NCBI GenBank assembly: GCA_964483355.1
Contig: CAZABK010000003.1
Coordinates: 14,584 to 78,583, forward strand
Source: an uncultured Verrucomicrobiota bacterium
Lineage (GTDB): Bacteria > Verrucomicrobiota > Kiritimatiellia > Kiritimatiellales > Pontiellaceae
Direction of reading: 5' to 3'
Length of the DNA: 64,000 nt
Shown here: positions 1-64,000 of the stretch, one piece after another
Layout of the letters: every line of letters begins with the position of its first letter
Position numbering within the stretch: position 1 is the first letter of the stretch
Notes under the pieces: model-generated
Seen by the model: the letters and a program-made list of their open reading frames with translations, nothing else
Told to the model about the DNA's origin: nothing
Databases searched by the model: none
Translations under genes and position numbers: made by a program

Positions 1-165
1 AAGATTATCTGGATGATGCACAAGGCCACCAAGGTTGAACATTTCCAGTTCTGGATCCTCAACTCGATCGAGTTCCGCCTTAACGATGTCGCCAAGCAGT
101 TGCGTCATCTGGAACAAACGGTCGAAAAGTATCACGCCGAGGAGATGGAAGAAATCGCTTCCTAG
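1..165 (+). CDS. C-terminal fragment of an unknown protein (5' end outside window)
   Basis: Frame 1 is open from base 1 (KIIWMMHKATKVEHFQFWILNSIEFRLND...EEIAS) to TAG at 163-165; the stop overlaps the convergent epmA stop. Confidence 0.6.
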   Translation, partial: KIIWMMHKATKVEHFQFWILNSIEFRLNDVAKQLRHLEQTVEKYHAEEMEEIAS

Positions 166-1022
166 CAACGGAACGGCAGCACGGCGTCGAGCGAGGCCGC
201 GCCGACCATGAGCATCAGCAGACGGTCAACCCCCAGCGCCACACCGCCGGCGGGCGGCATTGATTCCAGCGCCGCCAGAAAAGCTTCGTCGATGGGATAG
301 GCCTCCTTGCCGAGCGCTTTGCGCTGCCCGGCACACTCCTCGAACCTTCGGCGCTGCTCGACCGGATCGGTCAGCTCGGAATAGGCATTGGCCAGCTCGA
401 TGCCGTCGATATAGAGCTCCCAGCGTTCAGCGACGAGCGGATTGTCCGGCTTGCGGCGCGAAAGCGCGGCGGCTTCAACGGGATAGTCGATCAGCACCAC
501 CGCACCGCCCATCTTTTTAATGGCGGGCTCAACCTTTTCCACGAGATCAATATCAAAGCGGTCTTCTTCATAGTTTCCGACGGGATCCCATCCGGCAAAC
601 TCCAGAAAGGCGTCGGAGACGGTCAGCGTTTTGCATTCCCCAGAAAAAGCGGGATCAACACCCCCGCCTACAGCTGAGATCAGCGCCTTGGTATCGTCAA
701 GAATGCCAAGATAGTCGGTGTTGGCGCGATACCACTCCAACATAGTGTATTCGGGATGGTGCAGCGCTCCGCGTTCACCGCTGCGGAAACATTTGCCGAC
801 CTCAAAAATGCGCTCGTGACCTTGAGCCAGCAGGCGCTTATGAAAAATTTCGGGCGAGGTGCGCAAAAAATGGTCACCGCTCGGCTCGGCATCGATATGC
901 AGTTCCATGCAGGGTGTTTCCAGCCGGATCGGGGTTTCCACCTCGGTGAAGCCGCGCTCATAAAAAAACGCTCTGATGCGGCGCATCAGAACGTCTCTCT
1001 GCAATATGCTTTCGCTGAGCAT
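162..1022 (-). CDS. epmA: EF-P lysine aminoacylase (class II LysRS catalytic-domain paralog)
   Basis: GFTEVETP, LRTSPE, FRSGERGALHHPEYTMLEWY, ELANAYSEL and GVALGVDRL motifs; no anticodon-binding domain; directly downstream of efp. Confidence 0.92.
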   Translation of the reverse strand: MLSESILQRDVLMRRIRAFFYERGFTEVETPIRLETPCMELHIDAEPSGDHFLRTSPEIFHKRLLAQGHERIFEVGKCFRSGERGALHHPEYTMLEWYRANTDYLGILDDTKALISAVGGGVDPAFSGECKTLTVSDAFLEFAGWDPVGNYEEDRFDIDLVEKVEPAIKKMGGAVVLIDYPVEAAALSRRKPDNPLVAERWELYIDGIELANAYSELTDPVEQRRRFEECAGQRKALGKEAYPIDEAFLAALESMPPAGGVALGVDRLLMLMVGAASLDAVLPFRC

Positions 1023-1588
1023 TAGCCCTTGGACACGCGGTCGGAATAGGTGCCATCGCGGGTGTCGATGCGGATGGTGTCGCCTTCGTTGATGAAGATC
1101 GGCACATTGATTTCGTAGCCGTTTTCAAGCTTGGCCGGCTTCATGACGTTGGTGGCGGTATCGCCGCGGGCGCCGGGCTCGGTTTCGGCAACCACCATCT
1201 CCACAAAGTTCGGGAGGGTCACGTCGAGCGCGCGCTCGTTGTGGAAGAGGATTTCCACCTGCATGTCATCGACGATGAAATATTTGAGGTCGCCGAGCAG
1301 CTCGTCGTTCAGGCGTGCCTCTTCATAGGTTTCGTTGTCGGAAAAGACATAGTCTTCGCCATCAATGTAGGAGAAGGTGAAATCGCGCGAGAGCAGCGCG
1401 CAGCGGTTGACCTTGTCGCCGGAGCGATAGGTTTTGTCGAAGGTGTTGCCGGAGATCAGGTTTTTGATCTTGCAACGGTAGAGCGCCTGCCCCTTGCCGG
1501 GCTTGGAAAATTCAAAATTGGTGATCATGCACGGATCGCCGTCGATCTCGATCTTCAGCCCTTTTTTCAGGTCGGATGCATTGTACAT
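1022..1588 (-). CDS. efp: Elongation factor P
   Basis: KPGKG loop, PGARGDTA, VPIFINEGD..IDTRDG motifs; 188 aa. Confidence 0.97.
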   Translation of the reverse strand: MYNASDLKKGLKIEIDGDPCMITNFEFSKPGKGQALYRCKIKNLISGNTFDKTYRSGDKVNRCALLSRDFTFSYIDGEDYVFSDNETYEEARLNDELLGDLKYFIVDDMQVEILFHNERALDVTLPNFVEMVVAETEPGARGDTATNVMKPAKLENGYEINVPIFINEGDTIRIDTRDGTYSDRVSKG

Positions 1589-1795
1589 AATGGTTAGCCT
1601 TTCGTTGTAAACTTAAAAACGGCCGCGCATTATGCAGAACCCCCTCCTCCCTGCCAAGCGGTTTCTCGCGCCGGAAAAGTTAAAATTTACGGAAAAAGCA
1701 TCGCGCTTTGAGCCGGATAGAGCTATTCATAGGTTGAATCGCTTTAAAAGAGGGATTGGCATCCGATGTTTAACCTGAGTAAGGAGAGGAACAAA

Positions 1796-2512
1796 ATGAA
1801 GAAAACATTTGCACCCATGATCGCTATGGCCCTGGCAACGGGCATCGCAATGAACGGCATGGCCAAAGCGGAAAAGAAAAATCCGCCGAAAAGCACCCGG
1901 GCCGTCGTAGATGCCCTCAAAGAAGTCGGCGGCGAACATTATCCGGAAAAGATGAAAGTCAGCTCTAAAATGCCGGTCGAGGTTGGCGAAACCTACTACC
2001 ACTGCTACACCGGCACACTGAGAAAAGGCGGCTACCGTATTATCATCTTCGACAACACCCCCCAATATCTCGGCTTCTACAATTGTGAATACGAGCCCTG
2101 TGACTATGAAGAAGGCGCTCTGATGCTCGACTCCGGCGAAAGCGACGATGACGGCAACCAGCTGACCTACACGGTTTCGATCCCCAGAAAGGGACCGTCC
2201 AGCAAAATCAGTATCGACGGCGTTGTTAGCCCCTTTGTCAAAAACCCGAAGCTTGAAGAGAAAAAGGGCGATGCAACCACCACCGCTGCCGGACCGGCCA
2301 AGGTCGCCACCAAGGACGGAAAAGAACTGGTTCCGGAATACCGCGAATGGACGATCCGCATGAAAGGCCGCGAGATCAAGTTCACCGCGATCTATATCAA
2401 AAAGTCCGGCTCCAAGGTAACCCTCAAGGAACAGAAACGCGGCAAGGAAAACGACTTTTCAATCGCCGCACTCTCTAAAGAGGATCAGGCTTACCTGAAG
2501 CAGTTTAAATAA
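1796..2512 (+). CDS. Exported hypothetical protein with C-terminal SHD1-like domain
   Basis: ATG at 1796 after AGGAGAGG; signal peptide MKKTF...AKA; C-terminus REWT...FTAIYIKKSGSKVTLK...SIAALSKEDQAYL resembles SHD1 domains of PVC proteins. Confidence 0.65.
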   Translation: MKKTFAPMIAMALATGIAMNGMAKAEKKNPPKSTRAVVDALKEVGGEHYPEKMKVSSKMPVEVGETYYHCYTGTLRKGGYRIIIFDNTPQYLGFYNCEYEPCDYEEGALMLDSGESDDDGNQLTYTVSIPRKGPSSKISIDGVVSPFVKNPKLEEKKGDATTTAAGPAKVATKDGKELVPEYREWTIRMKGREIKFTAIYIKKSGSKVTLKEQKRGKENDFSIAALSKEDQAYLKQFK

Positions 2513-2535
2513 ACTGAACGTTCCGGAAGGATCGG

Positions 2536-2567
2536 AAAGAACCACCCATCGCGGTGGTTCTTTTTTT
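2536..2567 (+). terminator. Rho-independent terminator
   Basis: AAAGAACCACC-catcgc-GGTGGTTCTTT hairpin followed by a T run, just after the 2512 stop. Confidence 0.8.
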
Positions 2568-2818
2568 GTGTCACGCCCCTCTCTGACCTGATACCAGCGT
2601 CATGCTTTCAATGCAGTTGAGTTGTCCCCGCGTCCACGGACGCAGAGAACAGCGTCTAGTTTGTTGATAAAGCTCTGCTTTTCCACGCGTGCTGCTTTGT
2701 GTAGCACAAAGAGCGCGTAAAGTAGCTGCATTAGGGCGCTCTTCGTTCCGAAAAAGCCCGTTCCACACCAGCCGATAGATCAACAGTCCGGGACGCTGAC
2801 AAAGCGTCCCTTTACCCC

Positions 2819-2851
2819 AAAAAAAGCGCCCCGCGCAGCGCGGGACGCTTT
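2819..2851 (-). terminator. Rho-independent terminator of pckG
   Basis: Minus strand AAAGCGTCCCGCGC...GCGGGGCGCTTT hairpin followed by a T run, ~40 nt after the pckG stop. Confidence 0.7.
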
Positions 2852-2892
2852 ATCAGAAAGGTTGACCCGAAGATCAACCCTCCTCGGATGCC

Positions 2893-4707
2893 TTAGGCAT
2901 TCAGACGAGCTTCGAGAGCTTCGAGCTGCTCGGTGATCTTGGCCGGCAGCTTGTCGCCGAACTTGGCGAGGTAAGCTTTCATGTCAGCTACGGTAGTCTT
3001 GTAGCCTTCTTTGTCGACCTTCATCAGTTTTTCCCAGGCACCGTCTGCGAGCTCCAGACCGTCCAGGTTAACGTCACCGTTTTCCGGCATCAGGCCGAGC
3101 GCAGTTTCACGGGCGCCGACTTTGCCTTCAACACGGTCGCACATCCACTTGAGGATACGGCTGTTTTCACCGAAGCCAGGCCAGATGAATCCAGTTTCGT
3201 CCTTCTGGAACCAGTTAACGTAGAAACATTTCGGAGCTTTGTCGCCGAGTTTCTCACCCATGTTGAACCAGTTCTGCATGTAGTCGCCGGCATGGTAGCC
3301 GATGAACGGAGTCATTGCGAACGGGTCGAAACGCAGGGAAACATTACCGAGGTCAAGTGCGGCGGCAGTCGGCTCGGAAGATGCAGTAGCACCCATGAAT
3401 ACACCGTGGTCGAAGTCAAACGCTTCAGTTACCAGCGGAACGATGGAAGTACGCTTACCGCCGAAGAGGAAGATGTCGATCGGAACACCGGCCGGATCTT
3501 CCCAGTCAGAACAGATGGACGGGCAGTTGCGTGCCGGAGCAGTGAAGCGGCTGTTCGGGTGTGCACCCTTGATCTTCTTGCCGTCTTCGTCAGTCATGTC
3601 CTCGGTCCAGGGCTGGTTTTTCCAGTCTGTTCCACCCGGGCAAGGCAGGTTGATGTCTTCCCACCAAACGTCCAGATCCGGAGTCACAACCACGTTGGTG
3701 TAGATGCAATCTTTGTTCAAAGAAGCCATCGCCATCGGGTTGGTTTCCTTGGAGGTGAACGGAGCAACACCGAAGAAGCCGGCTTCCGGGTTAATCGCGT
3801 GCAGGCGACCGGTTTCCGGGTTGATCTTCATCCATGCAATGTCGTCACCGATGGTTTCAACTTTCCAGCCCGGTACAGTGGACTGCAGCATGGCGAGGTT
3901 GGTTTTACCACAAGCAGACGGGAAGGCCGCGGCGACGTGGTAGTGTTTGCCTTCCGGGCTGATGAAGCGGAGAATGAGCATGTGCTCAGCCATCCAGCCT
4001 TCGTCACGAGCCTGGGCGGAAGCGATACGCAGGGCCAGACATTTTTTACCGAGCAGTGCGTTGCCGCCGTAACCGGAACCGTAGGACCAGATCAGACGTT
4101 CTTCCGGGAAGTGAGCAATGTATTTGTCTTCAATCGGAGCGCACGGCCAGCGGCTGTCTTTTTCGCCTTCGGCCAGCGGTTTACCTACGGAGTGCAGGCA
4201 AGGAATAAATTCGTCGGTTTCTTCGATCAGACGAAGAACGTCCTGAGATACGCGAGCCATGATGTCCATGTTTACAACCACGTACGGGCTGTCGGAAATT
4301 TCAACCGCGTTCTTAGCGATCGGAGAACCGATCGGACCCATGGAGAACGGGATAACGTACATGGTGCGGCCTTTCATGCAGCCGTCGTACAGCCCCTTCA
4401 TGGTTTCTTTCAGCTCAACCGGATCAATCCAGTTGTTGGTCGGCCCCGCGTCTTCTTCTTTAACGGAAGCAATGTAGGTGCGGCTTTCAACACGAGCCAC
4501 GTCAGACGGATCGGAATTAAACGCGTACGAATTCGGGCGTTTTTCTTCGTTCAGCTTGATAGCCATTCCTGACTCAACCATTTCGCCCATAAGACGATCA
4601 TATTCTTCTTTGGAGCCATCGCACCAGTAAACCTGATCCGGTTTGCACATGGCTTCTACTTCAGCTACCCAATCGAGCAGCTTCTGGTTGGTAGTGGGAG
4701 CACTCAT
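2893..4707 (-). CDS. pckG: Phosphoenolpyruvate carboxykinase (GTP)
   Basis: [41 protein letters not shown] and HPNSRF motifs; 604 aa. Confidence 0.97.
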
Positions 4708-4918
4708 TTAAACCTCCATTTAGTTTGAGACCCAGTTATACGAAATTTCGCGAAAGGATAGGGATTCGGCCAGATAAGTCAAACCTTGGCGGGCAAAAAA
4801 TAGGTTAGTAAATCACTAAGGAAACCATCGCCCCCCCTTTGCCGCACCCGGCGGCCTTCAATAAGTTTTCACAACCGACTTGAATTCCCCGGGCGTTTGC
4901 GGCTTTCCTCAAGTGGTT

Positions 4919-5311
4919 ATGCGCCACCGAAAAGCAAAAGAATGGGAGCTGAAGCTCAAAAACGTGTTCGACGAAATCGACCACGAGCTGGAAGTCGCCT
5001 ACCGCGGCCGCTTTGAGCGCCACCCCGCCCGCGCCGCCCACGGCAGCACCTCCAGCCCGGAAATGGACGGCCTCTTCAACGTTGGCGCCTCCTACTCTGC
5101 CGGTTTCGGCTCCAAGCTTGGCCCCGGCTACGTCGTCGATATCCGCCTCTCCACCCTCCAGCGCATTCCCGGGGAACTCAAGGACGAGCTGCGCGACCGC
5201 GTGCAGCAACTGCTGGAAGAAAAACTGCCCGTCGCCTTTCCCGACAAAAACCTGTGCGTCGACCGCGAGCACCGCCACTTGCGTATTCACGGCGACCTGA
5301 GCCTCGACTGA
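4919..5311 (+). CDS. Hypothetical protein
   Basis: ORF with the same codon style as the core genes; likely ATG at 4919 (MRHRKAKEW...). Confidence 0.65.
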   Translation: MRHRKAKEWELKLKNVFDEIDHELEVAYRGRFERHPARAAHGSTSSPEMDGLFNVGASYSAGFGSKLGPGYVVDIRLSTLQRIPGELKDELRDRVQQLLEEKLPVAFPDKNLCVDREHRHLRIHGDLSLD

Positions 5312-5387
5312 AAACAGCGTGCAATAAAAAGCGGGGCAGGTTTGTCTTTATTTAACGCTAGCGAATTGGGAACATTCCCGTCCACTT

Positions 5388-5798
5388 ATGAAAGAAGTAC
5401 CCGTATCCAAAATAGGGCTGACCCTCATTGAAGTCATCCTGGCCCTCGTCATTCTCGTGATCGGCGTCACGTCGATGATGGCGGCAATGTCGCGTTGCCT
5501 TGGCGTGGTGCGTACGGCCCGCAAGCGCGAGGTGGCGCGCGGCCTCATCCTGCGGGTCGACATCGAAAACCCCATCGAAAGCGTTGACATGGAGGAACTC
5601 TCCGAGTCCGGCGACTTTGAGGACGCCGAAGGCTACACCTGGTCCCGCGACATCGTCATGATTGATGAAGAGGAACGCCCCGGCCTCTTTCTCGTAACCA
5701 CCCGCGTTCAGTGGTCCGAACGCGGGCGCGACGCCTTCGAGGAAATTACCATCTACAAATATGCGCCCGACGCGGAAATCCTGACCCAGCAATTTTAA
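5388..5798 (+). CDS. Type II secretion minor pseudopilin (GspI-like)
   Basis: Class III signal G|LTLIEVILALVILVIG; first gene of an I-J-K-L-M-like run. Confidence 0.75.
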   Translation: MKEVPVSKIGLTLIEVILALVILVIGVTSMMAAMSRCLGVVRTARKREVARGLILRVDIENPIESVDMEELSESGDFEDAEGYTWSRDIVMIDEEERPGLFLVTTRVQWSERGRDAFEEITIYKYAPDAEILTQQF

Positions 5799-5801
5799 AA
5801 C

Positions 5802-6590
5802 GTGAACCACTCAAATCCAGCACAAGAGCTTTTCACCACAGAGCACACAGAGGAACACAGAGATCATCCCTCCGTGAACTCTGTGTCCTCTAGCGCAGCG
5901 GGTGGCAAAAGGAAGCGGAAAAATACCGGCGGCTTCACCCTGCTGGAGCTGATCGTGGCGCTGGTCATTATGGTCATCGCCTTTTCGATCGCCTTTCAGG
6001 CCTTCAGCGGAACCATTCGCGGCTGGAAGCGCGGAACGGAGGTGCTCGATGGCATCAAACACGGCGATTTTGCCATGAGTCAGCTCGTCTCCGCCATCAA
6101 CTCGACCATCTATTTCTTCAACCCGCGCAAAACCTACGCCTTCACGATTGAAAAGGGCTCCGAATCCGGCCTGCCCGCCGACGAAATCAGCTTCGTCACC
6201 TCCAGCAGTGCCTTTATGCCCCACAATTCGCCGTTTGCCACCGGCCCGCACCGCATCACGCTCTTTATCGACGATGAAGACGGCGAGCCCGCCCTCTTTG
6301 CCTTCGCGATGCCGGCCATCGACGAACCGGAAGAGTTTGAAGAGGATTACGACACCGACCCAATCCTGGTTTCCACCGCCGTCCAGGGCATTGAACTCCT
6401 GATCTGGGACGCAGACACCGAGGACTGGACCGAAGAGTGGGAAAAGGAAAACTCCGTTCCTGAGCGCATTCTACTGACCGTCTTCGTGGCGTCAGACAAC
6501 GAGGATGACGAACCGATCGAATTCAGCCGAGTGATCAACATTCCCGTATTTGATTCGGTTGCCGAAAAACTGAGCGGCCCGAGCAGTTAA
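5802..6590 (+). CDS. Type II secretion minor pseudopilin (GspJ-like)
   Basis: GG|FTLLELIVAL prepilin motif; start uncertain (GTG at 5802 or 5874). Confidence 0.75.
   Translation: MNHSNPAQELFTTEHTEEHRDHPSVNSVSSSAAGGKRKRKNTGGFTLLELIVALVIMVIAFSIAFQAFSGTIRGWKRGTEVLDGIKHGDFAMSQLVSAINSTIYFFNPRKTYAFTIEKGSESGLPADEISFVTSSSAFMPHNSPFATGPHRITLFIDDEDGEPALFAFAMPAIDEPEEFEEDYDTDPILVSTAVQGIELLIWDADTEDWTEEWEKENSVPERILLTVFVASDNEDDEPIEFSRVINIPVFDSVAEKLSGPSS
5834..5891. repeat. CACAGAG-type degenerate tandem/inverted repeat
   Basis: caccACAGAGcacACAGAGgaacACAGAG...ctccgtgaaCTCTGTgtcCTCT; the arms are complementary. Confidence 0.65.
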
Positions 6591-6591
6591 G

Positions 6592-7608
6592 ATGAAACAG
6601 CCCCCCAACAACCGAGCTAAGCGAGGCGCCGCACTGATCGTGGCACTCTCGGTGCTGATGATCCTTTCGCTCATCGTCGGCTCTTTCGCCCTTGAAGTGA
6701 ATCTGGAGGGCATGCTCGTTTCGCATAAACGCAAAAAATTCCGCGCCGAAATGGCGGCGCTCTCCGGCCTCGAATATGGTCGCGCCATCCTCGACCAACA
6801 CCGTCAGGCCAAGGAACTCGAGATCGAGGATATGGCCGAAGACAAAGATGGCTTCATGCAGGCCGCGCTCTATGTCCAGCGCGGCCTCACCACCACCTCC
6901 AACATCGAAATGGAGGACGGCAGCCAATTTTCCGTCACCATCGAACCGGCCGAATCCGGCCGCAACGTCAACTCGCTCACGCGCGACCAGTGGCTCGATA
7001 TTTTTGAAATGGCCAACGTCCCCTCCACCGACTGGGACGCCCTGATCGGCTGCCTCGAAGACTGGAAGGACGAAGGCGATTTGCAGCAGCTCAACGGCGC
7101 CGAATCCGACGATCCGTTCTACGAAGAGCGCGGCTATCCCTGCAAAAACGGCCCGCTCGACAGCATTGAGGAACTCCTGCTCATCAAAAACTGGGGGCCC
7201 GAAATCCTCTACGGCAAACCCGCCGACGAAGAGAGCGATGAAATTTTCGGCATCGCCGACCTCCTCACGGTCTGGGGTGACGGCAAAGTGAACCTCAATA
7301 CTGCCAGCACCGACCTGCTGCTCAGCTTTGCCGAATACGAGGACTGGGAACTCGAAAGCGTCTTTGAAGCACGCAAAGGCGAAGACGGTGAAGACGGCAC
7401 CCTTGACGACGGCATCCGCTCGCTGGACGAAGTCGGAGCCGATGCCGATAAATTTAAATTGCAAAGTTCTTTTGTGAAGGTAACGTCTGTCGGAGAACTA
7501 TACGAAAACCAGTACCGGATCGAGTGCGTCTATCTCCTGAAAGACAAGGACTCGATCGTGGTCTACTGGAACGAAGGACCGGTTAAGAAAGATGCGAATA
7601 CGCGATAA
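6592..7608 (+). CDS. Type II secretion pseudopilin GspK-like
   Basis: KRGAALIVALSVLMILSL N-terminus; DWKD.GD...NGAESD, NGPLDSIEELLLIK and GKVNLNTA motifs typical of GspK. Confidence 0.85.
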   Translation: MKQPPNNRAKRGAALIVALSVLMILSLIVGSFALEVNLEGMLVSHKRKKFRAEMAALSGLEYGRAILDQHRQAKELEIEDMAEDKDGFMQAALYVQRGLTTTSNIEMEDGSQFSVTIEPAESGRNVNSLTRDQWLDIFEMANVPSTDWDALIGCLEDWKDEGDLQQLNGAESDDPFYEERGYPCKNGPLDSIEELLLIKNWGPEILYGKPADEESDEIFGIADLLTVWGDGKVNLNTASTDLLLSFAEYEDWELESVFEARKGEDGEDGTLDDGIRSLDEVGADADKFKLQSSFVKVTSVGELYENQYRIECVYLLKDKDSIVVYWNEGPVKKDANTR

Positions 7609-8941
7609 AATGATAACGGCTGCCTGCCGCACCCCAGACGGACTTGAATGGACCGCCATCAAGGTAAAACAGGACGGCACCGAGCCGCCTGTGCAAAACC
7701 GCGAATCCGCCCCCCTGCCGGAAACGCTCACGGAGCAGCTCAAAGGCGACATCACCGTGGCGCTGCCCACCTCCGAGCTGCTGTTGCGCACCGTGGACTT
7801 CCCCGCTGTCGACCCGGGCGAAGTGGCCGATATGGTCGGATTCCAGATCGACAAAATCTCCCCCTTCCCCGCCGATCAGCTCGATATTTCACACGAAGTC
7901 CTGCAGGTCAACGGCGAAACCACAACCGTGCTGATGGCTGCGGCCAAACGCGAATGCATCGATGCCGTCGGCGATGACTTCAAGCAGCGCGGCGTCCACA
8001 TCCACAGCATCGATGCGCGTATCCTCGGCTGGCTCCAGCTCATGCGCGAACAGGAAAGCCTCCCGGCGGAAGACTGCGAAATCATTATCGTCGACGACGG
8101 CATCGACTTTTCGATCGTTATCCACTCCAATGGCATCCAGCGCGCCTTCCGCTCCCTGCATGTGCAGCTCGATGACGAAAACCTGATCGACGAACTGATC
8201 CATGAAATCGGCTATACCCTCACCACGCTCGATGCCGAACACGATATGCCCGCGCCGACCGCCATCCGCCTCTGGAGTATTCATAACATTCCCGACACGC
8301 TCTGCGAGGAGCTGAACAAAAAGAGCGGCATCCCCGCCAGCGGCCACGACCTGAACACTCTGCCCCCGCTCTCCGAAGGCATTATCCGGCGGACCCTCAG
8401 CGGCGAAAACCGAGTTGAGCTGATTCCGCGCGAATGGATCGAATTCCAGCAGCGCAAAGAGCTGATACGCAAGTTCACCACCATCTCCGCCGGCATCGCC
8501 GCCGTCTGGATTTTGGTTCTGCTGATTGCCTTCAGCATCTTTAAGGCGCGCGACGTAAAATTGGCCGGCGTGAAAGAACGCGCCGCCGCCGTCGCCCCCG
8601 CCGCGCGCCAGGCGCTGCAGAACCAGAAAAAGCTCAATACGCTCAAGGCCTACACCGACCGCTCCGACTCCGCCTTGGAATGCCTGCGAGAAATCACCCG
8701 TACCCTGCCGGCCGGCGATATTGAATTTTCAAAGTATAACTACACCAAAGACAAAGGCATAAAGCTGGACGGCACCGCGCTCAATGATGATTTGGTTCAG
8801 GAATATTTCTCCTCATTGGGAAAATCACCCCTTTTCACAGAACTCAAGAATCAACGCTCAGAGGACAGAAACATCAAAGGCGTCCAGCGCGCCGTCTTTT
8901 CGGTTAATCTGACCCTGCCCACCGGGGAGGATGAAAAATGA
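7592..8941 (+). CDS. GspL/PilM-PilN-like inner-membrane platform protein
   Basis: Cytoplasmic actin-like region, VELIP.EW followed by a TM segment, then a PilN-like periplasmic domain; operon position. Confidence 0.7.
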   Translation: MRIRDKMITAACRTPDGLEWTAIKVKQDGTEPPVQNRESAPLPETLTEQLKGDITVALPTSELLLRTVDFPAVDPGEVADMVGFQIDKISPFPADQLDISHEVLQVNGETTTVLMAAAKRECIDAVGDDFKQRGVHIHSIDARILGWLQLMREQESLPAEDCEIIIVDDGIDFSIVIHSNGIQRAFRSLHVQLDDENLIDELIHEIGYTLTTLDAEHDMPAPTAIRLWSIHNIPDTLCEELNKKSGIPASGHDLNTLPPLSEGIIRRTLSGENRVELIPREWIEFQQRKELIRKFTTISAGIAAVWILVLLIAFSIFKARDVKLAGVKERAAAVAPAARQALQNQKKLNTLKAYTDRSDSALECLREITRTLPAGDIEFSKYNYTKDKGIKLDGTALNDDLVQEYFSSLGKSPLFTELKNQRSEDRNIKGVQRAVFSVNLTLPTGEDEK

Positions 8942-9468
8942 AAATTTCCCACCGCGAAATGATTCTCGGCGTTTCCACCCTTGCCTGCATTTTGGGCGGC
9001 GTCACCTGGTGGATGATCGACGGCCAGATTGACGAATGGAAAGCCCAGGCGGTTGAAATCGAAAACCTCGAACAGCAGATCCGGCTCGACAAGCGCCGCA
9101 TCAAAATGCAGGAACAGTGGCTCGGCGAACTCAATGACCTTCAGAAAGACCTGCGGGTTTTCGACGCCGAGCAGCGCTCCGTAGCTCCCGAGCTGATGAA
9201 AACCATCAAGCAGATTTCCAGCAAACATGGTGTCGACATTACCCGCAACCAGCCCCGCGGCGAAAAGCCGACCGGCGACCTGCTGGAACAGGGCATCAAC
9301 TGCACCTGGCAGGGCACCCTTGAAGCCTTGGTCGGCTTCCTGACTGAGCTCCAGCAGCAGGGCGTCCGCTACGACGTCCGTACACTCAATGTTCAGCCCG
9401 TCGGCAAAAATACCGGCAAGCTCAAGGGCAACATGGTGATCCACTGCGCCTACACCCGTAAAAACTAG
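8938..9468 (+). CDS. GspM/PilO-like protein
   Basis: S.RE..I N-terminus, single TM, coiled coil, ferredoxin-like C-terminus (GTLEALVGFLTEL); ATGA overlap with the previous gene. Confidence 0.7.
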   Translation: MKISHREMILGVSTLACILGGVTWWMIDGQIDEWKAQAVEIENLEQQIRLDKRRIKMQEQWLGELNDLQKDLRVFDAEQRSVAPELMKTIKQISSKHGVDITRNQPRGEKPTGDLLEQGINCTWQGTLEALVGFLTELQQQGVRYDVRTLNVQPVGKNTGKLKGNMVIHCAYTRKN

Positions 9469-9473
9469 ACACC

Positions 9474-9541
9474 AGGCAATAGGCAACTGTCTATTCAACA
9501 CCAAATAACTTAAAACCTGAAACTTAACACTTAAAAACCTC
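9474..9541. repeat. Degenerate heptamer tandem repeats
   Basis: aggcaat-aggcaac and aacttaa-aacctga-aacttaa-cacttaa units in the intergenic gap. Confidence 0.5.
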
Positions 9542-9544
9542 CCC

Positions 9545-10168
9545 ATGAATCTCGAAGCTGTAATCACCGGTGACTTTCAGGAAATCTGCTACATTGTCTG
9601 GAATAAAACGAAACAAGCCATCGTGTTCGATCCCGGCCACGACGCGCCGCTGATTGAACAGACCCTGATCAAACACGGACTGACCGTCGCCGCCTATGTC
9701 TGCACGCACGGACACGCCGACCACATCAATGCCCTGGCAGAGCTGCACGACAAATATCCCGCGCCGATTGCCATGCATTCGAAAGATTGGGATTGGGCCT
9801 TCGGCGACCAGAACCAGATTGAACCGCACTATCCCGTTCCGACGCAACCCGACGTTGAAGACCTCCACGCCCTGGAAACCGCGAAAGAGTGGAACTTTTC
9901 CGGCCTGCATTTCGAATGCCTTGAAACACCGGGCCACACCCCCGGCTCCTGCTGCCTGCTTTTCTCCGAGGATAAGATCCTGATTTCCGGCGACACCCTC
10001 TTTAAAGGCTCCTGCGGCCGCACCGATCTGCCGGGCGGCAGTCCGCGCCAAATGAAGGATTCGCTGAAGACGCTCAAGCAGCTGCCGGATGATGTGAACG
10101 TCTACCCCGGCCACGGGCCCGGCACCACCATCGGCATCGAACGCGCCACCAACTTTTTCATGCAGTAG
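9545..10168 (+). CDS. MBL-fold metallo-hydrolase (glyoxalase II-like)
   Basis: THGHADH, TPGHTPGS, SGDTLF.GSCGRTDLPGG and PGHG motifs. Confidence 0.92.
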   Translation: MNLEAVITGDFQEICYIVWNKTKQAIVFDPGHDAPLIEQTLIKHGLTVAAYVCTHGHADHINALAELHDKYPAPIAMHSKDWDWAFGDQNQIEPHYPVPTQPDVEDLHALETAKEWNFSGLHFECLETPGHTPGSCCLLFSEDKILISGDTLFKGSCGRTDLPGGSPRQMKDSLKTLKQLPDDVNVYPGHGPGTTIGIERATNFFMQ

Positions 10169-10187
10169 AACCTCTCGCGGTTTATTC

Positions 10188-10256
10188 CTCGCAGAGGCAC
10201 AGAGCACGCAAAGATATTAATTCCTCACGCCTTTCTCAGCGAACTCTGCGTCTGCA
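10188..10256. repeat. CGCAGAG/CACAGAG-type inverted repeat
   Basis: cgcagaggcacagagcacgcaaag...ctcagcgaactctgcg between convergent genes. Confidence 0.55.
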
Positions 10257-10264
10257 AACCCCAG

Positions 10265-11419
10265 TTATCGCGGCAGCTTGATGTCGCGGCGGATGTAGGT
10301 TGGAACATCGAGATCCTGATTATTGAGAATGGTTGGATCAAGGTTCGCGAAGCGCCCTTTTCCAGTCATTTCCAGCGGCAACTCACCCTGCCGCGCACTT
10401 CCGCCAAACAGGCTGGTCTGCCGTCCGGAGGCATCGACCAGTGCTTCGCGCCACTGCTCGGCCGCCAACAGGAATGCCGACATTCTGCCCTCAAAATCCG
10501 GATCAATGACCACGCCATAGTTCAGCCAAGCATCGGCCGGCAATTGCTCCTGAAGCCGCGCCATAACCACATTGATTTCGCTCAACCGCAGATCGGCTCC
10601 GCCGGTTATGCCAACCACCGCGCCGGCAGCACTGGCCACTAGCTTGCCTTTGTTGAGCAGGCGATGCTGCACCAGCTCATCAGCCACAGCGGCGGCGCGT
10701 GCTTCGCCGGAGGCTTCGGCATGGGCAAAGTGGCAGAACCCGTCGCAGTTTCGCAGCATGGTGTGAATACAGGAAAAATCGAGCCCGCAAATCCCGCTCT
10801 GCGAGAGCATGCGTAGGAGCGAAAAAATGCCATCGCTCATCACCTCATGGCTGCGGGCAAATGCCTGCTCGGCCGGGAGGTCGGTATCGGCCCGGTCAAC
10901 CAGCCGCTCGTTCGGAATGCGCACGATGGCATCCGCATGGGTCCGAATGCGCTTGAGCGACTCCTCGGCAATATTGGAAATCTTGCGCCCCTCAAACTTG
11001 AACGGTGTCGAGGCCAGACACATCACCAGCGCACCGGCTTCGTATGCGAGACGGGTAATCACCGGCACGGCGCCCGAGCCGGTTCCGCCGCCCAGCCCGG
11101 TGACGAGTACCAGCAGGTCCACCCCTTTCAGCTGATTGCGGATGCCGGTGGAATATTTTTCAACCGCCTGCCGGCCCAGCTCCACATCACCGCCGGCACT
11201 GAACCCGTTGGTTACCGTGGCACCGACATGAATGGTCTGCTCTACAGAAGAAGCTTCAAGCACGGTCATATCGGTGTCCACCACCGCCACGGAAAGCGAC
11301 GGATCAACTCGGTGCATCGCCTCGACAGCCTGCACGCCGCTGCCGCCGACACCCATGACCAACATGCGCGGAACCCGTCTTGCGCGGGATTCAACTGAGA
11401 CCGCATCACTCATGCGCAC
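10265..11419 (-). CDS. ftsZ: Cell division protein FtsZ, divergent
   Basis: GGGTGSG tubulin signature, PF.FEG, IPN, C-terminal DLDVPTYIRR peptide; downstream of ftsA. Confidence 0.9.
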   Translation of the reverse strand: MRMSDAVSVESRARRVPRMLVMGVGGSGVQAVEAMHRVDPSLSVAVVDTDMTVLEASSVEQTIHVGATVTNGFSAGGDVELGRQAVEKYSTGIRNQLKGVDLLVLVTGLGGGTGSGAVPVITRLAYEAGALVMCLASTPFKFEGRKISNIAEESLKRIRTHADAIVRIPNERLVDRADTDLPAEQAFARSHEVMSDGIFSLLRMLSQSGICGLDFSCIHTMLRNCDGFCHFAHAEASGEARAAAVADELVQHRLLNKGKLVASAAGAVVGITGGADLRLSEINVVMARLQEQLPADAWLNYGVVIDPDFEGRMSAFLLAAEQWREALVDASGRQTSLFGGSARQGELPLEMTGKGRFANLDPTILNNQDLDVPTYIRRDIKLPR

Positions 11420-12629
11420 CTCCCCAGAACCACTGAACCAGCTTCCGGCTCAAACTCGGCTTTTCTTCGACCTTGCGCAGCGAGGCGGCATAACGGATGC
11501 ACCCAATATGGCTGGCATAGAGCGGCCCCTCATTGACAGACGGAAGGCCCTGCACATCAACCGGGCGGCCATGGTTGCAGGGAACATTAAAGACCTTTTG
11601 CCCCAGATCGCGCGCCCCATTCAGGAAGGCGCCGCCGCCGGTCAGAAACACGCCGGCGCTGAGCGGAACATTCGGGCAATGCCGGTCGATGTGTTCCTTA
11701 ACCAGCGCAAAGATTTCATCCATCCGCGCATTGACGATGGTGTTGAGCGTGACTGCGCGCACCATCTGCCCGCCGAATCCCTGCGACGCGGGCAGGGAAA
11801 TATTGTGATCGCGCTCCATCAGGTTGGTCAGCGCGCTGCCGTCCTTGACCTTCACGGCCTCGGCCTGAGCGGTTGGAATCTGCAGCCCGACGGCAAGGTC
11901 GTTGGTGATATGATCGCCCCCCACAGGGAAGGAGCCCGCCGCATGGATAAAACCATCCTTGTAGAGCACAAAATCCGTGGTTCCGCCGCCGACATCAATC
12001 ACCAGCACACCGGCCTGCTTCTGCTCTTCATTCACCACCGCCATCCCGGCGCAGAGCCCGGAAAACACGGCATCGGAACATTCGATCGGAACATCGTCGA
12101 CCAGCTTGCGGAAATTATCGACCGTGCTGCGCTTGCCGTGAATGGTGAGCATATCGACGCGCAGCTCCTCGCCGGTCATCCCTTCGGGGCTGGTTACATT
12201 GAGCGTATCGTCGATCTGAAAATATTGCTGCAAGGTGTGCAGCTTGATGCGGTTGTCTGGCAGGGCCACCTTGCGGGCAATCTCAACAACCTCCTCAACA
12301 TCTTCGGCGACCACTTCCATCAGCTGATTATCTTCAGAGTCGACCAGTTTATGGATACCGGTACTGGTTTTACCCACGGCCTGTCCGCCGGAGGTGATGA
12401 GCATGACGGAATGAATGCTCTTGCGCAGATTTTCTTCGGCCGACTTGAGGGCGGCGCGCACGCTGGAAATGGCGTGGTCCCGGTTGGTGATCTCGCCCTT
12501 GCGAATGCCGCGCGATTCCGCCTCGCCGATTCCGGTGACGGTCACGATGCCGTCATCGCGCAGCTCCCCCACCAAAACACGAACGGTGGAGGTTCCGATT
12601 TCCAGGACTGCAGTGGTTTCCATCGCCAT
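11406..12629 (-). CDS. ftsA: Cell division protein FtsA
   Basis: LEIGTS, SRGIRKG.I, DVGGGTTD, GGDHITNDLA and LTGGGA motifs. Confidence 0.93.
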   Translation of the reverse strand: MAMETTAVLEIGTSTVRVLVGELRDDGIVTVTGIGEAESRGIRKGEITNRDHAISSVRAALKSAEENLRKSIHSVMLITSGGQAVGKTSTGIHKLVDSEDNQLMEVVAEDVEEVVEIARKVALPDNRIKLHTLQQYFQIDDTLNVTSPEGMTGEELRVDMLTIHGKRSTVDNFRKLVDDVPIECSDAVFSGLCAGMAVVNEEQKQAGVLVIDVGGGTTDFVLYKDGFIHAAGSFPVGGDHITNDLAVGLQIPTAQAEAVKVKDGSALTNLMERDHNISLPASQGFGGQMVRAVTLNTIVNARMDEIFALVKEHIDRHCPNVPLSAGVFLTGGGAFLNGARDLGQKVFNVPCNHGRPVDVQGLPSVNEGPLYASHIGCIRYAASLRKVEEKPSLSRKLVQWFWGGAHE

Positions 12630-12639
12630 TTCCCCGAAA

Positions 12640-13479
12640 TCAATAGTAGGTCACCGGCACCTTGGCCGAATCCAGCGTGAGATCGACTTCCTTGACGCGC
12701 AGCCCGCGCCCGGTTTCAATTTTTATGACCGAGGCCAGTTTCTGCAGTTTGGGCTTCAGCGAAAAACGCGGCATGCGCACCCGGATGCCGCCCTGCAGGC
12801 GCATATCAATATAGTCGGAATATTTGATATCCAGGCTCTCAATCCGGATAAAGTTGCGCAGATAGCCGCTGCTTTCGCACAGCCCGATGATCTTGAGCGC
12901 GGTTTCCACATCCGCCACAGCAATGCGGTTGCTGCGCAACAGCTCGTCTTCAAGCCCCTTAATCACCGGAAGGCGCGCGTCACTCCGTCGGGTCGGGAGA
13001 ACATATCCATAGCGATCAACCAGAAACGGAAAGCGGGGCACTCTCTTGCCGGCAACACGCGCCATGGGAATCCGTTCCTTGAGCCGAATGATGAGCGTGT
13101 GCGGAAGCTTGCGCTCCAGATAAACCGACTCCGCTCTTTTCTCTTTGATCAGCAGCGCCTGCTCAATCTCGTCAAAGTCGACCTCAAAAAGGTTCATTCC
13201 TTCACACAGACCGGTGTGCTCGCGAATACGGTCTTCCGTCAGATGACCATCACTTGAGATCACCAGATGCTGGATTTCAAACCGCGGGTTTTTCGAAAAC
13301 AGTTTTTCATGAATCCAACCGAAGCCCGCCCGGATTCCAACCAGAGCGCCGACGACAATCAGCATCACCAGAATGACCGCCAGCGAGCGTTTCGGAAACG
13401 AAGAGTCCGCGCCTTTGCGCTTTTTGGCCCGCACATATTGCGGCTTTTTTCGTGCTGTAATCTTTTTGCGAGCGGCCAT
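12640..13479 (-). CDS. ftsQ: Cell division protein FtsQ/DivIB
   Basis: Basic N-terminus, single TM, POTRA domain (V.LERKLPHTLIIRLKERIP); lies between ddl and ftsA. Confidence 0.85.
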   Translation of the reverse strand: MAARKKITARKKPQYVRAKKRKGADSSFPKRSLAVILVMLIVVGALVGIRAGFGWIHEKLFSKNPRFEIQHLVISSDGHLTEDRIREHTGLCEGMNLFEVDFDEIEQALLIKEKRAESVYLERKLPHTLIIRLKERIPMARVAGKRVPRFPFLVDRYGYVLPTRRSDARLPVIKGLEDELLRSNRIAVADVETALKIIGLCESSGYLRNFIRIESLDIKYSDYIDMRLQGGIRVRMPRFSLKPKLQKLASVIKIETGRGLRVKEVDLTLDSAKVPVTYY

Positions 13480-13507
13480 CCCCTACACCTCTGAATGAAT
13501 TGGCCGA

Positions 13508-14398
13508 CTATAGATGAGCCAGTTCCATGATTCGACAACAAAGCTCGGAAAATCCGATTCCGGCAGCCTGTGCGGCCTTGGGCAACAGGCTGGTGGCGGT
13601 AAAGCCGGGAATGGAGTTGAGTTCGAGCACATAGGGCTCTCCGTCGGGCGAGAGCCGGAAATCGACACGCCCGAAACCGTCGGCCTCCAGGCACCGGAAG
13701 GTCTGCAGGGCAATTGCCTGCAGGCGAGCCGCGGTTTCAGCATCGAGCTCTGCCGGAACAATATATTCGGTGTCGCTGGTGACATATTTGGAGTGATAGT
13801 CATACCACCCTGCGGCCGGCTTGATTTCCACCACCGGAAGCACCTGCCCGTCGACGACCCCAACGGTCAGTTCGCGACCGGGAATATATTCCTCCACGAG
13901 CACCTCAACGGAATGCTGAGCGGCACTGCGAAAGGCGGACTCCCACCCAGACTCCTCAAAAACCAGCTGACAACCAACGCTCGACCCCTCGCGCGGCGGC
14001 TTTGCAACCAACGGAACGGACAGACTCCGCTCAGCAGATGACCTGAGCACTTCGCCGCGAGGAACCGGAATTCCATTTTCCGACAGACTGTCGCGCGTCA
14101 AAATTTTGTCAAAGGCCACGCGGCTGGCCTCGGCGCCGGAGCCGGTAAAGGGCATTCCCTTTTCCGCCAGCAACCGCTGAATCCCGCCGTCCTCGCCAAA
14201 GCGGCCATGCAGGGCAACGAACACCGCCTCCACCCCCTCGGGAATGGACAGCTCCTCGGAAACCACATCAATTTCCACAACGTCATATCCCCCATCGCGC
14301 AGCCCCTGCGCAATGGCGGAACCGGATTTGAGCGAAACATCACGCTCCGACGAAATACCGCCCTTCAGCACCCCAACCTTGTTAAACCTTCTGCCCAT
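13508..14398 (-). CDS. ddl: D-alanine--D-alanine ligase
   Basis: GGISSERDVSLKSG, LHGRFGEDG, KPPREGSS and LELNSIPGFT motifs; ATG at 14398 with GGAGG RBS. Confidence 0.95.
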   Translation of the reverse strand: MGRRFNKVGVLKGGISSERDVSLKSGSAIAQGLRDGGYDVVEIDVVSEELSIPEGVEAVFVALHGRFGEDGGIQRLLAEKGMPFTGSGAEASRVAFDKILTRDSLSENGIPVPRGEVLRSSAERSLSVPLVAKPPREGSSVGCQLVFEESGWESAFRSAAQHSVEVLVEEYIPGRELTVGVVDGQVLPVVEIKPAAGWYDYHSKYVTSDTEYIVPAELDAETAARLQAIALQTFRCLEADGFGRVDFRLSPDGEPYVLELNSIPGFTATSLLPKAAQAAGIGFSELCCRIMELAHL

Positions 14399-14521
14399 TT
14401 TTCCTCCGTTGCACCTTTTGGATGAAAACATTAAACCGCAGAATGTTTTCCGCGAAAAGCCGGAAAAGCGCGGAGCATCGCATCATTGATCCCGCCTTCC
14501 GGGATATGATAAATAACAGCC

Positions 14522-15232
14522 ATGTGGAAGTTTCTCAAAATGCTCATCGGCATCGGATTGCTCCCGATGTGCTGGGCCGCATCCGTGGCGGTGTACAATC
14601 TCTATCAAAACTCGGTCGAATCGGCGGTTGCAAGCGGATGGGAAGCGTGGGCACTACCGGCCGGATTCCTGAGCTGGGTCGCCCTCTTTTTCCTGCTGCC
14701 GCGGCCGGTACGCACCTATGTGCTCGGGCATGAACTGACCCATGCGCTCTGGGCCCTGATGATGGGCGGCCAGATCGGAAAAATCAAGGTGGGCAAGAGC
14801 GGCGGGCATGTCGAACTGTCGAAAACCAACTTTATCATCACGCTCGCCCCCTACTTTTTCCCGTTCTACACCGTTCTTGTAATCGGCGCCTACTATCTGG
14901 CCGGCTTGAGCCTTGAGGTGGAACCCTACCGGCTCTGGTGGCTGGGGCTGGTGGGGCTGACCTGGTCTTTTCACATCACCTTCACGCTCCACATGCTGGC
15001 GCAGCAGCAGCCGGATGTGCACGAGCACGGCCGGATCTTTTCGTATACCGTGATCTACATCATGAACGTGCTGGTGATCGGCCTCTGGATGGTACTGGTC
15101 GGCAGCCCGGAACTTGTCCGCTTCGGCGAGCGGATCGGAAAAGAGGCCGCATCGGCCTATGCGGCGACCGGGCAAAAAATCGACCTGGCCTGGGCGTGGG
15201 CCGCCGAATTCATTAAAGCGCCAACCCTGTAA
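14522..15232 (+). CDS. Membrane zinc-metallopeptidase-like protein (M50-like)
   Basis: Several TM segments; GHELTH (HExxH) and LAPYFFP motifs. Confidence 0.65.
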   Translation: MWKFLKMLIGIGLLPMCWAASVAVYNLYQNSVESAVASGWEAWALPAGFLSWVALFFLLPRPVRTYVLGHELTHALWALMMGGQIGKIKVGKSGGHVELSKTNFIITLAPYFFPFYTVLVIGAYYLAGLSLEVEPYRLWWLGLVGLTWSFHITFTLHMLAQQQPDVHEHGRIFSYTVIYIMNVLVIGLWMVLVGSPELVRFGERIGKEAASAYAATGQKIDLAWAWAAEFIKAPTL

Positions 15233-17008
15233 CTATTCCGAAAGCTCCAGCAGCTCAGGCGCAATCTCTTCGAGCATCTTGTGGCAGAGTTCTTCCACAT
15301 GCTCGGCCGATGGCGAAACCAGCGATTGCTGGGCCAGATCAACGGCGCCGGAATAGTACAGCTTGCGGATCACATCTTTGATCAGCGGCGCCTGCGACGG
15401 ACTCACGCTCAACTCGTCAACGCCCAGCCCGACCAACAGCGGAACCAGCTTGGGATCGGCCGCCATCTGACCGCAGACGCAGGTCCACAGTCCATGCTTA
15501 TGACTGACCTTCACCACGTGGTCGATCAAACGGATAATGGCCAGGTGCGTAGGTTTGTAGAGGTGGGACACATTTTCGTTTCCGCGATCCACCGCCATGG
15601 TGTACTGGATCAGATCATTCGTCCCCAAGCTGAAGAAACTGACATGCGGCGCAATAATATCTGCAATCAGCGCCGCCGAGGGCACTTCGATCATCGTGCC
15701 GATCTGAATATCCTTGTTGTACGCGATCCCTTCCTCACCCAGCTCCTTCATGCACTTGCGCAGCATGGCATTGGCCTCGACCACCTCCTGCACACAGGAA
15801 ATCATCGGATACATCATCCGAATATTGTCGTGCACGCTGGCGCGCAGAATGGCGCGCAGCTGGGTCCGGAACAGCTCGGGACGGGAGAGGCAAAGGCGGA
15901 TGGCCCGATCGCCAAGAAACGGATTAAGCTCATCCGGCGTATCAAACCGGGCCGGCAGTTTATCCGCCCCGAGATCCAGGGTGCGAATCACCACGGGGGC
16001 CGGATGCTGACTCTCGGCGGCCTGCACATAGGCGGCCGTCTGCGCATCCTCATCCGGCAGCTCCTCCACTCCGAGGAACAAAAATTCGGTTCGGAAAAGT
16101 CCAATCCCCTTGGCACCGCGCGCACCGACCACTTCCAACTCATCGATCAGCTCGATGTTGGCGGTGATCGGCACCAGATAGCCGTCCAGCGTTTCCGGCG
16201 ACTTGTCGCGCAACGTGGCAAGCTCCTGCCGGATCTGCTCCTGCTCCGCCGCCTTTTTGCGGTATTCCTCGAGCCGCTCTTCCGTCGGATTAACGAACAC
16301 GAGGCCTTTGGCGCCGTCAATCAGCATGGTGTCGCCAGAGGCGGCGACCGCTGTAATGTTATGCAGGGCAACGACTGCCGGCACTTCAAGCGCCTTGGCC
16401 ATGATGGCGGTGTGCGAGGTGGCGCTTCCCAGATCCGTGACAAAAGCCTGAACCAGCGAGCGATCGATACTGGCCGTATCCGACGGCGATAAATCGTGCG
16501 CAACAACGATGCACTGCTCGCTAAGTTGGGCCATGCGGTCAATCGCCTCGCCGGCGAGGTTGGCCAGAATGCGTTTGGTGACATCGCGAATATCGGCGGC
16601 GCGTTCGGAAAGATAGGAATCCTCCATCTTCGCAAACATGTCGGCATAGCGATTGGCGACCGACTGCAGCACCGGCTCAACGTTGATCAGTTCAGTTTTG
16701 ACGGATCGGATGACATCTTCGATAAAGGTGCGGTCATCAACCACCAGCATGTGAGCATCGAAGATGCTGGCGTGTTCGTCGCCCAGTACTTTGGCCACCT
16801 GCTTTTGGATGTTGCGGATCTGCTCGTGGGTGGCGATAAGCGCCTCTTCAAAACGCACAATTTCGCAGGGAACCTCATCCGCCGAAATCGAGCGCTGGAC
16901 GGCCTTTTCGGTGTGCGGCGTAATCAGCTGAGCCTTGCAAACAACGATTCCCGGAGAAACTCCGATGCCCTTCAGGGTAACCTCGCCTTTTGCACTCTTT
17001 CCGACCAC
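15233..17008 (-). CDS. ptsI: PTS enzyme I
   Basis: GSATSHTAI phospho-His motif; GIGLFRTEF, IRTLDLGADK, GTNDLIQY and CVCGQMA. Confidence 0.96.
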   Translation of the reverse strand: MVGKSAKGEVTLKGIGVSPGIVVCKAQLITPHTEKAVQRSISADEVPCEIVRFEEALIATHEQIRNIQKQVAKVLGDEHASIFDAHMLVVDDRTFIEDVIRSVKTELINVEPVLQSVANRYADMFAKMEDSYLSERAADIRDVTKRILANLAGEAIDRMAQLSEQCIVVAHDLSPSDTASIDRSLVQAFVTDLGSATSHTAIMAKALEVPAVVALHNITAVAASGDTMLIDGAKGLVFVNPTEERLEEYRKKAAEQEQIRQELATLRDKSPETLDGYLVPITANIELIDELEVVGARGAKGIGLFRTEFLFLGVEELPDEDAQTAAYVQAAESQHPAPVVIRTLDLGADKLPARFDTPDELNPFLGDRAIRLCLSRPELFRTQLRAILRASVHDNIRMMYPMISCVQEVVEANAMLRKCMKELGEEGIAYNKDIQIGTMIEVPSAALIADIIAPHVSFFSLGTNDLIQYTMAVDRGNENVSHLYKPTHLAIIRLIDHVVKVSHKHGLWTCVCGQMAADPKLVPLLVGLGVDELSVSPSQAPLIKDVIRKLYYSGAVDLAQQSLVSPSAEHVEELCHKMLEEIAPELLELSE

Positions 17009-17013
17009 CGGGC

Positions 17014-17292
17014 CTAATCCTCAAAAAATTTGTTAACGAACAGCTCTTCGATCTCGGCCATCGCCGCTTCAGCATCCTCTCCCGACGTCGTCACCTGCAT
17101 GGTGCTGCCGGGATAGCCCTCGATCGTCATCAGGCCGATAATGCTCTTGCACGAAACCTTGTTACCATCTTTTTCAATGAAAATGTCGCAGGCATATTTC
17201 CCGGCCGCCTTCACCAGCAAGGCCGCCGGGCGGGCGTGAATGCCATATTCATTCAGCACCTTAAACTTTTTCACGATCTCCACCTCAGCCAT
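17014..17292 (-). CDS. ptsH: Phosphocarrier protein HPr
   Basis: GIHARPA (His15) and KSIIGLM (Ser46); ATG at 17292 overlaps the hprK end. Confidence 0.93.
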   Translation of the reverse strand: MAEVEIVKKFKVLNEYGIHARPAALLVKAAGKYACDIFIEKDGNKVSCKSIIGLMTIEGYPGSTMQVTTSGEDAEAAMAEIEELFVNKFFED

Positions 17293-18223
17293 GGCGCACC
17301 CGCCCTCTCGTGAGTCGGCCGATAATCTTATCGTCAAGCTCCTTGGCCGCATCGTGGCCGAGCTCCTTCAGCTTCTGGTTGAGCGCGGCCACTTCGACAA
17401 TGTTCGCCATATCGCGCCCCGACCGAACCGGCAACGTGATACAGGGCACTTCAACCCCCATGATCGTCGTTGTTTCGGGCTGAACACCAGTACGATCTTC
17501 ATCGCCGGTGGGGTGCCGCAGTTCAATCACCAGATCGAGTTCGGTCTGCCGGCGAATCGCCGCGACACCGAACAGGCTCGGAACATGAATAATGCCCAAA
17601 CCGCGAATTTCCATGTGGTAGCGCGTCACCTCGCTCGCCCAGCACAGGATTCTGCCTCGGCTGGTTTTGCGGACCTCGGTAACATCATCAGAAACCAGGC
17701 TGTATCCGCGTTCAACCAATGAGAGTGCGGTTTCACTTTTTCCGATTCCGGGATCGCCACGCAGCAGCACGCCGATGCCCATCACCTCCATGGTCGTGCC
17801 CGGAATGCGCTCCTGCGGCGCGGTCAACTCCTCCAGCAAGACGGTACATTCGTTGACGAAATCCATCGTCACCATCGGAGTGCGCATCACCGGCACCTTA
17901 TACTTTTCCGCCAGCTCCAGAATTTCGGGCGTCGCTTTGCGGTTGCGGGTGATGACGATGCCGGGGATCTGCTGTTCAAAAAGTTCAACCAGCCGCTTGG
18001 TCTTTTCCTTGTCGCTCAGGCTTTTGAGATAGGTAAATTCGGCCAGCCCGAAAATCTGCAGGCGCTGATTCGCAAAATACTGAAAGAAACCGGTCAGCGC
18101 CAGCCCCGGACGGTTCATGGCGGTTTCGGGAAGCTTGCGGTCCAGATATTGCTCGCCGGCAATAATGCTCAGCGAAAGCTTGTCTGCACCTTCATCCCAC
18201 AGGGTTTTAACAGTAATGGCCAC
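17285..18223 (-). CDS. hprK: HPr kinase/phosphorylase
   Basis: NRPGLALTG, GDPGIGKSE Walker A, LVSDD, HMEIRGLGII and GRDMANIVEVAA. Confidence 0.96.
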   Translation of the reverse strand: MAITVKTLWDEGADKLSLSIIAGEQYLDRKLPETAMNRPGLALTGFFQYFANQRLQIFGLAEFTYLKSLSDKEKTKRLVELFEQQIPGIVITRNRKATPEILELAEKYKVPVMRTPMVTMDFVNECTVLLEELTAPQERIPGTTMEVMGIGVLLRGDPGIGKSETALSLVERGYSLVSDDVTEVRKTSRGRILCWASEVTRYHMEIRGLGIIHVPSLFGVAAIRRQTELDLVIELRHPTGDEDRTGVQPETTTIMGVEVPCITLPVRSGRDMANIVEVAALNQKLKELGHDAAKELDDKIIGRLTRGRVRHG

Positions 18224-18353
18224 GATCCTTCTCCTTCAAAACAGCTCTAGTTGAGGCTTGGAAATTATGGGTAAAGAATGGCAAAACTCAAGCGGCGTTC
18301 TTCTTTTTCACAGAAAGGCCGGCCCGGCCCGCCATTCTTCACCCCGGCAGGTT

Positions 18354-18650
18354 CTATTTGTGATGATCCTGAATCTTATCGCGCTGCTTGCGCATCTGTC
18401 GTTCTGCATGCTCAATGGAACGGTCGATGGCATCGTACAGGTTCTCCGACTTTTCCGTGGCCGTAACCCGGATATGGTTCGCACCTTGGATAATGACCTC
18501 GGAAATCTGATTAATCTTTTCCGTATCCAGCACAACACGAATGGTTTCTATTCGCGGGAACACGCCCAGACACCGCTCAAGCTTGTCCTCGACATGAGCT
18601 TTAACGTTATCGGTTACAGTGACATTGCGTCCTGTGATGCTGACCTGCAT
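18354..18650 (-). CDS. hpf: Ribosome hibernation promoting factor (short HPF/RaiA)
   Basis: ITGRNVTVT..VK.HVE.KL and NLYDAID...E..ERQMRK patterns; 98 aa. Confidence 0.9.
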   Translation of the reverse strand: MQVSITGRNVTVTDNVKAHVEDKLERCLGVFPRIETIRVVLDTEKINQISEVIIQGANHIRVTATEKSENLYDAIDRSIEHAERQMRKQRDKIQDHHK

Positions 18651-18671
18651 AGGTTGCTCCTTTCGTTTGTG

Positions 18672-19406
18672 TTACATGCTGAACCGCGGCCCCAGATAGA
18701 GCTCGCGACTCACCTCGTCGTTTACCAAAAAATCGCTGTCTCCCTCGCGCAGCACCTGCCCCTCGCAGAGCAGATAGGCGCGGTCAACCACCGCCAGCGT
18801 ATCGCGCACGCTATGGTCGGTAATCAGCACGCCCAGCCCCTTTTCCTTCAGCGTCTTGACAATCTCCTGCACATCGGCCACCGCCAGCGGATCAACCCCG
18901 GCAAACGGCTCGTCCAGCAGGATGATCGACGGATTCGTCACCAGTGCACGGGTAATCTCCAGCCGGCGGCGTTCGCCGCCGCTAAGTGTATAGGCCGGCT
19001 GTTTGGCCAGATGACTGATCTTCAACTCTTCGAGCAGCTGTTCAAGGCGGCGCTTGCGCTCCTTCCCCGAGATCGGCAGCGTCTCCAGAATCGACAGCAC
19101 GTTATCCTGCACCGAAAGCTTGCGGAAGATGGAGGGCTCCTGCGACAGATAGCCCATGCCCATGCGCGCCCGCTTATACATCGGGACGTTGGTCACATCC
19201 TTGCCGTTAAAGAAAACCTTGCCGGCGGTCGGGCGCACCAAGCCGACAATCATGTAGAAACTGGTGGTCTTGCCGGCGCCATTGGGGCCCAGCAGTCCAA
19301 CGATTTCGCCGGCCTTCACATTGACCTCAACCTCGCGCACAACTTTGCGCCCCTTGTATGCTTTTGCCAGTTTTTCCGTTTGGATCAGATAGGGTTCTGT
19401 AGCCAT
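18672..19406 (-). CDS. lptB: LPS export ABC transporter ATP-binding protein
   Basis: GPNGAGKTTSFYMIVGL, YLSQEPSIFRKL, LSGGERRR.EI.RAL, DEPFAGVDP and ITDH. Confidence 0.96.
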   Translation of the reverse strand: MATEPYLIQTEKLAKAYKGRKVVREVEVNVKAGEIVGLLGPNGAGKTTSFYMIVGLVRPTAGKVFFNGKDVTNVPMYKRARMGMGYLSQEPSIFRKLSVQDNVLSILETLPISGKERKRRLEQLLEELKISHLAKQPAYTLSGGERRRLEITRALVTNPSIILLDEPFAGVDPLAVADVQEIVKTLKEKGLGVLITDHSVRDTLAVVDRAYLLCEGQVLREGDSDFLVNDEVSRELYLGPRFSM

Positions 19407-19408
19407 GT

Positions 19409-20326
19409 TCAGTCGTTCAAATCTTTCAGGAATTTTGCGCGGGTTGCCTCGTCAATATGCAGCAAAACGCGCGCGTTGGGTTCGCAAACCATTCGCCGCG
19501 TTTCATTCCAAACTGTGATCCGGTCACCCGTCATTATATGCTGTCCCTGCTTAACCTTCGGCCCGTCCTCCAGCGTGAACTTTCCTTCATCCGCGTGGTA
19601 GGCCGCACGTCCGGCCAGCGCTTTCCGGTCTTCTGTCTGGATTATTACCTCGGACAAGGCCTCAAGCCAATCTATTTTATTGTCATCTTTCAGGAAAATA
19701 CGGGCCCTGCTGCAATTCATGGCGCCGCGCGGATCGCGCAGCCGGACCCGGCCATCCAGCTCAACCATTCGGTCCTTTTCGGCATAAACCATTCGATCCG
19801 CGCGGATTTCCGAAATCCCCTCGCCGCCGGCCACGCCGGAAACCTCCAGCAACACATTGGGTTCGCAGACCACCTTGCGCTCATCGCCGAGCCACGCCGT
19901 AATGCGCTCGCCGGAAAGGCGATTGATCCCATCCGTCGCGCTCGCGCGCCCGTCAAGCTGAACAAAATCGATGGATTCCACCCCGTTTGAGGTGGAAAAA
20001 CGGCCGCTCAGGGTATCCGCCGCCAGCTCGCCGCGTTCATCAATCACCAACACATTGCCGCTCATTTGAACCAGGCGCTGCGCATAATCAAACACCAGCT
20101 GCGTTCCGGTCAGCAGCGTTTCGCCGGACTGTCGCCCGGCCTCTTTCAGCTTTTCCAGCCGCTGAACAAAGGGCGCAAATCCATCATTCGTGGCCACCTC
20201 GACTTCAGCAGCCGCCTTTTCAGCAGAACGCGCCGGAGCAACCTTTTTCTCCGCAGGCTCCTGCTTTGAGCAGGCAACAAGAAACAGGCTGCCGCACAGC
20301 GCAAATCTGGAAAGCAACCGGATCAT
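19409..20326 (-). CDS. LptA/OstA-family protein, probable lipoprotein with repeated beta-jellyroll segments
   Basis: LVAC lipobox; repeated L.G.V...D..G.L.AD / GERIT patterns; upstream of lptB. Confidence 0.7.
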   Translation of the reverse strand: MIRLLSRFALCGSLFLVACSKQEPAEKKVAPARSAEKAAAEVEVATNDGFAPFVQRLEKLKEAGRQSGETLLTGTQLVFDYAQRLVQMSGNVLVIDERGELAADTLSGRFSTSNGVESIDFVQLDGRASATDGINRLSGERITAWLGDERKVVCEPNVLLEVSGVAGGEGISEIRADRMVYAEKDRMVELDGRVRLRDPRGAMNCSRARIFLKDDNKIDWLEALSEVIIQTEDRKALAGRAAYHADEGKFTLEDGPKVKQGQHIMTGDRITVWNETRRMVCEPNARVLLHIDEATRAKFLKDLND

Positions 20327-20811
20327 AGCGTCAGCCCTTCCATATTTTTCGCCGACTCCTTCACGATCACCTTGGCGTCGTCGAGAATTTCAAAGCGGCT
20401 GGTATCGGACGAAAAGCGGAACCCTTTGCCGCAAATGGACATCTGCTCCATTTCGATCAGCACATCGCCATCCGAATAGACGACAAGAATACTGCGCCCG
20501 CCCTCTTCAACCGTTTCGGTGAAGCACTGCGGCGCGAACAAGGTCATGGCAACCGCGCCGTCCTGATAGACATCGAGCCGCAGATTGGTCACATCGGCCT
20601 TGCCGCCCGCTAGCACCTTGGCGCCGCCGCCATAGAGCTGAGCCTGAAGCTTTCCGTCCTCGTCATAGTACGGCACGCGCACGCCCGCCACCTCCATGCC
20701 GGCATCAAAATATTGATCCATTTTGGAGGGCGCAGGCTCCTGCGCATGTGTGACAACACACATCCCGAACAGGACTAGAGCATTAAGAAGGGTCTGCTTC
20801 ATGGAATTCAA
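20323..20811 (-). CDS. LptC-like protein
   Basis: V.VPYYDEDGKLQAQL pattern; position in an lptC-lptA-lptB arrangement. Confidence 0.6.
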   Translation of the reverse strand: MNSMKQTLLNALVLFGMCVVTHAQEPAPSKMDQYFDAGMEVAGVRVPYYDEDGKLQAQLYGGGAKVLAGGKADVTNLRLDVYQDGAVAMTLFAPQCFTETVEEGGRSILVVYSDGDVLIEMEQMSICGKGFRFSSDTSRFEILDDAKVIVKESAKNMEGLTL

Positions 20812-20824
20812 CTATCTAACAGAA

Positions 20825-20880
20825 GGCCGCAAAAAACGCAAAGTAATCAACCCTGCATCTTTGCGGCCTTGGCGGCCTTG
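20825..20880. repeat. CGCAAAG-type inverted repeat
   Basis: ggccgcaaaaaacgcaaag...ctttgcggccttggcggcc between lptC-like gene and gpmI. Confidence 0.55.
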
Positions 20881-20895
20881 GTGCTAACTCACGCC

Positions 20896-22545
20896 CTAGC
20901 CCACTTCGACGAGGCTTGTGGTGTAGTCGGCCGGCGGCTCATAGCCGAGCAGCGTGATGCAGGTCGCCGCCAGGTTGGCGATGCCGGCGTCGGCGACCTC
21001 AACCTGGCGGGCGTTGGCCGCGCCGGACGGATCGAAGACAATCGCCGGAACCGGGTTAAGCGAGTGCGCGGTTTTCGGCTTCGTCTTGCCTTCGTCGTCG
21101 AGCTTCAGCTCGCCGGTCTTTTTGTCGAGCTCGCACATATCGTCCGAGTTGCCGTGGTCGGCCGAGCAGACCATAATGCCGCCGGTTTTCTTCAGTGCGT
21201 CCATAATTTTGCCGACGCCTTCGTCCACCGCTTCAACCGCGGTCTTTACCGCCGCCGGAACACCGGTATGGCCGACCATGTCGCCGTTCGGGAAGTTGAG
21301 GCGGATAAACTCGTATTCGCCGCTTTCAATCGCCTTGACGACCTCTTCGGTAATTTCATCGGCCTTCATGCGCGGTGCGTCTTCGAACGGGCAGACATCG
21401 GAAGGAATTTCCTTCCAGGTTTCCGTTTCAAATTTACCAGAGTTATTGCCGTTGAAGAAATAGGTGACGTGTCCGAACTTCTGGGTTTCGGAAATGGCAA
21501 ACTGTTTCACGCCTGCATTGGAAAGATATTCGCTCATGGTGCGGTCGATGGCCGGCGGAGCAACGAGGAACATTTCCGGAACGCCGAGATCGCCGTCGTA
21601 CTGCATCATACCGGCATACATCACGTCCGGTTTGGGGCCGCGGGCAAACTCGGTCAGCTCGTCGGCTTCAAACGCTTTGGTAATTTCCAGCGCACGGTCG
21701 CCGCGGAAGTTGAACAGAATCACGCTGTCGCCGTCGACCACCGGGCCAACCGGAGCGCCATCGTGCTCAATTACAAACGGAGGCAGGTCCTGGTCGAGGA
21801 TGCCTTCGTTTTCGGCGCGGAAGGTTTCAACCGCTTCCATCATCGAAGCAAACATGCGGCCTTCACCCTTCACATGGGTGTTCCAGCCGGCTTCAATCAT
21901 CGGCCAGTTGGCGTCATAGCGGTCCATGGTAATGTTCTGGCGGCCGCCGCCGGATGCCACGCAGTAATCCACGGAGCAGTCTGCGTTCATTTCCGCCAGG
22001 AAGCTTTCAATGCGCTCAATGTACTGCGGCGCGGAGGTCGGCGGCACGTCGCGGCCGTCGATCAGCGCATGAAGACGAACCTTTTTGATGCCTTCGGCTT
22101 TGGCCTGCTTCACCATAGCTTCGAAATGCTCAAGGTTGGAGTGTACGTTTCCGTCGGAGCAGAGGCCGATGAAGTGCAGTGTGGAATCTTTCTCTTTCAC
22201 GTTTCCGGCGAGTTTTTTCCAGGCATCGCCTTCGTACATGGAGCCGGAGTTGATTGCATTGCGAACCAGCGCAGCGCCCTGGTCGAACACACGGCCGCAG
22301 CCGATTGCGTTATGGCCGACTTCGGAGTTACCCATGTCGCCGTCATCCGGCAGTCCGGCGGCACGGCCGTGCGCCGCAACTTCGGTGTAGATGGCATTTT
22401 CGCGAAGCCAGTCCAGGTTCGGGGTGTTTGCAATTTTTACATAGTCGCTCTCCGGGTTCTTACCAATCCCGACACCGTCCATGATGACCAAAACAACCGG
22501 ACCCTCCGGTCCGCCAAACGCTTCATTTTTCTTCAACTGTTCCAT
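20896..22545 (-). CDS. gpmI: 2,3-bisphosphoglycerate-independent phosphoglycerate mutase
   Basis: DGVG, MGNSEVGH, FRGDRA, SETQKFGHVTYFFNG, NGDMVGHTG and ADHGN motifs. Confidence 0.96.
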   Translation of the reverse strand: MEQLKKNEAFGGPEGPVVLVIMDGVGIGKNPESDYVKIANTPNLDWLRENAIYTEVAAHGRAAGLPDDGDMGNSEVGHNAIGCGRVFDQGAALVRNAINSGSMYEGDAWKKLAGNVKEKDSTLHFIGLCSDGNVHSNLEHFEAMVKQAKAEGIKKVRLHALIDGRDVPPTSAPQYIERIESFLAEMNADCSVDYCVASGGGRQNITMDRYDANWPMIEAGWNTHVKGEGRMFASMMEAVETFRAENEGILDQDLPPFVIEHDGAPVGPVVDGDSVILFNFRGDRALEITKAFEADELTEFARGPKPDVMYAGMMQYDGDLGVPEMFLVAPPAIDRTMSEYLSNAGVKQFAISETQKFGHVTYFFNGNNSGKFETETWKEIPSDVCPFEDAPRMKADEITEEVVKAIESGEYEFIRLNFPNGDMVGHTGVPAAVKTAVEAVDEGVGKIMDALKKTGGIMVCSADHGNSDDMCELDKKTGELKLDDEGKTKPKTAHSLNPVPAIVFDPSGAANARQVEVADAGIANLAATCITLLGYEPPADYTTSLVEVG

Positions 22546-22610
22546 GATATCCTCCGTCGCTCCGCATCCGGAGCGCTTTACATTGGTTCGTCTAAATTAA
22601 ACAATTCTAT

Positions 22611-22678
22611 GGCCACGGGTGAACTCCGATGAACTCGGACTTTTTATTTTCCGTGTTAATCTGTGTTTGTCCGTGGCT
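22611..22678. repeat. CACGG-type degenerate inverted repeat
   Basis: gccacgggtgaactccgatgaactcgg...ccgtgttaatctgtgtttgtccgtggc; the termini are complementary. Confidence 0.55.
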
Positions 22679-23061
22679 AAAATCCTGAAAATTTCAAAAA
22701 TCGGCGCTGAATATGCCCTGCTCCGCCCGCCTTGGCAAAAAAATACCGTTATAGATTCCCGAGCGGACGGATGATCGCAACAGTCCCGTCATCTGGATTT
22801 ATCTCGCGCAAAGTCGCAAAGAACGCCAAGGCTAGCAATATGTTGCCTTTGAAGGGACAGCATACCTTCCGTCCACGGACGATGAGGCCATCGCCCGCCA
22901 GAAAACACCACTGATGTTCCTTGTTCTTTTTTGCAAGACTTCTATAATGTGACTCCATAAATTAAATCTTTTTGAAGGGTGTTATGCGGACGTCCGTATA
23001 TCACCTGTTATTAAAGTGCGTCCGCCTAACCACTGTTCGAAAAAATTACAAAAGGGATCAA

Positions 23062-24302
23062 ATGAAGATACGAAGTTATGGTGCGCTGGTGGCAGTCTGG
23101 TTGGTATCATCGGCAACCGGGCAAACTGCAATTCCCGGCACGACAGAAACCGCACCACTGCAAAGATCTTTGAATTGGAGGAATTATTCATTGAGCAACA
23201 GTACAGCTTCCTTCCCATTGCACCACCATCGGAAGAAATTTATCTCCACTCCAACAGTCAGGTTGTTCCGGTGGCGTTCGACAATTTTCCAAAGCGTTTC
23301 CAGAAAAGAATTATGGCGGAGTTTGATAAATCCACCGGAATCCCGCTTTACTCCATAACCATTGAAGAAGATCCGGTCAGTCGCCGAACCATTTTCAGGA
23401 ATGCGTTCGGCGTTGTTATTTTCGAGTTAGAGCCTGAAGAAAACTACAATCCTTTTGCGTGGCCGGAATGGAAATTCAGTCTCGCCGAAGGCGAAGCCCT
23501 TGATCCTTTTACCCAATGGCTTTACGACCCGGCGCATATCGCCGTTTCGTTTACACTGATTGATTCGATTTATTACGAAGCCTATCTTGCGGAAAAAGAA
23601 GCCCTGCGTCTGGCAGCTGCATCAATGCAGCCCATGATGATGACCATGTCGGCACCGCTGATAAAACCCATTGCATCCATGACCACCGGAAGCAACGGGT
23701 TGGTTACACTCAACATTTCATTGCTGGACACTTACGGCGGTTATGTTGAAATTTTTGACCGTGACTGGCTCCAGTATTGGGATGATTGGGAACTCGCCAA
23801 GAGCTGGCTTCCAACCTATGGAAACCAGCAGGTTTCATGGCAGGACAATTCATCGTCAGGAAAGAACCATAGATTCTACTACATCGGCGACGCGACCGAT
23901 GACCCCGAAGGTGATGGCTTCTCAACATTACGCGAGGAACTGCCCACTGGAACAGACCCTGCGGTTTTCAATATGATCGATGAAGATAATGATGGAATGC
24001 ATGACTGGTGGGAAGCCAAGCTTTTCGGAGGAACCAACCAAGTCGGTTCAGGCGATTTTGATGGTGACGGTTTGCTCAACAATGAAGAAATAGTCTATGT
24101 ATCATCAGGTTCCGGCTCCCCGTCAGTCACCATGAGCAGCGACCCGTCCCTGTTTGATACAGACGCAGACGGGATGGATGATGGGTTTGAAGAATCTTAC
24201 TACTGGCTGGATCCTATGGATTCTTCCGATGCAGGAAGCGACCGGGACGGGGACAATCTCACGAATAAATATCTCACCATCCGTGGCACGCTCTACCGTT
24301 AG
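23062..24302 (+). pseudogene. Frameshifted, truncated exported protein with DxDxDG calcium-binding (TSP3-like) repeats
   Basis: Signal peptide (MKIRSYGALVAVWLVSSATG) is in frame 1 and the body in frame 3 (shift near 23130-23165); repeats DEDNDG, DFDGDG, DTDADG, DRDGDN; the ORF stops abruptly within a repeat. Confidence 0.65.
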
Positions 24303-24348
24303 GTTTTGGCAGTCTGAAGTAAATGGTTCCGGAAACTGGATTTTGAAA

Positions 24349-24376
24349 GGTAGGGAGCGACCGCCGGGCGCGCCGC
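24349..24376 (+). repeat. GTAG-type REP-like element
   Basis: GGTAGGGAGCGACCGCCGGGCGCGCC resembles the reverse complement of the copies at 26414 and 50201. Confidence 0.5.
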
Positions 24377-24539
24377 ACTCCGAGTTGTCCCGCCATCTAA
24401 TCGCGCCGCAGCTTTAACGAAGGAGGAAACCCGGCGACGGCGGATCCGTCATTTCCAACGAGTCAGGTCGAAGCCTCGGCCAAGACTGATGCTTGGAAAA
24501 CCTGCCCCCATCAGCGAAGGTTCATCTGTTATCCCTTGT

Positions 24540-26309
24540 TTATTTGTTAAAACCCTTGTGGTTCATGAATTCCCAAATGCGATCCATCCAGGTGTAGCTG
24601 CCCGTGCCCGGAGCGGCCTTTCTCTGAAAGCAGTGCCCGCGTTTGACAAGCGTATGGAGATCGGACTGGATTCCCATCCGGCGGAGCTGCTCCCAGCATT
24701 TTACCGAATTCATCGCCGCCCAGCCGTCCGCATCGCCGTGAATGAACAGCATCGGACAGCTCGCAAGATCAAACGAAAATTCAGGAACGAGCCGCGCATC
24801 GTCTTCGTTGCCGCCCGTCTTATTGTGGAAGTCCGAGCCGTCCGTGAGCGCGTACGCCGGATAGATGGCGATCGCCCACTGTGCGTTGCAGGGAATGTTG
24901 TCCAGGTCGTCGATCGGCCAATAGGAACGATGCTTCGAGCTGGTTGCGCCCATGAGCGTCAGGTGGCCGCCGGCCGAGGAACCCATGATGCCGATGCGGT
25001 CAGGATCGAGTCCCTTCGCCGCAGCCTCGCTGCGGACAATTCGAACGGCGCGCTGCAGATCCTGCCACGCCGTCGTGTGCTTCGCCAGCCCGCCCAGCGG
25101 ACGCGGCGTGCGGTATTTCATTGTCACGACCGCCATGCCCTTTTCGTTCAGGTAACGCCGTGTCGGCGCGACTTCAAATCCGTCCGGAGCGTTGCCTTTG
25201 TAAGCGCCGCCCGAGTAGATGATCTGGATTGCCTTTGTCTTGAGTTCTTTCGGCATGTGCCACTCGAGATACGGCAGGCACTGGTTCGTCTGCACATCCG
25301 GCATTTTGCCTTCCGGCCAAACCGGTTCTTTGCTGTACTCGCCTCGCGCATCGTCGCTTGCATAGCGGGACATCAGATCGACTTCTTCACCGAGGCGCCC
25401 GTCAAAATTCATCTGGCGGAAGAATTCAGCGATACGATCCATCCAATGATCATAGGCGGTGCCGTCTTCGCCTTTGTTCGGATCACCCATAAAACCGTGA
25501 GGACGATCCGCGAAGAGATGGAGCTCGGCCGGAATTTTCATTCGACGGAGCTGGCGGTAGATCTGCGTGGATCCATTCGGCGAATATCTGTCCGCTCCGC
25601 CGTGGAAGAGAGCCATCGGACACGTCTTCTCGTCGAACCTGAACACGTCCGAGAGCTGAACATCAATCGCATCGCCATCGCGGGTATTGGGCCCGGTGAG
25701 TCCGTCTGTGAGCGCATAGGCCGTGTAGACCGGCACCGCCCAGTTGACGTGACACGGAAGCCGGTCAAGGTCATCGACCGGCTCGTACGCCGGCGTGAGC
25801 GAACTCGTCGCAAGCAGGACCGTCAAATGCGATCCTGCGGAAAAGCCGAGCACGCCGATCTTCTCCGGATCAAAGCCGCGCTTTTCAGCATCGTTGCGTA
25901 CGAGGCGGACGGCGCGCTGCCCGTCCTCCCACGCGCTCTGATAAATGGGCAGCCCCTGAGGACGCGGCGTACGGTAGGTAAGGCTCACGCAGACGAACCC
26001 AAGCTCGGAAAACTTTTTTGCAACACGGTCAATCCACACCCCGTCGCAGCAACTCTGATAACCGCCACCGGAAATGAGCAGCATGCATCCGCCGTTTTTC
26101 TCCGCAGGCGGCTCGTACCAATCGAGATGCGGCATCCTATTATCCGCAGCAACAAATCCCGGAGCTTTCACCTCCTGAGTGGTCGCCGCGATCTGTTGGG
26201 GCTGAAAATCAGGGATCTTTCCTTCCGGCCACAGCGCGATCCGCTCCCCGGCAATAGCCAGACCGGCGACCAGCCACCCGCACCCGAACATAACTATTTT
26301 TTTCGTCAT
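24540..26309 (-). CDS. Exported tandem double alpha/beta-hydrolase (carbohydrate esterase-like)
   Basis: Two homologous domains, each with ISGGGY/YSGGAY, YRTPRP, GxSAG (GFSAG, GSSAG), HG.AD and a His motif; signal peptide from ATG 26309. Confidence 0.85.
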   Translation of the reverse strand: MTKKIVMFGCGWLVAGLAIAGERIALWPEGKIPDFQPQQIAATTQEVKAPGFVAADNRMPHLDWYEPPAEKNGGCMLLISGGGYQSCCDGVWIDRVAKKFSELGFVCVSLTYRTPRPQGLPIYQSAWEDGQRAVRLVRNDAEKRGFDPEKIGVLGFSAGSHLTVLLATSSLTPAYEPVDDLDRLPCHVNWAVPVYTAYALTDGLTGPNTRDGDAIDVQLSDVFRFDEKTCPMALFHGGADRYSPNGSTQIYRQLRRMKIPAELHLFADRPHGFMGDPNKGEDGTAYDHWMDRIAEFFRQMNFDGRLGEEVDLMSRYASDDARGEYSKEPVWPEGKMPDVQTNQCLPYLEWHMPKELKTKAIQIIYSGGAYKGNAPDGFEVAPTRRYLNEKGMAVVTMKYRTPRPLGGLAKHTTAWQDLQRAVRIVRSEAAAKGLDPDRIGIMGSSAGGHLTLMGATSSKHRSYWPIDDLDNIPCNAQWAIAIYPAYALTDGSDFHNKTGGNEDDARLVPEFSFDLASCPMLFIHGDADGWAAMNSVKCWEQLRRMGIQSDLHTLVKRGHCFQRKAAPGTGSYTWMDRIWEFMNHKGFNK

Positions 26310-26413
26310 ATCGCTTCCTCTATTTTCCTCATCGCAATAAAGCAACGATCATAAAACAAACCTGTTCCCCGCAAAAAACAGCTAAAGCCCTTAGGCGCCC
26401 TTCGTGTGTGCTT

Positions 26414-26487
26414 AACGCGCCCGGAGGTCGCGTTCCACCTCACTCAACTCCGAGTTCCAAGGGTTGGAAGGAGGCTGAGCCTCCACC
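26414..26487 (-). repeat. REP-like cluster
   Basis: GCCCGGAGGTCGCGTTCCACC (26419-26439) is identical to 50207-50227; a second hairpin GGAGGCTGAGCCTCCACC and a TTCCAAgggTTGGAA palindrome lie alongside. Confidence 0.65.
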
Positions 26488-26513
26488 CGATTATTTTTCC
26501 AAACATTGGAAAT

Positions 26514-27416
26514 TTATTGCGCGGCAGCGACACGGCCGGTGAAGAAACCGACGACGCGGTCGAGAATTTCATCGACCGAAGGAGACTGCTCTTTATCACG
26601 CCGGAAGCCGTGACCGGCTTTTTGCACAATCTGCAGGGTACAGTCCGTTCCCAGCTGATCGGCTTTCCGCTTGAAGCGCAGGGAATGCTCCATGTTCACG
26701 ATGCCGTCGCTGTCGCCGTGAAAAATCAGTACCGGCGGACAGTCGGCAGACAGGTTGCAAAACGGGCTGATTTCCCGGTATGCCTCCGGCTCATCTTTGA
26801 AGTGGCGGCCCATCCGGTCGCTCAGCGGGCGCAGCCCGCCGTTTTTTTCGATCGAAATGGTTTCATAGTTTTCCATATCGCACGGAGGATAGAAGGCCAC
26901 GGCTCCGCGCAGGTGCACATCGGCTGCGGCCAGCTCCGGGGATTCACTCAGCTCCGCATTGGCGGTTGCGGTGGCTGCCATCAGCGTCAAGTGTCCGCCG
27001 GCAGACTGGCCCCAGACAAATATGTTTTCGGGGTCGGCACCCAGCTCTGCGGCATGGGCGGCCACATAACGAACGGCATCGAGCGCATCAACGGTGGACT
27101 CGCGCATGTAGATGTTTTTCTGTTCATTCACTTTGCGGTATTCAACCGACACGCCTAGAAAACCTTTTTCAGCCAGTCGGTTAAACAGCTCGGCGGTCAG
27201 GCCTCCAATATTCTTTGAACCAACGCGCCAGCCGCCGCCGTGAATAAAAATGTGCACGGGACAGGTTTGGCTGTTCGTCTGCGGATAATAGAGATCCAGC
27301 ACGCACGCCGGATCGTCGTTTCGGTACGCAATATTTTTCCGAACCTTGGAAAACGGCGCGGCCTGAAGACTGCCGGCCACCGCAAGAAGAGCTGTAATAA
27401 GGATGAGTGTTTTCAT
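26514..27416 (-). CDS. Exported alpha/beta-hydrolase (BD-FAE/HSL-like esterase)
   Basis: IHGGGW, GQSAGG, HGDSD and AGHGF motifs; signal peptide MKTLILITALLAVAGSLQA. Confidence 0.88.
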   Translation of the reverse strand: MKTLILITALLAVAGSLQAAPFSKVRKNIAYRNDDPACVLDLYYPQTNSQTCPVHIFIHGGGWRVGSKNIGGLTAELFNRLAEKGFLGVSVEYRKVNEQKNIYMRESTVDALDAVRYVAAHAAELGADPENIFVWGQSAGGHLTLMAATATANAELSESPELAAADVHLRGAVAFYPPCDMENYETISIEKNGGLRPLSDRMGRHFKDEPEAYREISPFCNLSADCPPVLIFHGDSDGIVNMEHSLRFKRKADQLGTDCTLQIVQKAGHGFRRDKEQSPSVDEILDRVVGFFTGRVAAAQ

Positions 27417-27466
27417 AGTTGTAATTTTTTGAAGTAAACAACCGTCAGTCGGCAGAGTATACCTTG

Positions 27467-28270
27467 TTATTTTTCCAACCTTTGGAACTTTTGGGTCAAC
27501 CGACGGACTTCGTTGATGACCAGCGGACAAGCCGGTTCGATAATCCCATGGCCGTAGCCGTCGAGTTCCATGATGCGAGTGTCCGGGTGCCCCGCTACAC
27601 GCATCATGCGCATCATGTAGGCGTTTTCCTCGTAGCGGCCGAGCATTTCCATTTCGCGGTCGCCGGTAATCAGCAGCAGCGGCGGTGCGTCGGGCCGCAC
27701 ATGAAAGAGCGGCGCCATCTCATCCACAATCGGCTGCGTACGGCTGATCCCGCGTTCGGCACGGACTGTCAGGTGAGTAATGGTATGCCCGCTGAGCGGA
27801 ATCAGCCCGGCGAGGCAATCGGCATCGATTCCGAATGCAGCCAGATAGGATTTATCCAGCCCCACCATACTGGCGAGGTAGCCGCCGGCCGAGTGCCCGG
27901 AGAGAAAAACCAGGTTTGAATTGCCGCCGTACTGCTCAATATGCTTGAGCACCCAGGCGACTGCGGCGGCGGCATCCTCGACATAGCCGGGGCTTTGCAC
28001 CTTCGGGTTCAGTCGATAATTCACGCTGACCACCGCGACCTTACGGTTCAGCAAACCGGGCGGAAAATGCTTGTTGCCATTCCTCAGTCCGCCGCCGTGG
28101 AACCACACGACCGTCGGGAAGTCCGTTACGCCGTCGGGAAGCCAGATATCGAGTTTGCAGCGCTCCACGGCATACGGATCGTCCGACTCGCGATACGACA
28201 GGTTGGAATGGATTGTCTGCGCGGACAACCCACCAGCACACAACAGGATCAGTAAAATAATTCGTTTCAT
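27467..28270 (-). CDS. Exported alpha/beta-hydrolase (carboxylesterase)
   Basis: FHGGGL, GHSAGG, TGDRE and YGHG motifs; signal peptide. Confidence 0.88.
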   Translation of the reverse strand: MKRIILLILLCAGGLSAQTIHSNLSYRESDDPYAVERCKLDIWLPDGVTDFPTVVWFHGGGLRNGNKHFPPGLLNRKVAVVSVNYRLNPKVQSPGYVEDAAAAVAWVLKHIEQYGGNSNLVFLSGHSAGGYLASMVGLDKSYLAAFGIDADCLAGLIPLSGHTITHLTVRAERGISRTQPIVDEMAPLFHVRPDAPPLLLITGDREMEMLGRYEENAYMMRMMRVAGHPDTRIMELDGYGHGIIEPACPLVINEVRRLTQKFQRLEK

Positions 28271-28286
28271 TACAAGTACTCCGATT

Positions 28287-31200
28287 TTACGGAATCGTCA
28301 CCGTGACGGTTTCGGAAGCCGTTCCGACTCCGGCGAGGTTGGCTCCGGCAACACAGTAATAATACGTTTGCCCCGACACGACATCTAAATCCGTATACGA
28401 AGAAACGGCGACCTCTCCGGTCAACACTTCGAACGGTCCCGATGCGGACAACGCGCGCTTTACCTGATAGGTACAGGCATCCGCATCCGCAGTCCAGTCC
28501 AGCAGCACACTGCCGGAGCTGCCGTCTGCCGTCAGGCCTGACACCGCGTCAGGAACAGAACAATCGCCGTACCAGAACGGCCCGTGATCGGAAAAGCTCC
28601 AGAGAACGCCGTCCAGGCTGACTCCCAGCCCCCACACGCGCCCGTTTCCAAACACATCGTCGGTCATCAATGAAGTCCAGGTTTCGCCGGCATCCGAGCT
28701 TTTAAACACCCACGATCCGGTTCCGCTGATCAGACCCAGTTCCCCGGCATAAATCACATTGTCATCCTGAGGATCTATACAAACCTGCAGGAGATCGAGC
28801 CGGCCCAGGGAATCCGCAACAAACCCATCCGATTCGTCCTTGAAGTCCAGCGTGTCGTTCGGGATGTCATAGATATACAGTCCGCCGTCATGTCCGATGT
28901 ACAGTTTGTCGCCGGCGGCGTTCAGAACCACCGATCCGATAAAGCTTGAAGCAAAATATCCGTTGTACCCGAGGTCTTTAAGCACCGTGTAATTCAGGCC
29001 GTTCTCCGTCGAGCGATAAATCCGATCCCCGTCAAACAGATAGACGGTATCTTCGTCATCCGGGTCCACGGCAACAATCTGCTCGCAGTTGGTGGCCCCG
29101 ATGTCGGTCCAGGTTGTTCCGCCATCCAGGCTGAATACATCGCCGGCATAGATATAATCGGAATTCTGCTCGGGAATAATGACCGCAGCCTTCTGTTTTC
29201 CCTGTGTTCCATCGACAATCTCAAAGTTTAACCCGCCATCCGTACTCTTCTGGAGCACCCCGTCCAATCGCGGGGAATGATAGCCGATTCCCGCCCAGAC
29301 CGTGGACGTGCCGGAGTTACCGGAGTCATTCACAATCACAGCGCCCAGCGCATCGACCTTTCCATAGTTTACCGCCGACGCGCGCTCAAAGGACTGCCCG
29401 CCGTCAAAGGTCACCATGACTCCATAATCCACCGAATTAATCAGGAAATGATTCGGATCCATCTCATCGACAATCAGCCTGAGCCCGCGGAACCCGCCAT
29501 AGTTCTCATTGCTCCAGACCCAGTTTTCACAGGCATTCGTCGTCATAAACATGGAGCCGTAATTAAATGCCTTCATCCAGGTGTCCTGTTTGACCGGATG
29601 CGGTGCGAAGGCCAGCGGCGGCGTCAGGTTGTGGCTGTTCGAGGTGAAGGCAAAGCGGTCTTCTGCATCCCGGTTGTTCTTCAGCTCCCAGGTGTCGCCG
29701 CCATCGGTACTGAAATACGGACAACGCCCCTCCCACGACCAGGCAGCTCCGAGCATGACATGGTCCGGCTGAAGAGGATGAACCTTTATGTCATAGAAAT
29801 AGGCACCGGCATTGATATTCGAAAGAACTGGCAGGCCGGATGCCGACGTGATGTCGACCCAGCTATTGGTTCCGGTCTTCCGATAAACCTGCTGGTCATC
29901 CACGATGGCAAACACCCGGCCGGTTGTTGAAGAATCCGCACACAGCGCGGTGATATAGAGGTCTCCATCAAGACCGTCATTCAACGTGCTGAATGTCACC
30001 CCGCCGTCTTCACTTTTAAAAAGCCCCTGCTCCGTTCCTACATACAGCAGGCTGTTGTTTTCCGGATGAACCTGAACGGCCGTCACCATGGAATTGCTGA
30101 TAGTTGACGTTCCGACCTGAGCAAAAGAATCCCCGCCATCCATACTGGCAAACAGACCCTCTGATGAACCCACGAAGATCATTTCGCACAGTCCGGAACT
30201 GCTGCTGTATGAATCCGGCACAACCGCCACGAGGTTCATGGTCAGGTCCCTGGGCATTCCCTGCAAATTAAAATGTTGGGAAAACGCCCAGGTTTCGCCG
30301 TTGTCTTCACTGATATAAAGGCCCTTGGTCGAAATATCGATCGCCCCGTTTGCATCAGCCAGGGCATACAGCCGATCCTCGGCAACCGGGTCGACCGCCA
30401 GTCCGCGGATAAAATACCCTTCAATTCCATCCATCTTTGACGTCCAGGATGCACCGCCATCATCGCTGCGATAGACCCCGGCAGTATCGATTCCCATAAA
30501 CACGGTCCGGTAATTATTTTTCGGAGAAAAGACAATCACCCGCGGCACCTGTGACCCGTCACCGCCAATCTCTGCGCGATCCCGTTCCCCGGAGTTGCGC
30601 ACCATCATGTTATGCCAGGAAGACACCGGTTCCCCCAGACAGGCAATATTGTCCACAAAAAGCTGCCCGACTTTGGTCAGATAATCCGAATCAATCAGCG
30701 ACAGCCGAAAGGTCACACTGGCTCCGGCAACCAGAACGGTCTCGGGAAGAGACGTCAGGGAAACATCGTAATCCGCATATCCCGCAATGGTCGAGTTCGG
30801 CGAAAACGTCCCGGTTGCAAAGTTGTTCGTCAGATCCAGGTCACCGCCCACAACACTCAGGCTGTATCCGTCGCTGCCTCCGGAATACTGCCGCCAGGCA
30901 TCAAAGCAGAACCAGGTCAGCTCATAACTGTCTGAGGTGTTGTTCTCAACAGTTATATCAATGTGCGATGTGTTGTTTGTATTTTTGGTCCAAAAGGCCC
31001 CATCGTCTCCGGCAGTCCCGGTTGTTGCACCGGTGCCCAACGATCCGAATGTTCCATCCTGAGATCCATACCCAGGTGTCGTAAGCTTCCAGTCATCGCC
31101 GAGAGTCCCGTGATCGCTCCAGACCTGATTCCCCTCAAAACCATCCGCCTCAACCGTTGCATTTTTGTTGCTGTAGCTTGTAGTAAGTGCACATTTATCG

Positions 31201-31295
31201 AAGCCCACTAAAACTGTATCGGCCGGAGCCTCAACGCCGGACAGCATAAATAAAAGCCCTGCAAAAAAAGGGAACATGCCGCATTTCTCCTTCAT
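28287..31295 (-). CDS. Exported multidomain protein: unassigned ~190-aa domain + Asp-box (BNR) beta-propellers + C-terminal Fn3-like domain
   Basis: About nine Asp-boxes (YRSDDGGASW, ISEDNGETW, STDGGDTW, KSSDAGETW...); C-terminal L.W......Y.VKR...Y.D...YYY Fn3 pattern; signal peptide. Confidence 0.8.
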   Translation of the reverse strand: MKEKCGMFPFFAGLLFMLSGVEAPADTVLVGFDKCALTTSYSNKNATVEADGFEGNQVWSDHGTLGDDWKLTTPGYGSQDGTFGSLGTGATTGTAGDDGAFWTKNTNNTSHIDITVENNTSDSYELTWFCFDAWRQYSGGSDGYSLSVVGGDLDLTNNFATGTFSPNSTIAGYADYDVSLTSLPETVLVAGASVTFRLSLIDSDYLTKVGQLFVDNIACLGEPVSSWHNMMVRNSGERDRAEIGGDGSQVPRVIVFSPKNNYRTVFMGIDTAGVYRSDDGGASWTSKMDGIEGYFIRGLAVDPVAEDRLYALADANGAIDISTKGLYISEDNGETWAFSQHFNLQGMPRDLTMNLVAVVPDSYSSSSGLCEMIFVGSSEGLFASMDGGDSFAQVGTSTISNSMVTAVQVHPENNSLLYVGTEQGLFKSEDGGVTFSTLNDGLDGDLYITALCADSSTTGRVFAIVDDQQVYRKTGTNSWVDITSASGLPVLSNINAGAYFYDIKVHPLQPDHVMLGAAWSWEGRCPYFSTDGGDTWELKNNRDAEDRFAFTSNSHNLTPPLAFAPHPVKQDTWMKAFNYGSMFMTTNACENWVWSNENYGGFRGLRLIVDEMDPNHFLINSVDYGVMVTFDGGQSFERASAVNYGKVDALGAVIVNDSGNSGTSTVWAGIGYHSPRLDGVLQKSTDGGLNFEIVDGTQGKQKAAVIIPEQNSDYIYAGDVFSLDGGTTWTDIGATNCEQIVAVDPDDEDTVYLFDGDRIYRSTENGLNYTVLKDLGYNGYFASSFIGSVVLNAAGDKLYIGHDGGLYIYDIPNDTLDFKDESDGFVADSLGRLDLLQVCIDPQDDNVIYAGELGLISGTGSWVFKSSDAGETWTSLMTDDVFGNGRVWGLGVSLDGVLWSFSDHGPFWYGDCSVPDAVSGLTADGSSGSVLLDWTADADACTYQVKRALSASGPFEVLTGEVAVSSYTDLDVVSGQTYYYCVAGANLAGVGTASETVTVTIP

Positions 31296-31362
31296 GGTTT
31301 TGTATTAAGACCAGAATCTTATTCAACCGGGCACTCACTCCTCATGCCCGACTTCCTGCAAC

Positions 31363-33801
31363 TCACTTCACGGCAATCATCACCGATTCAGACACAGGGC
31401 CCTCTCCCGCCAGGTTGGCGGCGGCAACCGCGTAATATACGCGTTGATCTTTTACCGGGTGCGAATCAACAAACGAATGTCCATTGACGCCGCCCTGAAT
31501 AACATCGAAAGGACCGTCCGGAGAAAGAGCCCGTTTCACCTGATAGGTGTATGCGCCCTCCACAGGAGTCCAGCTGAGTCCCGGCAGCCCCTGTTCAACA
31601 TCGACCTTCAGCCCGGTAACCGTTGCGGGCACGTCCATCTGTCCGTACCAGAAGGGACTGTGATCCGTAAACGCCCAGAGAACGCCATGCAGATCCATAC
31701 CCAGGCCCCAAATGCGGCGGTTCCCGAACACATCATCCGTCATCATCGACGTCCAGCTTTGCCCGCGATCCGTGCTCTTAAACACCCAGCTGGCGGTGCC
31801 GCCGATCAGGCTGAATTCACCAGCATAAAGAACGTCGGGGTTGTTCCGATCGATCAGGATCGTTGTGATATCCAGCCGTCCGGAATGGTCCCGAATCAAC
31901 CCGTCTTTTTCCGTTTTGAACTCAAGCACACCGGAAACCATGTCGTATACAAAGATTCCCCCATCGTGCCCGATTATAAATGTTTTCCCATCGGGGGTCA
32001 GAACCGCCTCCCTGAATTCATGTTTAAACGGGCTGGTGCATTCCAGATCCTTCAGCAGTTCACAGGTTCGACCGTGATCGTGCGAAATAAACAGTTTGGC
32101 ACCATTGTAGAGATAGACGGTCCCCTTCTTATCCGGAGCGGCAGCGACAATCTGCGCCCCGTTCTGTGCCCGGACCTGTGTCTATCTCTGCCCGCCGTCA
32201 AGACTGAACACATCACCGGCATAAATGATATCGGCATCCAGCGGATGCATAAATACAGCCGCCTTCTGATTGGCTTCCGTTCCGGGAATTTTTTTGAAGT
32301 TCCGCCCTCCGTCCCGGCTGATCTGAAGCACACCGCACAGCCTTGGGTGATGCTTGCCGATCCCTTCAATGACTGTAGCTGTTTGCGGGCTGTCGGCACC
32401 CGGGAGGATAATTCCGTGCAAGGCATCTACCTTTCCGCACCGCTCTGCTTTGGCGCGTTCAAAGGATTGCCCGCCGTCAAACGTCACCAGCGGTCCCAAA
32501 TCGATCGTGTTAATCATAAAATGATTGGCATCATCCGGGTTGACCACCAGCTTCATCCCGCGCAGCCCGCCATAATTGTCGTTGCTCCATTCCCAGCTTT
32601 CTCCGGCATTTTCGGTGCGGAAAATTGAACCGAAGTTAAAGGCTTTCACCCAGGCATCCGGATCCGCCGGATGCGGCGCAAACGCCAGCGGCGGGAAAAT
32701 ATACCTGTCGGCCTCTTTATGACGGGATCCAGCATTAAACCGTTCTGCCGGCGTTTTATGATCCCGGCGCACCCAGGTTTTTCCGTAATCCTCACTGTAA
32801 TGCGGTGATCCGGCGGGATAGTTCCACTGAATGCCCAGCATCACCCGATTCCCCGCAGCCGGGTGGACCCGAACGGCATACATGCGCCCCCGTGCATTTT
32901 TGCCCAGAACCGGACTGTCTGAAGGAATCAGATTTTCCCAGGAGCCGCCGCCGTCCTGCACGTACAGCTCCTTCTTATTCACGATCACATAAACCCGCTC
33001 CGAGTCAGGGTCAACAGCCAGATCAATCACCTGTGCCGGCTGCGGCAGCCCGTCATTGCAAAGAACAAACGTTTTGCCCCGATCCGCACTGCGATAGACC
33101 CCCTTTTCGGTTCCCGCATAAACAACCCGGTTATCCGAAGGCAGAATCTCGACATCCATAATCACCTGGTTTCCAAGCACGCCCGATACCCGGGCAAACG
33201 AGGCGGCTCCATTTGTGCTGGCGAACAGGCCGGCGCCGCTTCCAACCAGCAGATCACTGCAGCGCTTCAGGTCCTTAGAATACGAGTCCGGAAAAATCTT
33301 AACCAGGTTCAGGTTTCCATCGCCGGGAAGCCCCTGAAGGTTCAGTTTTTGAACCATTTCCCACTGCTCGCCCTTATTAACCGACCGATAAAGTCCCTTC
33401 CCCTTGCTATCAAATTTGGGATGGGCATCCGCGATGGCATAAACACACTCAGGAGTGGCCGGGTCGATCGCAAGGCCTTTAATAAAATAGGCTTCAATGC
33501 CGGCCATCTTTGAGGTCCACGAACGCCCGCCGTCATCGCTGCGGTAAACACCGGCGGTATCCACGCCCATATACACCGTGTTGCCGTCCGGGGTATATTC
33601 CAATACCCGGGGCACCTGTGTCCCGTCACCACCCTGCAACTGCTGATCGCGCTCCCAGGCATCACGCACCATCATGTTATGCCACCGGGCCTCCTCCGCA
33701 GTTTCTTCAACAACCGGAAGCCTGCAACCCGCAGTTCCTCCGATAGCCAACAACATGACACCCGTAAGCCAAACCCTGCCCGCACCAACCTTGAACCCCA
33801 T
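31363..33801 (-). pseudogene. Asp-box beta-propeller + Fn3 lipoprotein paralog interrupted by one in-frame TAG
   Basis: ORFs 32182..33801 and 31363..31941 are in the same frame; manual translation is open across the gap except TAG at 32184-32182, where the paralog has Trp; TAGC lipobox. Confidence 0.8.
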
Positions 33802-33837
33802 AGCAAAACTCCTGTATCAGTTTTTATCCTGCACCAA

Positions 33838-35133
33838 CTACAGGGTTTGCCCCGCAGCCATCCCCATAATTGCGATATTATCAATATTTAAACGTCCTCT
33901 GGAGGAAGGATCTCGATCCGTCACCCTTAAACGAAATGTCACGCTCTCGCCCGCTGCCAATATCGTTTCCGGCAGTTCCGAAAGGTAAATATCAAAATCT
34001 TCATAGTTACTGGACGATGCAGATTTTCCCATTGACGTAATATCGCCGGTCGCAAAATTTTCCACAGTCTTCCAATCGCCGGCAACAACACTTAATGTAT
34101 AGCCATCGCTCCCCACAGCATATTCCCGGAACGCATCAAAGCAGAAGCAGGTCAACTCGTAGCTCGTCGCAGTTTTGTTATCGATCCGGATATCCATATA
34201 GCTGTCATCACCTTTGTTCGCAGTCCAAAACGCCCCGTCATTCCCGGCGCTTCCTGTCGTTGCACCGTCCGCTAAGCTTCCGAAACTGCCATCCGTCGAA
34301 CCGCCGGAATGTCTTGTGAAACCCCATTCATCACCCAGCTCGGTGTCATAGCTCAACGTCTGCAGGCCATCAAAACCAGGAGCTTTAATACGCGGCGACT
34401 TCGTTGGGTACGTTGACGTAATGACTATTTTATCAAACCCAAGCAGAACAGAACCCGACTTGGGAGTGTACTCAACGCCAAGAATGGCAATATTATCGAC
34501 AAACAATTGCCCGTCCGCTGCCGGAGCGCTATCCCGCATAAGAAGTCGGAATGTAGCTTCTTCACCGGCAGCCAGAACGTTATCGGGAAGGCCCGCCAAA
34601 GAAACATCATAATTCACATACCCCGCCACAGATGAGTTTTGCTTAAAAGTCCCTGTTGCAAAGTCGTCAACCAGCGCCAGATCCCCGGCCACAACACTCA
34701 CGCTGTATCCCTCACAGCCCTTAAGCCACTGCCGCCAGGCATCAAAACAGAAATGGGTCAGCTCATAACTGTCTGAACTGCCATTCTGAACAGTGATATC
34801 CATGTACGATGCATTCGTTGAATTTGCAGTCCAAAAACCACCATCATCTCCCGCAGATCCAGTTGTTGCTCCGGTGGCCAACGATCCGAACGTCCCATCT
34901 TGAGATCCCCAACCCGGGCCTGTCAGTTTCCAGTCATCACCCAGCGCTCCGTTATCGCTCCACTGCTGAACCCCGTCAAATCCAGCCAGCTCAACCATTG
35001 CCGTACGGTTGCTGTAGGTTTTGGTAATTGAACATTTATCAAACCCAACCAACACCTGATCCGCAACAGCTCCGGCCGCAAACAAACCCGCAACCACAGC
35101 ACCAATCCATCTTTTCATTTTTTCCGAACTCAT
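33838..35133 (-). CDS. Exported protein of two tandem copies of the unassigned ~190-aa domain
   Basis: Signal peptide, then VLVGFDK...DNIAILG and VLLGFDK...DNIAIMG; RBS GGAG upstream of ATG 35133. Confidence 0.75.
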   Translation of the reverse strand: MSSEKMKRWIGAVVAGLFAAGAVADQVLVGFDKCSITKTYSNRTAMVELAGFDGVQQWSDNGALGDDWKLTGPGWGSQDGTFGSLATGATTGSAGDDGGFWTANSTNASYMDITVQNGSSDSYELTHFCFDAWRQWLKGCEGYSVSVVAGDLALVDDFATGTFKQNSSVAGYVNYDVSLAGLPDNVLAAGEEATFRLLMRDSAPAADGQLFVDNIAILGVEYTPKSGSVLLGFDKIVITSTYPTKSPRIKAPGFDGLQTLSYDTELGDEWGFTRHSGGSTDGSFGSLADGATTGSAGNDGAFWTANKGDDSYMDIRIDNKTATSYELTCFCFDAFREYAVGSDGYTLSVVAGDWKTVENFATGDITSMGKSASSSNYEDFDIYLSELPETILAAGESVTFRLRVTDRDPSSRGRLNIDNIAIMGMAAGQTL

Positions 35134-35339
35134 TCCTACTCCTATATCCATATGCCCCGCACGGTCTCGCCGCGACACAACTCTTGATTCTTTTCCAGGC
35201 ACCGATCTGCCCATTTAAAGCCGGCGACGTCAGACATTCCGCCCGAACCGGTCAGCTCCCAAAGCCCGCAGTCTTCACCGCGGTCATAAGGCATTCTTCA
35301 CACCTTCTTTGGGAACTGCTTCAAATCCGTCCTATCCGC

Positions 35340-36902
35340 TCAGTACTGCAACCCGTAGAATTTTTGCGTATCGCCTGCTTCCACGTAAATGATCACATTC
35401 GTACCGTCCGACGATGAATAATTCAGGTTGGTTGTCAGGAAGGCATTCACTCCGTCGTCAGAATGAGCAACCGCAGACCAAGCGGACTCATCAAGGGACG
35501 TCTTGGAGAGCAGCGTAAAGTTCGTCAAACTCCCGACGACATCAATCGTCAGTTTGATCTGATTCCCTAAAACCGGCTCAAGGCTGACAAAAGCGGCTTC
35601 CGGATCGGGTTCGGGGGGGGCGGTTTGATCCGTCACCATTCCCAGAACGGCAATATTATCGATAAACAACTGTCCGCTCGAAGACGGCGCGCTATCCACC
35701 ATCTTAAGACGGAACACTGCTTCCTCTCCGGGAGTCAGAATATTATCGGCAAGATCCGTCAGAGAAACATCATAGTCGTAATATCCCCCAATCGACGAAT
35801 TTTGCGCAAAAGACCCTGTTGCAAAGTCGTCAACCAGAGCCAGATCCCCGGCCACAACACTCACGCTGTACCCCTCACAGCCTGCAGGCCACTGCCGCCA
35901 GGCATCAAAACAGAAACTGGTTAACTCATAGTTGGTCACCGTGTTATTCTGAATCGTAATATCCATGTACGAGGTATTATATTCATTGTCCGTCCAAAAG
36001 CCTCCATCGTCCCCGGCAGTCCCGGTTGTTGCTCCGGATCCCAGAGAGCCGAATGTCCCATCCTTGGAACCATAACTCTCGCCCGTAATATTCCACTCAT
36101 CGCCCAGCGTTCCGGTATCGCTCCAGACCTGATTTCCCTCAAATCCGGCGGCCTCAACATTTGCGTTTTTGTTGCTGTAGCTTGTCGTAACCGCCCCTTT
36201 ATCGAAACCAACCAAAACGTCTCCCGCCTCCGGAACATACTCAACGCCGAGAACTGCAATATTATCGATAAATAATTGTCCATTTTCAGCCGGCGCACTG
36301 TCCACCATCTGAAGCCGGAACACCGCTTCTTCACCGGACGCCAGAACCGTGTCGGAAAGGTTCGTTAAAGAAACATCATAATCGAAGTATCCACCAATCG
36401 ACGAATTTTGCGTAAACGTCCCGGTTGCAAAGTCATCAACCAACTCCAAATCTCCGGCCACAATACTCACGCTGTAACCCTCAGCGCCTTTAGCCCACTG
36501 CCGCCAGGCATCAAAACAGAAACTGGTCAGCTTATAAGTGCCGGCACCGGTATTCTGAATCGTAATATCCATGTATGAGGTATTATTTGCATTGTCTGTC
36601 CAAAAACCCCCATCATCTCCGGCAGAGTTGGTCGTTGCCCCGGTGCCCAGGGAACCGAACGTCCCGTCCTTGGAACCCCAACTCTCTCCCGTGATTCTCC
36701 AGTCATCACCCAGTGTTCCGTTATCGCTCCAGACCTGATTGCCTTCAAATCCGGCGGCCTCAACATTTGCGTTTTTGTTGCTGTAGCTGCCGGTGAGCGC
36801 CCCCTTATCGAAGCCCACCAGCACATCATCCGCCATCGCTCCCAGCGCAAACATCCCTGAGACCGCAGCCACTATCCACCCGCACTTCTTTCCTGTTCTC
36901 AT
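35340..36902 (-). CDS. Exported protein: two copies of the unassigned domain + PEPDPE linker + ~85-aa C-terminal domain
   Basis: Signal peptide MRTGKK...AMA; two VLVGFDK...DNIAVLG units. Confidence 0.78.
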   Translation of the reverse strand: MRTGKKCGWIVAAVSGMFALGAMADDVLVGFDKGALTGSYSNKNANVEAAGFEGNQVWSDNGTLGDDWRITGESWGSKDGTFGSLGTGATTNSAGDDGGFWTDNANNTSYMDITIQNTGAGTYKLTSFCFDAWRQWAKGAEGYSVSIVAGDLELVDDFATGTFTQNSSIGGYFDYDVSLTNLSDTVLASGEEAVFRLQMVDSAPAENGQLFIDNIAVLGVEYVPEAGDVLVGFDKGAVTTSYSNKNANVEAAGFEGNQVWSDTGTLGDEWNITGESYGSKDGTFGSLGSGATTGTAGDDGGFWTDNEYNTSYMDITIQNNTVTNYELTSFCFDAWRQWPAGCEGYSVSVVAGDLALVDDFATGSFAQNSSIGGYYDYDVSLTDLADNILTPGEEAVFRLKMVDSAPSSSGQLFIDNIAVLGMVTDQTAPPEPDPEAAFVSLEPVLGNQIKLTIDVVGSLTNFTLLSKTSLDESAWSAVAHSDDGVNAFLTTNLNYSSSDGTNVIIYVEAGDTQKFYGLQY

Positions 36903-36931
36903 GCCTGTTCTCCTTTGTCGATTAACACTCA

Positions 36932-36977
36932 GTTGTTACGTAACAACAATTACCGCTAAAAATTTATTTGTCAACGC
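36932..36977 (-). promoter_or_regulatory. Operator palindrome downstream of a TTGACA promoter
   Basis: Perfect 16-bp palindrome GTTGTTACGTAACAAC at 36932-36947; TTGACA on the minus strand upstream. Confidence 0.7.
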
Positions 36978-37206
36978 CTATTCCACCGAAAGCGTTCACC
37001 TGGAATTCACCACCCTGCACCCAAAGTCCGTTCGCCAGCAAAGCAACCGCCGTTTCAAAAATAAACAGAATCCACGGAACCCAACCGGACGAGGTATACG
37101 GCGCGCCCAGCCACCTCACCTTATCGTTGACGTACTTAACTTACACCTACCGGCCTGCTCTAAACACAACCAAGGCAACCGAAAGTTGTCTGCGCGCCGA
37201 CATCAC

Positions 37207-37950
37207 TTACTTACGCATCCAAATGGACCGGACAAAAAGAATTCCAAACATGGAAAACCCCAAAAACCCCAACGTAGCGGGCTCCGGTATTGCTTCTCCC
37301 AAAACCGCAATATTATCAAGAAACAACTGTCCGTTCGAAGATGTCACGGTATCTACCATCTGAAGCCGGAATACAACTTCTTCACCCGAAGCCAGAACGT
37401 TATCGGAAAGACCCGCCAGATAAACATCATAATCGGAATAGGCTGCAATCTTCGAATTTTGAGTAAAAGTCCCGGTTGCAAAACCGTCAACAAGATCCAA
37501 ATCACCGGCCACAATGCTCACACTGTACCCCTCACAGCCCCCTAGCCACTGTCGCCAGGCATCAAAGCAAAAATAGGTTAATTCATAACTCTCTGAACTG
37601 TTGTTTTGAATCGTAATATCCATGAACGATGTATTATTTGCATTTGCAGTCCAATAGCCTCCATCATCACCCGCAGTCCCGGTTGTTGCTCCGGTGGCCA
37701 GCGAGCCGAACGTTCCATCCTTGGAACCATAACTCTCACCCGTGATATTCCACTCATCCCCCAGCGTCCCGGTATCGCTCCATTGCTGAACACCCTCAAA
37801 TCCGGCGGCCTCAACCGTTGCATTTTTATTACTATACAGGTAGGTGAGCGCCCCCTTATCGAAGCCCACCAGCACATCTGCTACTGCTCCCAGCGTAAAC
37901 ATGCCGAAGACTGCAGCCATCATCCACCCGCATTTCTTTCCTGCTCTCAT
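37207..37950 (-). CDS. PEP-CTERM protein carrying one copy of the unassigned domain
   Basis: C-terminal IPEPATLGFLGFSMFGILFVRSIWMRK (PEP, TM, basic tail); signal peptide from ATG 37950. Confidence 0.88.
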   Translation of the reverse strand: MRAGKKCGWMMAAVFGMFTLGAVADVLVGFDKGALTYLYSNKNATVEAAGFEGVQQWSDTGTLGDEWNITGESYGSKDGTFGSLATGATTGTAGDDGGYWTANANNTSFMDITIQNNSSESYELTYFCFDAWRQWLGGCEGYSVSIVAGDLDLVDGFATGTFTQNSKIAAYSDYDVYLAGLSDNVLASGEEVVFRLQMVDTVTSSNGQLFLDNIAVLGEAIPEPATLGFLGFSMFGILFVRSIWMRK

Positions 37951-37983
37951 GTCTGTCCTCCTTATCAGGTTTCTACCCATAAC

Positions 37984-38030
37984 TTTGTTTCGTAACAAAA
38001 AAACCTATCATCAAAAAACGATTTGTCAAC
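37984..38030 (-). promoter_or_regulatory. Operator copy + promoter
   Basis: TTTGTTTCGTAACAAA at 37984-37999 with minus-strand TTGACA upstream. Confidence 0.6.
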
Positions 38031-38091
38031 TCCCAATCTGATCGAATTATTTTTCTTCAACAACCGGCACATCCCGCAACCCTGCACACAA

Positions 38092-39000
38092 TCAGTTGTC
38101 TGCAGGAAATGCCTTCTTCAGCACCCCCAATCCCTGCAGCCACTGTTTACATACATTCGGCCAGCCGGCTGTGCCGGGAACCTCCTGCGCCAGCCCCAAA
38201 CCGTGCCGCCCTTTTCGATAGATATGCAGCTCGGCCGGCACGTTCGCTTCGCGCAGGGCGAGATAAAAGGCGACGCTGTTTTCCGGAAGCACCCCCCCGT
38301 CTTCGTCCGTATGAAACAGGAACGCCGGCGGCGTCTCCTTGGTGACCTGTTTTTCGTTCGACAAGCTGAACAACAACTCCTCAGAAGGATTGTCGCCAAG
38401 CAGGTTGCGCGGAGACCCCTTCTTTCTCGTATAGGGTTCACTAAATGAAATCACCGGATAGCAGAGAATCATGAAATCGGGCCTGCAGCCGAACCGCTCG
38501 ATGGGATCTTTCGCATCGGGGCTGCCTGCATCAAAGTGGGTTCCGACCGTCGACGCCAAATGCCCGCCTGCCGAGAACCCCATAATCCCGATACGGTTCG
38601 GGTCCAGTTTCAACTCCCTGGCCCGGGCTCTCACGGTTCGTATGGCTCGCTGAGCATCCTGAAGCGGGGCGGGATGCAAACACCCGCCCCGGCTCGTTCG
38701 ATACTCAAGGATGATGCCGGTCACTCCCATGGAGTTCAGCCACTCGGCAATCTCATGCCCTTCGTGTCCCATCGCCAGACCTCTGTAACCGCCACCGGGA
38801 CAAATCACGACAGCCGTGCCGTTCATGACATCCGGGTCCGGAAAGCAAATCGTTATTGCCGGCCTGTCCTGGACGGGATCATTTTCTCCTGCCCCCGGCG
38901 CACCGTCCGGCCAAAGAAGTTCCCGTGCCGACTCCCCGGCAAATGATGCACATCCGCACAGGAGCGCGCACAGCATTCCGGTTGCAATGTCAGCTTTCAT
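38092..39000 (-). CDS. Alpha/beta-hydrolase (BD-FAE/acetyl-xylan-esterase-like)
   Basis: CPGGGY, LEYR, GFSAGGH, HTDED and GRHGLG motifs. Confidence 0.88.
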   Translation of the reverse strand: MKADIATGMLCALLCGCASFAGESARELLWPDGAPGAGENDPVQDRPAITICFPDPDVMNGTAVVICPGGGYRGLAMGHEGHEIAEWLNSMGVTGIILEYRTSRGGCLHPAPLQDAQRAIRTVRARARELKLDPNRIGIMGFSAGGHLASTVGTHFDAGSPDAKDPIERFGCRPDFMILCYPVISFSEPYTRKKGSPRNLLGDNPSEELLFSLSNEKQVTKETPPAFLFHTDEDGGVLPENSVAFYLALREANVPAELHIYRKGRHGLGLAQEVPGTAGWPNVCKQWLQGLGVLKKAFPADN

Positions 39001-39013
39001 GACTCGCCCCTTT

Positions 39014-39027
39014 TAGTTCCGTAACTA
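39014..39027. promoter_or_regulatory. Operator copy
   Basis: TAGTTCCGTAACTA just upstream of the 39000 start. Confidence 0.5.
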
Positions 39028-39081
39028 TGACTGACAGTAAAACACATCATGATTCAATGAGTCGTTTCAATCAGGCCGCAG

Positions 39082-42000
39082 TCAGGAATGATACTGCGAG
39101 ACCTGCGCCCACTCCGACAGCGCACCTTCTTCTCCGCATTCCAGAACCGCCTGGACGCAGTAAAAACAAGGCTCGTCCGCCCCGCCGGAAAAATCCGTAA
39201 AGACCGGCTCCGGCGACCATCCGGCAAAAACCGGCGCCTCCTGTCCCGCAGGCTTTCTGTACACATTATAATGCGAACAGTTTTCCTCCAGGTTCGGCTG
39301 CCACCGCACACGAACCGCAGACGACGTAATCCCGGTGGGATCAATCCGTGCCGCCGTTACGCCGGCCGGCTTCCCGGCGACAGAAGAATCAGATCCGATG
39401 CGCACACGGATCTTTCCTTTGCGCTGCAGATGAAGATAAACATAGGCGTCATCTTCTGAACAGGAACTGATTCCAAACCCGTTCCGCAGCCTGAACTGAT
39501 TGTTTTCAAACACAGCTTCCTGGTTGAACTGCACCCGGGTGTTTTCTGAACGCTTGGGGATTCCCAGAACAACCGGCTCACCGGTTAACAGGGCCACGGT
39601 AAATGCAGAGGTTCCCGGATAATTTACAATATCAGCATGCAATACTCCGCCCTCCCGGTACACCGCAGCCGGCAGCGTGCACTCTGGATGCAATGGATCC
39701 AGCTCGCCGTCTTTCTGCACACGGATAACCGGCAGCGCCTGCGGATCAACAAATGATTTTCCGGAAGAATCCAACGCTGCGCCGTTGAGGGCTTCCCCGT
39801 TTTGGTCCGTCCAAAGATCGTTATAAATCACCAGCGAAGAGGACTCATCAACGGCCTTGAACCGAAGCTCCGCACGGCCGACAGCATCCACGGCGCGCTG
39901 AGCGTCAACGCGACAGCCCAGCTCCATAAAGGGACGCCATGTCTTCAGATAAGATGCTTCAGATGCGGTTTCATAGCCTTCGTCTTCCGGCAATTGACGA
40001 TAGTAACTCTCCGGATCGCCGGGAATATGGAAGCTTTTCTCAGCAACCGGCGCGTACGGATTATTCAGCACGAGGTTTCTGCGCACAAACCGTCCGCCGA
40101 AATATTCATCCATTGCCGTTCCATACAACGTGCTTTGACGGGACTGGAAGCGATGATGAATCGTGATGCAGGCCGAAGAGCCCTCGGCAAACACAACCTT
40201 GAAATGATTCTGCCGTCCGGCAAGAGCGTGTTCGCGAAGATCAACACCAACCGTGTTTCCCGCGGAAACGGAGCATGCGCCGGACACCGGACGGCCGTTC
40301 AAATACACCTCTTCAATCGCGATGTCCGCCGAGCCTGCATTGCGAATCTCGAACCGGGAAACCTCATGAGTGCCGTCCGGCACATCAAAAAAGCCTTCCA
40401 TATCCGCAACAGGTGCGGCCTCAGGAACAGACGCGGCATCCAATACTTTGCGACAGCCCGCCAGCGGCCCCGTATAATCAACGCCGTCTTCAAACCTGAA
40501 GCCGGCGGAGCCGGCCTTCAGCAAGGTTCCGGCGGCGATGCCCGGAGACATCAGTCGCGACCCGGCGCTGCGGTTTTCATAGTCGCCCTGCCATGCGTAA
40601 TGCGGAATCCACGCCTCCCCGTACGATTCCGGGTCATCGGTGTTCATCCGGATGGTTGAGGCAACCATCATGACCGCCCGGCGCACCTTTTCGCGCAAAT
40701 AAAGATCCGACGGATCATGCTGCAGGATGCCGGCCGAGGTATAAATGTCCTGGAAGTATTCGCCATCAGTCGATCCCGTGGCCGTATCCAGACTTTCATC
40801 GGTCTGATACTGGGAACAGTCCGAGCGGGGATATTCAAAATTCACGTCAAGGAATTCATCCCCGGCCTTTTCGCCGATGTAACGCATGTAGTTGGAAGCC
40901 CGGCGCGATGCCAGCTGAATCCACTGCTCATCGCCGGTCACTTCATACAACCGGATCAACCCCTCCGCCCGGTAATGAATGGCATCCCGGGAACGGGCCC
41001 AGCTGCGGATATGCATGGACGTATAGTAGCCGTACAGCTTTGCCGCATCGGCCTCGCCGGCCAAACGATCCGGCACAGCCACACCGCCATACACGGGATG
41101 TTCCATGTAGCCGACCCCGCGTTCATACAGCGCTTCATGCAGCAGCTCCGGGCGGCCGGACTGGCGATACGCCTCCACAACCGCCGCATGCATCGTTTCC
41201 TCGCATCCGCAGACCGTAATGGTCGGAAGCTCGGATTTGTACTGATGCGAAATCGCCGGCATCCCGCCCATCTTTGTGTAGACGTTCTGGGAGTGCAGAT
41301 ATTTGTCGACAAAGGTCAGGAGCGCAGTGCGAACCTCGTCATCATCCAGAACATGCAGCAGCATCGCGCATGCTCCGTAAAAATAGTTTCCGCACCCGCA
41401 GTATTCGAAATAGCCGATGCGCTTTTCCGGGGAAAAACGGTCCAGATAACGGGTCGAAAGCACGTAGCGCTTCACGCCTTCCAGCACCGCGGAATCCACG
41501 TCGCGGCGCAGCGCAATCTCAATCAGCGACAGCAACGGATACGGGCGGATCCAGAAAACCTCTCCTCCCGCAAAAAAGGTTTTCGCGAACGAATCATAAA
41601 AGAAGAGCGGAAAGCTTCCCCGCTCGGACTGAAGTCCCGGAGCCGCCAGCCGGTTCAACACCCACTGGCAGGCCGCATCAACCGGATTCCCCGAACGCGC
41701 CGGCTCGTCCCGGCATACAGTAACCGTTTCCGTTTTTACGAATTCATCATCATAGAAAATGCGGTATTCGTACTCCTTCTCAACCATTCCGTAAGGGAAC
41801 GGACAGGAGAGGCTGACTTCCCAACGACCGTCCGGCTCCGGCGTCGCCGTGTAAACGGGAATCACCCGGGACGTCTGGATATAAAGCACATCATCCGGCG
41901 AAGCCGTTTCCAGCCGAAATGCTGTATTATGCCCGAATCCTTCCAGAGGCAGTTTAAACCGATGCATCCGGCCGCCGGCAAGCGCACCCAGATCATGGTC

Positions 42001-42387
42001 ATGCCACTCAAGCTCTTCTCCGTCGAGTGCATCATTATCGTTCCCGCCGATCCGATACAAAAACACCAAACCCTGAATGGGTTCCGGGACATACATTTCC
42101 AGCTCGAAAAACGAACCGCTCACTTCCGGCTTCACCACAGGAGTAAATGACGCAAAGCCGTTTTTGGCACCGTGAAAACCAAACCCATAGGTCACCCCGC
42201 CCTCTTCGGCGGGATAGGACGGATACTTTCCGCCAACCAGTTTCTTCAAGGGGCGGACAAATCCGTTGTTCATCGGAATAAACAGGTTTGAATGCCCTGC
42301 ATTCACAAGCTCAACCCGCACGTTCCGTACAGACGCATCCGCACAATCACTTATTATAACCTGATCAAATGGAGACTGCTTTTTCAT
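39082..42387 (-). CDS. 1101-aa hypothetical protein, possible (alpha/alpha)-barrel glycoside hydrolase with C-terminal Fn3-like domain
   Basis: Long ORF; helical core with AEGLIRLYEVTGDEQWIQLA-type segments; C-terminal VRWQ...YNVYR...FTD...YCVQAV; no signal peptide seen. Confidence 0.6.
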   Translation of the reverse strand: MKKQSPFDQVIISDCADASVRNVRVELVNAGHSNLFIPMNNGFVRPLKKLVGGKYPSYPAEEGGVTYGFGFHGAKNGFASFTPVVKPEVSGSFFELEMYVPEPIQGLVFLYRIGGNDNDALDGEELEWHDHDLGALAGGRMHRFKLPLEGFGHNTAFRLETASPDDVLYIQTSRVIPVYTATPEPDGRWEVSLSCPFPYGMVEKEYEYRIFYDDEFVKTETVTVCRDEPARSGNPVDAACQWVLNRLAAPGLQSERGSFPLFFYDSFAKTFFAGGEVFWIRPYPLLSLIEIALRRDVDSAVLEGVKRYVLSTRYLDRFSPEKRIGYFEYCGCGNYFYGACAMLLHVLDDDEVRTALLTFVDKYLHSQNVYTKMGGMPAISHQYKSELPTITVCGCEETMHAAVVEAYRQSGRPELLHEALYERGVGYMEHPVYGGVAVPDRLAGEADAAKLYGYYTSMHIRSWARSRDAIHYRAEGLIRLYEVTGDEQWIQLASRRASNYMRYIGEKAGDEFLDVNFEYPRSDCSQYQTDESLDTATGSTDGEYFQDIYTSAGILQHDPSDLYLREKVRRAVMMVASTIRMNTDDPESYGEAWIPHYAWQGDYENRSAGSRLMSPGIAAGTLLKAGSAGFRFEDGVDYTGPLAGCRKVLDAASVPEAAPVADMEGFFDVPDGTHEVSRFEIRNAGSADIAIEEVYLNGRPVSGACSVSAGNTVGVDLREHALAGRQNHFKVVFAEGSSACITIHHRFQSRQSTLYGTAMDEYFGGRFVRRNLVLNNPYAPVAEKSFHIPGDPESYYRQLPEDEGYETASEASYLKTWRPFMELGCRVDAQRAVDAVGRAELRFKAVDESSSLVIYNDLWTDQNGEALNGAALDSSGKSFVDPQALPVIRVQKDGELDPLHPECTLPAAVYREGGVLHADIVNYPGTSAFTVALLTGEPVVLGIPKRSENTRVQFNQEAVFENNQFRLRNGFGISSCSEDDAYVYLHLQRKGKIRVRIGSDSSVAGKPAGVTAARIDPTGITSSAVRVRWQPNLEENCSHYNVYRKPAGQEAPVFAGWSPEPVFTDFSGGADEPCFYCVQAVLECGEEGALSEWAQVSQYHS

Positions 42388-42757
42388 TTACACACGTTCG
42401 TTTTCAGTTTTCCGGACAGCCGCACTGTCCTCCTCGTCACAAACCTATCGGGAAAAATAGGTTCTTCGTAAATTACATGGAATCAATTCTATGCATTTCT
42501 GACCGGATCACAGGATATTCAGGATCTCTTTTATAAAGTATTCCATCCGGTTCATCAGCATGCTCTCTTCCCTTCCATGCCCGCCTCGATTGTCGTTTCA
42601 GATCATCAACCGTTTTTCTGCTGAGCAACAAATGGATGAACTGGATTCACATCCCGACCATCCTGTTATCCGGTCAAAAACTATTCTATTTCCCTACACC
42701 TGCCACAACATATTACGAGGAGCCAATATTTAATATAAACAATGCCCCGCGCGGAAT

Positions 42758-44212
42758 TTACCATCGGCCGATCGGCTCCGCCAGCGGGCGGCGGGCATCC
42801 GCCATCACGCGAACAAGCTTTTCCATCATTCGGGCCCGGATTTTCGGAGCATGCTGTGAAATATTGTAATGCTCTTCGGGATCCTCCTGAAGATCATATA
42901 ACTCGACGACATCCCGATCCAGGTGAACCGAAAACCGGTAGCGTTCATCCACCACGGTTCGTACGCCCGGCCCCTCAACCAGAACCGCATCCCGTCCGGA
43001 ACTCTGTCCCTGAAGGATCGGCAGCAGGCTTTGAGCCGTACAGCGCTGCCGGGGAAGCTGACACAGCTCCAGAATTGTCGGCATCAGGTCATAGGCCATC
43101 ACCAGCCCGCTGTTCACGGATCCCGCCTCGACCAATGAAGGATATGAAATAATGAAAGGAACATTCACCAGGCTCTGATAATGAAACTCTCCCTTGAGCC
43201 CAATCCCGCGGTCTCCCAGCAGCTCGCCATGATCCGCCACAAAAATGACCACCGTGTTTTCAAGCTCCCCGCTGTCCCGCAAGGCCTGCATCACCCGCCC
43301 GACGTTCTTATCAATCAGGCTGATCATCCCGTAATAACAGGCAGCCTGAACCTTCCAGTCATCGGATGTGTGCGTTGCGAAGCTCTTTCCGTTCTCGCCA
43401 TTATCCTGATCGCAGAACTGTTCCACATATGCAGGCAGGGACTCCATAAGCGGCAGCGGGTCCGGCAGGTCTTCCGGACTGTACATCCGGTCAAAAGGTT
43501 CCGGAGGATCAAACGGATGGTGCGGATCATAAAAACTGCAGTGGGCCATGAACGGGCGGCTCTTATCGCGCGTTTCCAAGAACTCAATAGTGCGGTCCGC
43601 CGTCCAGGTCGTCCGGTGCTGCTCTTCAGAAACCGGACTTCTGCAGGTCTGAAACGCTCCGTCCTCGTCAAACGGCCCCAGATGATTGACCGCATCCAGC
43701 CATTCCGGATGGTTCCGGGCAATGGATTGCGTATACGGAGAATAAAATCCTTCAACCGCCTGCACCTGCTCAAACCCGTAATATGGAAGCCCGCGGCTGA
43801 TCTCGCCCGGCTCCAGAAGCTCCCGGGCCGAATAAGACTCCGGGTCCTTATACGCCTTTCCTTCCGGAAAACGGCTGATCGGACCGAAATGCAGTTTGCC
43901 GGCAGCAAATGTCTGGTATCCGGCCGTGCGGAAAACCTCCGGATAGACCGGGAAATGTTCCGGCAGCACAACCCCGTTAATCATGCTGCCGTGCACCGAC
44001 GGATGCAGCCCCGTCAGCATCGAACAGCGCTGGGGAACACAGAGCGGCTGGCAGACATGTGCATTCTCGAAACGACAGCCGCTCTCGGCCAATGCATCAA
44101 TTTCAGGAGTCTGAATGATCGGATTGCCATAACAGCCCAGCGCATCAGACCGCAGCTGGTCGCAGATAAAAACCAGAACATTGGGGGAAGCTGTCGGCGT
44201 TGGTTTAGGCAT
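42758..44212 (-). CDS. Sulfatase (Cys-type, formylglycine-dependent)
   Basis: PNVLVFICDQ, CVPQRCSMLTG, YQTFAAGKLH, DPHHPF and ADHGELLG motifs. Confidence 0.93.
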   Translation of the reverse strand: MPKPTPTASPNVLVFICDQLRSDALGCYGNPIIQTPEIDALAESGCRFENAHVCQPLCVPQRCSMLTGLHPSVHGSMINGVVLPEHFPVYPEVFRTAGYQTFAAGKLHFGPISRFPEGKAYKDPESYSARELLEPGEISRGLPYYGFEQVQAVEGFYSPYTQSIARNHPEWLDAVNHLGPFDEDGAFQTCRSPVSEEQHRTTWTADRTIEFLETRDKSRPFMAHCSFYDPHHPFDPPEPFDRMYSPEDLPDPLPLMESLPAYVEQFCDQDNGENGKSFATHTSDDWKVQAACYYGMISLIDKNVGRVMQALRDSGELENTVVIFVADHGELLGDRGIGLKGEFHYQSLVNVPFIISYPSLVEAGSVNSGLVMAYDLMPTILELCQLPRQRCTAQSLLPILQGQSSGRDAVLVEGPGVRTVVDERYRFSVHLDRDVVELYDLQEDPEEHYNISQHAPKIRARMMEKLVRVMADARRPLAEPIGRW

Positions 44213-44227
44213 TCGAATTTCCTGAAT

Positions 44228-45202
44228 TTAAGACTGAACGGTCACGTTCGCTTTCGGATGACAAAAGGCTTTCTGTAAGTGTCGGTTTTTCAGGAAGCAG
44301 GCATCTGTCAAATCATTGATATGCGCTTCGGCCAAACCAATACAGGTATCCGCAGCCCCATAATAAATCTTCACCATCCCGTTATCTTCCAGAATCGCAT
44401 TACTTGTAAATACAACATTAGGCACACGCCCCATCAGCTCATACCCTTCCTGCGGCCAGAGCACCGAATCTTCTCCGCGAGCAATCAACTTCGAAGGATC
44501 ATCCAGATCCAACAGGCAAACGCCCAGGCTATAAATGAATCCATTACACGTATCACCAACACCGTGATAAATACACAACCAACCCAGCTCGGTTTTAATG
44601 GGCACCGCACCGGCGCCAATCTTAAAGCGATCCCACAACCCCGGGCGCGTATCCATGATCTGGGTTGAATCAGTCCAATTCACCAGGTCGTCCGAATAAC
44701 TCAACCACATCCGCGACGGCTCGAGCTCGCTTTCCATCGGACGGTCCAGCCGCACATAGCGTCCATTAATCTTTTCCGGAAAAATAGCGCCGTTGCGGAT
44801 CGGCTCTTTTACACGCTCCTGCTCCACCCGCTCATACGTCACAAAATCCTTTGTTTTCACCAACCCAAGGCTGGTTCCGTACTCGACCGATGCACTGGCA
44901 TACATAATCAGATATTCTTCACCGAACTTGGTGATTCGAGGGTCATACACACAGGTCTCCGTATACCCTTCTTCAAACCCCGGCCACTCGACCGGCTCCG
45001 GATCCACCGTGAAATTCACGCCATCTGTGCTGCGGGCCAGCCAAAACACAATCGGCCCGGCCGCGACGGCAGCATCCATCATAACAATATATTCGCCGTT
45101 ATGCTTAACCGCCCCGGGATTCAAAACATACATCACATCACTCTTCGGCATCATGGCCGGAGAAAGCACCGGATTTTCAGGATTTCTAACAAATACACTC
45201 AT
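44228..45202 (-). CDS. GH130-family glycoside phosphorylase-like protein
   Basis: NPVLSP, NPGA, YDPRIT, RNGAIFPEKINGRY..LDRP, KIGAGAVP, YHGV, PNVVF and YYGAADT. Confidence 0.88.
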   Translation of the reverse strand: MSVFVRNPENPVLSPAMMPKSDVMYVLNPGAVKHNGEYIVMMDAAVAAGPIVFWLARSTDGVNFTVDPEPVEWPGFEEGYTETCVYDPRITKFGEEYLIMYASASVEYGTSLGLVKTKDFVTYERVEQERVKEPIRNGAIFPEKINGRYVRLDRPMESELEPSRMWLSYSDDLVNWTDSTQIMDTRPGLWDRFKIGAGAVPIKTELGWLCIYHGVGDTCNGFIYSLGVCLLDLDDPSKLIARGEDSVLWPQEGYELMGRVPNVVFTSNAILEDNGMVKIYYGAADTCIGLAEAHINDLTDACFLKNRHLQKAFCHPKANVTVQS

Positions 45203-45238
45203 AATAACTCCTATAATTAAATAATGATCGCGCCCTGT

Positions 45239-46702
45239 TTAACTTCCGTTCTCAGGCGACTGGTTTTCAGATTCCTTTTTTGCATGCCGCTCATCCAGCA
45301 GCGCACGGGTTGCGGCGGCCCGCTCTTCACTAATCGGATAAAAGTGAACCAGAACAATTCCGATCAGCAGAGCCGCGAACGGAATAGCGGAATAGCAGAC
45401 CCGAAGGATAAACAGCGCATCTTCGGACTGGTTTGCGCCCAGTTCCGCCCGGAACCCGCTCGCCTGCAGGAGCACCCCGACAATCAGCAAACCAACCGAG
45501 ATGCCGATTTTTAAAAAGTTGGTGTATATCGCGTTATACATCCCCTCGCGCCGGACGTTGGTGGCAACCTCATCCTCATCGCAAATGTCCGCCACCATGG
45601 ATGGCGTCAGAATCCACAAGCCACCCAGGCCGGGCGCCATAATTGCCAAACTGATGAACTGCATGTACGGCCAGCGGGGGTCAAACGTGAAAAACTTCGT
45701 TCCCGCGCCCACTGCGGCAAAGGCCAGCGTCAGCATCAGCGTATGCTTTTTCCCCAGACGCCTAGAAACCCAGTTCACCAACGGAGCGGCAACCAGACCG
45801 CCGAACACCCCGTAAACGGTTCCGCTGAGACCCATCAGCCAGGACGCCCCCTTCTCGTCACCGCCGAACACATAAAAAATATTAATGTACGAGCCCATCT
45901 GGTTCACCATGAACACACCCAGACAGGTCAGCACAATCACCGCCAGCAGCAGAGAAAAGCTGCGGTTTTTCAGAACAATCTTCAAACTGTGCCAGAAGGG
46001 TTCTTTCTTCTGCCCGGACACCGCTTTCGCCAGGCGTTCCTTGCAGCACAGCGCCGGGATGGACGTGCTGATAATCATAATCACGGCAACTCCCAGCGAA
46101 ATCGTCTTCATTCCGTCCAGCGTATTTTCAAAGCAATCCATTTGCGTAAGGCGATACATCCAGTGCATCGACAGCCCCAGTGACGACGCAAAAAACGCCC
46201 TAAAGGACATCACCGTGGTTCGCTCGTTGTAATCAGGCGTCAACTCGCTGCCCAGGGCATAAAAAGGAACAGCAAACACTGTATAGGCCGTATAAAACAG
46301 AAGGGAACCAACCAGCAGCCAGACAAACTGCGCATTGTGCGTCCAGCCGACCGGAACCCGCCACAGCAGAACAAATAAAAACGCGCCGATCAGCCCCCCC
46401 GCAAGAATGTACGGACGACGACGGCCGAACCGCGTCCTTGTATTATCCGAAATGGATCCCATGGTCGGATCCGTAAACGCATCCCAGATTCTGGAACAAA
46501 AGATAATCAGACTGATCAAAACGGGATTAATCCCCAGAAAAATATTAAACACCTGGCTCGCCATACTGTTAATGGAGTTCTGCATCAGGTTGTCAGCGGC
46601 TCCGCCAACCCCGAACGCGGTTTTCTCCCAAACCGACAACACCTTTTTTTCGCTATCTCTGCTTTTCTTCATAACAAACTTTCCGACTCCCGCACCTTTC
46701 AA
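45239..46702 (-). CDS. GPH-family MFS sugar transporter
   Basis: RIWDAFTDP.MG.ISDNTRTRFGRRRPYIL, ALGSELTPDYNERT and RREGMY motifs; ~12 TM segments. Confidence 0.92.
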   Translation of the reverse strand: MKGAGVGKFVMKKSRDSEKKVLSVWEKTAFGVGGAADNLMQNSINSMASQVFNIFLGINPVLISLIIFCSRIWDAFTDPTMGSISDNTRTRFGRRRPYILAGGLIGAFLFVLLWRVPVGWTHNAQFVWLLVGSLLFYTAYTVFAVPFYALGSELTPDYNERTTVMSFRAFFASSLGLSMHWMYRLTQMDCFENTLDGMKTISLGVAVIMIISTSIPALCCKERLAKAVSGQKKEPFWHSLKIVLKNRSFSLLLAVIVLTCLGVFMVNQMGSYINIFYVFGGDEKGASWLMGLSGTVYGVFGGLVAAPLVNWVSRRLGKKHTLMLTLAFAAVGAGTKFFTFDPRWPYMQFISLAIMAPGLGGLWILTPSMVADICDEDEVATNVRREGMYNAIYTNFLKIGISVGLLIVGVLLQASGFRAELGANQSEDALFILRVCYSAIPFAALLIGIVLVHFYPISEERAAATRALLDERHAKKESENQSPENGS

Positions 46703-46730
46703 TGACTCCGCCCTCTCGGCCGCACGCCTT

Positions 46731-46781
46731 TAGTTTCGTAACAAGATGCGACACATCACCGGATCTGTCAAATCTATTTAC
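46731..46781 (-). promoter_or_regulatory. Operator copy + promoter
   Basis: TAGTTTCGTAACAA at 46731-46744 with minus-strand TTGACA upstream. Confidence 0.6.
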
Positions 46782-46799
46782 AAACTTCTCCCGGACGAA

Positions 46800-49007
46800 T
46801 CAGCCGCACGTCGAAAAACGATACGTCCCGCCGCCAACCGAATTGAAACTTCCGTCCGGCAGGATCACAGTGGCAGAGATTCCGGCCGGAACCTCGCCCT
46901 CAAAAACAACCCGCGCTCCATCACGCTTCCAACCACTGGAAATTTTTCCGAAAGGACTCCGATGCTCGACACGCACCCAGTCCAAACCGGCAACCGAATG
47001 GGGTTTTATGGTTACATGCCGAAATCCCGGATTGTTTTCGTCAGGAACGATCCCGCCGAGATACTGGAACATCCAGGCATCGATATCGCCGAACATAACG
47101 TGGTTCTGAGACCCCGAACCGTCCCAGTTTTCCCACAAGGTGGTCGCGTCCTGGTTCAGCCAGTTTACCCAGCCGGGAAAAGCCGGCTGTGTGATTAACT
47201 CATACGCCAGTTCCACATATCCATTCTCCGCGAGTGCCCGTGGAATATATTTAGCACCCAGAATGCCGAAATCCGAACGCACTCCACTCGCACGAACGGC
47301 ATCAACAAGCCGCTCGACAACTTCACCCTTTTCTTCCGCACCAACAAGCCCTTGATACACGGCACATGCCATTGCTGTCGGCTCTCCTTTTGCGTACAGC
47401 CCGTCCCCTTTATAAAAAGCATGATTGAATGCGCTCTTAATCTTTTCTGCACGCGCTGCATATACGGCCTGATCCTCAGCCCGCCCGACGATTCCGGCCA
47501 TCTTCGAAAGCAGCAGCGTGTCTGCGTAATAATATCCAGTATCCGTCAGCGCCCGATCGACCATACGACTCTTATCCGGATGACACCAATCCCCAAGGCC
47601 GAACGAAACAAGTTGCTCCGTGGCCCGCGAAGCACAGTAATCCAGATACAGCTTCATTGCATCGTAATGTCGCCGAATGCTGGAATCATCACCCGTATAC
47701 ACATAGACATACCAGGGAATCAAAAACAGCGCACTGTCCCAGGCCGGACCGCTCCCCCAGTTGTAACCCCAGCCCGCCGTCGGAATAATTCCCGGCAACT
47801 GGCCGCTGGGCCGCTGACAGTCCGCGAGTGAGTTCATCCAATCCGCATAACTCGAACCGGCCGCAAAATTAAACAGTCCGGCTTCCGCCGCCAAATGCGC
47901 ATCCGCAGTCCAGCCGTTCTTTTCGCGATGCGGACAATCCGACGGAATTCCGACAAAATTGCCGACATACGAACGCACCGTGTAGTCATGCAGTCGATTC
48001 AACGTCTCGTTCGAAGAAGAAAAACGACCCACTCTCTCGAAAGCCGTATACACCACGCGCCCTTCCAGCTTCAGCAGCTCAACATCGCCCGCCACGCTCA
48101 CATAACGGAATCCGTGAAAGGTAAACCGCGGCTCCCAAACTTCCTCCCCATCTCCTTTCAAGATGTAATGGTCCCGCTGGAACTGCTCATCCATCACATA
48201 GCTGGAAATATGCTCCCGATCCACCTCCCGCGAAGAATCCAGCAGCTCGCCGTATTTTAGAACCGCCTCCGATCCAGCAGCGCCTCGAACCGTAATGCGC
48301 GCCCAGCCGCTTATGTTTTCCCCAAGGTCATACACCCGCACTCCGGAGTCACACACCCATGAATCCACCGGCGACAGCGTCTGCATCACCTTACAGGGCG
48401 GCATCGTCTGGCGGACCAGTTCACCGCCGGGTGGCGCCACCTCTTGCGCAGCAATCCATTGAGATTCGTCATACCCGGCTTCAGACCATTGGCCCAGCTC
48501 CAACCGGGCGTCATATTTTTCGCCGTTACGAAGTCCATCAAAAACAATCGGACCGGATGTCACCTGCCACGTTGTGTCGCTGCGCAAAACAACGTCGCCA
48601 TCAACCTCCATCTGCAGCAGAAGCTTCGGATAATCCCGCCAGGCTGCCTTATCAAAGTGCCATACCTCCGCGGAATGGCAGTTGTACCACCCGTTGCCGA
48701 GAATCACCCCAATCACGTTTTCCCCAGCAACCAGGTACTCCGTCACATCGTGCTCCACAACATGAACACGCCGGTCATACTGCGTCACCACCGGATCCAG
48801 AACCTGAACCCCGACTTTTCGCCCATTCACATACAACTCATAAAAGCCAAGCCCGCACAGCTTCACAAAAACCCGCCGCCCCGGCTCAGGTGCATTAAAC
48901 ACCTTTCGAAAATACGGTGCCGGCAGCACCTCTCGCCGCCAATCCACCATAACCGCCCCCGGCGGCCGGCATCCAATCCACTTCGCGTCCCAATCCCGCT
49001 GACTCAC
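46800..49007 (-). CDS. GH78 alpha-L-rhamnosidase-like protein
   Basis: PSDCPHREKNGWTADA, YDLGENISGW, PRFTFHGFRYV, TLWENWD and SQNHVMFG; GTG at 49007 with GGAGG RBS; no signal peptide. Confidence 0.9.
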   Translation of the reverse strand: MSQRDWDAKWIGCRPPGAVMVDWRREVLPAPYFRKVFNAPEPGRRVFVKLCGLGFYELYVNGRKVGVQVLDPVVTQYDRRVHVVEHDVTEYLVAGENVIGVILGNGWYNCHSAEVWHFDKAAWRDYPKLLLQMEVDGDVVLRSDTTWQVTSGPIVFDGLRNGEKYDARLELGQWSEAGYDESQWIAAQEVAPPGGELVRQTMPPCKVMQTLSPVDSWVCDSGVRVYDLGENISGWARITVRGAAGSEAVLKYGELLDSSREVDREHISSYVMDEQFQRDHYILKGDGEEVWEPRFTFHGFRYVSVAGDVELLKLEGRVVYTAFERVGRFSSSNETLNRLHDYTVRSYVGNFVGIPSDCPHREKNGWTADAHLAAEAGLFNFAAGSSYADWMNSLADCQRPSGQLPGIIPTAGWGYNWGSGPAWDSALFLIPWYVYVYTGDDSSIRRHYDAMKLYLDYCASRATEQLVSFGLGDWCHPDKSRMVDRALTDTGYYYADTLLLSKMAGIVGRAEDQAVYAARAEKIKSAFNHAFYKGDGLYAKGEPTAMACAVYQGLVGAEEKGEVVERLVDAVRASGVRSDFGILGAKYIPRALAENGYVELAYELITQPAFPGWVNWLNQDATTLWENWDGSGSQNHVMFGDIDAWMFQYLGGIVPDENNPGFRHVTIKPHSVAGLDWVRVEHRSPFGKISSGWKRDGARVVFEGEVPAGISATVILPDGSFNSVGGGTYRFSTCG

Positions 49008-49028
49008 AGCTGCACCTCCCAAATTAGA

Positions 49029-49098
49029 GTTACGTAACAATAAGATGATCGAATAGATTGTCAACAAAACCAGCGTCTGTTATTTTTCGTTACATAAT
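49029..49098. promoter_or_regulatory. Divergent promoter region with operator(s)
   Basis: GTTACGTAAC at 49029-49038, weaker GTTACATAAT at 49089-49098, minus-strand TTGACA between them; lies between the GH78 and LacI genes. Confidence 0.7.
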
Positions 49099-49140
49099 TA
49101 CAGGTTTTATAACTCCATCGTACCCGCTCCAAAACATGCT

Positions 49141-50172
49141 ATGAAACAGATCAATGTCCGACAAATCGCCGCCGAAACCGGCGTATCCATCGCCACCATT
49201 TCACGTGTCATCAACGGGAAAAGCGGCGTCGGCGAAGAAAAACGGAAACTGGTGCATGCCGCCCTCCTGAAACACAACTACGTGCTGAACTCCCATCTTG
49301 CCAAAGAGCGCAAAATTGCGCTTCTGTGCGGCACATCCCACGGAGAATACGTGGGAGAACTCTTCAATGGAATTCATGAATACGCGCGCAAAAACGCCAT
49401 CAACACAGCCCTGATCTTTAATAATGAATCCCTGAAAATGACCGCCTTCGAACAGCTGCGCGACCAGCAGTGCTCCGGCGTCATCGTCATCGCCCCCAAC
49501 CGCTTCCGCAATGAATTCGACACACTGGCCGGCTCCGAGCTGCCGGTCATCCTGATCGACGAAACCGTTCGCAAGGACGGACTGGGCTTCATCAATCACG
49601 ACGCGGCAAAAGGCTCCAAAGCCGCAGCAGAACATCTGTTGGAACTGGGACACAAAAACATCGGATATATCCGCTACGGAATTCGCACAGCCAATCACAC
49701 CAACCGCTTCAAGGCCTACAAAACCGTACTCAAAAAAGCCGGCATGGACATTCCGGATCACTGGCACGTTGAAACCGATGCAGACAAACCATCTCTGGAA
49801 GCCGCATATCAAGCCGCATCACAGCTCATGGAACAGGCCCCGGAACTCACCGCCGTCATGACCACCAACGACTCGCTGGCCATCGGCGCAATGAAAGCCA
49901 TCATCGACTCCGGAAAAAGAGTCCCAGAAGACATTTCCATCGTCGGCTACGACAACTACGACTTTTCGGAATACACCAACCCGGCACTGACGACCGTTCA
50001 TCATCCGATCCGCGAAATCGGCTTCCAGGCCGCCGAAGCCATCAACACCTACTTTCAGGATCCCAAACACACAGCCCTGCCGCAAAAAAGCCTCCCGACC
50101 CAACTGATCATCCGCGACTCAACCTGCCCGCCCCGGAAACAAAAACCGGCCACGCGACGAAAAGGTTACTGA
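49141..50172 (+). CDS. LacI-family transcriptional regulator
   Basis: IAAETGVSIATISRVING HTH; NDSLAIG..KA, DISIVGYD and LTTV..P motifs. Confidence 0.95.
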   Translation: MKQINVRQIAAETGVSIATISRVINGKSGVGEEKRKLVHAALLKHNYVLNSHLAKERKIALLCGTSHGEYVGELFNGIHEYARKNAINTALIFNNESLKMTAFEQLRDQQCSGVIVIAPNRFRNEFDTLAGSELPVILIDETVRKDGLGFINHDAAKGSKAAAEHLLELGHKNIGYIRYGIRTANHTNRFKAYKTVLKKAGMDIPDHWHVETDADKPSLEAAYQAASQLMEQAPELTAVMTTNDSLAIGAMKAIIDSGKRVPEDISIVGYDNYDFSEYTNPALTTVHHPIREIGFQAAEAINTYFQDPKHTALPQKSLPTQLIIRDSTCPPRKQKPATRRKGY

Positions 50173-50200
50173 CCCTATTTCAGGCGATCACGGTGCGCAC

Positions 50201-50227
50201 GGACCTGCCCGGAGGTCGCGTTCCACC
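50201..50227 (-). repeat. REP-like element
   Basis: 21 bp identical to 26419-26439; lies between convergent genes. Confidence 0.65.
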
Positions 50228-50251
50228 CAATGCGTTGCTCGCGCAGCTCTA

Positions 50252-51829
50252 TTACTTCGTTAACTCAATCGCATCCAGAATCAGAGCGAGCGCTTCGCGC
50301 CCGATTTTAGCGACAGGACGGCGGTAGCCTTCCGGCAGCGCGTTGATGTGTTGCTGGAGCATTTCGCCGTTCTGCGGGTCGTCCTGATAGATCAGCCCGA
50401 CATCGGGATCATCGAGCCCGAAGTCCGGCTGCGGATATTTTTTCCAACCACTTGTCGCGCCGGAGCCGGGCGAAGGCGGATTGGAATCCACCGCGTCGGT
50501 CGCGCCCTCTTTTTCCAGGGTTTGGAACAATCGGGTACGCATGCTTTCCAAGGTTTGGAAAAAATCTGGATCGACGGTGACGTCGCGGCCGTCCATTTCC
50601 ATGGCCGGGCCGCTGATATCGAACAGCCACTCTTTGCGGTCGGCAGCGCTGTAGACATATTTAAAATCGCGCGTTGCAAGCATGTAGAGACCGAGATCTT
50701 TCTGCTGGAACTGACTGATGACACTGCGTGTCTTTTCTTTGCCGGCGGCGATTTCCACGAGGTTCGTTCCATACGATTCAGCATCAACACCTGCGGCAGA
50801 CAGAAGCGTCGGCCAAATGTCGAGCAGCGAAACCGGCGTGTCGCACTGCCCATTGGACGCGAAGTTTTTCGGCCAGCGGGCGAGCATTGGAACGCGGACG
50901 GAGGGGTCGAGCATGGTGCGCTTGCCGACGGAACCGTAGTCGCCGAGCAGCTCGCCGTGGTCGGAAGTGAGAATGATGAGTGTGTTGTCGAGTTCGCCCG
51001 ATTCTTCCAATGTTTGGAAAACGCGGCCGATGTTGTAATCGACGAACGAGACGCAGGCCATGTAGGCGGCGCGCAGGGTGCGCATCAGGTTGCCGTCGCT
51101 TCCGTTGTCGCGCCACTTGTAGCGGTTCTGGATTCGATTCCAGATGCAGAGCAGACCGTCGCTGTTTTCCGGCACAAACGGATAGCCGCTCTCTTCGGGG
51201 CGGTAGAGTTTGCTCCACGGTGTCGGCGACTCAAACGGAGGGTGCGGCTTGACCCAGCTCGACCAGAGAAAGAACGGGCGCGAAGTATCGCGGCGCTTCA
51301 GAAAGTCGATGGAACGGTCGGCCACCCAAGTAGATTGATGGTGTTCGGGCGGAAGCTGCGACGGCTGCGGAATATAATAGTATTCGCTGCGCAGGCCGCC
51401 GTCTTCGAGCACATGGCCGAATCCGTGTTCCTTCAGATAAGAATAATAGTCGTTGCCGTCGTGCTTCACCTCTTCGGCGACATCGCGGCTTTCGTAGCCC
51501 CACATGCGCAAGTGGTCGGGCGTAAAGTGCATCTTGCCGGTGCCGTGGGTCTGATAGCCCGCATCGCGCAGGTGCTCCATCAAGCTCGGCAAATCCTGCG
51601 GCATGGCGACGTTGTCGGTGCAGCCGGTCACATGCGCCGGCTGGCCGGTGACCATGCAGCAGCGTCCGGAAATGCAGACCGGCGACGGCGTGTAGGCGCG
51701 GGTGAAGGCGGTGCCTTCGGCGGCCAGCCGGTCCATAGCCGGGGTTTTGATGGTGTCGTTGCCCAGCGCGGCGATCGTGTCGAACCGCTGCTGATCGGTA
51801 AATAAAAGTAAGATGTTGGGCTGCTTCAT
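50252..51829 (-). CDS. Sulfatase with CxSxR variant signature
   Basis: PNILLLFTDQ, SPVCISGRCCMVTG, GKMH, KPHPPF and SDHGELLG. Confidence 0.9.
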   Translation of the reverse strand: MKQPNILLLFTDQQRFDTIAALGNDTIKTPAMDRLAAEGTAFTRAYTPSPVCISGRCCMVTGQPAHVTGCTDNVAMPQDLPSLMEHLRDAGYQTHGTGKMHFTPDHLRMWGYESRDVAEEVKHDGNDYYSYLKEHGFGHVLEDGGLRSEYYYIPQPSQLPPEHHQSTWVADRSIDFLKRRDTSRPFFLWSSWVKPHPPFESPTPWSKLYRPEESGYPFVPENSDGLLCIWNRIQNRYKWRDNGSDGNLMRTLRAAYMACVSFVDYNIGRVFQTLEESGELDNTLIILTSDHGELLGDYGSVGKRTMLDPSVRVPMLARWPKNFASNGQCDTPVSLLDIWPTLLSAAGVDAESYGTNLVEIAAGKEKTRSVISQFQQKDLGLYMLATRDFKYVYSAADRKEWLFDISGPAMEMDGRDVTVDPDFFQTLESMRTRLFQTLEKEGATDAVDSNPPSPGSGATSGWKKYPQPDFGLDDPDVGLIYQDDPQNGEMLQQHINALPEGYRRPVAKIGREALALILDAIELTK

Positions 51830-51866
51830 AGGATATCGTTCTCTTCTTTTTTACGACCGAATCGGC

Positions 51867-53054
51867 CTACGGCTCTCCCAGGCCGAAAATGCGTTCGGCT
51901 TCGAGCTGAGTATCCTCAAGTTCTCTCGTATGCAGGGTATAGTTCACCCCCACTTCAAGAGAGTCCCCGACGTCCAACTCGGTCAGCGGACCAAGCAGCT
52001 CCAGCTCGATATAATCGGATGAACCGGACGTAAAGATTTCCAGACTGCAGTCCGAGTCGGGATACGACCGGCCGGACAGGCGCGGCGTGCTCATTTCCAG
52101 ACAGACCTCGTCTCCAACCCACAGCATGCGCTCGCCGTCCGAACCGACCTTCCGATTCTCCGGATCGCGGGAGAATGAGACCAGCCCGTTGGTAACGGAC
52201 AGGTCAGACGGCGGCGTCTCCTTCAACAGGGTGTATCCAGAGGAAAACACGGAATTGGATACAACCGGAAAAAACAGGCGCTCCGGGTCCTGCAGCTGCG
52301 TAATAGTCCAGGCACCTATTGTGCAGGCCGAACCGGAAATCTTTTTATAGACCGTGGTCACCCGCATGCGTGTTTCTCCGGGGAAAAGACGAATATGACG
52401 CTCTACCTTAATGCCGTATTCCGCATCCACCGGCGATGTCAGCACCACTTCGCCATTTGCCACACTCATCGTGAACGACTCACCGTCAAATCCGCTCGGC
52501 GGGGGCCACCCCCACTCGGACTGCGGCGCGGGCCACACCTTGTCGCCGCCGAAATTCTGCCAGCCGCCCGACGCTTCCACGCCATCCAGCGAGCGGTCCG
52601 CCCAAAATACACCCTCGGAGCCTGTCATACCGAACTGCATAATCCGCCCGATCTCAGGTACGACAACTGCGTAAGCCGGGCCATTGCTGATGCAGACGGC
52701 ATTGGACCAGCCGCGATAAGTCAGGTCTTCGGAATGATTGGCCGGGTCAATCCGCACCCGATAATAAGCCGCATCACCAGGATCAAACGAATAATCGTCA
52801 AGCACAGTATTCGTGTCCGAGGCATAGCATGTTGTCAGCGACTGCCAGTCAGGATCATCCAGTTGTAAACTCCGCTCCACGGTCAGTACGGAACCGGTCT
52901 GGGAAGAAACCCCGACCGACAACCGATTACTGCTCACATCCAGATCCGTAACCGTCGGTGCCGGCAGGTCTGCCGAAGCGGTTCCGACGACTGCCGGCAC
53001 AGCCAGCATCCATATCGCTCGTTGTCTGTTATTCATCTCAATCGTCCTGTTCAT
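51867..53054 (-). CDS. Exported protein with DUF4380-like (aldose epimerase-like fold) domain
   Basis: Signal peptide; ~80-aa N-terminal beta domain ending AAYYRVR; VPEIGRIMQF and NFGGDKVWPAPQSEWGWPP motifs. Start uncertain (53063, 53054 or 53036). Confidence 0.6.
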   Translation of the reverse strand: MNRTIEMNNRQRAIWMLAVPAVVGTASADLPAPTVTDLDVSSNRLSVGVSSQTGSVLTVERSLQLDDPDWQSLTTCYASDTNTVLDDYSFDPGDAAYYRVRIDPANHSEDLTYRGWSNAVCISNGPAYAVVVPEIGRIMQFGMTGSEGVFWADRSLDGVEASGGWQNFGGDKVWPAPQSEWGWPPPSGFDGESFTMSVANGEVVLTSPVDAEYGIKVERHIRLFPGETRMRVTTVYKKISGSACTIGAWTITQLQDPERLFFPVVSNSVFSSGYTLLKETPPSDLSVTNGLVSFSRDPENRKVGSDGERMLWVGDEVCLEMSTPRLSGRSYPDSDCSLEIFTSGSSDYIELELLGPLTELDVGDSLEVGVNYTLHTRELEDTQLEAERIFGLGEP

Positions 53055-53088
53055 GGTGTTCAATGATTCGATTTAAAAAATGCACCTG

Positions 53089-54519
53089 TCAGTCTGACAG
53101 CGGTGCGGACACATGCGCCATGGTCATTTCGTGCGCACGACCGGGAATCAGCTTGGCCCCGTCGGTGAATCCTTCGGGCCGCCCTTTCAGCTTTTCAATC
53201 AAACGCCGGCGCCACGGGTCGAGATCAGCCGAATCGGACAGGTCGTTCAGCTCGTTCGGATCGTCGTCCAGATTAAACAGCTGCTCGGAGCCGTCATCGG
53301 AATGCCAGATATACTTTTCGCGCCCGTCGGTCAGCATGTGCCACATGAGGCCGTCGTAGTCGCCGTGCTCCGCATGCACAAATCCGCGCTCGATGGAACC
53401 GCCTTTAAGCAGCGGCACCAGGCTGACGCCATCGACGGAATCCGGAATATCAACCCCGGCCAGCTCGAGGATCGTCGGCATCAGGTCTTCGAGGCTGACG
53501 GCCGTCGAACAGGCGGCCTCGCTGAGACAGCCAAACTTTTCCGGGACATACATCAGCAGCGGGATTCGCGCCGCCCCTTCATAGGGCCGCGACTTGCGGA
53601 ACATGTAGTGGTCGCCCAGCATTTCGCCGTGATCCGCGCAGAAAATGATAATGGTGTTTTCGGCCGTTTCCCGGTCGAGCCCGCACTGCGGTGCGAGCAA
53701 CCGGCAGATCTGCTCATCGATATGGTTGATCATGCCGTAGTAGCCTGCCTGGCAGGAGAGCAGATCCTCCCCTTCAAGGCAGGCGCGCGCGCAGTCCATC
53801 GGCAGGCCGACCCCGTCGTTTTCGGGCCGCTCGGCCCAGGTTCCAATGTTTGGAAGATGACTGCCCATGCGCAGATAGCGGTTCATATAAAATTCGGGCG
53901 GATAGAGCGGCGGGTGAGGCCCGGCAAAGCTGGCCACCAGAAAGAACGGACAGTCGGGGTCGCGCCGATCGAAAAAACGCAGGGCGGCATCAACCGTGCG
54001 GCAGCTCGGATGAAGCGTATCGTCGAGATTCCACGAACGGGCGGTGCGGCCGTTGGCATGCAGGCCGTGGCTCCAGCTCGGGTTGTATCCGTGGCCGGGA
54101 AGCTTTCCATCGTAGAGGTCATCGGGATGAACATCGCCGCAATGGGTCATTTCATCGAAGCCGAACCGTTTGCGGCGCGGATGCTGATGCATGTCGCGGC
54201 CGACAAGCTGGGTCTGATAGCCCGCCTTTTTGAGTTCACCCGGCAGCGTGGCCGCCGGGTACCACTCGCACTCCTCCACGTTGGACAGCATTCCGTGTGT
54301 TGCGGGAAACTGCCCGGCCATAAAACTGCGGCGCGCCGGAATGCACATGGGACACGGCGAATAGGCGTGCTCAAACCGCACACCGGCGGTCGCCAGCGCA
54401 TCGAGGTTGGGCGTTTTTACTTTGGGGTGCCCTTCCACGCCGAGCGCATCGCCGCGGAACTGGTCACACATGATCACTAAAAAATTGGGCCTGGTTTTCA
54501 TTTCAAATCTCTTTTTCAC
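53089..54519 (-). CDS. Sulfatase (Cys-type)
   Basis: PNFLVIMCDQ, CIPARRSFMAG, GPHPP, ADHGEMLG and LFNLDDDPNEL. Confidence 0.93.
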   Translation of the reverse strand: MKKRFEMKTRPNFLVIMCDQFRGDALGVEGHPKVKTPNLDALATAGVRFEHAYSPCPMCIPARRSFMAGQFPATHGMLSNVEECEWYPAATLPGELKKAGYQTQLVGRDMHQHPRRKRFGFDEMTHCGDVHPDDLYDGKLPGHGYNPSWSHGLHANGRTARSWNLDDTLHPSCRTVDAALRFFDRRDPDCPFFLVASFAGPHPPLYPPEFYMNRYLRMGSHLPNIGTWAERPENDGVGLPMDCARACLEGEDLLSCQAGYYGMINHIDEQICRLLAPQCGLDRETAENTIIIFCADHGEMLGDHYMFRKSRPYEGAARIPLLMYVPEKFGCLSEAACSTAVSLEDLMPTILELAGVDIPDSVDGVSLVPLLKGGSIERGFVHAEHGDYDGLMWHMLTDGREKYIWHSDDGSEQLFNLDDDPNELNDLSDSADLDPWRRRLIEKLKGRPEGFTDGAKLIPGRAHEMTMAHVSAPLSD

Positions 54520-54554
54520 GCTCGAATCCGACGCGGCAGCACGCCATCGCCTTT

Positions 54555-54564
54555 GTTACGTAAC
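54555..54564. promoter_or_regulatory. Operator copy
   Basis: Perfect GTTACGTAAC 36 nt upstream of the sulfatase start. Confidence 0.65.
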
Positions 54565-54705
54565 TGAATAAACCAAATCCGATCCGGCGGCGAGGTTTTT
54601 TTGACAAAATGATGGATAACAAAATTATTTTTCACAGGTATATCGGAAGCGTGACAGCACTCTCTTCATTATTTTGTTGGTGTCCGGTTCAATTTGGCAA
54701 GGCAC

Positions 54706-54744
54706 TTGACCACCGACACAACTTAAACTAGTTTGGTTAAACTA
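54706..54744 (+). promoter_or_regulatory. Antitoxin-type promoter with overlapping palindromes
   Basis: TTGACC at 54706; AAACTAGTTT and TAGTTT-ggtt-AAACTA palindromes over the -10 region; GAGG RBS. Confidence 0.55.
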
Positions 54745-54758
54745 AAAAAAGAGGCATC

Positions 54759-54917
54759 ATGACTACAGTCAGCCTGTTTGAAGCAAAAACCCATTTGTCC
54801 GCCCTGATGCTTGTCGCGGCCCGGCTTCGTCACATCGCCGGAACCAAGTGGGGTTCCAAACGCTACCTGAGCATGGAGCGGCTCTACGAGCTTGAGCGCA
54901 TGAAGGAGGCGATCTGA
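54759..54917 (+). pseudogene. 52-aa chimera: Phd/YefM antitoxin N-terminus fused to IS256-family transposase C-terminus
   Basis: MTTVSLFEAKTHLSAL (Phd pattern) continues into SALMLVAARLRHIAGTKWGSKRYL (IS256 C-terminal pattern). Not in the ORF track. Confidence 0.75.
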
Positions 54918-55039
54918 AAACCCCGATCAGCACACCTCGGCGTTGCCGAGGTGGAAACAGCAGGACCGGAACTTATCGTTTAAATTTTTAACAAACCGAG
55001 GACCTCAAAACAAAAGTGCGAAAGAATCTGTACACAACC
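54798..55039 (+). mobile_element. IS256-family right-end remnant
   Basis: Transposase C-terminal peptide, internal hairpin CACCTCGGC-gtt-GCCGAGGTG, and terminal AAAGTGCGAAAGAATCTGTACACAACC resembling IS256-family inverted repeats. Confidence 0.7.
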
Positions 55040-55135
55040 GAAGAGAGGCTTCGCGAACGCGAAGCAGCAACCGAAGGGAGCGGCAAACAACCGTGCGGGC
55101 CCAGGCGGCGGGGGTTCTCCGACGGGCTCGGGTCA

Positions 55136-56191
55136 TCATGAAAACGGATTGATGGTCCGGAGGCCAGGAAAGGCGGCGGTGACGGCGGCTTCGTTTTCTT
55201 CGAGGAAGAGGAGCTTAATGTTGGCGCCGGCATCAATGGTGAGATAGATCTCAAGGCCGTCGGCGCGCACGCGCTGCACTTTATGAATCATATCCATCGA
55301 TTCGGGCTGGAGATAGATGAGCGGCGGCCAGGCCGACATCATCGTCGCATGCATCGAAAGCGCGTTGCGTTCGGCGGTTTTTCCAAGCGTCGAAAAGTCG
55401 CGCGCGTCGATTGCGGCGCGGATAGTTTCGAGGTCGGCAGCGGCCTGCGCGGGCCAGCTTTGGTAGAGCCCGGAAGTTTCGACGGTGCGATTCATGCCGT
55501 CGCGCGAGCCGACGGGTTTCCTGGCATCAGAGAGCTCGAGGATGCCGATGCGGAACGCCGGCCACTCGGCATTGAGCTTTTCGGCAAACGAGTCGGTGCC
55601 GTCGGATTTTTTTCCGACGTGCCACTGCACGAAGCCGTTAAAGATGGAGCGCGTGGCACTGCCGCTGCCGAGGCGCGCGAGCATGGACAGCCGTTTTTTA
55701 TCGAGTCCCCACCCCGCCAGATCGTTGAGCGCCAGCACCAGCGCGGCAAAGCCGGAGGCCGACGAAGCCAGGCCGGCGGCGGTGGGAATATTGTTTTCGG
55801 TGCGAACCTCAAAACAGACATCACCCAGAAGCGGGCGGAAGAGGTCGAGGAAATCGGAAATGCGCTGAACAAACGAAGATTCCGCGGACTGAAGTTCGCC
55901 ATTCAGATATATCAGGTCCGAAGCGACGGGGACGCTGACTTTAAGCGACGGGGTAATTGCGCCTGAGGAAGCAATTACCCCGTCGCGTACCCGAATTTCG
56001 GTGCGGGTGCCGAGATCGCCGAGGGAGATGGAGAGACTGGAATTGACAGGCAGATTGAGCGCGGCGTCGCGCTTGCCCCAATATTTACACAGCGCAATAT
56101 TCGAGGCGGCAAAGGCCGAACCGCCCGCTTTGGGGTTTGCCGATGCGCCGGCGAGGATGTTTTTCACAAATTGGGATTGTATGTCGTTCAT
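55136..56191 (-). CDS. mvaD: Diphosphomevalonate decarboxylase
   Basis: SNIALCKYWGKRD..LNLP.NSSLS, NNIPTAAGLASSASGFAAL, RLGSGSA.RS and TIDAGANIK. Confidence 0.94.
   Translation of the reverse strand: MNDIQSQFVKNILAGASANPKAGGSAFAASNIALCKYWGKRDAALNLPVNSSLSISLGDLGTRTEIRVRDGVIASSGAITPSLKVSVPVASDLIYLNGELQSAESSFVQRISDFLDLFRPLLGDVCFEVRTENNIPTAAGLASSASGFAALVLALNDLAGWGLDKKRLSMLARLGSGSATRSIFNGFVQWHVGKKSDGTDSFAEKLNAEWPAFRIGILELSDARKPVGSRDGMNRTVETSGLYQSWPAQAAADLETIRAAIDARDFSTLGKTAERNALSMHATMMSAWPPLIYLQPESMDMIHKVQRVRADGLEIYLTIDAGANIKLLFLEENEAAVTAAFPGLRTINPFS
55923..55986. repeat. Palindromic element inside mvaD
   Basis: Perfect 16-bp inverted repeat GCGACGGGGTAATTGC (55945-60) / GCAATTACCCCGTCGC (55971-86), plus an extra AAGCGACGGGG copy. 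Confidence 0.8.
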
Positions 56192-56235
56192 GATTTCCTT
56201 CAGATGTTCGGCTGTTTAGAGAAATACCTATCCCT

Positions 56236-57324
56236 ATGAAGAAAAGCAACGTCACACTTATCGCCGCCGTATTAATTGCCATTCACGCCCTGATCGCGCT
56301 GGCGCTGATCAGCAGCGGCAAAAAAAAGCCGGAGCGCCCCGCGCCGGCGCCAGTTGCCGAGCAGGCACCAGTCCCGCAAAACACAGAACCGGTTGCAGAG
56401 TTCACGGTTCCGGAGCTCGACCTTGCGCTGCCGGTGGAGATTGTTGAGGCGCAGCCAGCCGCGCCGCGCGAAAACATTGCTATTCCCGCATCCCAGACGG
56501 GTCACCTGCGCACCGATCGCCCGGACCGCCGCACGTCGAAGGTTTATTCCAGCCTCGTCGACGAACCCTACCAAAGCGCGATTGTGGTGGATGCGCGCAC
56601 CGGCAAGATTTTGTTCGAGGATCGCGCCGCGGTTTATGCCTATCCGGCGAGCGTGACCAAGATGATGACGATGCTGATCGTGCTTGAGCAGGTTGACGCC
56701 GGACAGATTGCCCTCAGCGACAAGGTGACGATCACCAAAGAGGTGGCCGAGATTGGCGGCTCGCAGGTCTGGCTCGATCCGCGCGAAACCGACTTTACGG
56801 TGGATGACCTGCTCTATGCGCTGATGGTTCATTCGGCCAACGATGCGGCGCGCGCGCTGGCGCTGCACACGGCGGGTTCGAAGGCGGCGTTTGTGGAGAT
56901 GATGAACCAGAAGGCACGCGCGCTGGGCATGAATTCCACGAAATACCATTCCGACCACGGCCTGCCGCCCTCCAACGGCGAACAGCCTGATATCAGCACG
57001 GCCTACGACGTGGCACTGCTGAGCCTCGCCTGCCTGCGCCATCCGGAAACGCTGCGCTATTCCAGCACGGAGCTGAAATATATCCGCGGCGGCGAAACCA
57101 TGCTGGCCACCCGCAACGCGCTGGCCAAGCGGGTGGACGGATACACCGGCTGCGACGGCCTGAAAACCGGCTATCACAAAAAGGGCGGCTGGTCGCTGGC
57201 CTCCACTGCGGAGCGTAACGGCAAACGCGTCGTTTCAGTCGTCCTTGGGGCGCCCGACAAAGCGACGCGCAACGCCACCTCGCGCAAGCTGCTCGACCGC
57301 GGTTTTCAGGCGCTCGGACGCTGA
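56236..57324 (+). CDS. D-alanyl-D-alanine carboxypeptidase (S11)
   Basis: SxxK (PASVTK), SxN (HSAND) and KTG motifs; N-terminal TM anchor and Pro-rich linker. Confidence 0.93.
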   Translation: MKKSNVTLIAAVLIAIHALIALALISSGKKKPERPAPAPVAEQAPVPQNTEPVAEFTVPELDLALPVEIVEAQPAAPRENIAIPASQTGHLRTDRPDRRTSKVYSSLVDEPYQSAIVVDARTGKILFEDRAAVYAYPASVTKMMTMLIVLEQVDAGQIALSDKVTITKEVAEIGGSQVWLDPRETDFTVDDLLYALMVHSANDAARALALHTAGSKAAFVEMMNQKARALGMNSTKYHSDHGLPPSNGEQPDISTAYDVALLSLACLRHPETLRYSSTELKYIRGGETMLATRNALAKRVDGYTGCDGLKTGYHKKGGWSLASTAERNGKRVVSVVLGAPDKATRNATSRKLLDRGFQALGR

Positions 57325-57433
57325 TCCGGAGCGCGCAAATCCACCGTCGCCGGACTTGACCTGCGGGCCGTTCGCGCGTATGGTGCCCGCCTTTTATCCC
57401 CGAACAGGTAAATATACAGGAGTACAAGGATTT

Positions 57434-58729
57434 ATGAATGTTTCAGTAAAGGATGCCGGCACTTGCCGCAAGACCATGACGATTGAGATCCCCGCAGATA
57501 AAATCAGCGAGGAGCGCGAAGATACCCTCAAGGCCTACATCAAGTTCGCGAGCATTCCCGGATTCCGTAAAGGCAAGGCGCCCAAACACGTTGTCGCCTC
57601 CAAATATGCCAAGGAGATCAACCAGGATCTGCAGGAGCGCGTTCTGCCGAAGTTTTATCACGAAGCACTGCAGGAGTCCGCACTCAAGGTCGTAAACGTT
57701 GTTGATGCCACCGAGGTGGACATCAAGGAAAACGAACCGGTCTCCTTCGACGTCACCGTCGACGTTGAGCCGGAGTTCAAGCTTCCGAAATATACCGACA
57801 TTCCGGTTAAGGAAGAGAAGGAAGCAGTGACCGACGAGCAGGTGCAGGCGCAGATCGACATGATCCTCGGCCAGCATGCCAACTTTGAAGAAGTCGAAGA
57901 CAAGGCCATCGAAGCCGGCGACATGGGCCAGCTGACCTATGAAGCCACCACCGACGGCAAATCGCTCAAGGACGCCATTCCGGAAGCCAAGGGCATCGGC
58001 TCCGGCGAAGGCTACTGGGTTTCCGCCGACGAGCACGCCTTCATCCCCGGCATGGGCGAAGCGATTGTCGGCATGAACGTGGGCGACAAGAAGGAAGTGG
58101 AAGTTGAATTCCCGGAAAGCTTCATGGTTAAGGAACTCGCCGGCGTTAAGGCCCTCTACAACGTTGAAGTCACCGCCGTGCGCGTCCGCAGCCTGCCGGA
58201 ACTCAACGAAGAATTCCTCAACAAGCTCCAGATCGAATCCGAAGAGGCGTTGCGCAGCAATATCCGCGAGCAGCTCGAAGCCCAGGCCGAAAATGTTGCG
58301 CTGGGCAAAAAGCACGAGCAGATCGTCAGCTACCTCATCAAGAAGACCAAGCTCGAGGTGCCGGAAAGCGTTGTTCAGCAGCAGACCCGCAACGTGGTTT
58401 ATGACATTGCCAACCGCCGCATGATGATGGGCGAGCCCCAGGAAGCCATCACCGGCGACATGGCGAACATCCAGAAGCAGGCTGAAGAGCAGGCCGTTGA
58501 AAACGTGAAACTGCGCTACATTGGCCTGGGAATTGCGGCAGAGCTGGAGCTGGAAGCCAGCGACGTTGAGATCGATGAAAAAATCGCATCGATGGCGATC
58601 CGTCAGCGCAAAGATGCGCAGGCGCTCCGCAAAGAGATGGTCGAAAACGATTCGCTCGCCAGCGTCGGCGAACAGATCCGCTTCAACAAAGCGCTCGACT
58701 ACATGGTCGAAAACGCAAAAATCAAGTAA
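57434..58729 (+). CDS. tig: Trigger factor
   Basis: IPGFRKGKAP ribosome-binding motif; FIPG..E.IVGM; upstream of clpPX; ATG at 57434. Confidence 0.95.
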   Translation: MNVSVKDAGTCRKTMTIEIPADKISEEREDTLKAYIKFASIPGFRKGKAPKHVVASKYAKEINQDLQERVLPKFYHEALQESALKVVNVVDATEVDIKENEPVSFDVTVDVEPEFKLPKYTDIPVKEEKEAVTDEQVQAQIDMILGQHANFEEVEDKAIEAGDMGQLTYEATTDGKSLKDAIPEAKGIGSGEGYWVSADEHAFIPGMGEAIVGMNVGDKKEVEVEFPESFMVKELAGVKALYNVEVTAVRVRSLPELNEEFLNKLQIESEEALRSNIREQLEAQAENVALGKKHEQIVSYLIKKTKLEVPESVVQQQTRNVVYDIANRRMMMGEPQEAITGDMANIQKQAEEQAVENVKLRYIGLGIAAELELEASDVEIDEKIASMAIRQRKDAQALRKEMVENDSLASVGEQIRFNKALDYMVENAKIK

Positions 58730-58744
58730 TTGGCTCGCGGAGCC

Positions 58745-58830
58745 GGATTGCCGGATAGCAGGATTATTGGATTGATGGAACCGCCCATTGATCCAATAAT
58801 CCGCCCTATCCATTAATCCAACACAAGGAA
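58745..58830. repeat. GGAT-octamer degenerate tandem/inverted repeat
   Basis: ggattgcc-ggatagca-ggattatt-ggattgat facing cattgatcc-aataatcc-gccctatcc-attaatcc. Confidence 0.6.
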
Positions 58831-58835
58831 CTGAA

Positions 58836-59435
58836 ATGAACGAAACTGCGCAGATGCTTGTCCCCATCGTTGTTGAACAGACCGGCCGGGGCGAACGCTC
58901 CTACGACATCTACTCCCGCCTGCTTAAGGAACGCATCATCTTTCTGGGAACCGCCATCGACGACAACGTCGCCAACCTGGTGATTGCCCAGCTGCTCTTC
59001 CTGCAGAGCGAAGATCCGGACAAGGACATCAGCCTCTACATCAACTCGCCGGGCGGCGTTGTGACCGCCGGCCTCGCGATTTATGACACGATGCAGTTTC
59101 TCAAGTGCGACATCACCACCTACTGCGTCGGCCAGGCCGCCAGCATGGGCGCGGTGCTGCTCGCCGCCGGCGCGCCGGGCAAACGCTTTGCCCTGCCCAA
59201 CGCCCGCATCATGATCCACCAGCCGCTCGGCGGCGCGCAGGGTCAGGCCACCGACATCAACATCCAGGCGCAGGAAATCATGCGCATCAAGCAGATCCTC
59301 AACGGCATTCTGGCCGACCATTCCGGCCGCAGCATCGAAGATCTCGAAAAAGACACCGACCGCGACAACTTTATGTCGGCGTTGCAGGCCGCCGAATACG
59401 GCCTCATCGACGAAGTCGTGGAACACGCAAAATAA
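58836..59435 (+). CDS. clpP: ATP-dependent Clp protease proteolytic subunit
   Basis: [36 protein letters not shown] and DRDNFMSA. Confidence 0.98.
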
Positions 59436-59451
59436 TTTCTGAGGGCATCCC

Positions 59452-60711
<1,260 letters not shown>

Positions 60712-60738
60712 CCACCGGTCCGGAACGTCCGAGCACGA

Positions 60739-60765
60739 GCGCAGCAACTCTTTTAATTGCTGCGC
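60739..60765 (+). terminator. Hairpin after clpX
   Basis: GCGCAGCAA...TTGCTGCGC inverted repeat; no T tract, so terminator function is uncertain. Confidence 0.35.
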
Positions 60766-60846
60766 GGGCAATACTTGTCTTGTCCCTTGCGTTCAATTAG
60801 AGTCGTTCAACTTGTAATCAGGCACGTACACTATAGGGGTTCCGGG

Positions 60847-62355
60847 ATGAAGAAATATATTTTGATGAGCTTGGCCGGCGTGGTCGCCACTTCGATTTGG
60901 GCAGGGCAGGAACTGGCGCAGGCACTGCATCAGACGCCGGCGCCCGACCAGGAATATATTCGCACCCCCTCGAAATATATTTTCAAAAAACTGGCCGATA
61001 CCGCCAACCGAAGCGGAAACCCGGAGCTCGCCGCCTTCACCGTGGCCTATGAACTCACAGGCAGCGACAGCACCAAGGTCAGCATCAACCTCGCGGGGAT
61101 GACCCTGTTCGACGCCATTCAGACGGTCGCCCGGTCCGTTGGCGCGGGCGTGGATTTTCAGTCAAACCGCGCCGTACTCAAGGATTCCTCCCTCGTCGAG
61201 GAGATGGTTATTGAAACCCCAGACAAACCTGCACCAGTCATTGTTCAGGACGATGATGAAGAAGAACCCCGTAATCGCCGGAAAAAGGACGAGCCGCGCC
61301 TCTCGTTCGGCGACGTCAGCCACGCCCTTGTTTTTGTGGAAAATGGCGACGGCCGCGGCTCCGGCTTCATCGCCGAGATGGACGGAAAAATCTATGTCTT
61401 CAGCAACCAGCACAACTTTCTGGGCGCCAAACGGCCCAAGCTGAAGTCCATGACCGGAACCTATCTCAAGCCCAAGGGATTTGAATTCAGCCGGACGCAT
61501 GACATCGTGCGCATGCCGCTCGACCCGGCCGATGTCGAAGGGTTAACGGTATTAAAATTTAACATGAACACACCGGCGATTCACGATGAGATCATGATCT
61601 ACGGCAACAGTGCCGGCGGCGGAGTGGCCACCGAACTTGATGGAGAGATTATCGGCGTCGGCCCGGCCGACATCGAGATTACCGCCAAAATGGTTCCGGG
61701 CAACAGCGGCAGCCCCATCCTGAACCATCAGGCGGAGGTGGTCGGCGTCGCCACCTATGCCACCCTCGGCCAGGAGTTCGAAAAAGGCAGTGCCTATTAT
61801 AAAATGTTTAAAGGCACCCGCTTCAGCAAAGTCCGCCGCTACGGCATCCGCATCCCCGAGAATGGATGGGTCAACGACTCCATGTCGTTCTACCTGCGTC
61901 AGACCTACCGGCTGGAAGACATGAAAAGCTATCTGCTGGCCATCTATGCCCTGTTCAACTACTGGCAGGGCGACTCCTCGTACGACAGCGTCGCCTCCCG
62001 TATGATTTCAAGCTATGGCAGCATTGCCAGCAATGGCGAGCCCCCGTTTGAGTTCCACATGAAGGATCTCGAGGAACAGCTCCGCCGAGTCGTCCGCTCC
62101 TTCAAGATCAACCACAACGACCTGAAAGATGCGAACACCAAGGTGAACACCGCCCGCACCGAAGACGGCACCTCACATATTAAGCGGCTGCTTTCAGAAG
62201 GAGTCGAAACCGTCAAACTTACCGCCGATAAAACCCGCTGGAAATCCAACCTGCTCAAAAGGGATGCCCAGAGCATCCGGGACATGGCCGACGAAATCAT
62301 CAGCCAGATCAACGAAGGCAAAAATCCGTACAAAAGCAGCAAACGCCGACGCTAA
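60847..62355 (+). CDS. Exported trypsin-like serine protease with N-terminal STN-like region
   Basis: Signal peptide from ATG 60847; GSGF, SNQH and GNSGSP catalytic motifs. Confidence 0.8.
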   Translation: MKKYILMSLAGVVATSIWAGQELAQALHQTPAPDQEYIRTPSKYIFKKLADTANRSGNPELAAFTVAYELTGSDSTKVSINLAGMTLFDAIQTVARSVGAGVDFQSNRAVLKDSSLVEEMVIETPDKPAPVIVQDDDEEEPRNRRKKDEPRLSFGDVSHALVFVENGDGRGSGFIAEMDGKIYVFSNQHNFLGAKRPKLKSMTGTYLKPKGFEFSRTHDIVRMPLDPADVEGLTVLKFNMNTPAIHDEIMIYGNSAGGGVATELDGEIIGVGPADIEITAKMVPGNSGSPILNHQAEVVGVATYATLGQEFEKGSAYYKMFKGTRFSKVRRYGIRIPENGWVNDSMSFYLRQTYRLEDMKSYLLAIYALFNYWQGDSSYDSVASRMISSYGSIASNGEPPFEFHMKDLEEQLRRVVRSFKINHNDLKDANTKVNTARTEDGTSHIKRLLSEGVETVKLTADKTRWKSNLLKRDAQSIRDMADEIISQINEGKNPYKSSKRRR

Positions 62356-62364
62356 GCGCACACG

Positions 62365-64000
62365 ATGAAAGTTGTTATCACGGAAAAGCCGTCGGTTGCG
62401 CGGGACATTGCCGGCGTCCTGAAAATCACCGACAAGAAAAACGGCTACATCGAAGGGCGCAGCTGCGCCATCACCTGGGCCTTCGGCCATCTGGTGACGT
62501 TGCAGGAACCCGGCGAATATGATCCCGAACTGCGCAAATGGCGGCTCGATTCGCTCCCCTTTATTCCCGACGAATTTAAACTCAAACTGATCGAAAACCC
62601 CGGCGTCGCCGAACAGTTTGAAACCATCAAAAAACTCTGCCGCGAAGCCGAGGAAATTGTCTGCGCCACGGACGCCGGCCGCGAGGGCGAACTGATTTTC
62701 CGCTACATTCTCGCGCTGAGCGAATGCGAGCAAAAACCGATCAAGCGCCTGTGGCTCAGCTCGCTCACGCCCGACGCCATCCAGGACGCCTTCAAAGAGC
62801 TGAAAGACGGCCACGACTATGATCCGCTCTATGCCGCCGCCAAATGCCGCTCCGAATCCGACTGGATCGTCGGCCTCAACGCCACGCGCTGCTTCACCGT
62901 GCGCCACGGCCGCCTCGCCGCCGGCGACGACCGCGTGCTCTGGAGCATCGGGCGCGTACAGACGCCGGTGCTGGCGATGATTGTGCAGCGCGACGACGAG
63001 ATCGCCAAATTCCGCCCCAAGCCGTTTTGGGAGCTGACGACCAAATATCGCGACGTCGTCTTCAAATATACCGGCGACCGCTTCACCCAACAGGAAAAGG
63101 CACAGGAGCTGCTCGATAAAATTACCGGGCAGCCGTTCCAAATCAGCGACGTCAGCGGCAAACAGAAAAAGGAACAGCCGCCGCAGCTTTTCGACCTCAC
63201 CACGCTCCAGCGCGAAATCAACAAAACCCACGGGCTCTCCGCCGCCGACACGCTGGCCGCCGCGCAAAACCTCTACGAATCCAAGCTGCTCACCTATCCG
63301 CGAACCGACTCGCGTTATCTCAGCGCCGACATGCAGCCGCGGCTTCCGGCCATCTTTGACAAGCTCAAAGCGATCCGCGCCGAACAGATTGAGCCGCTCG
63401 ACCTCGCCAAGCTGCCCTTCACCAAGCGCATCGTCGACGACAAGAAGGTGACCGACCATCACGCCATCATTCCGACCGGAATTATTCCCGGCTCGCTCGG
63501 CGCCAACGAACAGATGATTTACAACGCCGTCGTCACCCAGTTTATCGCCGCCTTCTACCCGATCTGCCTCAAAAAGATCACCACCGTCGACGGCGAAAGC
63601 GCGGCAGTCAAATTCCAAGCCAAGGGCACACAGGTTCTTGCCCCCGGATGGTCAGAGCTCTTCCCCCAAAAGAAGAAAAAGAAAAAGGCCGGCAAGGACG
63701 ACGACCAGACCCTCCCCGAGTTTACCAAGGGCGAGAGCGGCGAGCACGAACCATCGACGCGCGAGGGCAAAACCAAGCCGCCCAAGGCCTTCACCGAAAA
63801 CTCGCTGCTCGGCGCGATGGAAGCCGCCGGTAAACTGGTTGAAGACGATACCATGCGCGAAGCCCTGAAAGAGCGAGGCATCGGCACGCCGGCCACCCGC
63901 GCCGCCATCATTGAAACGCTGCTGCGCCGCAACTATATCCGCCGCGAAAAGAAACAGATCCGCGCCACCGACATGGGCCGCTGCCTCATCGCGCTCATTC
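62365..64000 (+). CDS. topB: DNA topoisomerase III (type IA), runs off the window
   Basis: MKVVITEKPSVARDIA, ITWAFGHL, CATDAGREGELIF, GRVQTP, LTYPRTDSRY (catalytic Tyr) and GIGTPATRA. Absent from the ORF track because no stop lies in the window. Confidence 0.93.
   Translation, partial: MKVVITEKPSVARDIAGVLKITDKKNGYIEGRSCAITWAFGHLVTLQEPGEYDPELRKWRLDSLPFIPDEFKLKLIENPGVAEQFETIKKLCREAEEIVCATDAGREGELIFRYILALSECEQKPIKRLWLSSLTPDAIQDAFKELKDGHDYDPLYAAAKCRSESDWIVGLNATRCFTVRHGRLAAGDDRVLWSIGRVQTPVLAMIVQRDDEIAKFRPKPFWELTTKYRDVVFKYTGDRFTQQEKAQELLDKITGQPFQISDVSGKQKKEQPPQLFDLTTLQREINKTHGLSAADTLAAAQNLYESKLLTYPRTDSRYLSADMQPRLPAIFDKLKAIRAEQIEPLDLAKLPFTKRIVDDKKVTDHHAIIPTGIIPGSLGANEQMIYNAVVTQFIAAFYPICLKKITTVDGESAAVKFQAKGTQVLAPGWSELFPQKKKKKKAGKDDDQTLPEFTKGESGEHEPSTREGKTKPPKAFTENSLLGAMEAAGKLVEDDTMREALKERGIGTPATRAAIIETLLRRNYIRREKKQIRATDMGRCLIALI

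Follow-up and report, generated by a model that had tools for sequence, protein, structure and literature searches.

Why one short palindrome, TTCCA-N5-TGGAA, should recur within and between the genes of an uncultured Verrucomicrobiota bacterium is the question raised by the 64,000-nucleotide stretch of DNA analysed here (the window). All nine perfect copies reported by the initial annotation were found in it (Table 1), and six of them (26455, 26497, 27473, 50546, 51005, and 53841) extend, as had been noted, to TTCCAA-N3-TTGGAA. Dinucleotide-preserving shuffles of the window yielded a mean of 0.08 copies and a maximum of 1. No perfect copy occurs at positions 1-23808 or 53856-64000. Two near-copies had also been listed; that at 27337 stands, with one mismatch, whereas that at 55381 is weak, with two. 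The copies were likewise said to lie mostly in ORFs, which holds for all except 26455 and 26497. These two are intergenic, and the plus-strand ORF that would hold them (26406-27158) was dropped by the gene caller and shares part of its span with a minus-strand esterase gene that has Pfam support (26514-27380). The composite module of word and GC hairpin at 26455-26511 was found again in the same genome (G000, contig C33, 13579-13636), and its hairpin half is also present in the relatives G029 and G025.

Table 1. Copies of the palindrome, and one associated hairpin, in the window. Empty cells: no sequence given.
Positions	Strand	Feature	Sequence	Context
23809..23823	.	perfect copy	TTCCAACCTATGGAA	within ORF 23016-24302 (+; no Pfam match, low coding score), read LPTYG
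26455..26469	.	perfect copy	TTCCAAGGGTTGGAA	intergenic; paired with copy 26497, 42 bp (4 helical turns) further on
26470..26484	.	GC hairpin	GGAGGCTGAGCCTCC	between copies 26455 and 26497; followed by ACCCGATTATTTTT, running into copy 26497
26497..26511	.	perfect copy	TTCCAAACATTGGAA	intergenic; ends 2 nt from BD-FAE esterase gene 26514-27380 (-), whose stop codon is 26514-26516
27337..27351	.	one-mismatch copy	TTCCGAACCTTGGAA	within esterase gene 26514-27380 (-)
27473..27487	.	perfect copy	TTCCAACCTTTGGAA	final codons (FQRLEK and stop) of esterase gene 27467-28228 (-), some 90 bp upstream of where the next esterase gene was called to start
46927..46941	.	perfect copy	TTCCAACCACTGGAA	read SSGWK in alpha-L-rhamnosidase gene 46800-49067 (-), whose end is 127 nt away
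50513..50527	.	perfect copy		in sulfatase gene 50252-51829 (-), read FQTLE; 33 bp from copy 50546
50546..50560	.	perfect copy		in sulfatase gene 50252-51829 (-), read FQTLE
51005..51019	.	perfect copy		in sulfatase gene 50252-51829 (-), read VFQTLEE
53841..53855	.	perfect copy	TTCCAATGTTTGGAA	in sulfatase gene 53089-54519 (-), read LPNIG

In the whole 2.98-Mb genome, 139 copies were counted, against about 6.4 expected from half-site frequencies. Only the 5-base spacer was enriched, since spacers of 0-4 and 6-12 bases gave 2-10 copies each. The central base was S in 60 of the 62 copies of TTCCAA-N3-TTGGAA, and the fullest form of the word, which spans 15-19 bp, is tTTCCAA-N-S-N-TTGGAAa. The smallest unit showing enrichment was TCCA-N5-TGGA. 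The CCA-N5-TGG core, which had been matched to the PflMI recognition pattern, is not the unit: deprived of its T...A flanks it was at control level, neither enriched nor depleted, whereas a functional core of this type is usually avoided or methylated. No Rfam family matched the word, and no description of it was found in the literature searched.

With genes called by our own gene caller, on which all genic and intergenic counts depend, 102 of the copies in G000 were genic. The codon-preserving null models proposed in the initial annotation gave far fewer, namely 21.7 +/- 4.4 for a synonymous shuffle and 4.4 +/- 2.3 for a codon-order shuffle. All three reading frames were used (43/28/31), and a search for flank conservation among all 139 copies found none shared. 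The signal thus lies in the DNA and not in the protein, as had been proposed. The same data bear on the idea that the copies are remnants of a mobile repeat, either a MITE or REP elements spread by a Y1/RAYT transposase. Some copies do lie within composite repeated modules, and genes with a Y1_Tnp domain were somewhat commoner in high-copy genomes. However, the flanks differ, 73% of the G000 copies are genic, genic copies arose by substitution without indels (see below), and Y1_Tnp matches numbered 0 in G053, which has the most strict copies (1325), and 31 in G067, which has 0 copies. This explanation is already largely refuted, and we give it hardly any weight. REP/BIME elements of enterobacteria share with the word palindromic units and regularly organised clusters at gene ends, and are bound by architectural proteins (IHF, gyrase), but REP elements are extragenic, longer, imperfect, and spread as units with RAYT, whereas the present word is also point-substituted into coding sequence.

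The origin by substitution was apparent from orthologues. In conserved genes of high-copy relatives, all 35 sites that could be aligned differed from the G000 orthologue by substitutions only. FQTLE does occur three times in one sulfatase, as annotated, and in its closest orthologue (G013, 71% identity) the positions of copies 50513, 50546, and 51005 read LLDTLEK, YAASLIT, and VLDELGD, respectively, with amino-acid changes and zero indels. In a 46%-identical homologue from another family (G024), the position aligned with 51005 likewise has a perfect copy, read IFQTLEE. The word therefore reshapes both codon choice and amino-acid sequence; the earlier statement that it is tolerated inside genes understated the effect. 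The word is partly made of non-preferred codons and is scarcer in the most typical genes, its density dropping with coding typicality. In G000, the copies were concentrated in glycan-utilisation and other atypical-codon regions, mainly accessory, and the reported lack of copies in housekeeping blocks applies to this low-copy genome, but not to high-copy relatives, whose conserved housekeeping genes do contain the word. The genic share was 60-73% in G000, G002, and G026, and 24% in a sample of G029. Intergenic density was 3.5-17 times the genic density in high-copy genomes.

Enrichment was limited to some lineages of the window's own class, Kiritimatiellia, in agreement with the lineage specificity first suggested. 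Within this class it was patchy, with hundreds to thousands of copies in many genomes and a density reaching one copy per 2-4 kb, whereas about 170 genomes of other classes in the phylum had just 0-4 copies each. Inside a single genus, copy number ranged from 5 to 2261, a swing of about 400-fold. The closed chromosome of G026 holds 951 copies, and 20-kb pieces sampled all round it had 0-13 each, with no empty domain. In this respect the word differs from parS, matS, Noc NBS, and SlmA SBS sites, which are also short, mostly genic palindromes with dimeric readers acting on the chromosome and not on a gene, but which occur in 10-100 copies, either restricted to one macrodomain or kept out of it. 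High-copy genomes were rich in perfect sites and depleted in two-mismatch variants, and G000 showed the reverse. G000 is in a low-copy, patchy state, and its excess of one- and two-mismatch variants suggests erosion, with weak or waning maintenance.

Neighbouring copies were phased on the DNA helix. Five genomes gave 82 distances between neighbours no more than 200 bp apart, with peaks at 22, 31/32, 42, 53, 63, 74, 84, and 105 bp (Rayleigh R = 0.66 at 10.4 bp, p ~3e-16), and a signal of period 3 was looked for in the same distances and not found. In G000 alone, where 1.3 close pairs were expected, 18 occurred (R = 0.74 at 10.5 bp, p ~5e-5), and phasing held when one-mismatch sites were included (n = 44, p ~2e-6); some close pairs duplicate one composite module and are therefore not independent. 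Phasing extended to about 190 bp, with three turns (31-32 bp) as the commonest spacing, and the spacers between copies inside arrays were not conserved. Triple arrays at 31-32 bp occurred at least 120 times among 185,579 species genomes; the 80 listed came from MAGs labelled Kiritimatiellae/Kiritimatiellia, Verrucomicrobiota/Verrucomicrobia, Lentisphaerae, or Spartobacteria, or from unnamed ones. Viral contigs also carried arrays. Large arrays adjoin unrelated genes. Orthologous intergenic arrays were only partly conserved among congeners; selection on each site is therefore weak, a point against the binding protein proposed below.

Many intergenic copies begin 1-8 nt past a stop codon, one viral contig has an array that follows a stop codon and precedes a terminator of the hairpin-plus-T-run type, and in the one 20-kb stretch of G029 scanned, terminator-like sites were not above shuffles. 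The word could accordingly be read as an RNA hairpin, UUCCAA-NSN-UUGGAA, that stabilises or terminates transcripts from within their 3' and 5' untranslated regions. However, the word is a perfect dyad with a strand-symmetric centre, its central base being unbiased with respect to transcription direction (56 G/60 C after stops and 38 G/37 C before starts), and helical phasing is a property of double-stranded DNA. In addition, the stem would be short and AU-rich, Rfam returned zero matches, and two thirds or more of the copies in G000 and G026 are genic and spread evenly along genes. A function in RNA is thus very improbable.

Of the four functions offered by the initial annotation, binding is the sole one with positive support, which comes from the 10.5-bp phasing and the strand symmetry. 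We propose, with a probability of roughly 0.6, that the copies are sites at which a symmetric protein docks on double-stranded DNA, binding cooperatively. One sequence-specific protein, dimeric or higher, would read the full word as double-stranded DNA through two half-sites of 5-6 bp flanking a G:C pair at the dyad centre; the half-site centres are 10 bp apart, and would therefore lie in successive major grooves on one face. Proteins bound at adjacent sites would touch one another, and sites would therefore be favoured at 2, 3, 4, 5, and more whole helical turns. Where the reader protein is active, the word would build up by ordinary point substitutions and then be retained, and it would also enter genes, where rare codons and some amino-acid changes are the price. 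Since the sites are not tied to particular genes, such a protein is more likely architectural than the regulator of a regulon, and may serve in nucleoid organisation, gene-end insulation, or as a roadblock or in topology.

Lrp-type octamers bind 15-bp semi-palindromes at regular spacing, with the DNA wrapped around the octamer (PMC10201364). The operator arrays of Lrp/AsnC proteins such as BarR and Ss-LrpB share with the present arrays the 5-N5-5 layout of a 15-bp dyad, the presence of several sites in each array, a regular spacing of about three helical turns, and a geometry compatible with the wrapping of DNA on one face of an oligomer (PMC10201364). These operators are, however, few, A/T-rich at their centres, and confined to the promoters of a regulon, whereas the word has a G:C centre, numbers hundreds to thousands of copies, many of them genic, and forms arrays beside unrelated genes. 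The AsnC-family gene did not track the word: 29 of 31 genomes have a single copy of it, including genomes with 5-7 copies of the word, and the HTH is near-identical between high- and low-copy genomes. Sites within 300 bp upstream of an AsnC-family gene were found in 0 of 21 genomes, with the ORF picker having taken the wrong frame at some loci. More generally, the search for a reader protein found none: of the families compared with copy number (AsnC/Lrp, Dam, C5 and N4/N6 methylases, ComEC, ParB, HU/IHF, and Y1 transposase), not one correlated cleanly with it; ParB and HU/IHF numbers did not follow the word, and no extra ParB paralogue tracked it.

The methylases bear on another explanation, modelled on HIP1 (GCGATCGC), the highly iterated palindrome of cyanobacteria: the palindrome would carry the mark of an orphan methyltransferase, and selection or a repair bias connected with that mark would maintain the word. 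HIP1 had been cited as a precedent, and the likeness is real: both words are palindromic, hyper-abundant genome-wide in coding and non-coding DNA and in all frames, partly made of non-preferred codons, scarcer in highly typical genes (PMC5861425), and very uneven in abundance between related genomes. Nevertheless, HIP1 is a contiguous 8-mer of other sequence in another phylum, whereas the present word is a spaced dyad of 15-19 bp, which with its free spacer exceeds usual methylase sites, and the periodicity of HIP1 is 18-94 kb (PMC5861425) and not helical. The word is an analogue of HIP1, not a member. Moreover, the core alone is not enriched, and several high-copy genomes lack the Dam (PF02086), C5 (PF00145), and N4/N6 (PF01555) families, which do occur in zero-copy genomes. 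The methylation link proposed earlier is thus not supported at the level of these families, and we regard this explanation as improbable.

A further possibility is that the word marks self DNA, as do DNA uptake sequences and Chi, with uptake, recombination, or nuclease machinery favouring palindrome-bearing DNA, so that it spreads by molecular drive and not by use of each site. Such drive fits the spectrum of high-copy genomes, where perfect sites are more numerous than those with one mismatch and sites with two are depleted, as well as the arrays on viral contigs and the mainly accessory, possibly imported, location in G000. Like Neisseria DUS and Pasteurellaceae USS, the word is lineage-specific, present about once per 1-4 kb, genic and intergenic, often just downstream of genes, and made by substitution. 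However, DUS and USS are asymmetric 9-12-mers of one orientation and, like Chi, are read on one strand; they lack helical phasing and favour core genes, their machinery is known, and drive predicts no 10.5-bp phasing out to about 190 bp. ComEC was found in 40 of 41 genomes, including every reasonably complete genome of the class tested, high-copy and zero-copy alike, and therefore does not discriminate. Uptake, as first offered, and self-DNA drive in general are unlikely, although less so than methylation. Thousands of near-perfect sites, two thirds of them genic in some genomes, speak against a binding protein, as self-propagating drive would also give such numbers, and it would likewise fit the 400-fold swings within a genus. 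We know of no operator family that approaches this number of sites.

Returning to the binding protein, a broader picture can be drawn, to which we attach slightly less than even odds: Kiritimatiellia may have a DNA-marking system, in which a dedicated, abundant, symmetric protein would read a 17-bp palindrome and assemble on helically phased arrays at gene ends. Site pressure would rewrite codons and amino acids in conserved genes, and repeated gain and loss would leave patchy, eroded-looking sets such as that of G000.

Codon choice, and even the sequence of proteins, give way to a word that reaches one copy per 2-4 kb, which implies that a strong force acts genome-wide. The function of HIP1 is still debated after thirty years. 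Unlike HIP1, the present word offers a structural clue in its helical-turn phasing and strand symmetry, and a binding protein is therefore directly testable in cultured Pontiella-type strains. The 400-fold contrasts within single genera provide a ready phylogenetic-profiling design for the responsible gene. The word also skews the codon and amino-acid statistics of these glycan-degrading bacteria, can mimic protein motifs such as FQTLE in sulfatases, and could act as a lineage marker for MAG binning and for the assignment of phages to hosts.

Perfect copies of the palindrome TTCCA-N5-TGGAA (the word) were found in the window at exactly the nine positions claimed in the initial annotation (23809, 26455, 26497, 27473, 46927, 50513, 50546, 51005, and 53841), and six of them extend to TTCCAA-N3-TTGGAA. 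Two near-copies had also been proposed: the one at 27337 carries a single mismatch, and that at 55381 has two mismatches and is weak. Dinucleotide-preserving shuffles of the window contained a mean of 0.08 copies and never more than one. The window corresponds to C3:14584-78583 of a 2.98-Mb assembly in 129 contigs (G000), in which 139 copies were counted, compared with about 6.4 expected from half-site frequencies. Chance or composition was rejected as the source of the copies, since both the shuffle and the half-site expectations were far exceeded.

The enrichment in G000 was specific to the 5-base spacer, as spacers of 0-4 and 6-12 bases, the inverted arrangement, and direct repeats gave only 2-15 copies each. 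An alignment of the 137 fully flanked copies revealed no conserved flank apart from an edge rich in T on the left and in A on the right, and the centre base was C or G, with S in 60 and W in 2 of the TTCCAA-N3-TTGGAA copies. These edges and this centre base lead to the consensus tTTCCAA-N-S-N-TTGGAAa. The PflMI core CCA-N5-TGG was by itself neither enriched nor depleted, and the suggestion that a restriction core is the unit was rejected.

Within the window, all nine copies fall in a glycan-utilisation stretch, an island at 22.9-55.1 kb, and the flanking housekeeping blocks contain none, as first described. That most copies lie in ORFs and are read in different frames held for six copies, which use three frames, and for the copy at 27473, which overlaps the final codons of the third esterase gene; the copies at 26455 and 26497 are intergenic. 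FQTLE is indeed encoded by three sites in one sulfatase. A GC hairpin separates the two intergenic sites, which are 42 bp apart, and 2 nt lie between the end of the site at 26497 and the stop codon of the second esterase gene. Positions 26455-26511 form a composite module (word, hairpin GSAGGCTGAGCCTSC, ACCC with a T-run, and word again), also present at C33 13579-13636 of G000, that looks like a terminator with its T-run extending into the palindrome. The module hairpin recurs in two families and is present in G029 (L021 11772 and 14810, L022 6429, L023 8538) and G025 (L109 3135). GGCTSAGCC, considered as a second iterated palindrome, was not enriched alone and is merely part of this module. 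A 428-aa ORF (23016-24302, +) that matches no Pfam family and scores low for coding lies on the margin of the glycan island and contains one copy of the word.

Genes of the window assigned by Pfam, and positions of a second dyad in G000 contigs
Feature	Position	Strand	Basis
BD-FAE/alpha-beta esterases	24540-26291, 26514-27380, 27467-28228	-	Pfam
MFS sugar transporter	45239-46702	-	Pfam
Alpha-L-rhamnosidase	46800-49067	-	Pfam
Sulfatases	50252-51829, 53089-54519	-	Pfam
cTAGTA-N5-TACTAg/a copies	C1 22650; C10 33293, 49176; C30 28870; C41 15231; C44 6076; C121 606		

Using a home-made hexamer gene caller, 102 of the G000 copies were assigned to genes and 37 to intergenic regions, which make up 13% of the DNA and contain 27% of the copies. 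All three frames are used by the genic copies (43/28/31). When synonymous codons were shuffled within each gene, 21.7 ± 4.4 copies were obtained, and a shuffle of codon order left 4.4 ± 2.3, versus 102 observed. Since both shuffles leave far fewer copies, codon choice and amino-acid sequence are both bent towards the word. A protein motif was thus rejected as the source, corroborating the initial proposal that the signal resides at the DNA level. Genic copies were evenly distributed along G000 genes, with no position bias, and their density was 7-fold lower in the highest than in the second-lowest quintile of coding typicality. Copies per 20 kb were over-dispersed (mean 0.95, variance 2.54); an imported island of foreign composition was considered as a source, and site-rich neighbourhoods were found to differ little from site-free ones in GC and GC3. 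Separately, a repeat of about 60 bp containing the word (C33 18558 and 20060) flanks a 346-aa gene on both sides, and this pair may represent an inserted cassette.

To analyze how copies originate, 35 sites that could be aligned, from conserved genes in the high-copy genomes G002, G012, and G026, were compared with their G000 orthologues (67-91% amino-acid identity). Every one of the 35 differs from the G000 orthologue by substitution alone, many synonymous and some residue-changing, such as LGIPVLGICY in G000, which reads LGLPILGICY in G002 (ATTCCGGTGCTCGGCATC to CTTCCAATCCTTGGAATC). The reverse holds for the window sulfatase: where it reads FQTLE three times, its closest orthologue (G013, 71% identity) has VLDELGD, YAASLIT, and LLDTLEK. 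At the first of these positions, a homologue from another family, sharing 46% identity, has a perfect site of its own that encodes IFQTLEE. This substitution-only origin shows a directional force and rules out one decayed MITE with shared flanks, a case raised in the initial annotation, as the flanks are not common to the copies. On the same two grounds, it is scarcely credible that mobile repeats distributed the word. The mismatch spectrum also supports a directional force: among high-copy samples, perfect sites showed a larger excess than one-mismatch sites, and two-mismatch variants were depleted relative to other spacers. The G000 excesses were 132, 198, and 315 for perfect, one-mismatch, and two-mismatch sites, and its word set thus looks weakly maintained or eroding.

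In high-copy genomes, the intergenic density was 3.5-17 times the genic density, many copies start 1-8 nt past a stop codon, and intergenic arrays occur whose inter-copy spacers are not conserved. Among 82 neighbour distances of at most 200 bp from five genomes, values clustered at 22, 31/32, 42, 53, 63, 74, 84, 105 bp and onward, with a Rayleigh peak at 10.4 bp (R = 0.66, p about 3e-16, phase near zero) and no period-3 signal. G000 alone contains 18 close pairs versus 1.3 expected if sites were placed at random (R = 0.74 at 10.5 bp, p about 5e-5), or 44 pairs with one-mismatch sites included (p about 2e-6); pairs in the window are spaced by 42 and 33 bp. The periodicity is that of B-form DNA, unlike that of HIP1, the highly iterated palindrome of cyanobacteria, reported at 18-94 kb (PMC5861425). 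Helical phasing disfavours the explanation that the word acts as an RNA hairpin, and an RNA-level role is also argued against by the centre base, which shows no bias with respect to the orientation of the adjacent gene (56 G/60 C after stops, 38 G/37 C before starts). No Rfam family was matched in the window, and an RNA hairpin appears very improbable.

Sampling 23 pieces of 20 kb along the closed G026 chromosome (3.88 Mb) gave 0-13 copies per piece with no empty domain, and restriction to a macrodomain was not seen. The largest arrays of several lineages have no common gene beside them, their neighbours being unrelated (HypD/AIR-synthase-like, DAHP-synthase-family, 3-keto-disaccharide hydrolase, and unknowns), and the neighbours of G000's own arrays were equally unrelated and unsuggestive. 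Orthologous intergenic arrays were partly kept among congeners with synteny broken: 3, 2, 1, and 0 copies were found downstream of orthologues of the first flanking gene, and 3, 1, then none upstream of those of the other. In G029, a perfect 30-bp palindrome, CTTATGCGCATATGCGCATATGCGCATAAG (L023 6025-6054), immediately precedes a three-copy array. A second dyad, cTAGTA-N5-TACTAg/a, has seven copies in G000 versus 0.04 expected, in AT-rich, intergenic-looking DNA outside the window, and looks like an ordinary operator family.

Thirty relatives contained from 5 to 2261 copies per genome within the same genus and up to 951 in a second family, versus 0-7 for a reversed-pattern control. Contrasts in word density within a genus are offered by G026 vs G020, G002/G017 vs G008/G006, G059/G205 vs G122/G131, and G250 vs G056/G085. 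When 251 genomes of the phylum were surveyed for the strict form TTCCAANSNTTGGAA, enrichment was confined to the window's own class, where it reached 1325 copies, consistent with the lineage specificity first proposed, and was patchy, several families having none; about 170 genomes of other classes had 0-4 strict copies each. The preferred centre triplet varied by lineage. Three-copy arrays at 31-32 bp, sought in one genome for each of 185,579 species, gave at least 120 matches; the 80 listed are in rumen, lake, and sediment MAGs, which carry the labels Kiritimatiellae/Kiritimatiellia, Verrucomicrobiota/Verrucomicrobia, Lentisphaerae, or Spartobacteria or no label at all. Arrays were also present in seven stretches from six IMG/VR viral contigs, one of which (IMGVR_UViG_3300035698_006241; L097 286-800) shows a stop codon, four copies spaced by 31, 31, and 42 bp, and a GC hairpin with a T-run terminator. 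Full-text literature searches found no paper connecting Kiritimatiellia with this palindrome.

Across 31-41 genomes of the class, no clean correlation with copy number was observed for the presence of the protein families PF01037, PF02086, PF03772, PF02195, PF00145, PF00216, PF01555, or PF01797. A single AsnC/Lrp gene was present in 29 of 31 genomes, those with 5-7 copies of the word among them, and its HTH is similar whether copy number is high or low; no word was found within 300 bp upstream of AsnC/Lrp genes, the ORF picker having taken the wrong frame at some loci. ComEC, ParB, and HU/IHF were universal, with no copy-number signal. The Y1 transposase was somewhat commoner in high-copy genomes, but gave no match in the genome richest in strict copies and 31 in a zero-copy one. 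The latter (PF01797 in G067, a genome of the same class) are mostly short and N-terminal, some lying in ORFs of about 340 aa, and look like an expanded family. Nothing convincing emerged when G000 proteins that are small, basic, and highly typical were screened as possible readers. A methylation-linked, HIP1-like word, as suggested initially, is quite unlikely, since Dam, C5, and N4/N6 methylases are missing from several high-copy genomes and found in zero-copy ones. The 3.4-Mb genome G100, of the same class and with zero copies, has 41 C5 DNA methylase (PF00145) matches, many clustered on few contigs.

The finding is real, and the nine window copies represent one local sample of a palindrome that is hyper-abundant, helically phased, and class-wide. 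An uptake- or Chi-like drive seems a rather unlikely explanation. We favour, with a probability of about 0.6, cooperative binding to double-stranded DNA by a putative symmetric protein, whose role would be architectural rather than gene-specific and whose sites would be gained by substitution under directional pressure. G000 extends this class-wide picture in three ways: its copies are few and patchy, with a mismatch spectrum that looks eroded, it offers clear cases of amino-acid rewriting in accessory enzymes, and it supplies within-genus contrasts suited to locating the responsible gene.

Follow-up and report, generated by a model that had tools for sequence, protein, structure and literature searches.

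We identified six copies of a domain of 193-196 amino acids, hereafter domain X, in four minus-strand genes (A, C, D and E) of the window, i.e., the whole 64,000-nucleotide stretch analysed, which belongs to a marine, Pontiella-like Kiritimatiellales MAG. On balance, we favour the reading that domain X represents a new family akin to carbohydrate-binding modules (CBMs), present in anchored, free and enzyme-borne forms, for which we infer a glycan-binding function.

Six copies of domain X in four genes

The copies, all on the minus strand, are located at 30633..31214 in gene A (A1, 194 aa), 34477..35055 and 33862..34449 in gene C (C1 and C2), 36246..36824 and 35640..36218 in gene D (D1 and D2), and 37297..37875 in gene E (E1, 193 aa). 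These positions lie within a few bases of those in the initial annotation, whose count of six is thereby borne out, and the edges of the domain are sharp in all six copies and in the tandem repeats. Pairwise identity at the protein level is 50-82%, with 73 invariant columns, C2 (196 aa) being the most divergent copy (50-53% identity). The initial annotation had also described long stretches of near-identical DNA; however, this description fails, as nucleotide identity is 56-82% and dS is at least 0.68. Since dN/dS among the six copies is 0.07-0.31, they are old, selected paralogs under purifying selection, and the dS and nucleotide identity values rule out recent duplication or gene conversion. 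The 18-mer quoted as an example is itself real, with four exact copies and one with a single mismatch against 0.01 expected, and codes for FDAWRQ. No further close copy was found in the whole assembly; two distant copies are present on another contig.

All four X proteins start with a Sec signal peptide ending right before X, and the four contexts described earlier for the domain were recovered. Gene E (37207..37950, minus strand; 247 aa from the ATG at 37950) consists of a signal peptide, X and a PEP-CTERM signal; in the ORF list its start is extended to a TTG at 37998. Its signal peptide, read from the sequence, is MRAGKKCGWMMAAVFGMFTLGAVA, followed by an Asp residue, and its PEP-CTERM sorting signal, IPEPATLGFLGFSMFGILFVRSIWMRK (37210..37293, minus strand), scores 19.6 bits against PF07589 (E 0.00098), slightly under the cut-off of 20.7 bits, with the PEP motif, the hydrophobic helix and the basic tail all visible. 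Gene D (35340..36902, minus strand; 520 aa) carries a signal peptide, two X copies and a 99-aa C-terminal tail domain (35343..35639, minus strand), which ends in FYGLQY and is unassigned; three other proteins encoded in the same genome carry it at their extreme C-terminus. Gene C (33838..35133, minus strand; 431 aa from the ATG at 35133) encodes a signal peptide and a free X pair with no anchor.

In gene A (28287..31277, minus strand; 996 aa), the signal peptide and X are followed by a GH74-like double BNR/Asp-box propeller (28551..30632, minus strand; Sortilin-Vps10 74 bits, BNR and GH74 profile hits) and an Fn3 domain (28299..28550, minus strand; a weak fn3 match, and the Fn3-like protein 3mpc at E 4.7e-8). 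As the initial annotation had noted, a paralog of this propeller and Fn3 protein lacks X, namely gene B (31363..33801, minus strand), which has its own signal/lipobox-like N-terminus and is 48.5% identical to A across 808 aligned columns. In the window, B has one in-frame TAG (32182..32184, minus strand) aligned to a Trp of A. However, the locus is present in a single public run, from seawater metagenome DNA, which reads TGG at this codon, restoring the Asp-box SLDGGQSW and weakening the view of B as a dead pseudogene; no RNA run holds the locus. A profile built from A, B and two homologs matches the GH74 xyloglucanases 2cn2, 2ebs and 4lgn (E 3.5e-22 to 2.5e-18). A single-sequence search found no GH74 chain; therefore, we regard this propeller as a distant sister group of GH74.

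An uncatalogued family with a predicted jelly-roll fold

The earlier view of X as unassigned holds, as none of 45 family members has a sequence match in Pfam-A, NCBIfam or the PDB. No CBM model in Pfam (including CBM_6, CBM35, CBM_4_9, CBM_11 and F5_F8_type_C) was matched at E <= 1 by any of them, and the profile of the 45-member alignment reached E 0.15 at best against the PDB, which is chance level; the PDB profile matches to CFA/III pilin (E 0.023) and the gamma-adaptin ear (E 0.15) were dismissed on the same ground. Novelty is judged here against Pfam, NCBIfam and the PDB, and thus against those CAZy CBM families that have a Pfam model or a structure. We found nothing on domain X in the literature on PEP-CTERM or CBM in Pontiella and Kiritimatiellales.

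A word-indexed homolog search with protein E alone returned the window's own proteins only, and a search of a collection of genome contigs with protein D found no relative. With the X profile, 309 clusters (50% identity) were recovered among 1.84 billion representatives, so that to describe X as private to this locus is overstated. As judged by sequence, the family appears uncatalogued and patchily distributed, its members occurring in Kiritimatiellia and elsewhere in the Verrucomicrobiota; large Pontiella-group genomes hold up to 28 copies each. Its members are mostly signal peptide-X-PEP-CTERM proteins of ~240 aa or large multidomain proteins, PEP-CTERM being the commonest partner, and are annotated only as hypothetical or PEP-CTERM proteins. 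Fusions in relatives involve GH5 (two proteins), GH39 (two), a sulfatase, BNR_4 and CBM_4_9, and a recognisable catalytic domain is absent in half of the large X-bearing relatives examined. Thus X adjoins a carbohydrate-active catalytic module in some of its proteins, namely GH5, GH39 or sulfatase in relatives and a predicted GH74-like one in A.

AF2 with the 45-sequence alignment predicts X as an 11-strand sandwich (pLDDT 93.6, pTM 0.91), in line with the beta-sandwich anticipated in the initial annotation; the model from the six window copies alone (pLDDT 42) was discarded, the larger alignment being needed. The model indicates that X is a discrete, independently folding module. The structural check proposed earlier, in which Foldseek was applied to this model, placed X among galactose-binding-domain-like jelly rolls, CBMs foremost, all remote: 25 PDB matches have E <= 1e-3, mostly CBM35, CBM6, CBM11, CBM32, CBM36, CBM61 and CBM4, with a best E-value against CBMs of 5.6e-5 and a probability of 1.00 for most top matches. 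For the predicted model, target-normalised TM against CBM35, CBM6 and CBM36 is 0.52-0.61, and query-normalised TM against CBMs is 0.35-0.49, falling below 0.5 because X is longer than these modules; given these latter values and E no better than 5.6e-5, it is the fold class alone that is established. Other neighbours are MAM, Cry domain III, the ephrin-receptor ligand-binding domain and gingipain adhesin domains. Across the 45 members, G57, D105 and D187 are invariant and nine more positions, including D53, N91 and N188, are conserved at >= 90%; no cysteine is conserved, and the MAM profile PF00629 does not match.

Genomic context and putative regulation

In the window, the X genes neighbour genes for two BD-FAE esterases, a sulfatase, GH130, an MFS sugar transporter, GH78 and LacI; no SusC/D-type gene was found among these neighbours. 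The host genome encodes about 60 sulfatases in 2.98 Mb; therefore, the sulfatase neighbourhood alone is weak evidence, and we rejected its use as strong evidence. The genome also encodes an exosortase (PF09721, 181.6 bits, contig C40) and, by pattern search, about 23 PEP-CTERM-like ORFs.

LacI-type operators were found 33 bp upstream of D (TTGTTACGTAACAA, 36933..36946), after TTGACA and a -10-like GGTAAT, and 37 bp upstream of the ATG of E (TTGTTACGAAACAA, 37985..37998), after TTGACA. Both are among six hits of the operator pattern GTTACGTAAC, against 0.47 expected. The initial annotation had placed the X genes under one operator, which stands for D and E but not for C, B and A, before which no operator was found. 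A LacI-family regulator at 49141..50172 (plus strand) is a candidate repressor of the locus; any operon structure beyond the two operators is presumptive.

In relatives, X-PEP-CTERM genes lie amid GHs, sulfatases, MFS and LacI/GntR genes in 5/5 loci, all five holding further X-bearing genes and two also full-length homologs of the propeller of A. Three distant loci combine two distinct X subfamilies, one 'enzyme-borne' (50-74% identity across organisms) and the other 'anchored'.

A probable glycan-binding module and competing interpretations

In the reading that we favour, X would be a Sec-exported beta-jelly-roll of ~193 residues with a galactose-binding-domain-like fold, serving as a non-catalytic glycan-binding module, and one ancestral copy would have given rise to the six of the Pontiella-like MAG, with the same binding function in four deployments within one LacI-operator-controlled degradation locus. 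Protein E would be tethered to the cell envelope, presumably exposed at the surface, its PEP-CTERM signal being processed by the genome's exosortase; protein D would carry a tandem X pair on the recurrent tail domain; protein C would be a free tandem pair; and protein A would attach X to a GH74-like double-propeller enzyme. Together they could hold the target polysaccharide, the presumed ligand, at the cell and on the enzyme, after which the esterases, sulfatase, GH78 and GH130 of the cluster may trim it and the MFS transporter may import the trimmed products. X is strongly acidic (pI 4.05-4.34), a property that speaks against sulfated polyanions being bound by direct electrostatic contact, other than through Ca2+. 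The protein-binding modules among the structural neighbours (MAM, the ephrin-receptor and gingipain domains) and the large relatives in which no catalytic domain is recognisable also weigh against this reading. A bolder proposal, which we offer tentatively and hold to be rather improbable in its entirety, is that X founds a new CBM family whose forms (PEP-CTERM-anchored, tail-borne and free tandem) correspond in the PVC superphylum to the surface glycan-binding proteins of Bacteroidota, making up an exosortase-dependent glycan-capture layer co-encoded and co-regulated with X-bearing enzymes; the conserved pairing of 'anchored' and 'enzyme-borne' X across Pontiella, Verrucomicrobiaceae and Haloferula loci would then reflect a common ligand specificity or the direct docking of enzymes at the cell surface through X-X contacts.

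The same pairing, in three distant loci, also bears on the second idea of the initial annotation, that X is a protein-protein assembly module by which anchored E recruits X-bearing enzymes and tandem-X proteins through X-X association, as a cohesin-less scaffold. Both the window and 5/5 relatives' loci encode an anchored single-X protein alongside larger X-bearing proteins, and MAM, which mediates homophilic interactions, is among the structural neighbours together with the ephrin-receptor and gingipain domains. However, CBMs dominate these neighbours, the conserved cysteines of MAM are absent from X, and shared ligand specificity would equally lead one to expect a CBM common to the anchor and the enzymes of one locus, so that we consider this scaffold unlikely. 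Still less probable, in our judgement, is that the X proteins are parts of the cell's own matrix, binding or organising its own exopolymer rather than a food glycan. PEP-CTERM/exosortase substrates are classically tied to exopolysaccharide production, and this idea draws on the frequency of PEP-CTERM as a partner of X and on the exosortase encoded in the genome. A matrix role is also favoured by the sulfated glycosaminoglycan-like exopolymers that Pontiella strains make (PMC7356697). However, the gene content of the locus (GH78, GH130, sulfatase, esterases and MFS importer) is catabolic and its operator is of LacI type, glycoside hydrolases are among the fusion partners of X, and in none of the six loci examined is X flanked by genes for glycosyltransferases or export.

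It is very improbable that X is itself a small jelly-roll enzyme, e.g., the founder of a new polysaccharide lyase or esterase family, although jelly-roll folds are known from several lyase families, degradation loci contain free-standing X and X-X proteins, and the invariant G57, D105 and D187 with the nine highly conserved positions could form an active or metal site. We rejected a catalytic jelly roll since no lyase, GH16 or other such structure is among the 50 best Foldseek hits, and since it is typically binding modules that are duplicated in tandem and joined to catalytic domains and anchors.

Kiritimatiellales and Verrucomicrobiota play a major part in the breakdown of sulfated algal polysaccharides and, to our knowledge, how they capture polysaccharide at the cell surface without SusC/D is poorly understood. 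Read as a glycan-binding module, X would offer a concrete, expressible and foldable 193-residue candidate for such capture and a candidate new CBM family for annotation, sitting on PEP-CTERM anchors and on GH5, GH39, GH74-like and sulfatase enzymes yet invisible to Pfam and NCBIfam, and would give a function to common 'PEP-CTERM domain-containing hypothetical proteins'.

Comparison with known systems

X shares its predicted fold class with CBM6, CBM35 and CBM36 (also CBM4, 11, 32 and 61; Foldseek E 1e-4 to 2e-3, target-normalised TM 0.45-0.61), which, as X would be, are non-catalytic, appended to glycoside hydrolases and at times tandem, and many of which have Asp/Asn on the final strand, where X has DNIA. 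However, X has no sequence-profile match to Pfam CBM models or PDB chains, exceeds these modules by ~50 residues, contains a conserved loop of 40 residues rich in Gly/Ser/Thr/Asp (GSxDGTFG), and has signature motifs of its own ([AG]G[WF]D, FxFDAWR and DNIA). The propeller protein A resembles GH74 xyloglucanases in its two-propeller architecture, ~700 aa and Asp-box repeats, but is related to them by profile only, presumably as a distant sister group.

Haft's 'choice-of-anchor' families (NCBIfam) likewise combine one secreted domain with alternative C-termini (PEP-CTERM, dockerin, beta-rich tail or none), but no such model matches X, the best being choice_anch_D at E 0.003 in 2/45 members, far under threshold. 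MAM and the gingipain K1/K2 cleaved-adhesin domains, which are extracellular adhesion or oligomerisation modules, are jelly rolls of similar size (170-190 aa; Foldseek E 2e-4 to 8e-4, TM 0.40-0.53); X differs from them in lacking a profile match and the MAM cysteines, and in its context of bacterial glycan degradation.

The closest parallel in deployment may be SusE/SusF of Bacteroidota, which are non-catalytic, cell-anchored proteins with one to three CBM-like beta-sandwich domains, encoded in a substrate-regulated degradation locus beside enzymes bearing related binding modules. On the other hand, X would be anchored by PEP-CTERM/exosortase or through a C-terminal tail domain rather than by an N-terminal lipid, the X locus has no SusC/SusD pair and would import by an MFS transporter, and SusE/SusF belong to another phylum and have no sequence relation to X. 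The X system would accordingly be a functional analogue of these surface glycan-binding proteins, and the comparison is one of analogy, not of membership.

Six copies of domain X in four minus-strand genes

Every long open reading frame between 28287 and 37998 lies on the minus strand, and four of these genes carry the domain that we call X: gene E (37207-37950, 247 aa), with a signal peptide, X and a PEP-CTERM anchor; gene D (35340-36902, 520 aa), with a signal peptide, two X copies and a 99-aa tail; gene C (33838-35133, 431 aa), with a signal peptide, two X copies and no anchor; and gene A (28287-31277, 996 aa), with a signal peptide, X, an Asp-box propeller and Fn3. Gene B (31363-33801, also minus) encodes an Asp-box propeller and Fn3 without X. 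The six copies, all on the minus strand, are located at 37297-37875 (E), 36246-36824 and 35640-36218 (D), 34477-35055 and 33862-34449 (C), and 30633-31214 (A); thus, the coordinates and the four contexts of X in the initial annotation were correct. The copies are 193-196 aa long and 50-82% identical in pairwise protein comparison, with 73 invariant columns. The accompanying claim of near-identical DNA does not hold, since nucleotide identity is just 56-82%, with dS of at least 0.68 and dN/dS of 0.07-0.31, although the 18-mer cited there does exist and codes for FDAWRQ, the most conserved motif of X. To judge from these values, the copies are old paralogs under purifying selection rather than near-identical repeats. 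The signal peptides of E, D, C and A are of the Sec type (ends ...GAVA/D, ...GAMA/DD, ...GAVA/DQ and ...GVEA/PADT, cleavage at the slash) and are cut 1-4 residues ahead of X, so the mature proteins start with X.

X appears to be an uncatalogued sequence family with a predicted jelly-roll fold

When searched against Pfam-A and NCBIfam, proteins E, D, C and A returned only BNR/Sortilin-Vps10, fn3 and PEP-CTERM. Scanning 45 diverse members of the X family singly against the same two databases assigned no family and gave only scattered sub-threshold matches to Ig-like DUFs, and sequence-profile searches of the PDB gave matches at chance level only. As there is no significant match in any of the three, X is without a family in them, in agreement with its earlier description as unassigned. 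Small relatives of X in a collection of 5.8 billion proteins are labelled "hypothetical protein" or "PEP-CTERM sorting domain-containing protein", and their precomputed domains are PF07589 or dockerin only.

AlphaFold2 gave a pLDDT of 42 with the six copies alone and of 93.6 (pTM 0.91) with 45 sequences, the latter model being a sandwich of eleven strands in which a long Gly/Ser/Thr/Asp-rich loop (residues 33-73) is placed with confidence. Foldseek found 25 PDB matches to this model at E ≤ 1e-3, among them Cry4Ba domain III, CBM35, CBM6, CBM11, CBM32, CBM36, CBM61 and CBM4, as well as MAM domains, the gingipain K1/K2 adhesin domains and the ephrin-receptor ligand-binding domain. Given these matches and their TM scores (0.35-0.49 normalised by the query, up to 0.61 by the target), X is predicted to belong to the galactose-binding-domain-like jelly-roll class, without a close solved relative. 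The beta-sandwich proposed from the sequence is thus borne out by the model and by its jelly-roll neighbours, many of them CBMs. The sequence family appears to be uncatalogued in Pfam-A, NCBIfam and the PDB, while its fold and kind of function would already be known.

G57, D105 and D187 are invariant across the family, and conservation is 90% or more at D53, N91, L99, F104, G124, L153, L161, G164 and N188. The signature reads [AG]G[WF]D ... GSxDGTFG ... N ... FxFDAWR ... GDL ... DYxDxDxxLxxLxDxxLxxGExxxFRL ... DNxA. Structural Ca2+ sites are present in many CBMs, and by analogy the conserved Asp/Asn set could form such a site. X is also strongly acidic (pI 4.05-4.34), which hints at a ligand epitope that is neutral or at binding through Ca2+, and each copy has 21-25 aromatic residues.

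Distribution and phylogeny

The FtsZ of the window shares 74% identity with the Pontiella sulfatireligans protein, and its remaining matches are from Pontiella, Pontiellaceae or Kiritimatiellales, indicating that the host, which comes from a seawater metagenome, is a Pontiella-like member of the Kiritimatiellales. The six copies in the window are the only close ones in the 2.98-Mb, 129-contig assembly; two distant X-like copies (7598-8164 and 18643-19056 of contig C5), which the family profile matches at E 1.8e-7 and 2.3e-6, are located in giant open frames, 1948 and 1689 aa in length. The six form a single clade in the tree (support 100/99) and, on this phylogeny, are a lineage-specific expansion. 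X matches occur in 14 of the 54 genomes of the family-level set, with a maximum of 28 copies in one genome, and at the phylum level in 19 of 301 genomes (12 of 148 genera).

A profile of the six copies matched 309 clusters at E ≤ 1e-3 (108 at ≤ 1e-10) among 1.84 billion representatives at 50% identity. Two main groups stand out among the best 150 of these 309 clusters: proteins of 230-260 aa with signal peptide, X and PEP-CTERM, and large proteins with 2-4 X copies and a beta-rich C-terminal domain, which finishes in ...FYRV or ...FIRL, or a dockerin-like segment. Among 19 large relatives scanned against Pfam, X is fused to GH5 in two, to GH39 in two and to CBM_4_9 in two, with further fusions to a sulfatase, to BNR_4, and to LamG_3 plus an M12 peptidase; nine of the 19 had no Pfam domain.

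We also inspected the loci of five X-PEP-CTERM relatives (two metagenome contigs, PDESU_01095 of the cultured Pontiella desulfatans F1, a Verrucomicrobiaceae MAG and Haloferula chungangensis). Sulfatases and glycoside hydrolases (GH27/36, GH88, GH3, GH39, GH78, GH10, GH2) flank the anchored gene in all five, as do additional X-bearing genes; an MFS transporter with a LacI/GntR regulator is found in two, and full-length homologs of the propeller of A in two (E 1e-37, 8e-47 and 9e-19). In the last three named loci, the enzyme-borne X copies form a subfamily separate from the anchored one; X copies in their large proteins are 50-74% identical across classes, whereas the anchored copies are just 37-45% identical. 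Together with a sulfatase-GH10 pair common to the Verrucomicrobiaceae and Haloferula loci, these identities suggest that a module of the locus has spread laterally.

Anchors, tail and enzyme partners

Protein E ends in IPEPATLGFLGFSMFGILFVRSIWMRK, which scores slightly below the PF07589 cut-off, and the genome encodes an exosortase (181.6 bits). The tail of D (35343-35639), which has no family in Pfam-A or NCBIfam, ends in ...IYVEAGDTQKFYGLQY; this tail domain is found in four proteins of the genome, in each at most two residues from the stop, and three of the four are encoded outside the window, on contigs C33, C48 and C77. In two of these three, the tail follows a signal peptide and a tandem pair of unassigned beta-rich domains, and the third frame runs off its contig. 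Its extreme C-terminal position in four proteins makes the tail look like a dedicated terminal module, which may be a new one for sorting, anchoring or oligomerisation.

A propeller profile built from A, B and two homologs matches GH74 xyloglucanases (E 3.5e-22), so A is predicted to combine X with a GH74-like double propeller and Fn3. B forms a single reading frame that shares 48.5% identity with A across 808 aligned columns; its only in-frame TAG (32182-32184) is at a position aligned with Trp. In the Logan contig of the sole public run with the locus, TGG replaces this TAG and the preceding codon is changed from AGA to AGC (32182-32187 for both codons), which yields the canonical Asp-box SLDGGQSW; the Logan assembly is also broken at 32150-32171. 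These differences point to a strain variant or an artefact of the MAG assembly as the origin of the stop, and at least some members of the population probably have a functional B. The N-terminus of B (...LAIGGTAGC) resembles a lipoprotein signal.

Gene neighbourhood and putative operators

The X genes are flanked by two BD-FAE esterases (27467-28270 and 38092-39000) and by genes for a sulfatase, a GH130 enzyme, an MFS sugar transporter, a GH78 alpha-L-rhamnosidase and a divergent LacI regulator. Between esterase and sulfatase, a protein of 1101 aa (39082-42387) without a Pfam match at E ≤ 0.001 is possibly a novel enzyme; two plus-strand frames just upstream of the cluster (23016-24302, 428 aa; 24489-26354, 621 aa) likewise have no Pfam family.

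The motif GTTACGTAAC, the core of a LacI-type palindrome, occurs six times against 0.47 expected, at 36933-36946, 37985-37998, 39016-39025, 46733-46742, 49029-49038 and 54555-54564. Ahead of D and E it makes up the core of TTGTTACGTAACAA and TTGTTACGAAACAA, where the operators directly follow a TTGACA -35 box, and the palindrome lies 16-37 bp upstream of four measured starts (D, E, the esterase at 39000 and the MFS gene). The proposal that the X genes share one operator thus stands for D and E, but no such motif was found upstream of C, B or A, from which we infer that D-C-B-A is probably one transcription unit. The sites would fit a regulon controlled by the LacI-family gene at 49141-50172.

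Interpretation

Dense sulfatases are typical of Pontiella-like specialists on sulfated glycans, and this assembly has about 60 in 2.98 Mb, or about one per 50 kb; sulfatase neighbours alone are therefore weak evidence. More specific are the fusions, the co-location with the propeller and the repeated grammar of an anchored X beside a large X protein. The best-supported reading, which we hold to be somewhat probable, is that X is a new CBM-like glycan-binding family. X would then be deployed on the cell envelope (E), as soluble or tail-borne tandems (C and D) and on an enzyme (A), within a substrate-regulated degradation locus.

Self-association of X, raised in the initial annotation, would turn the same anchored and tandem proteins into a docking scaffold held by X-X contacts, which we regard as improbable. 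Even less probable is that X binds an exopolymer of the cell itself, and it is very unlikely that X is a small enzyme.

As for the ligand of a glycan-binding X, one may speculate from GH78, the sulfatase and the esterases that it is a glycan with rhamnose, sulfate and acetyl groups; GH88, GH3, GH39 and GH78 in the P. desulfatans locus would point to the same type. We found no description of PEP-CTERM-anchored X in degradation loci of PVC bacteria in the literature searched. By analogy, the X system would be a functional counterpart of the SusE/F-type surface glycan-binding proteins.
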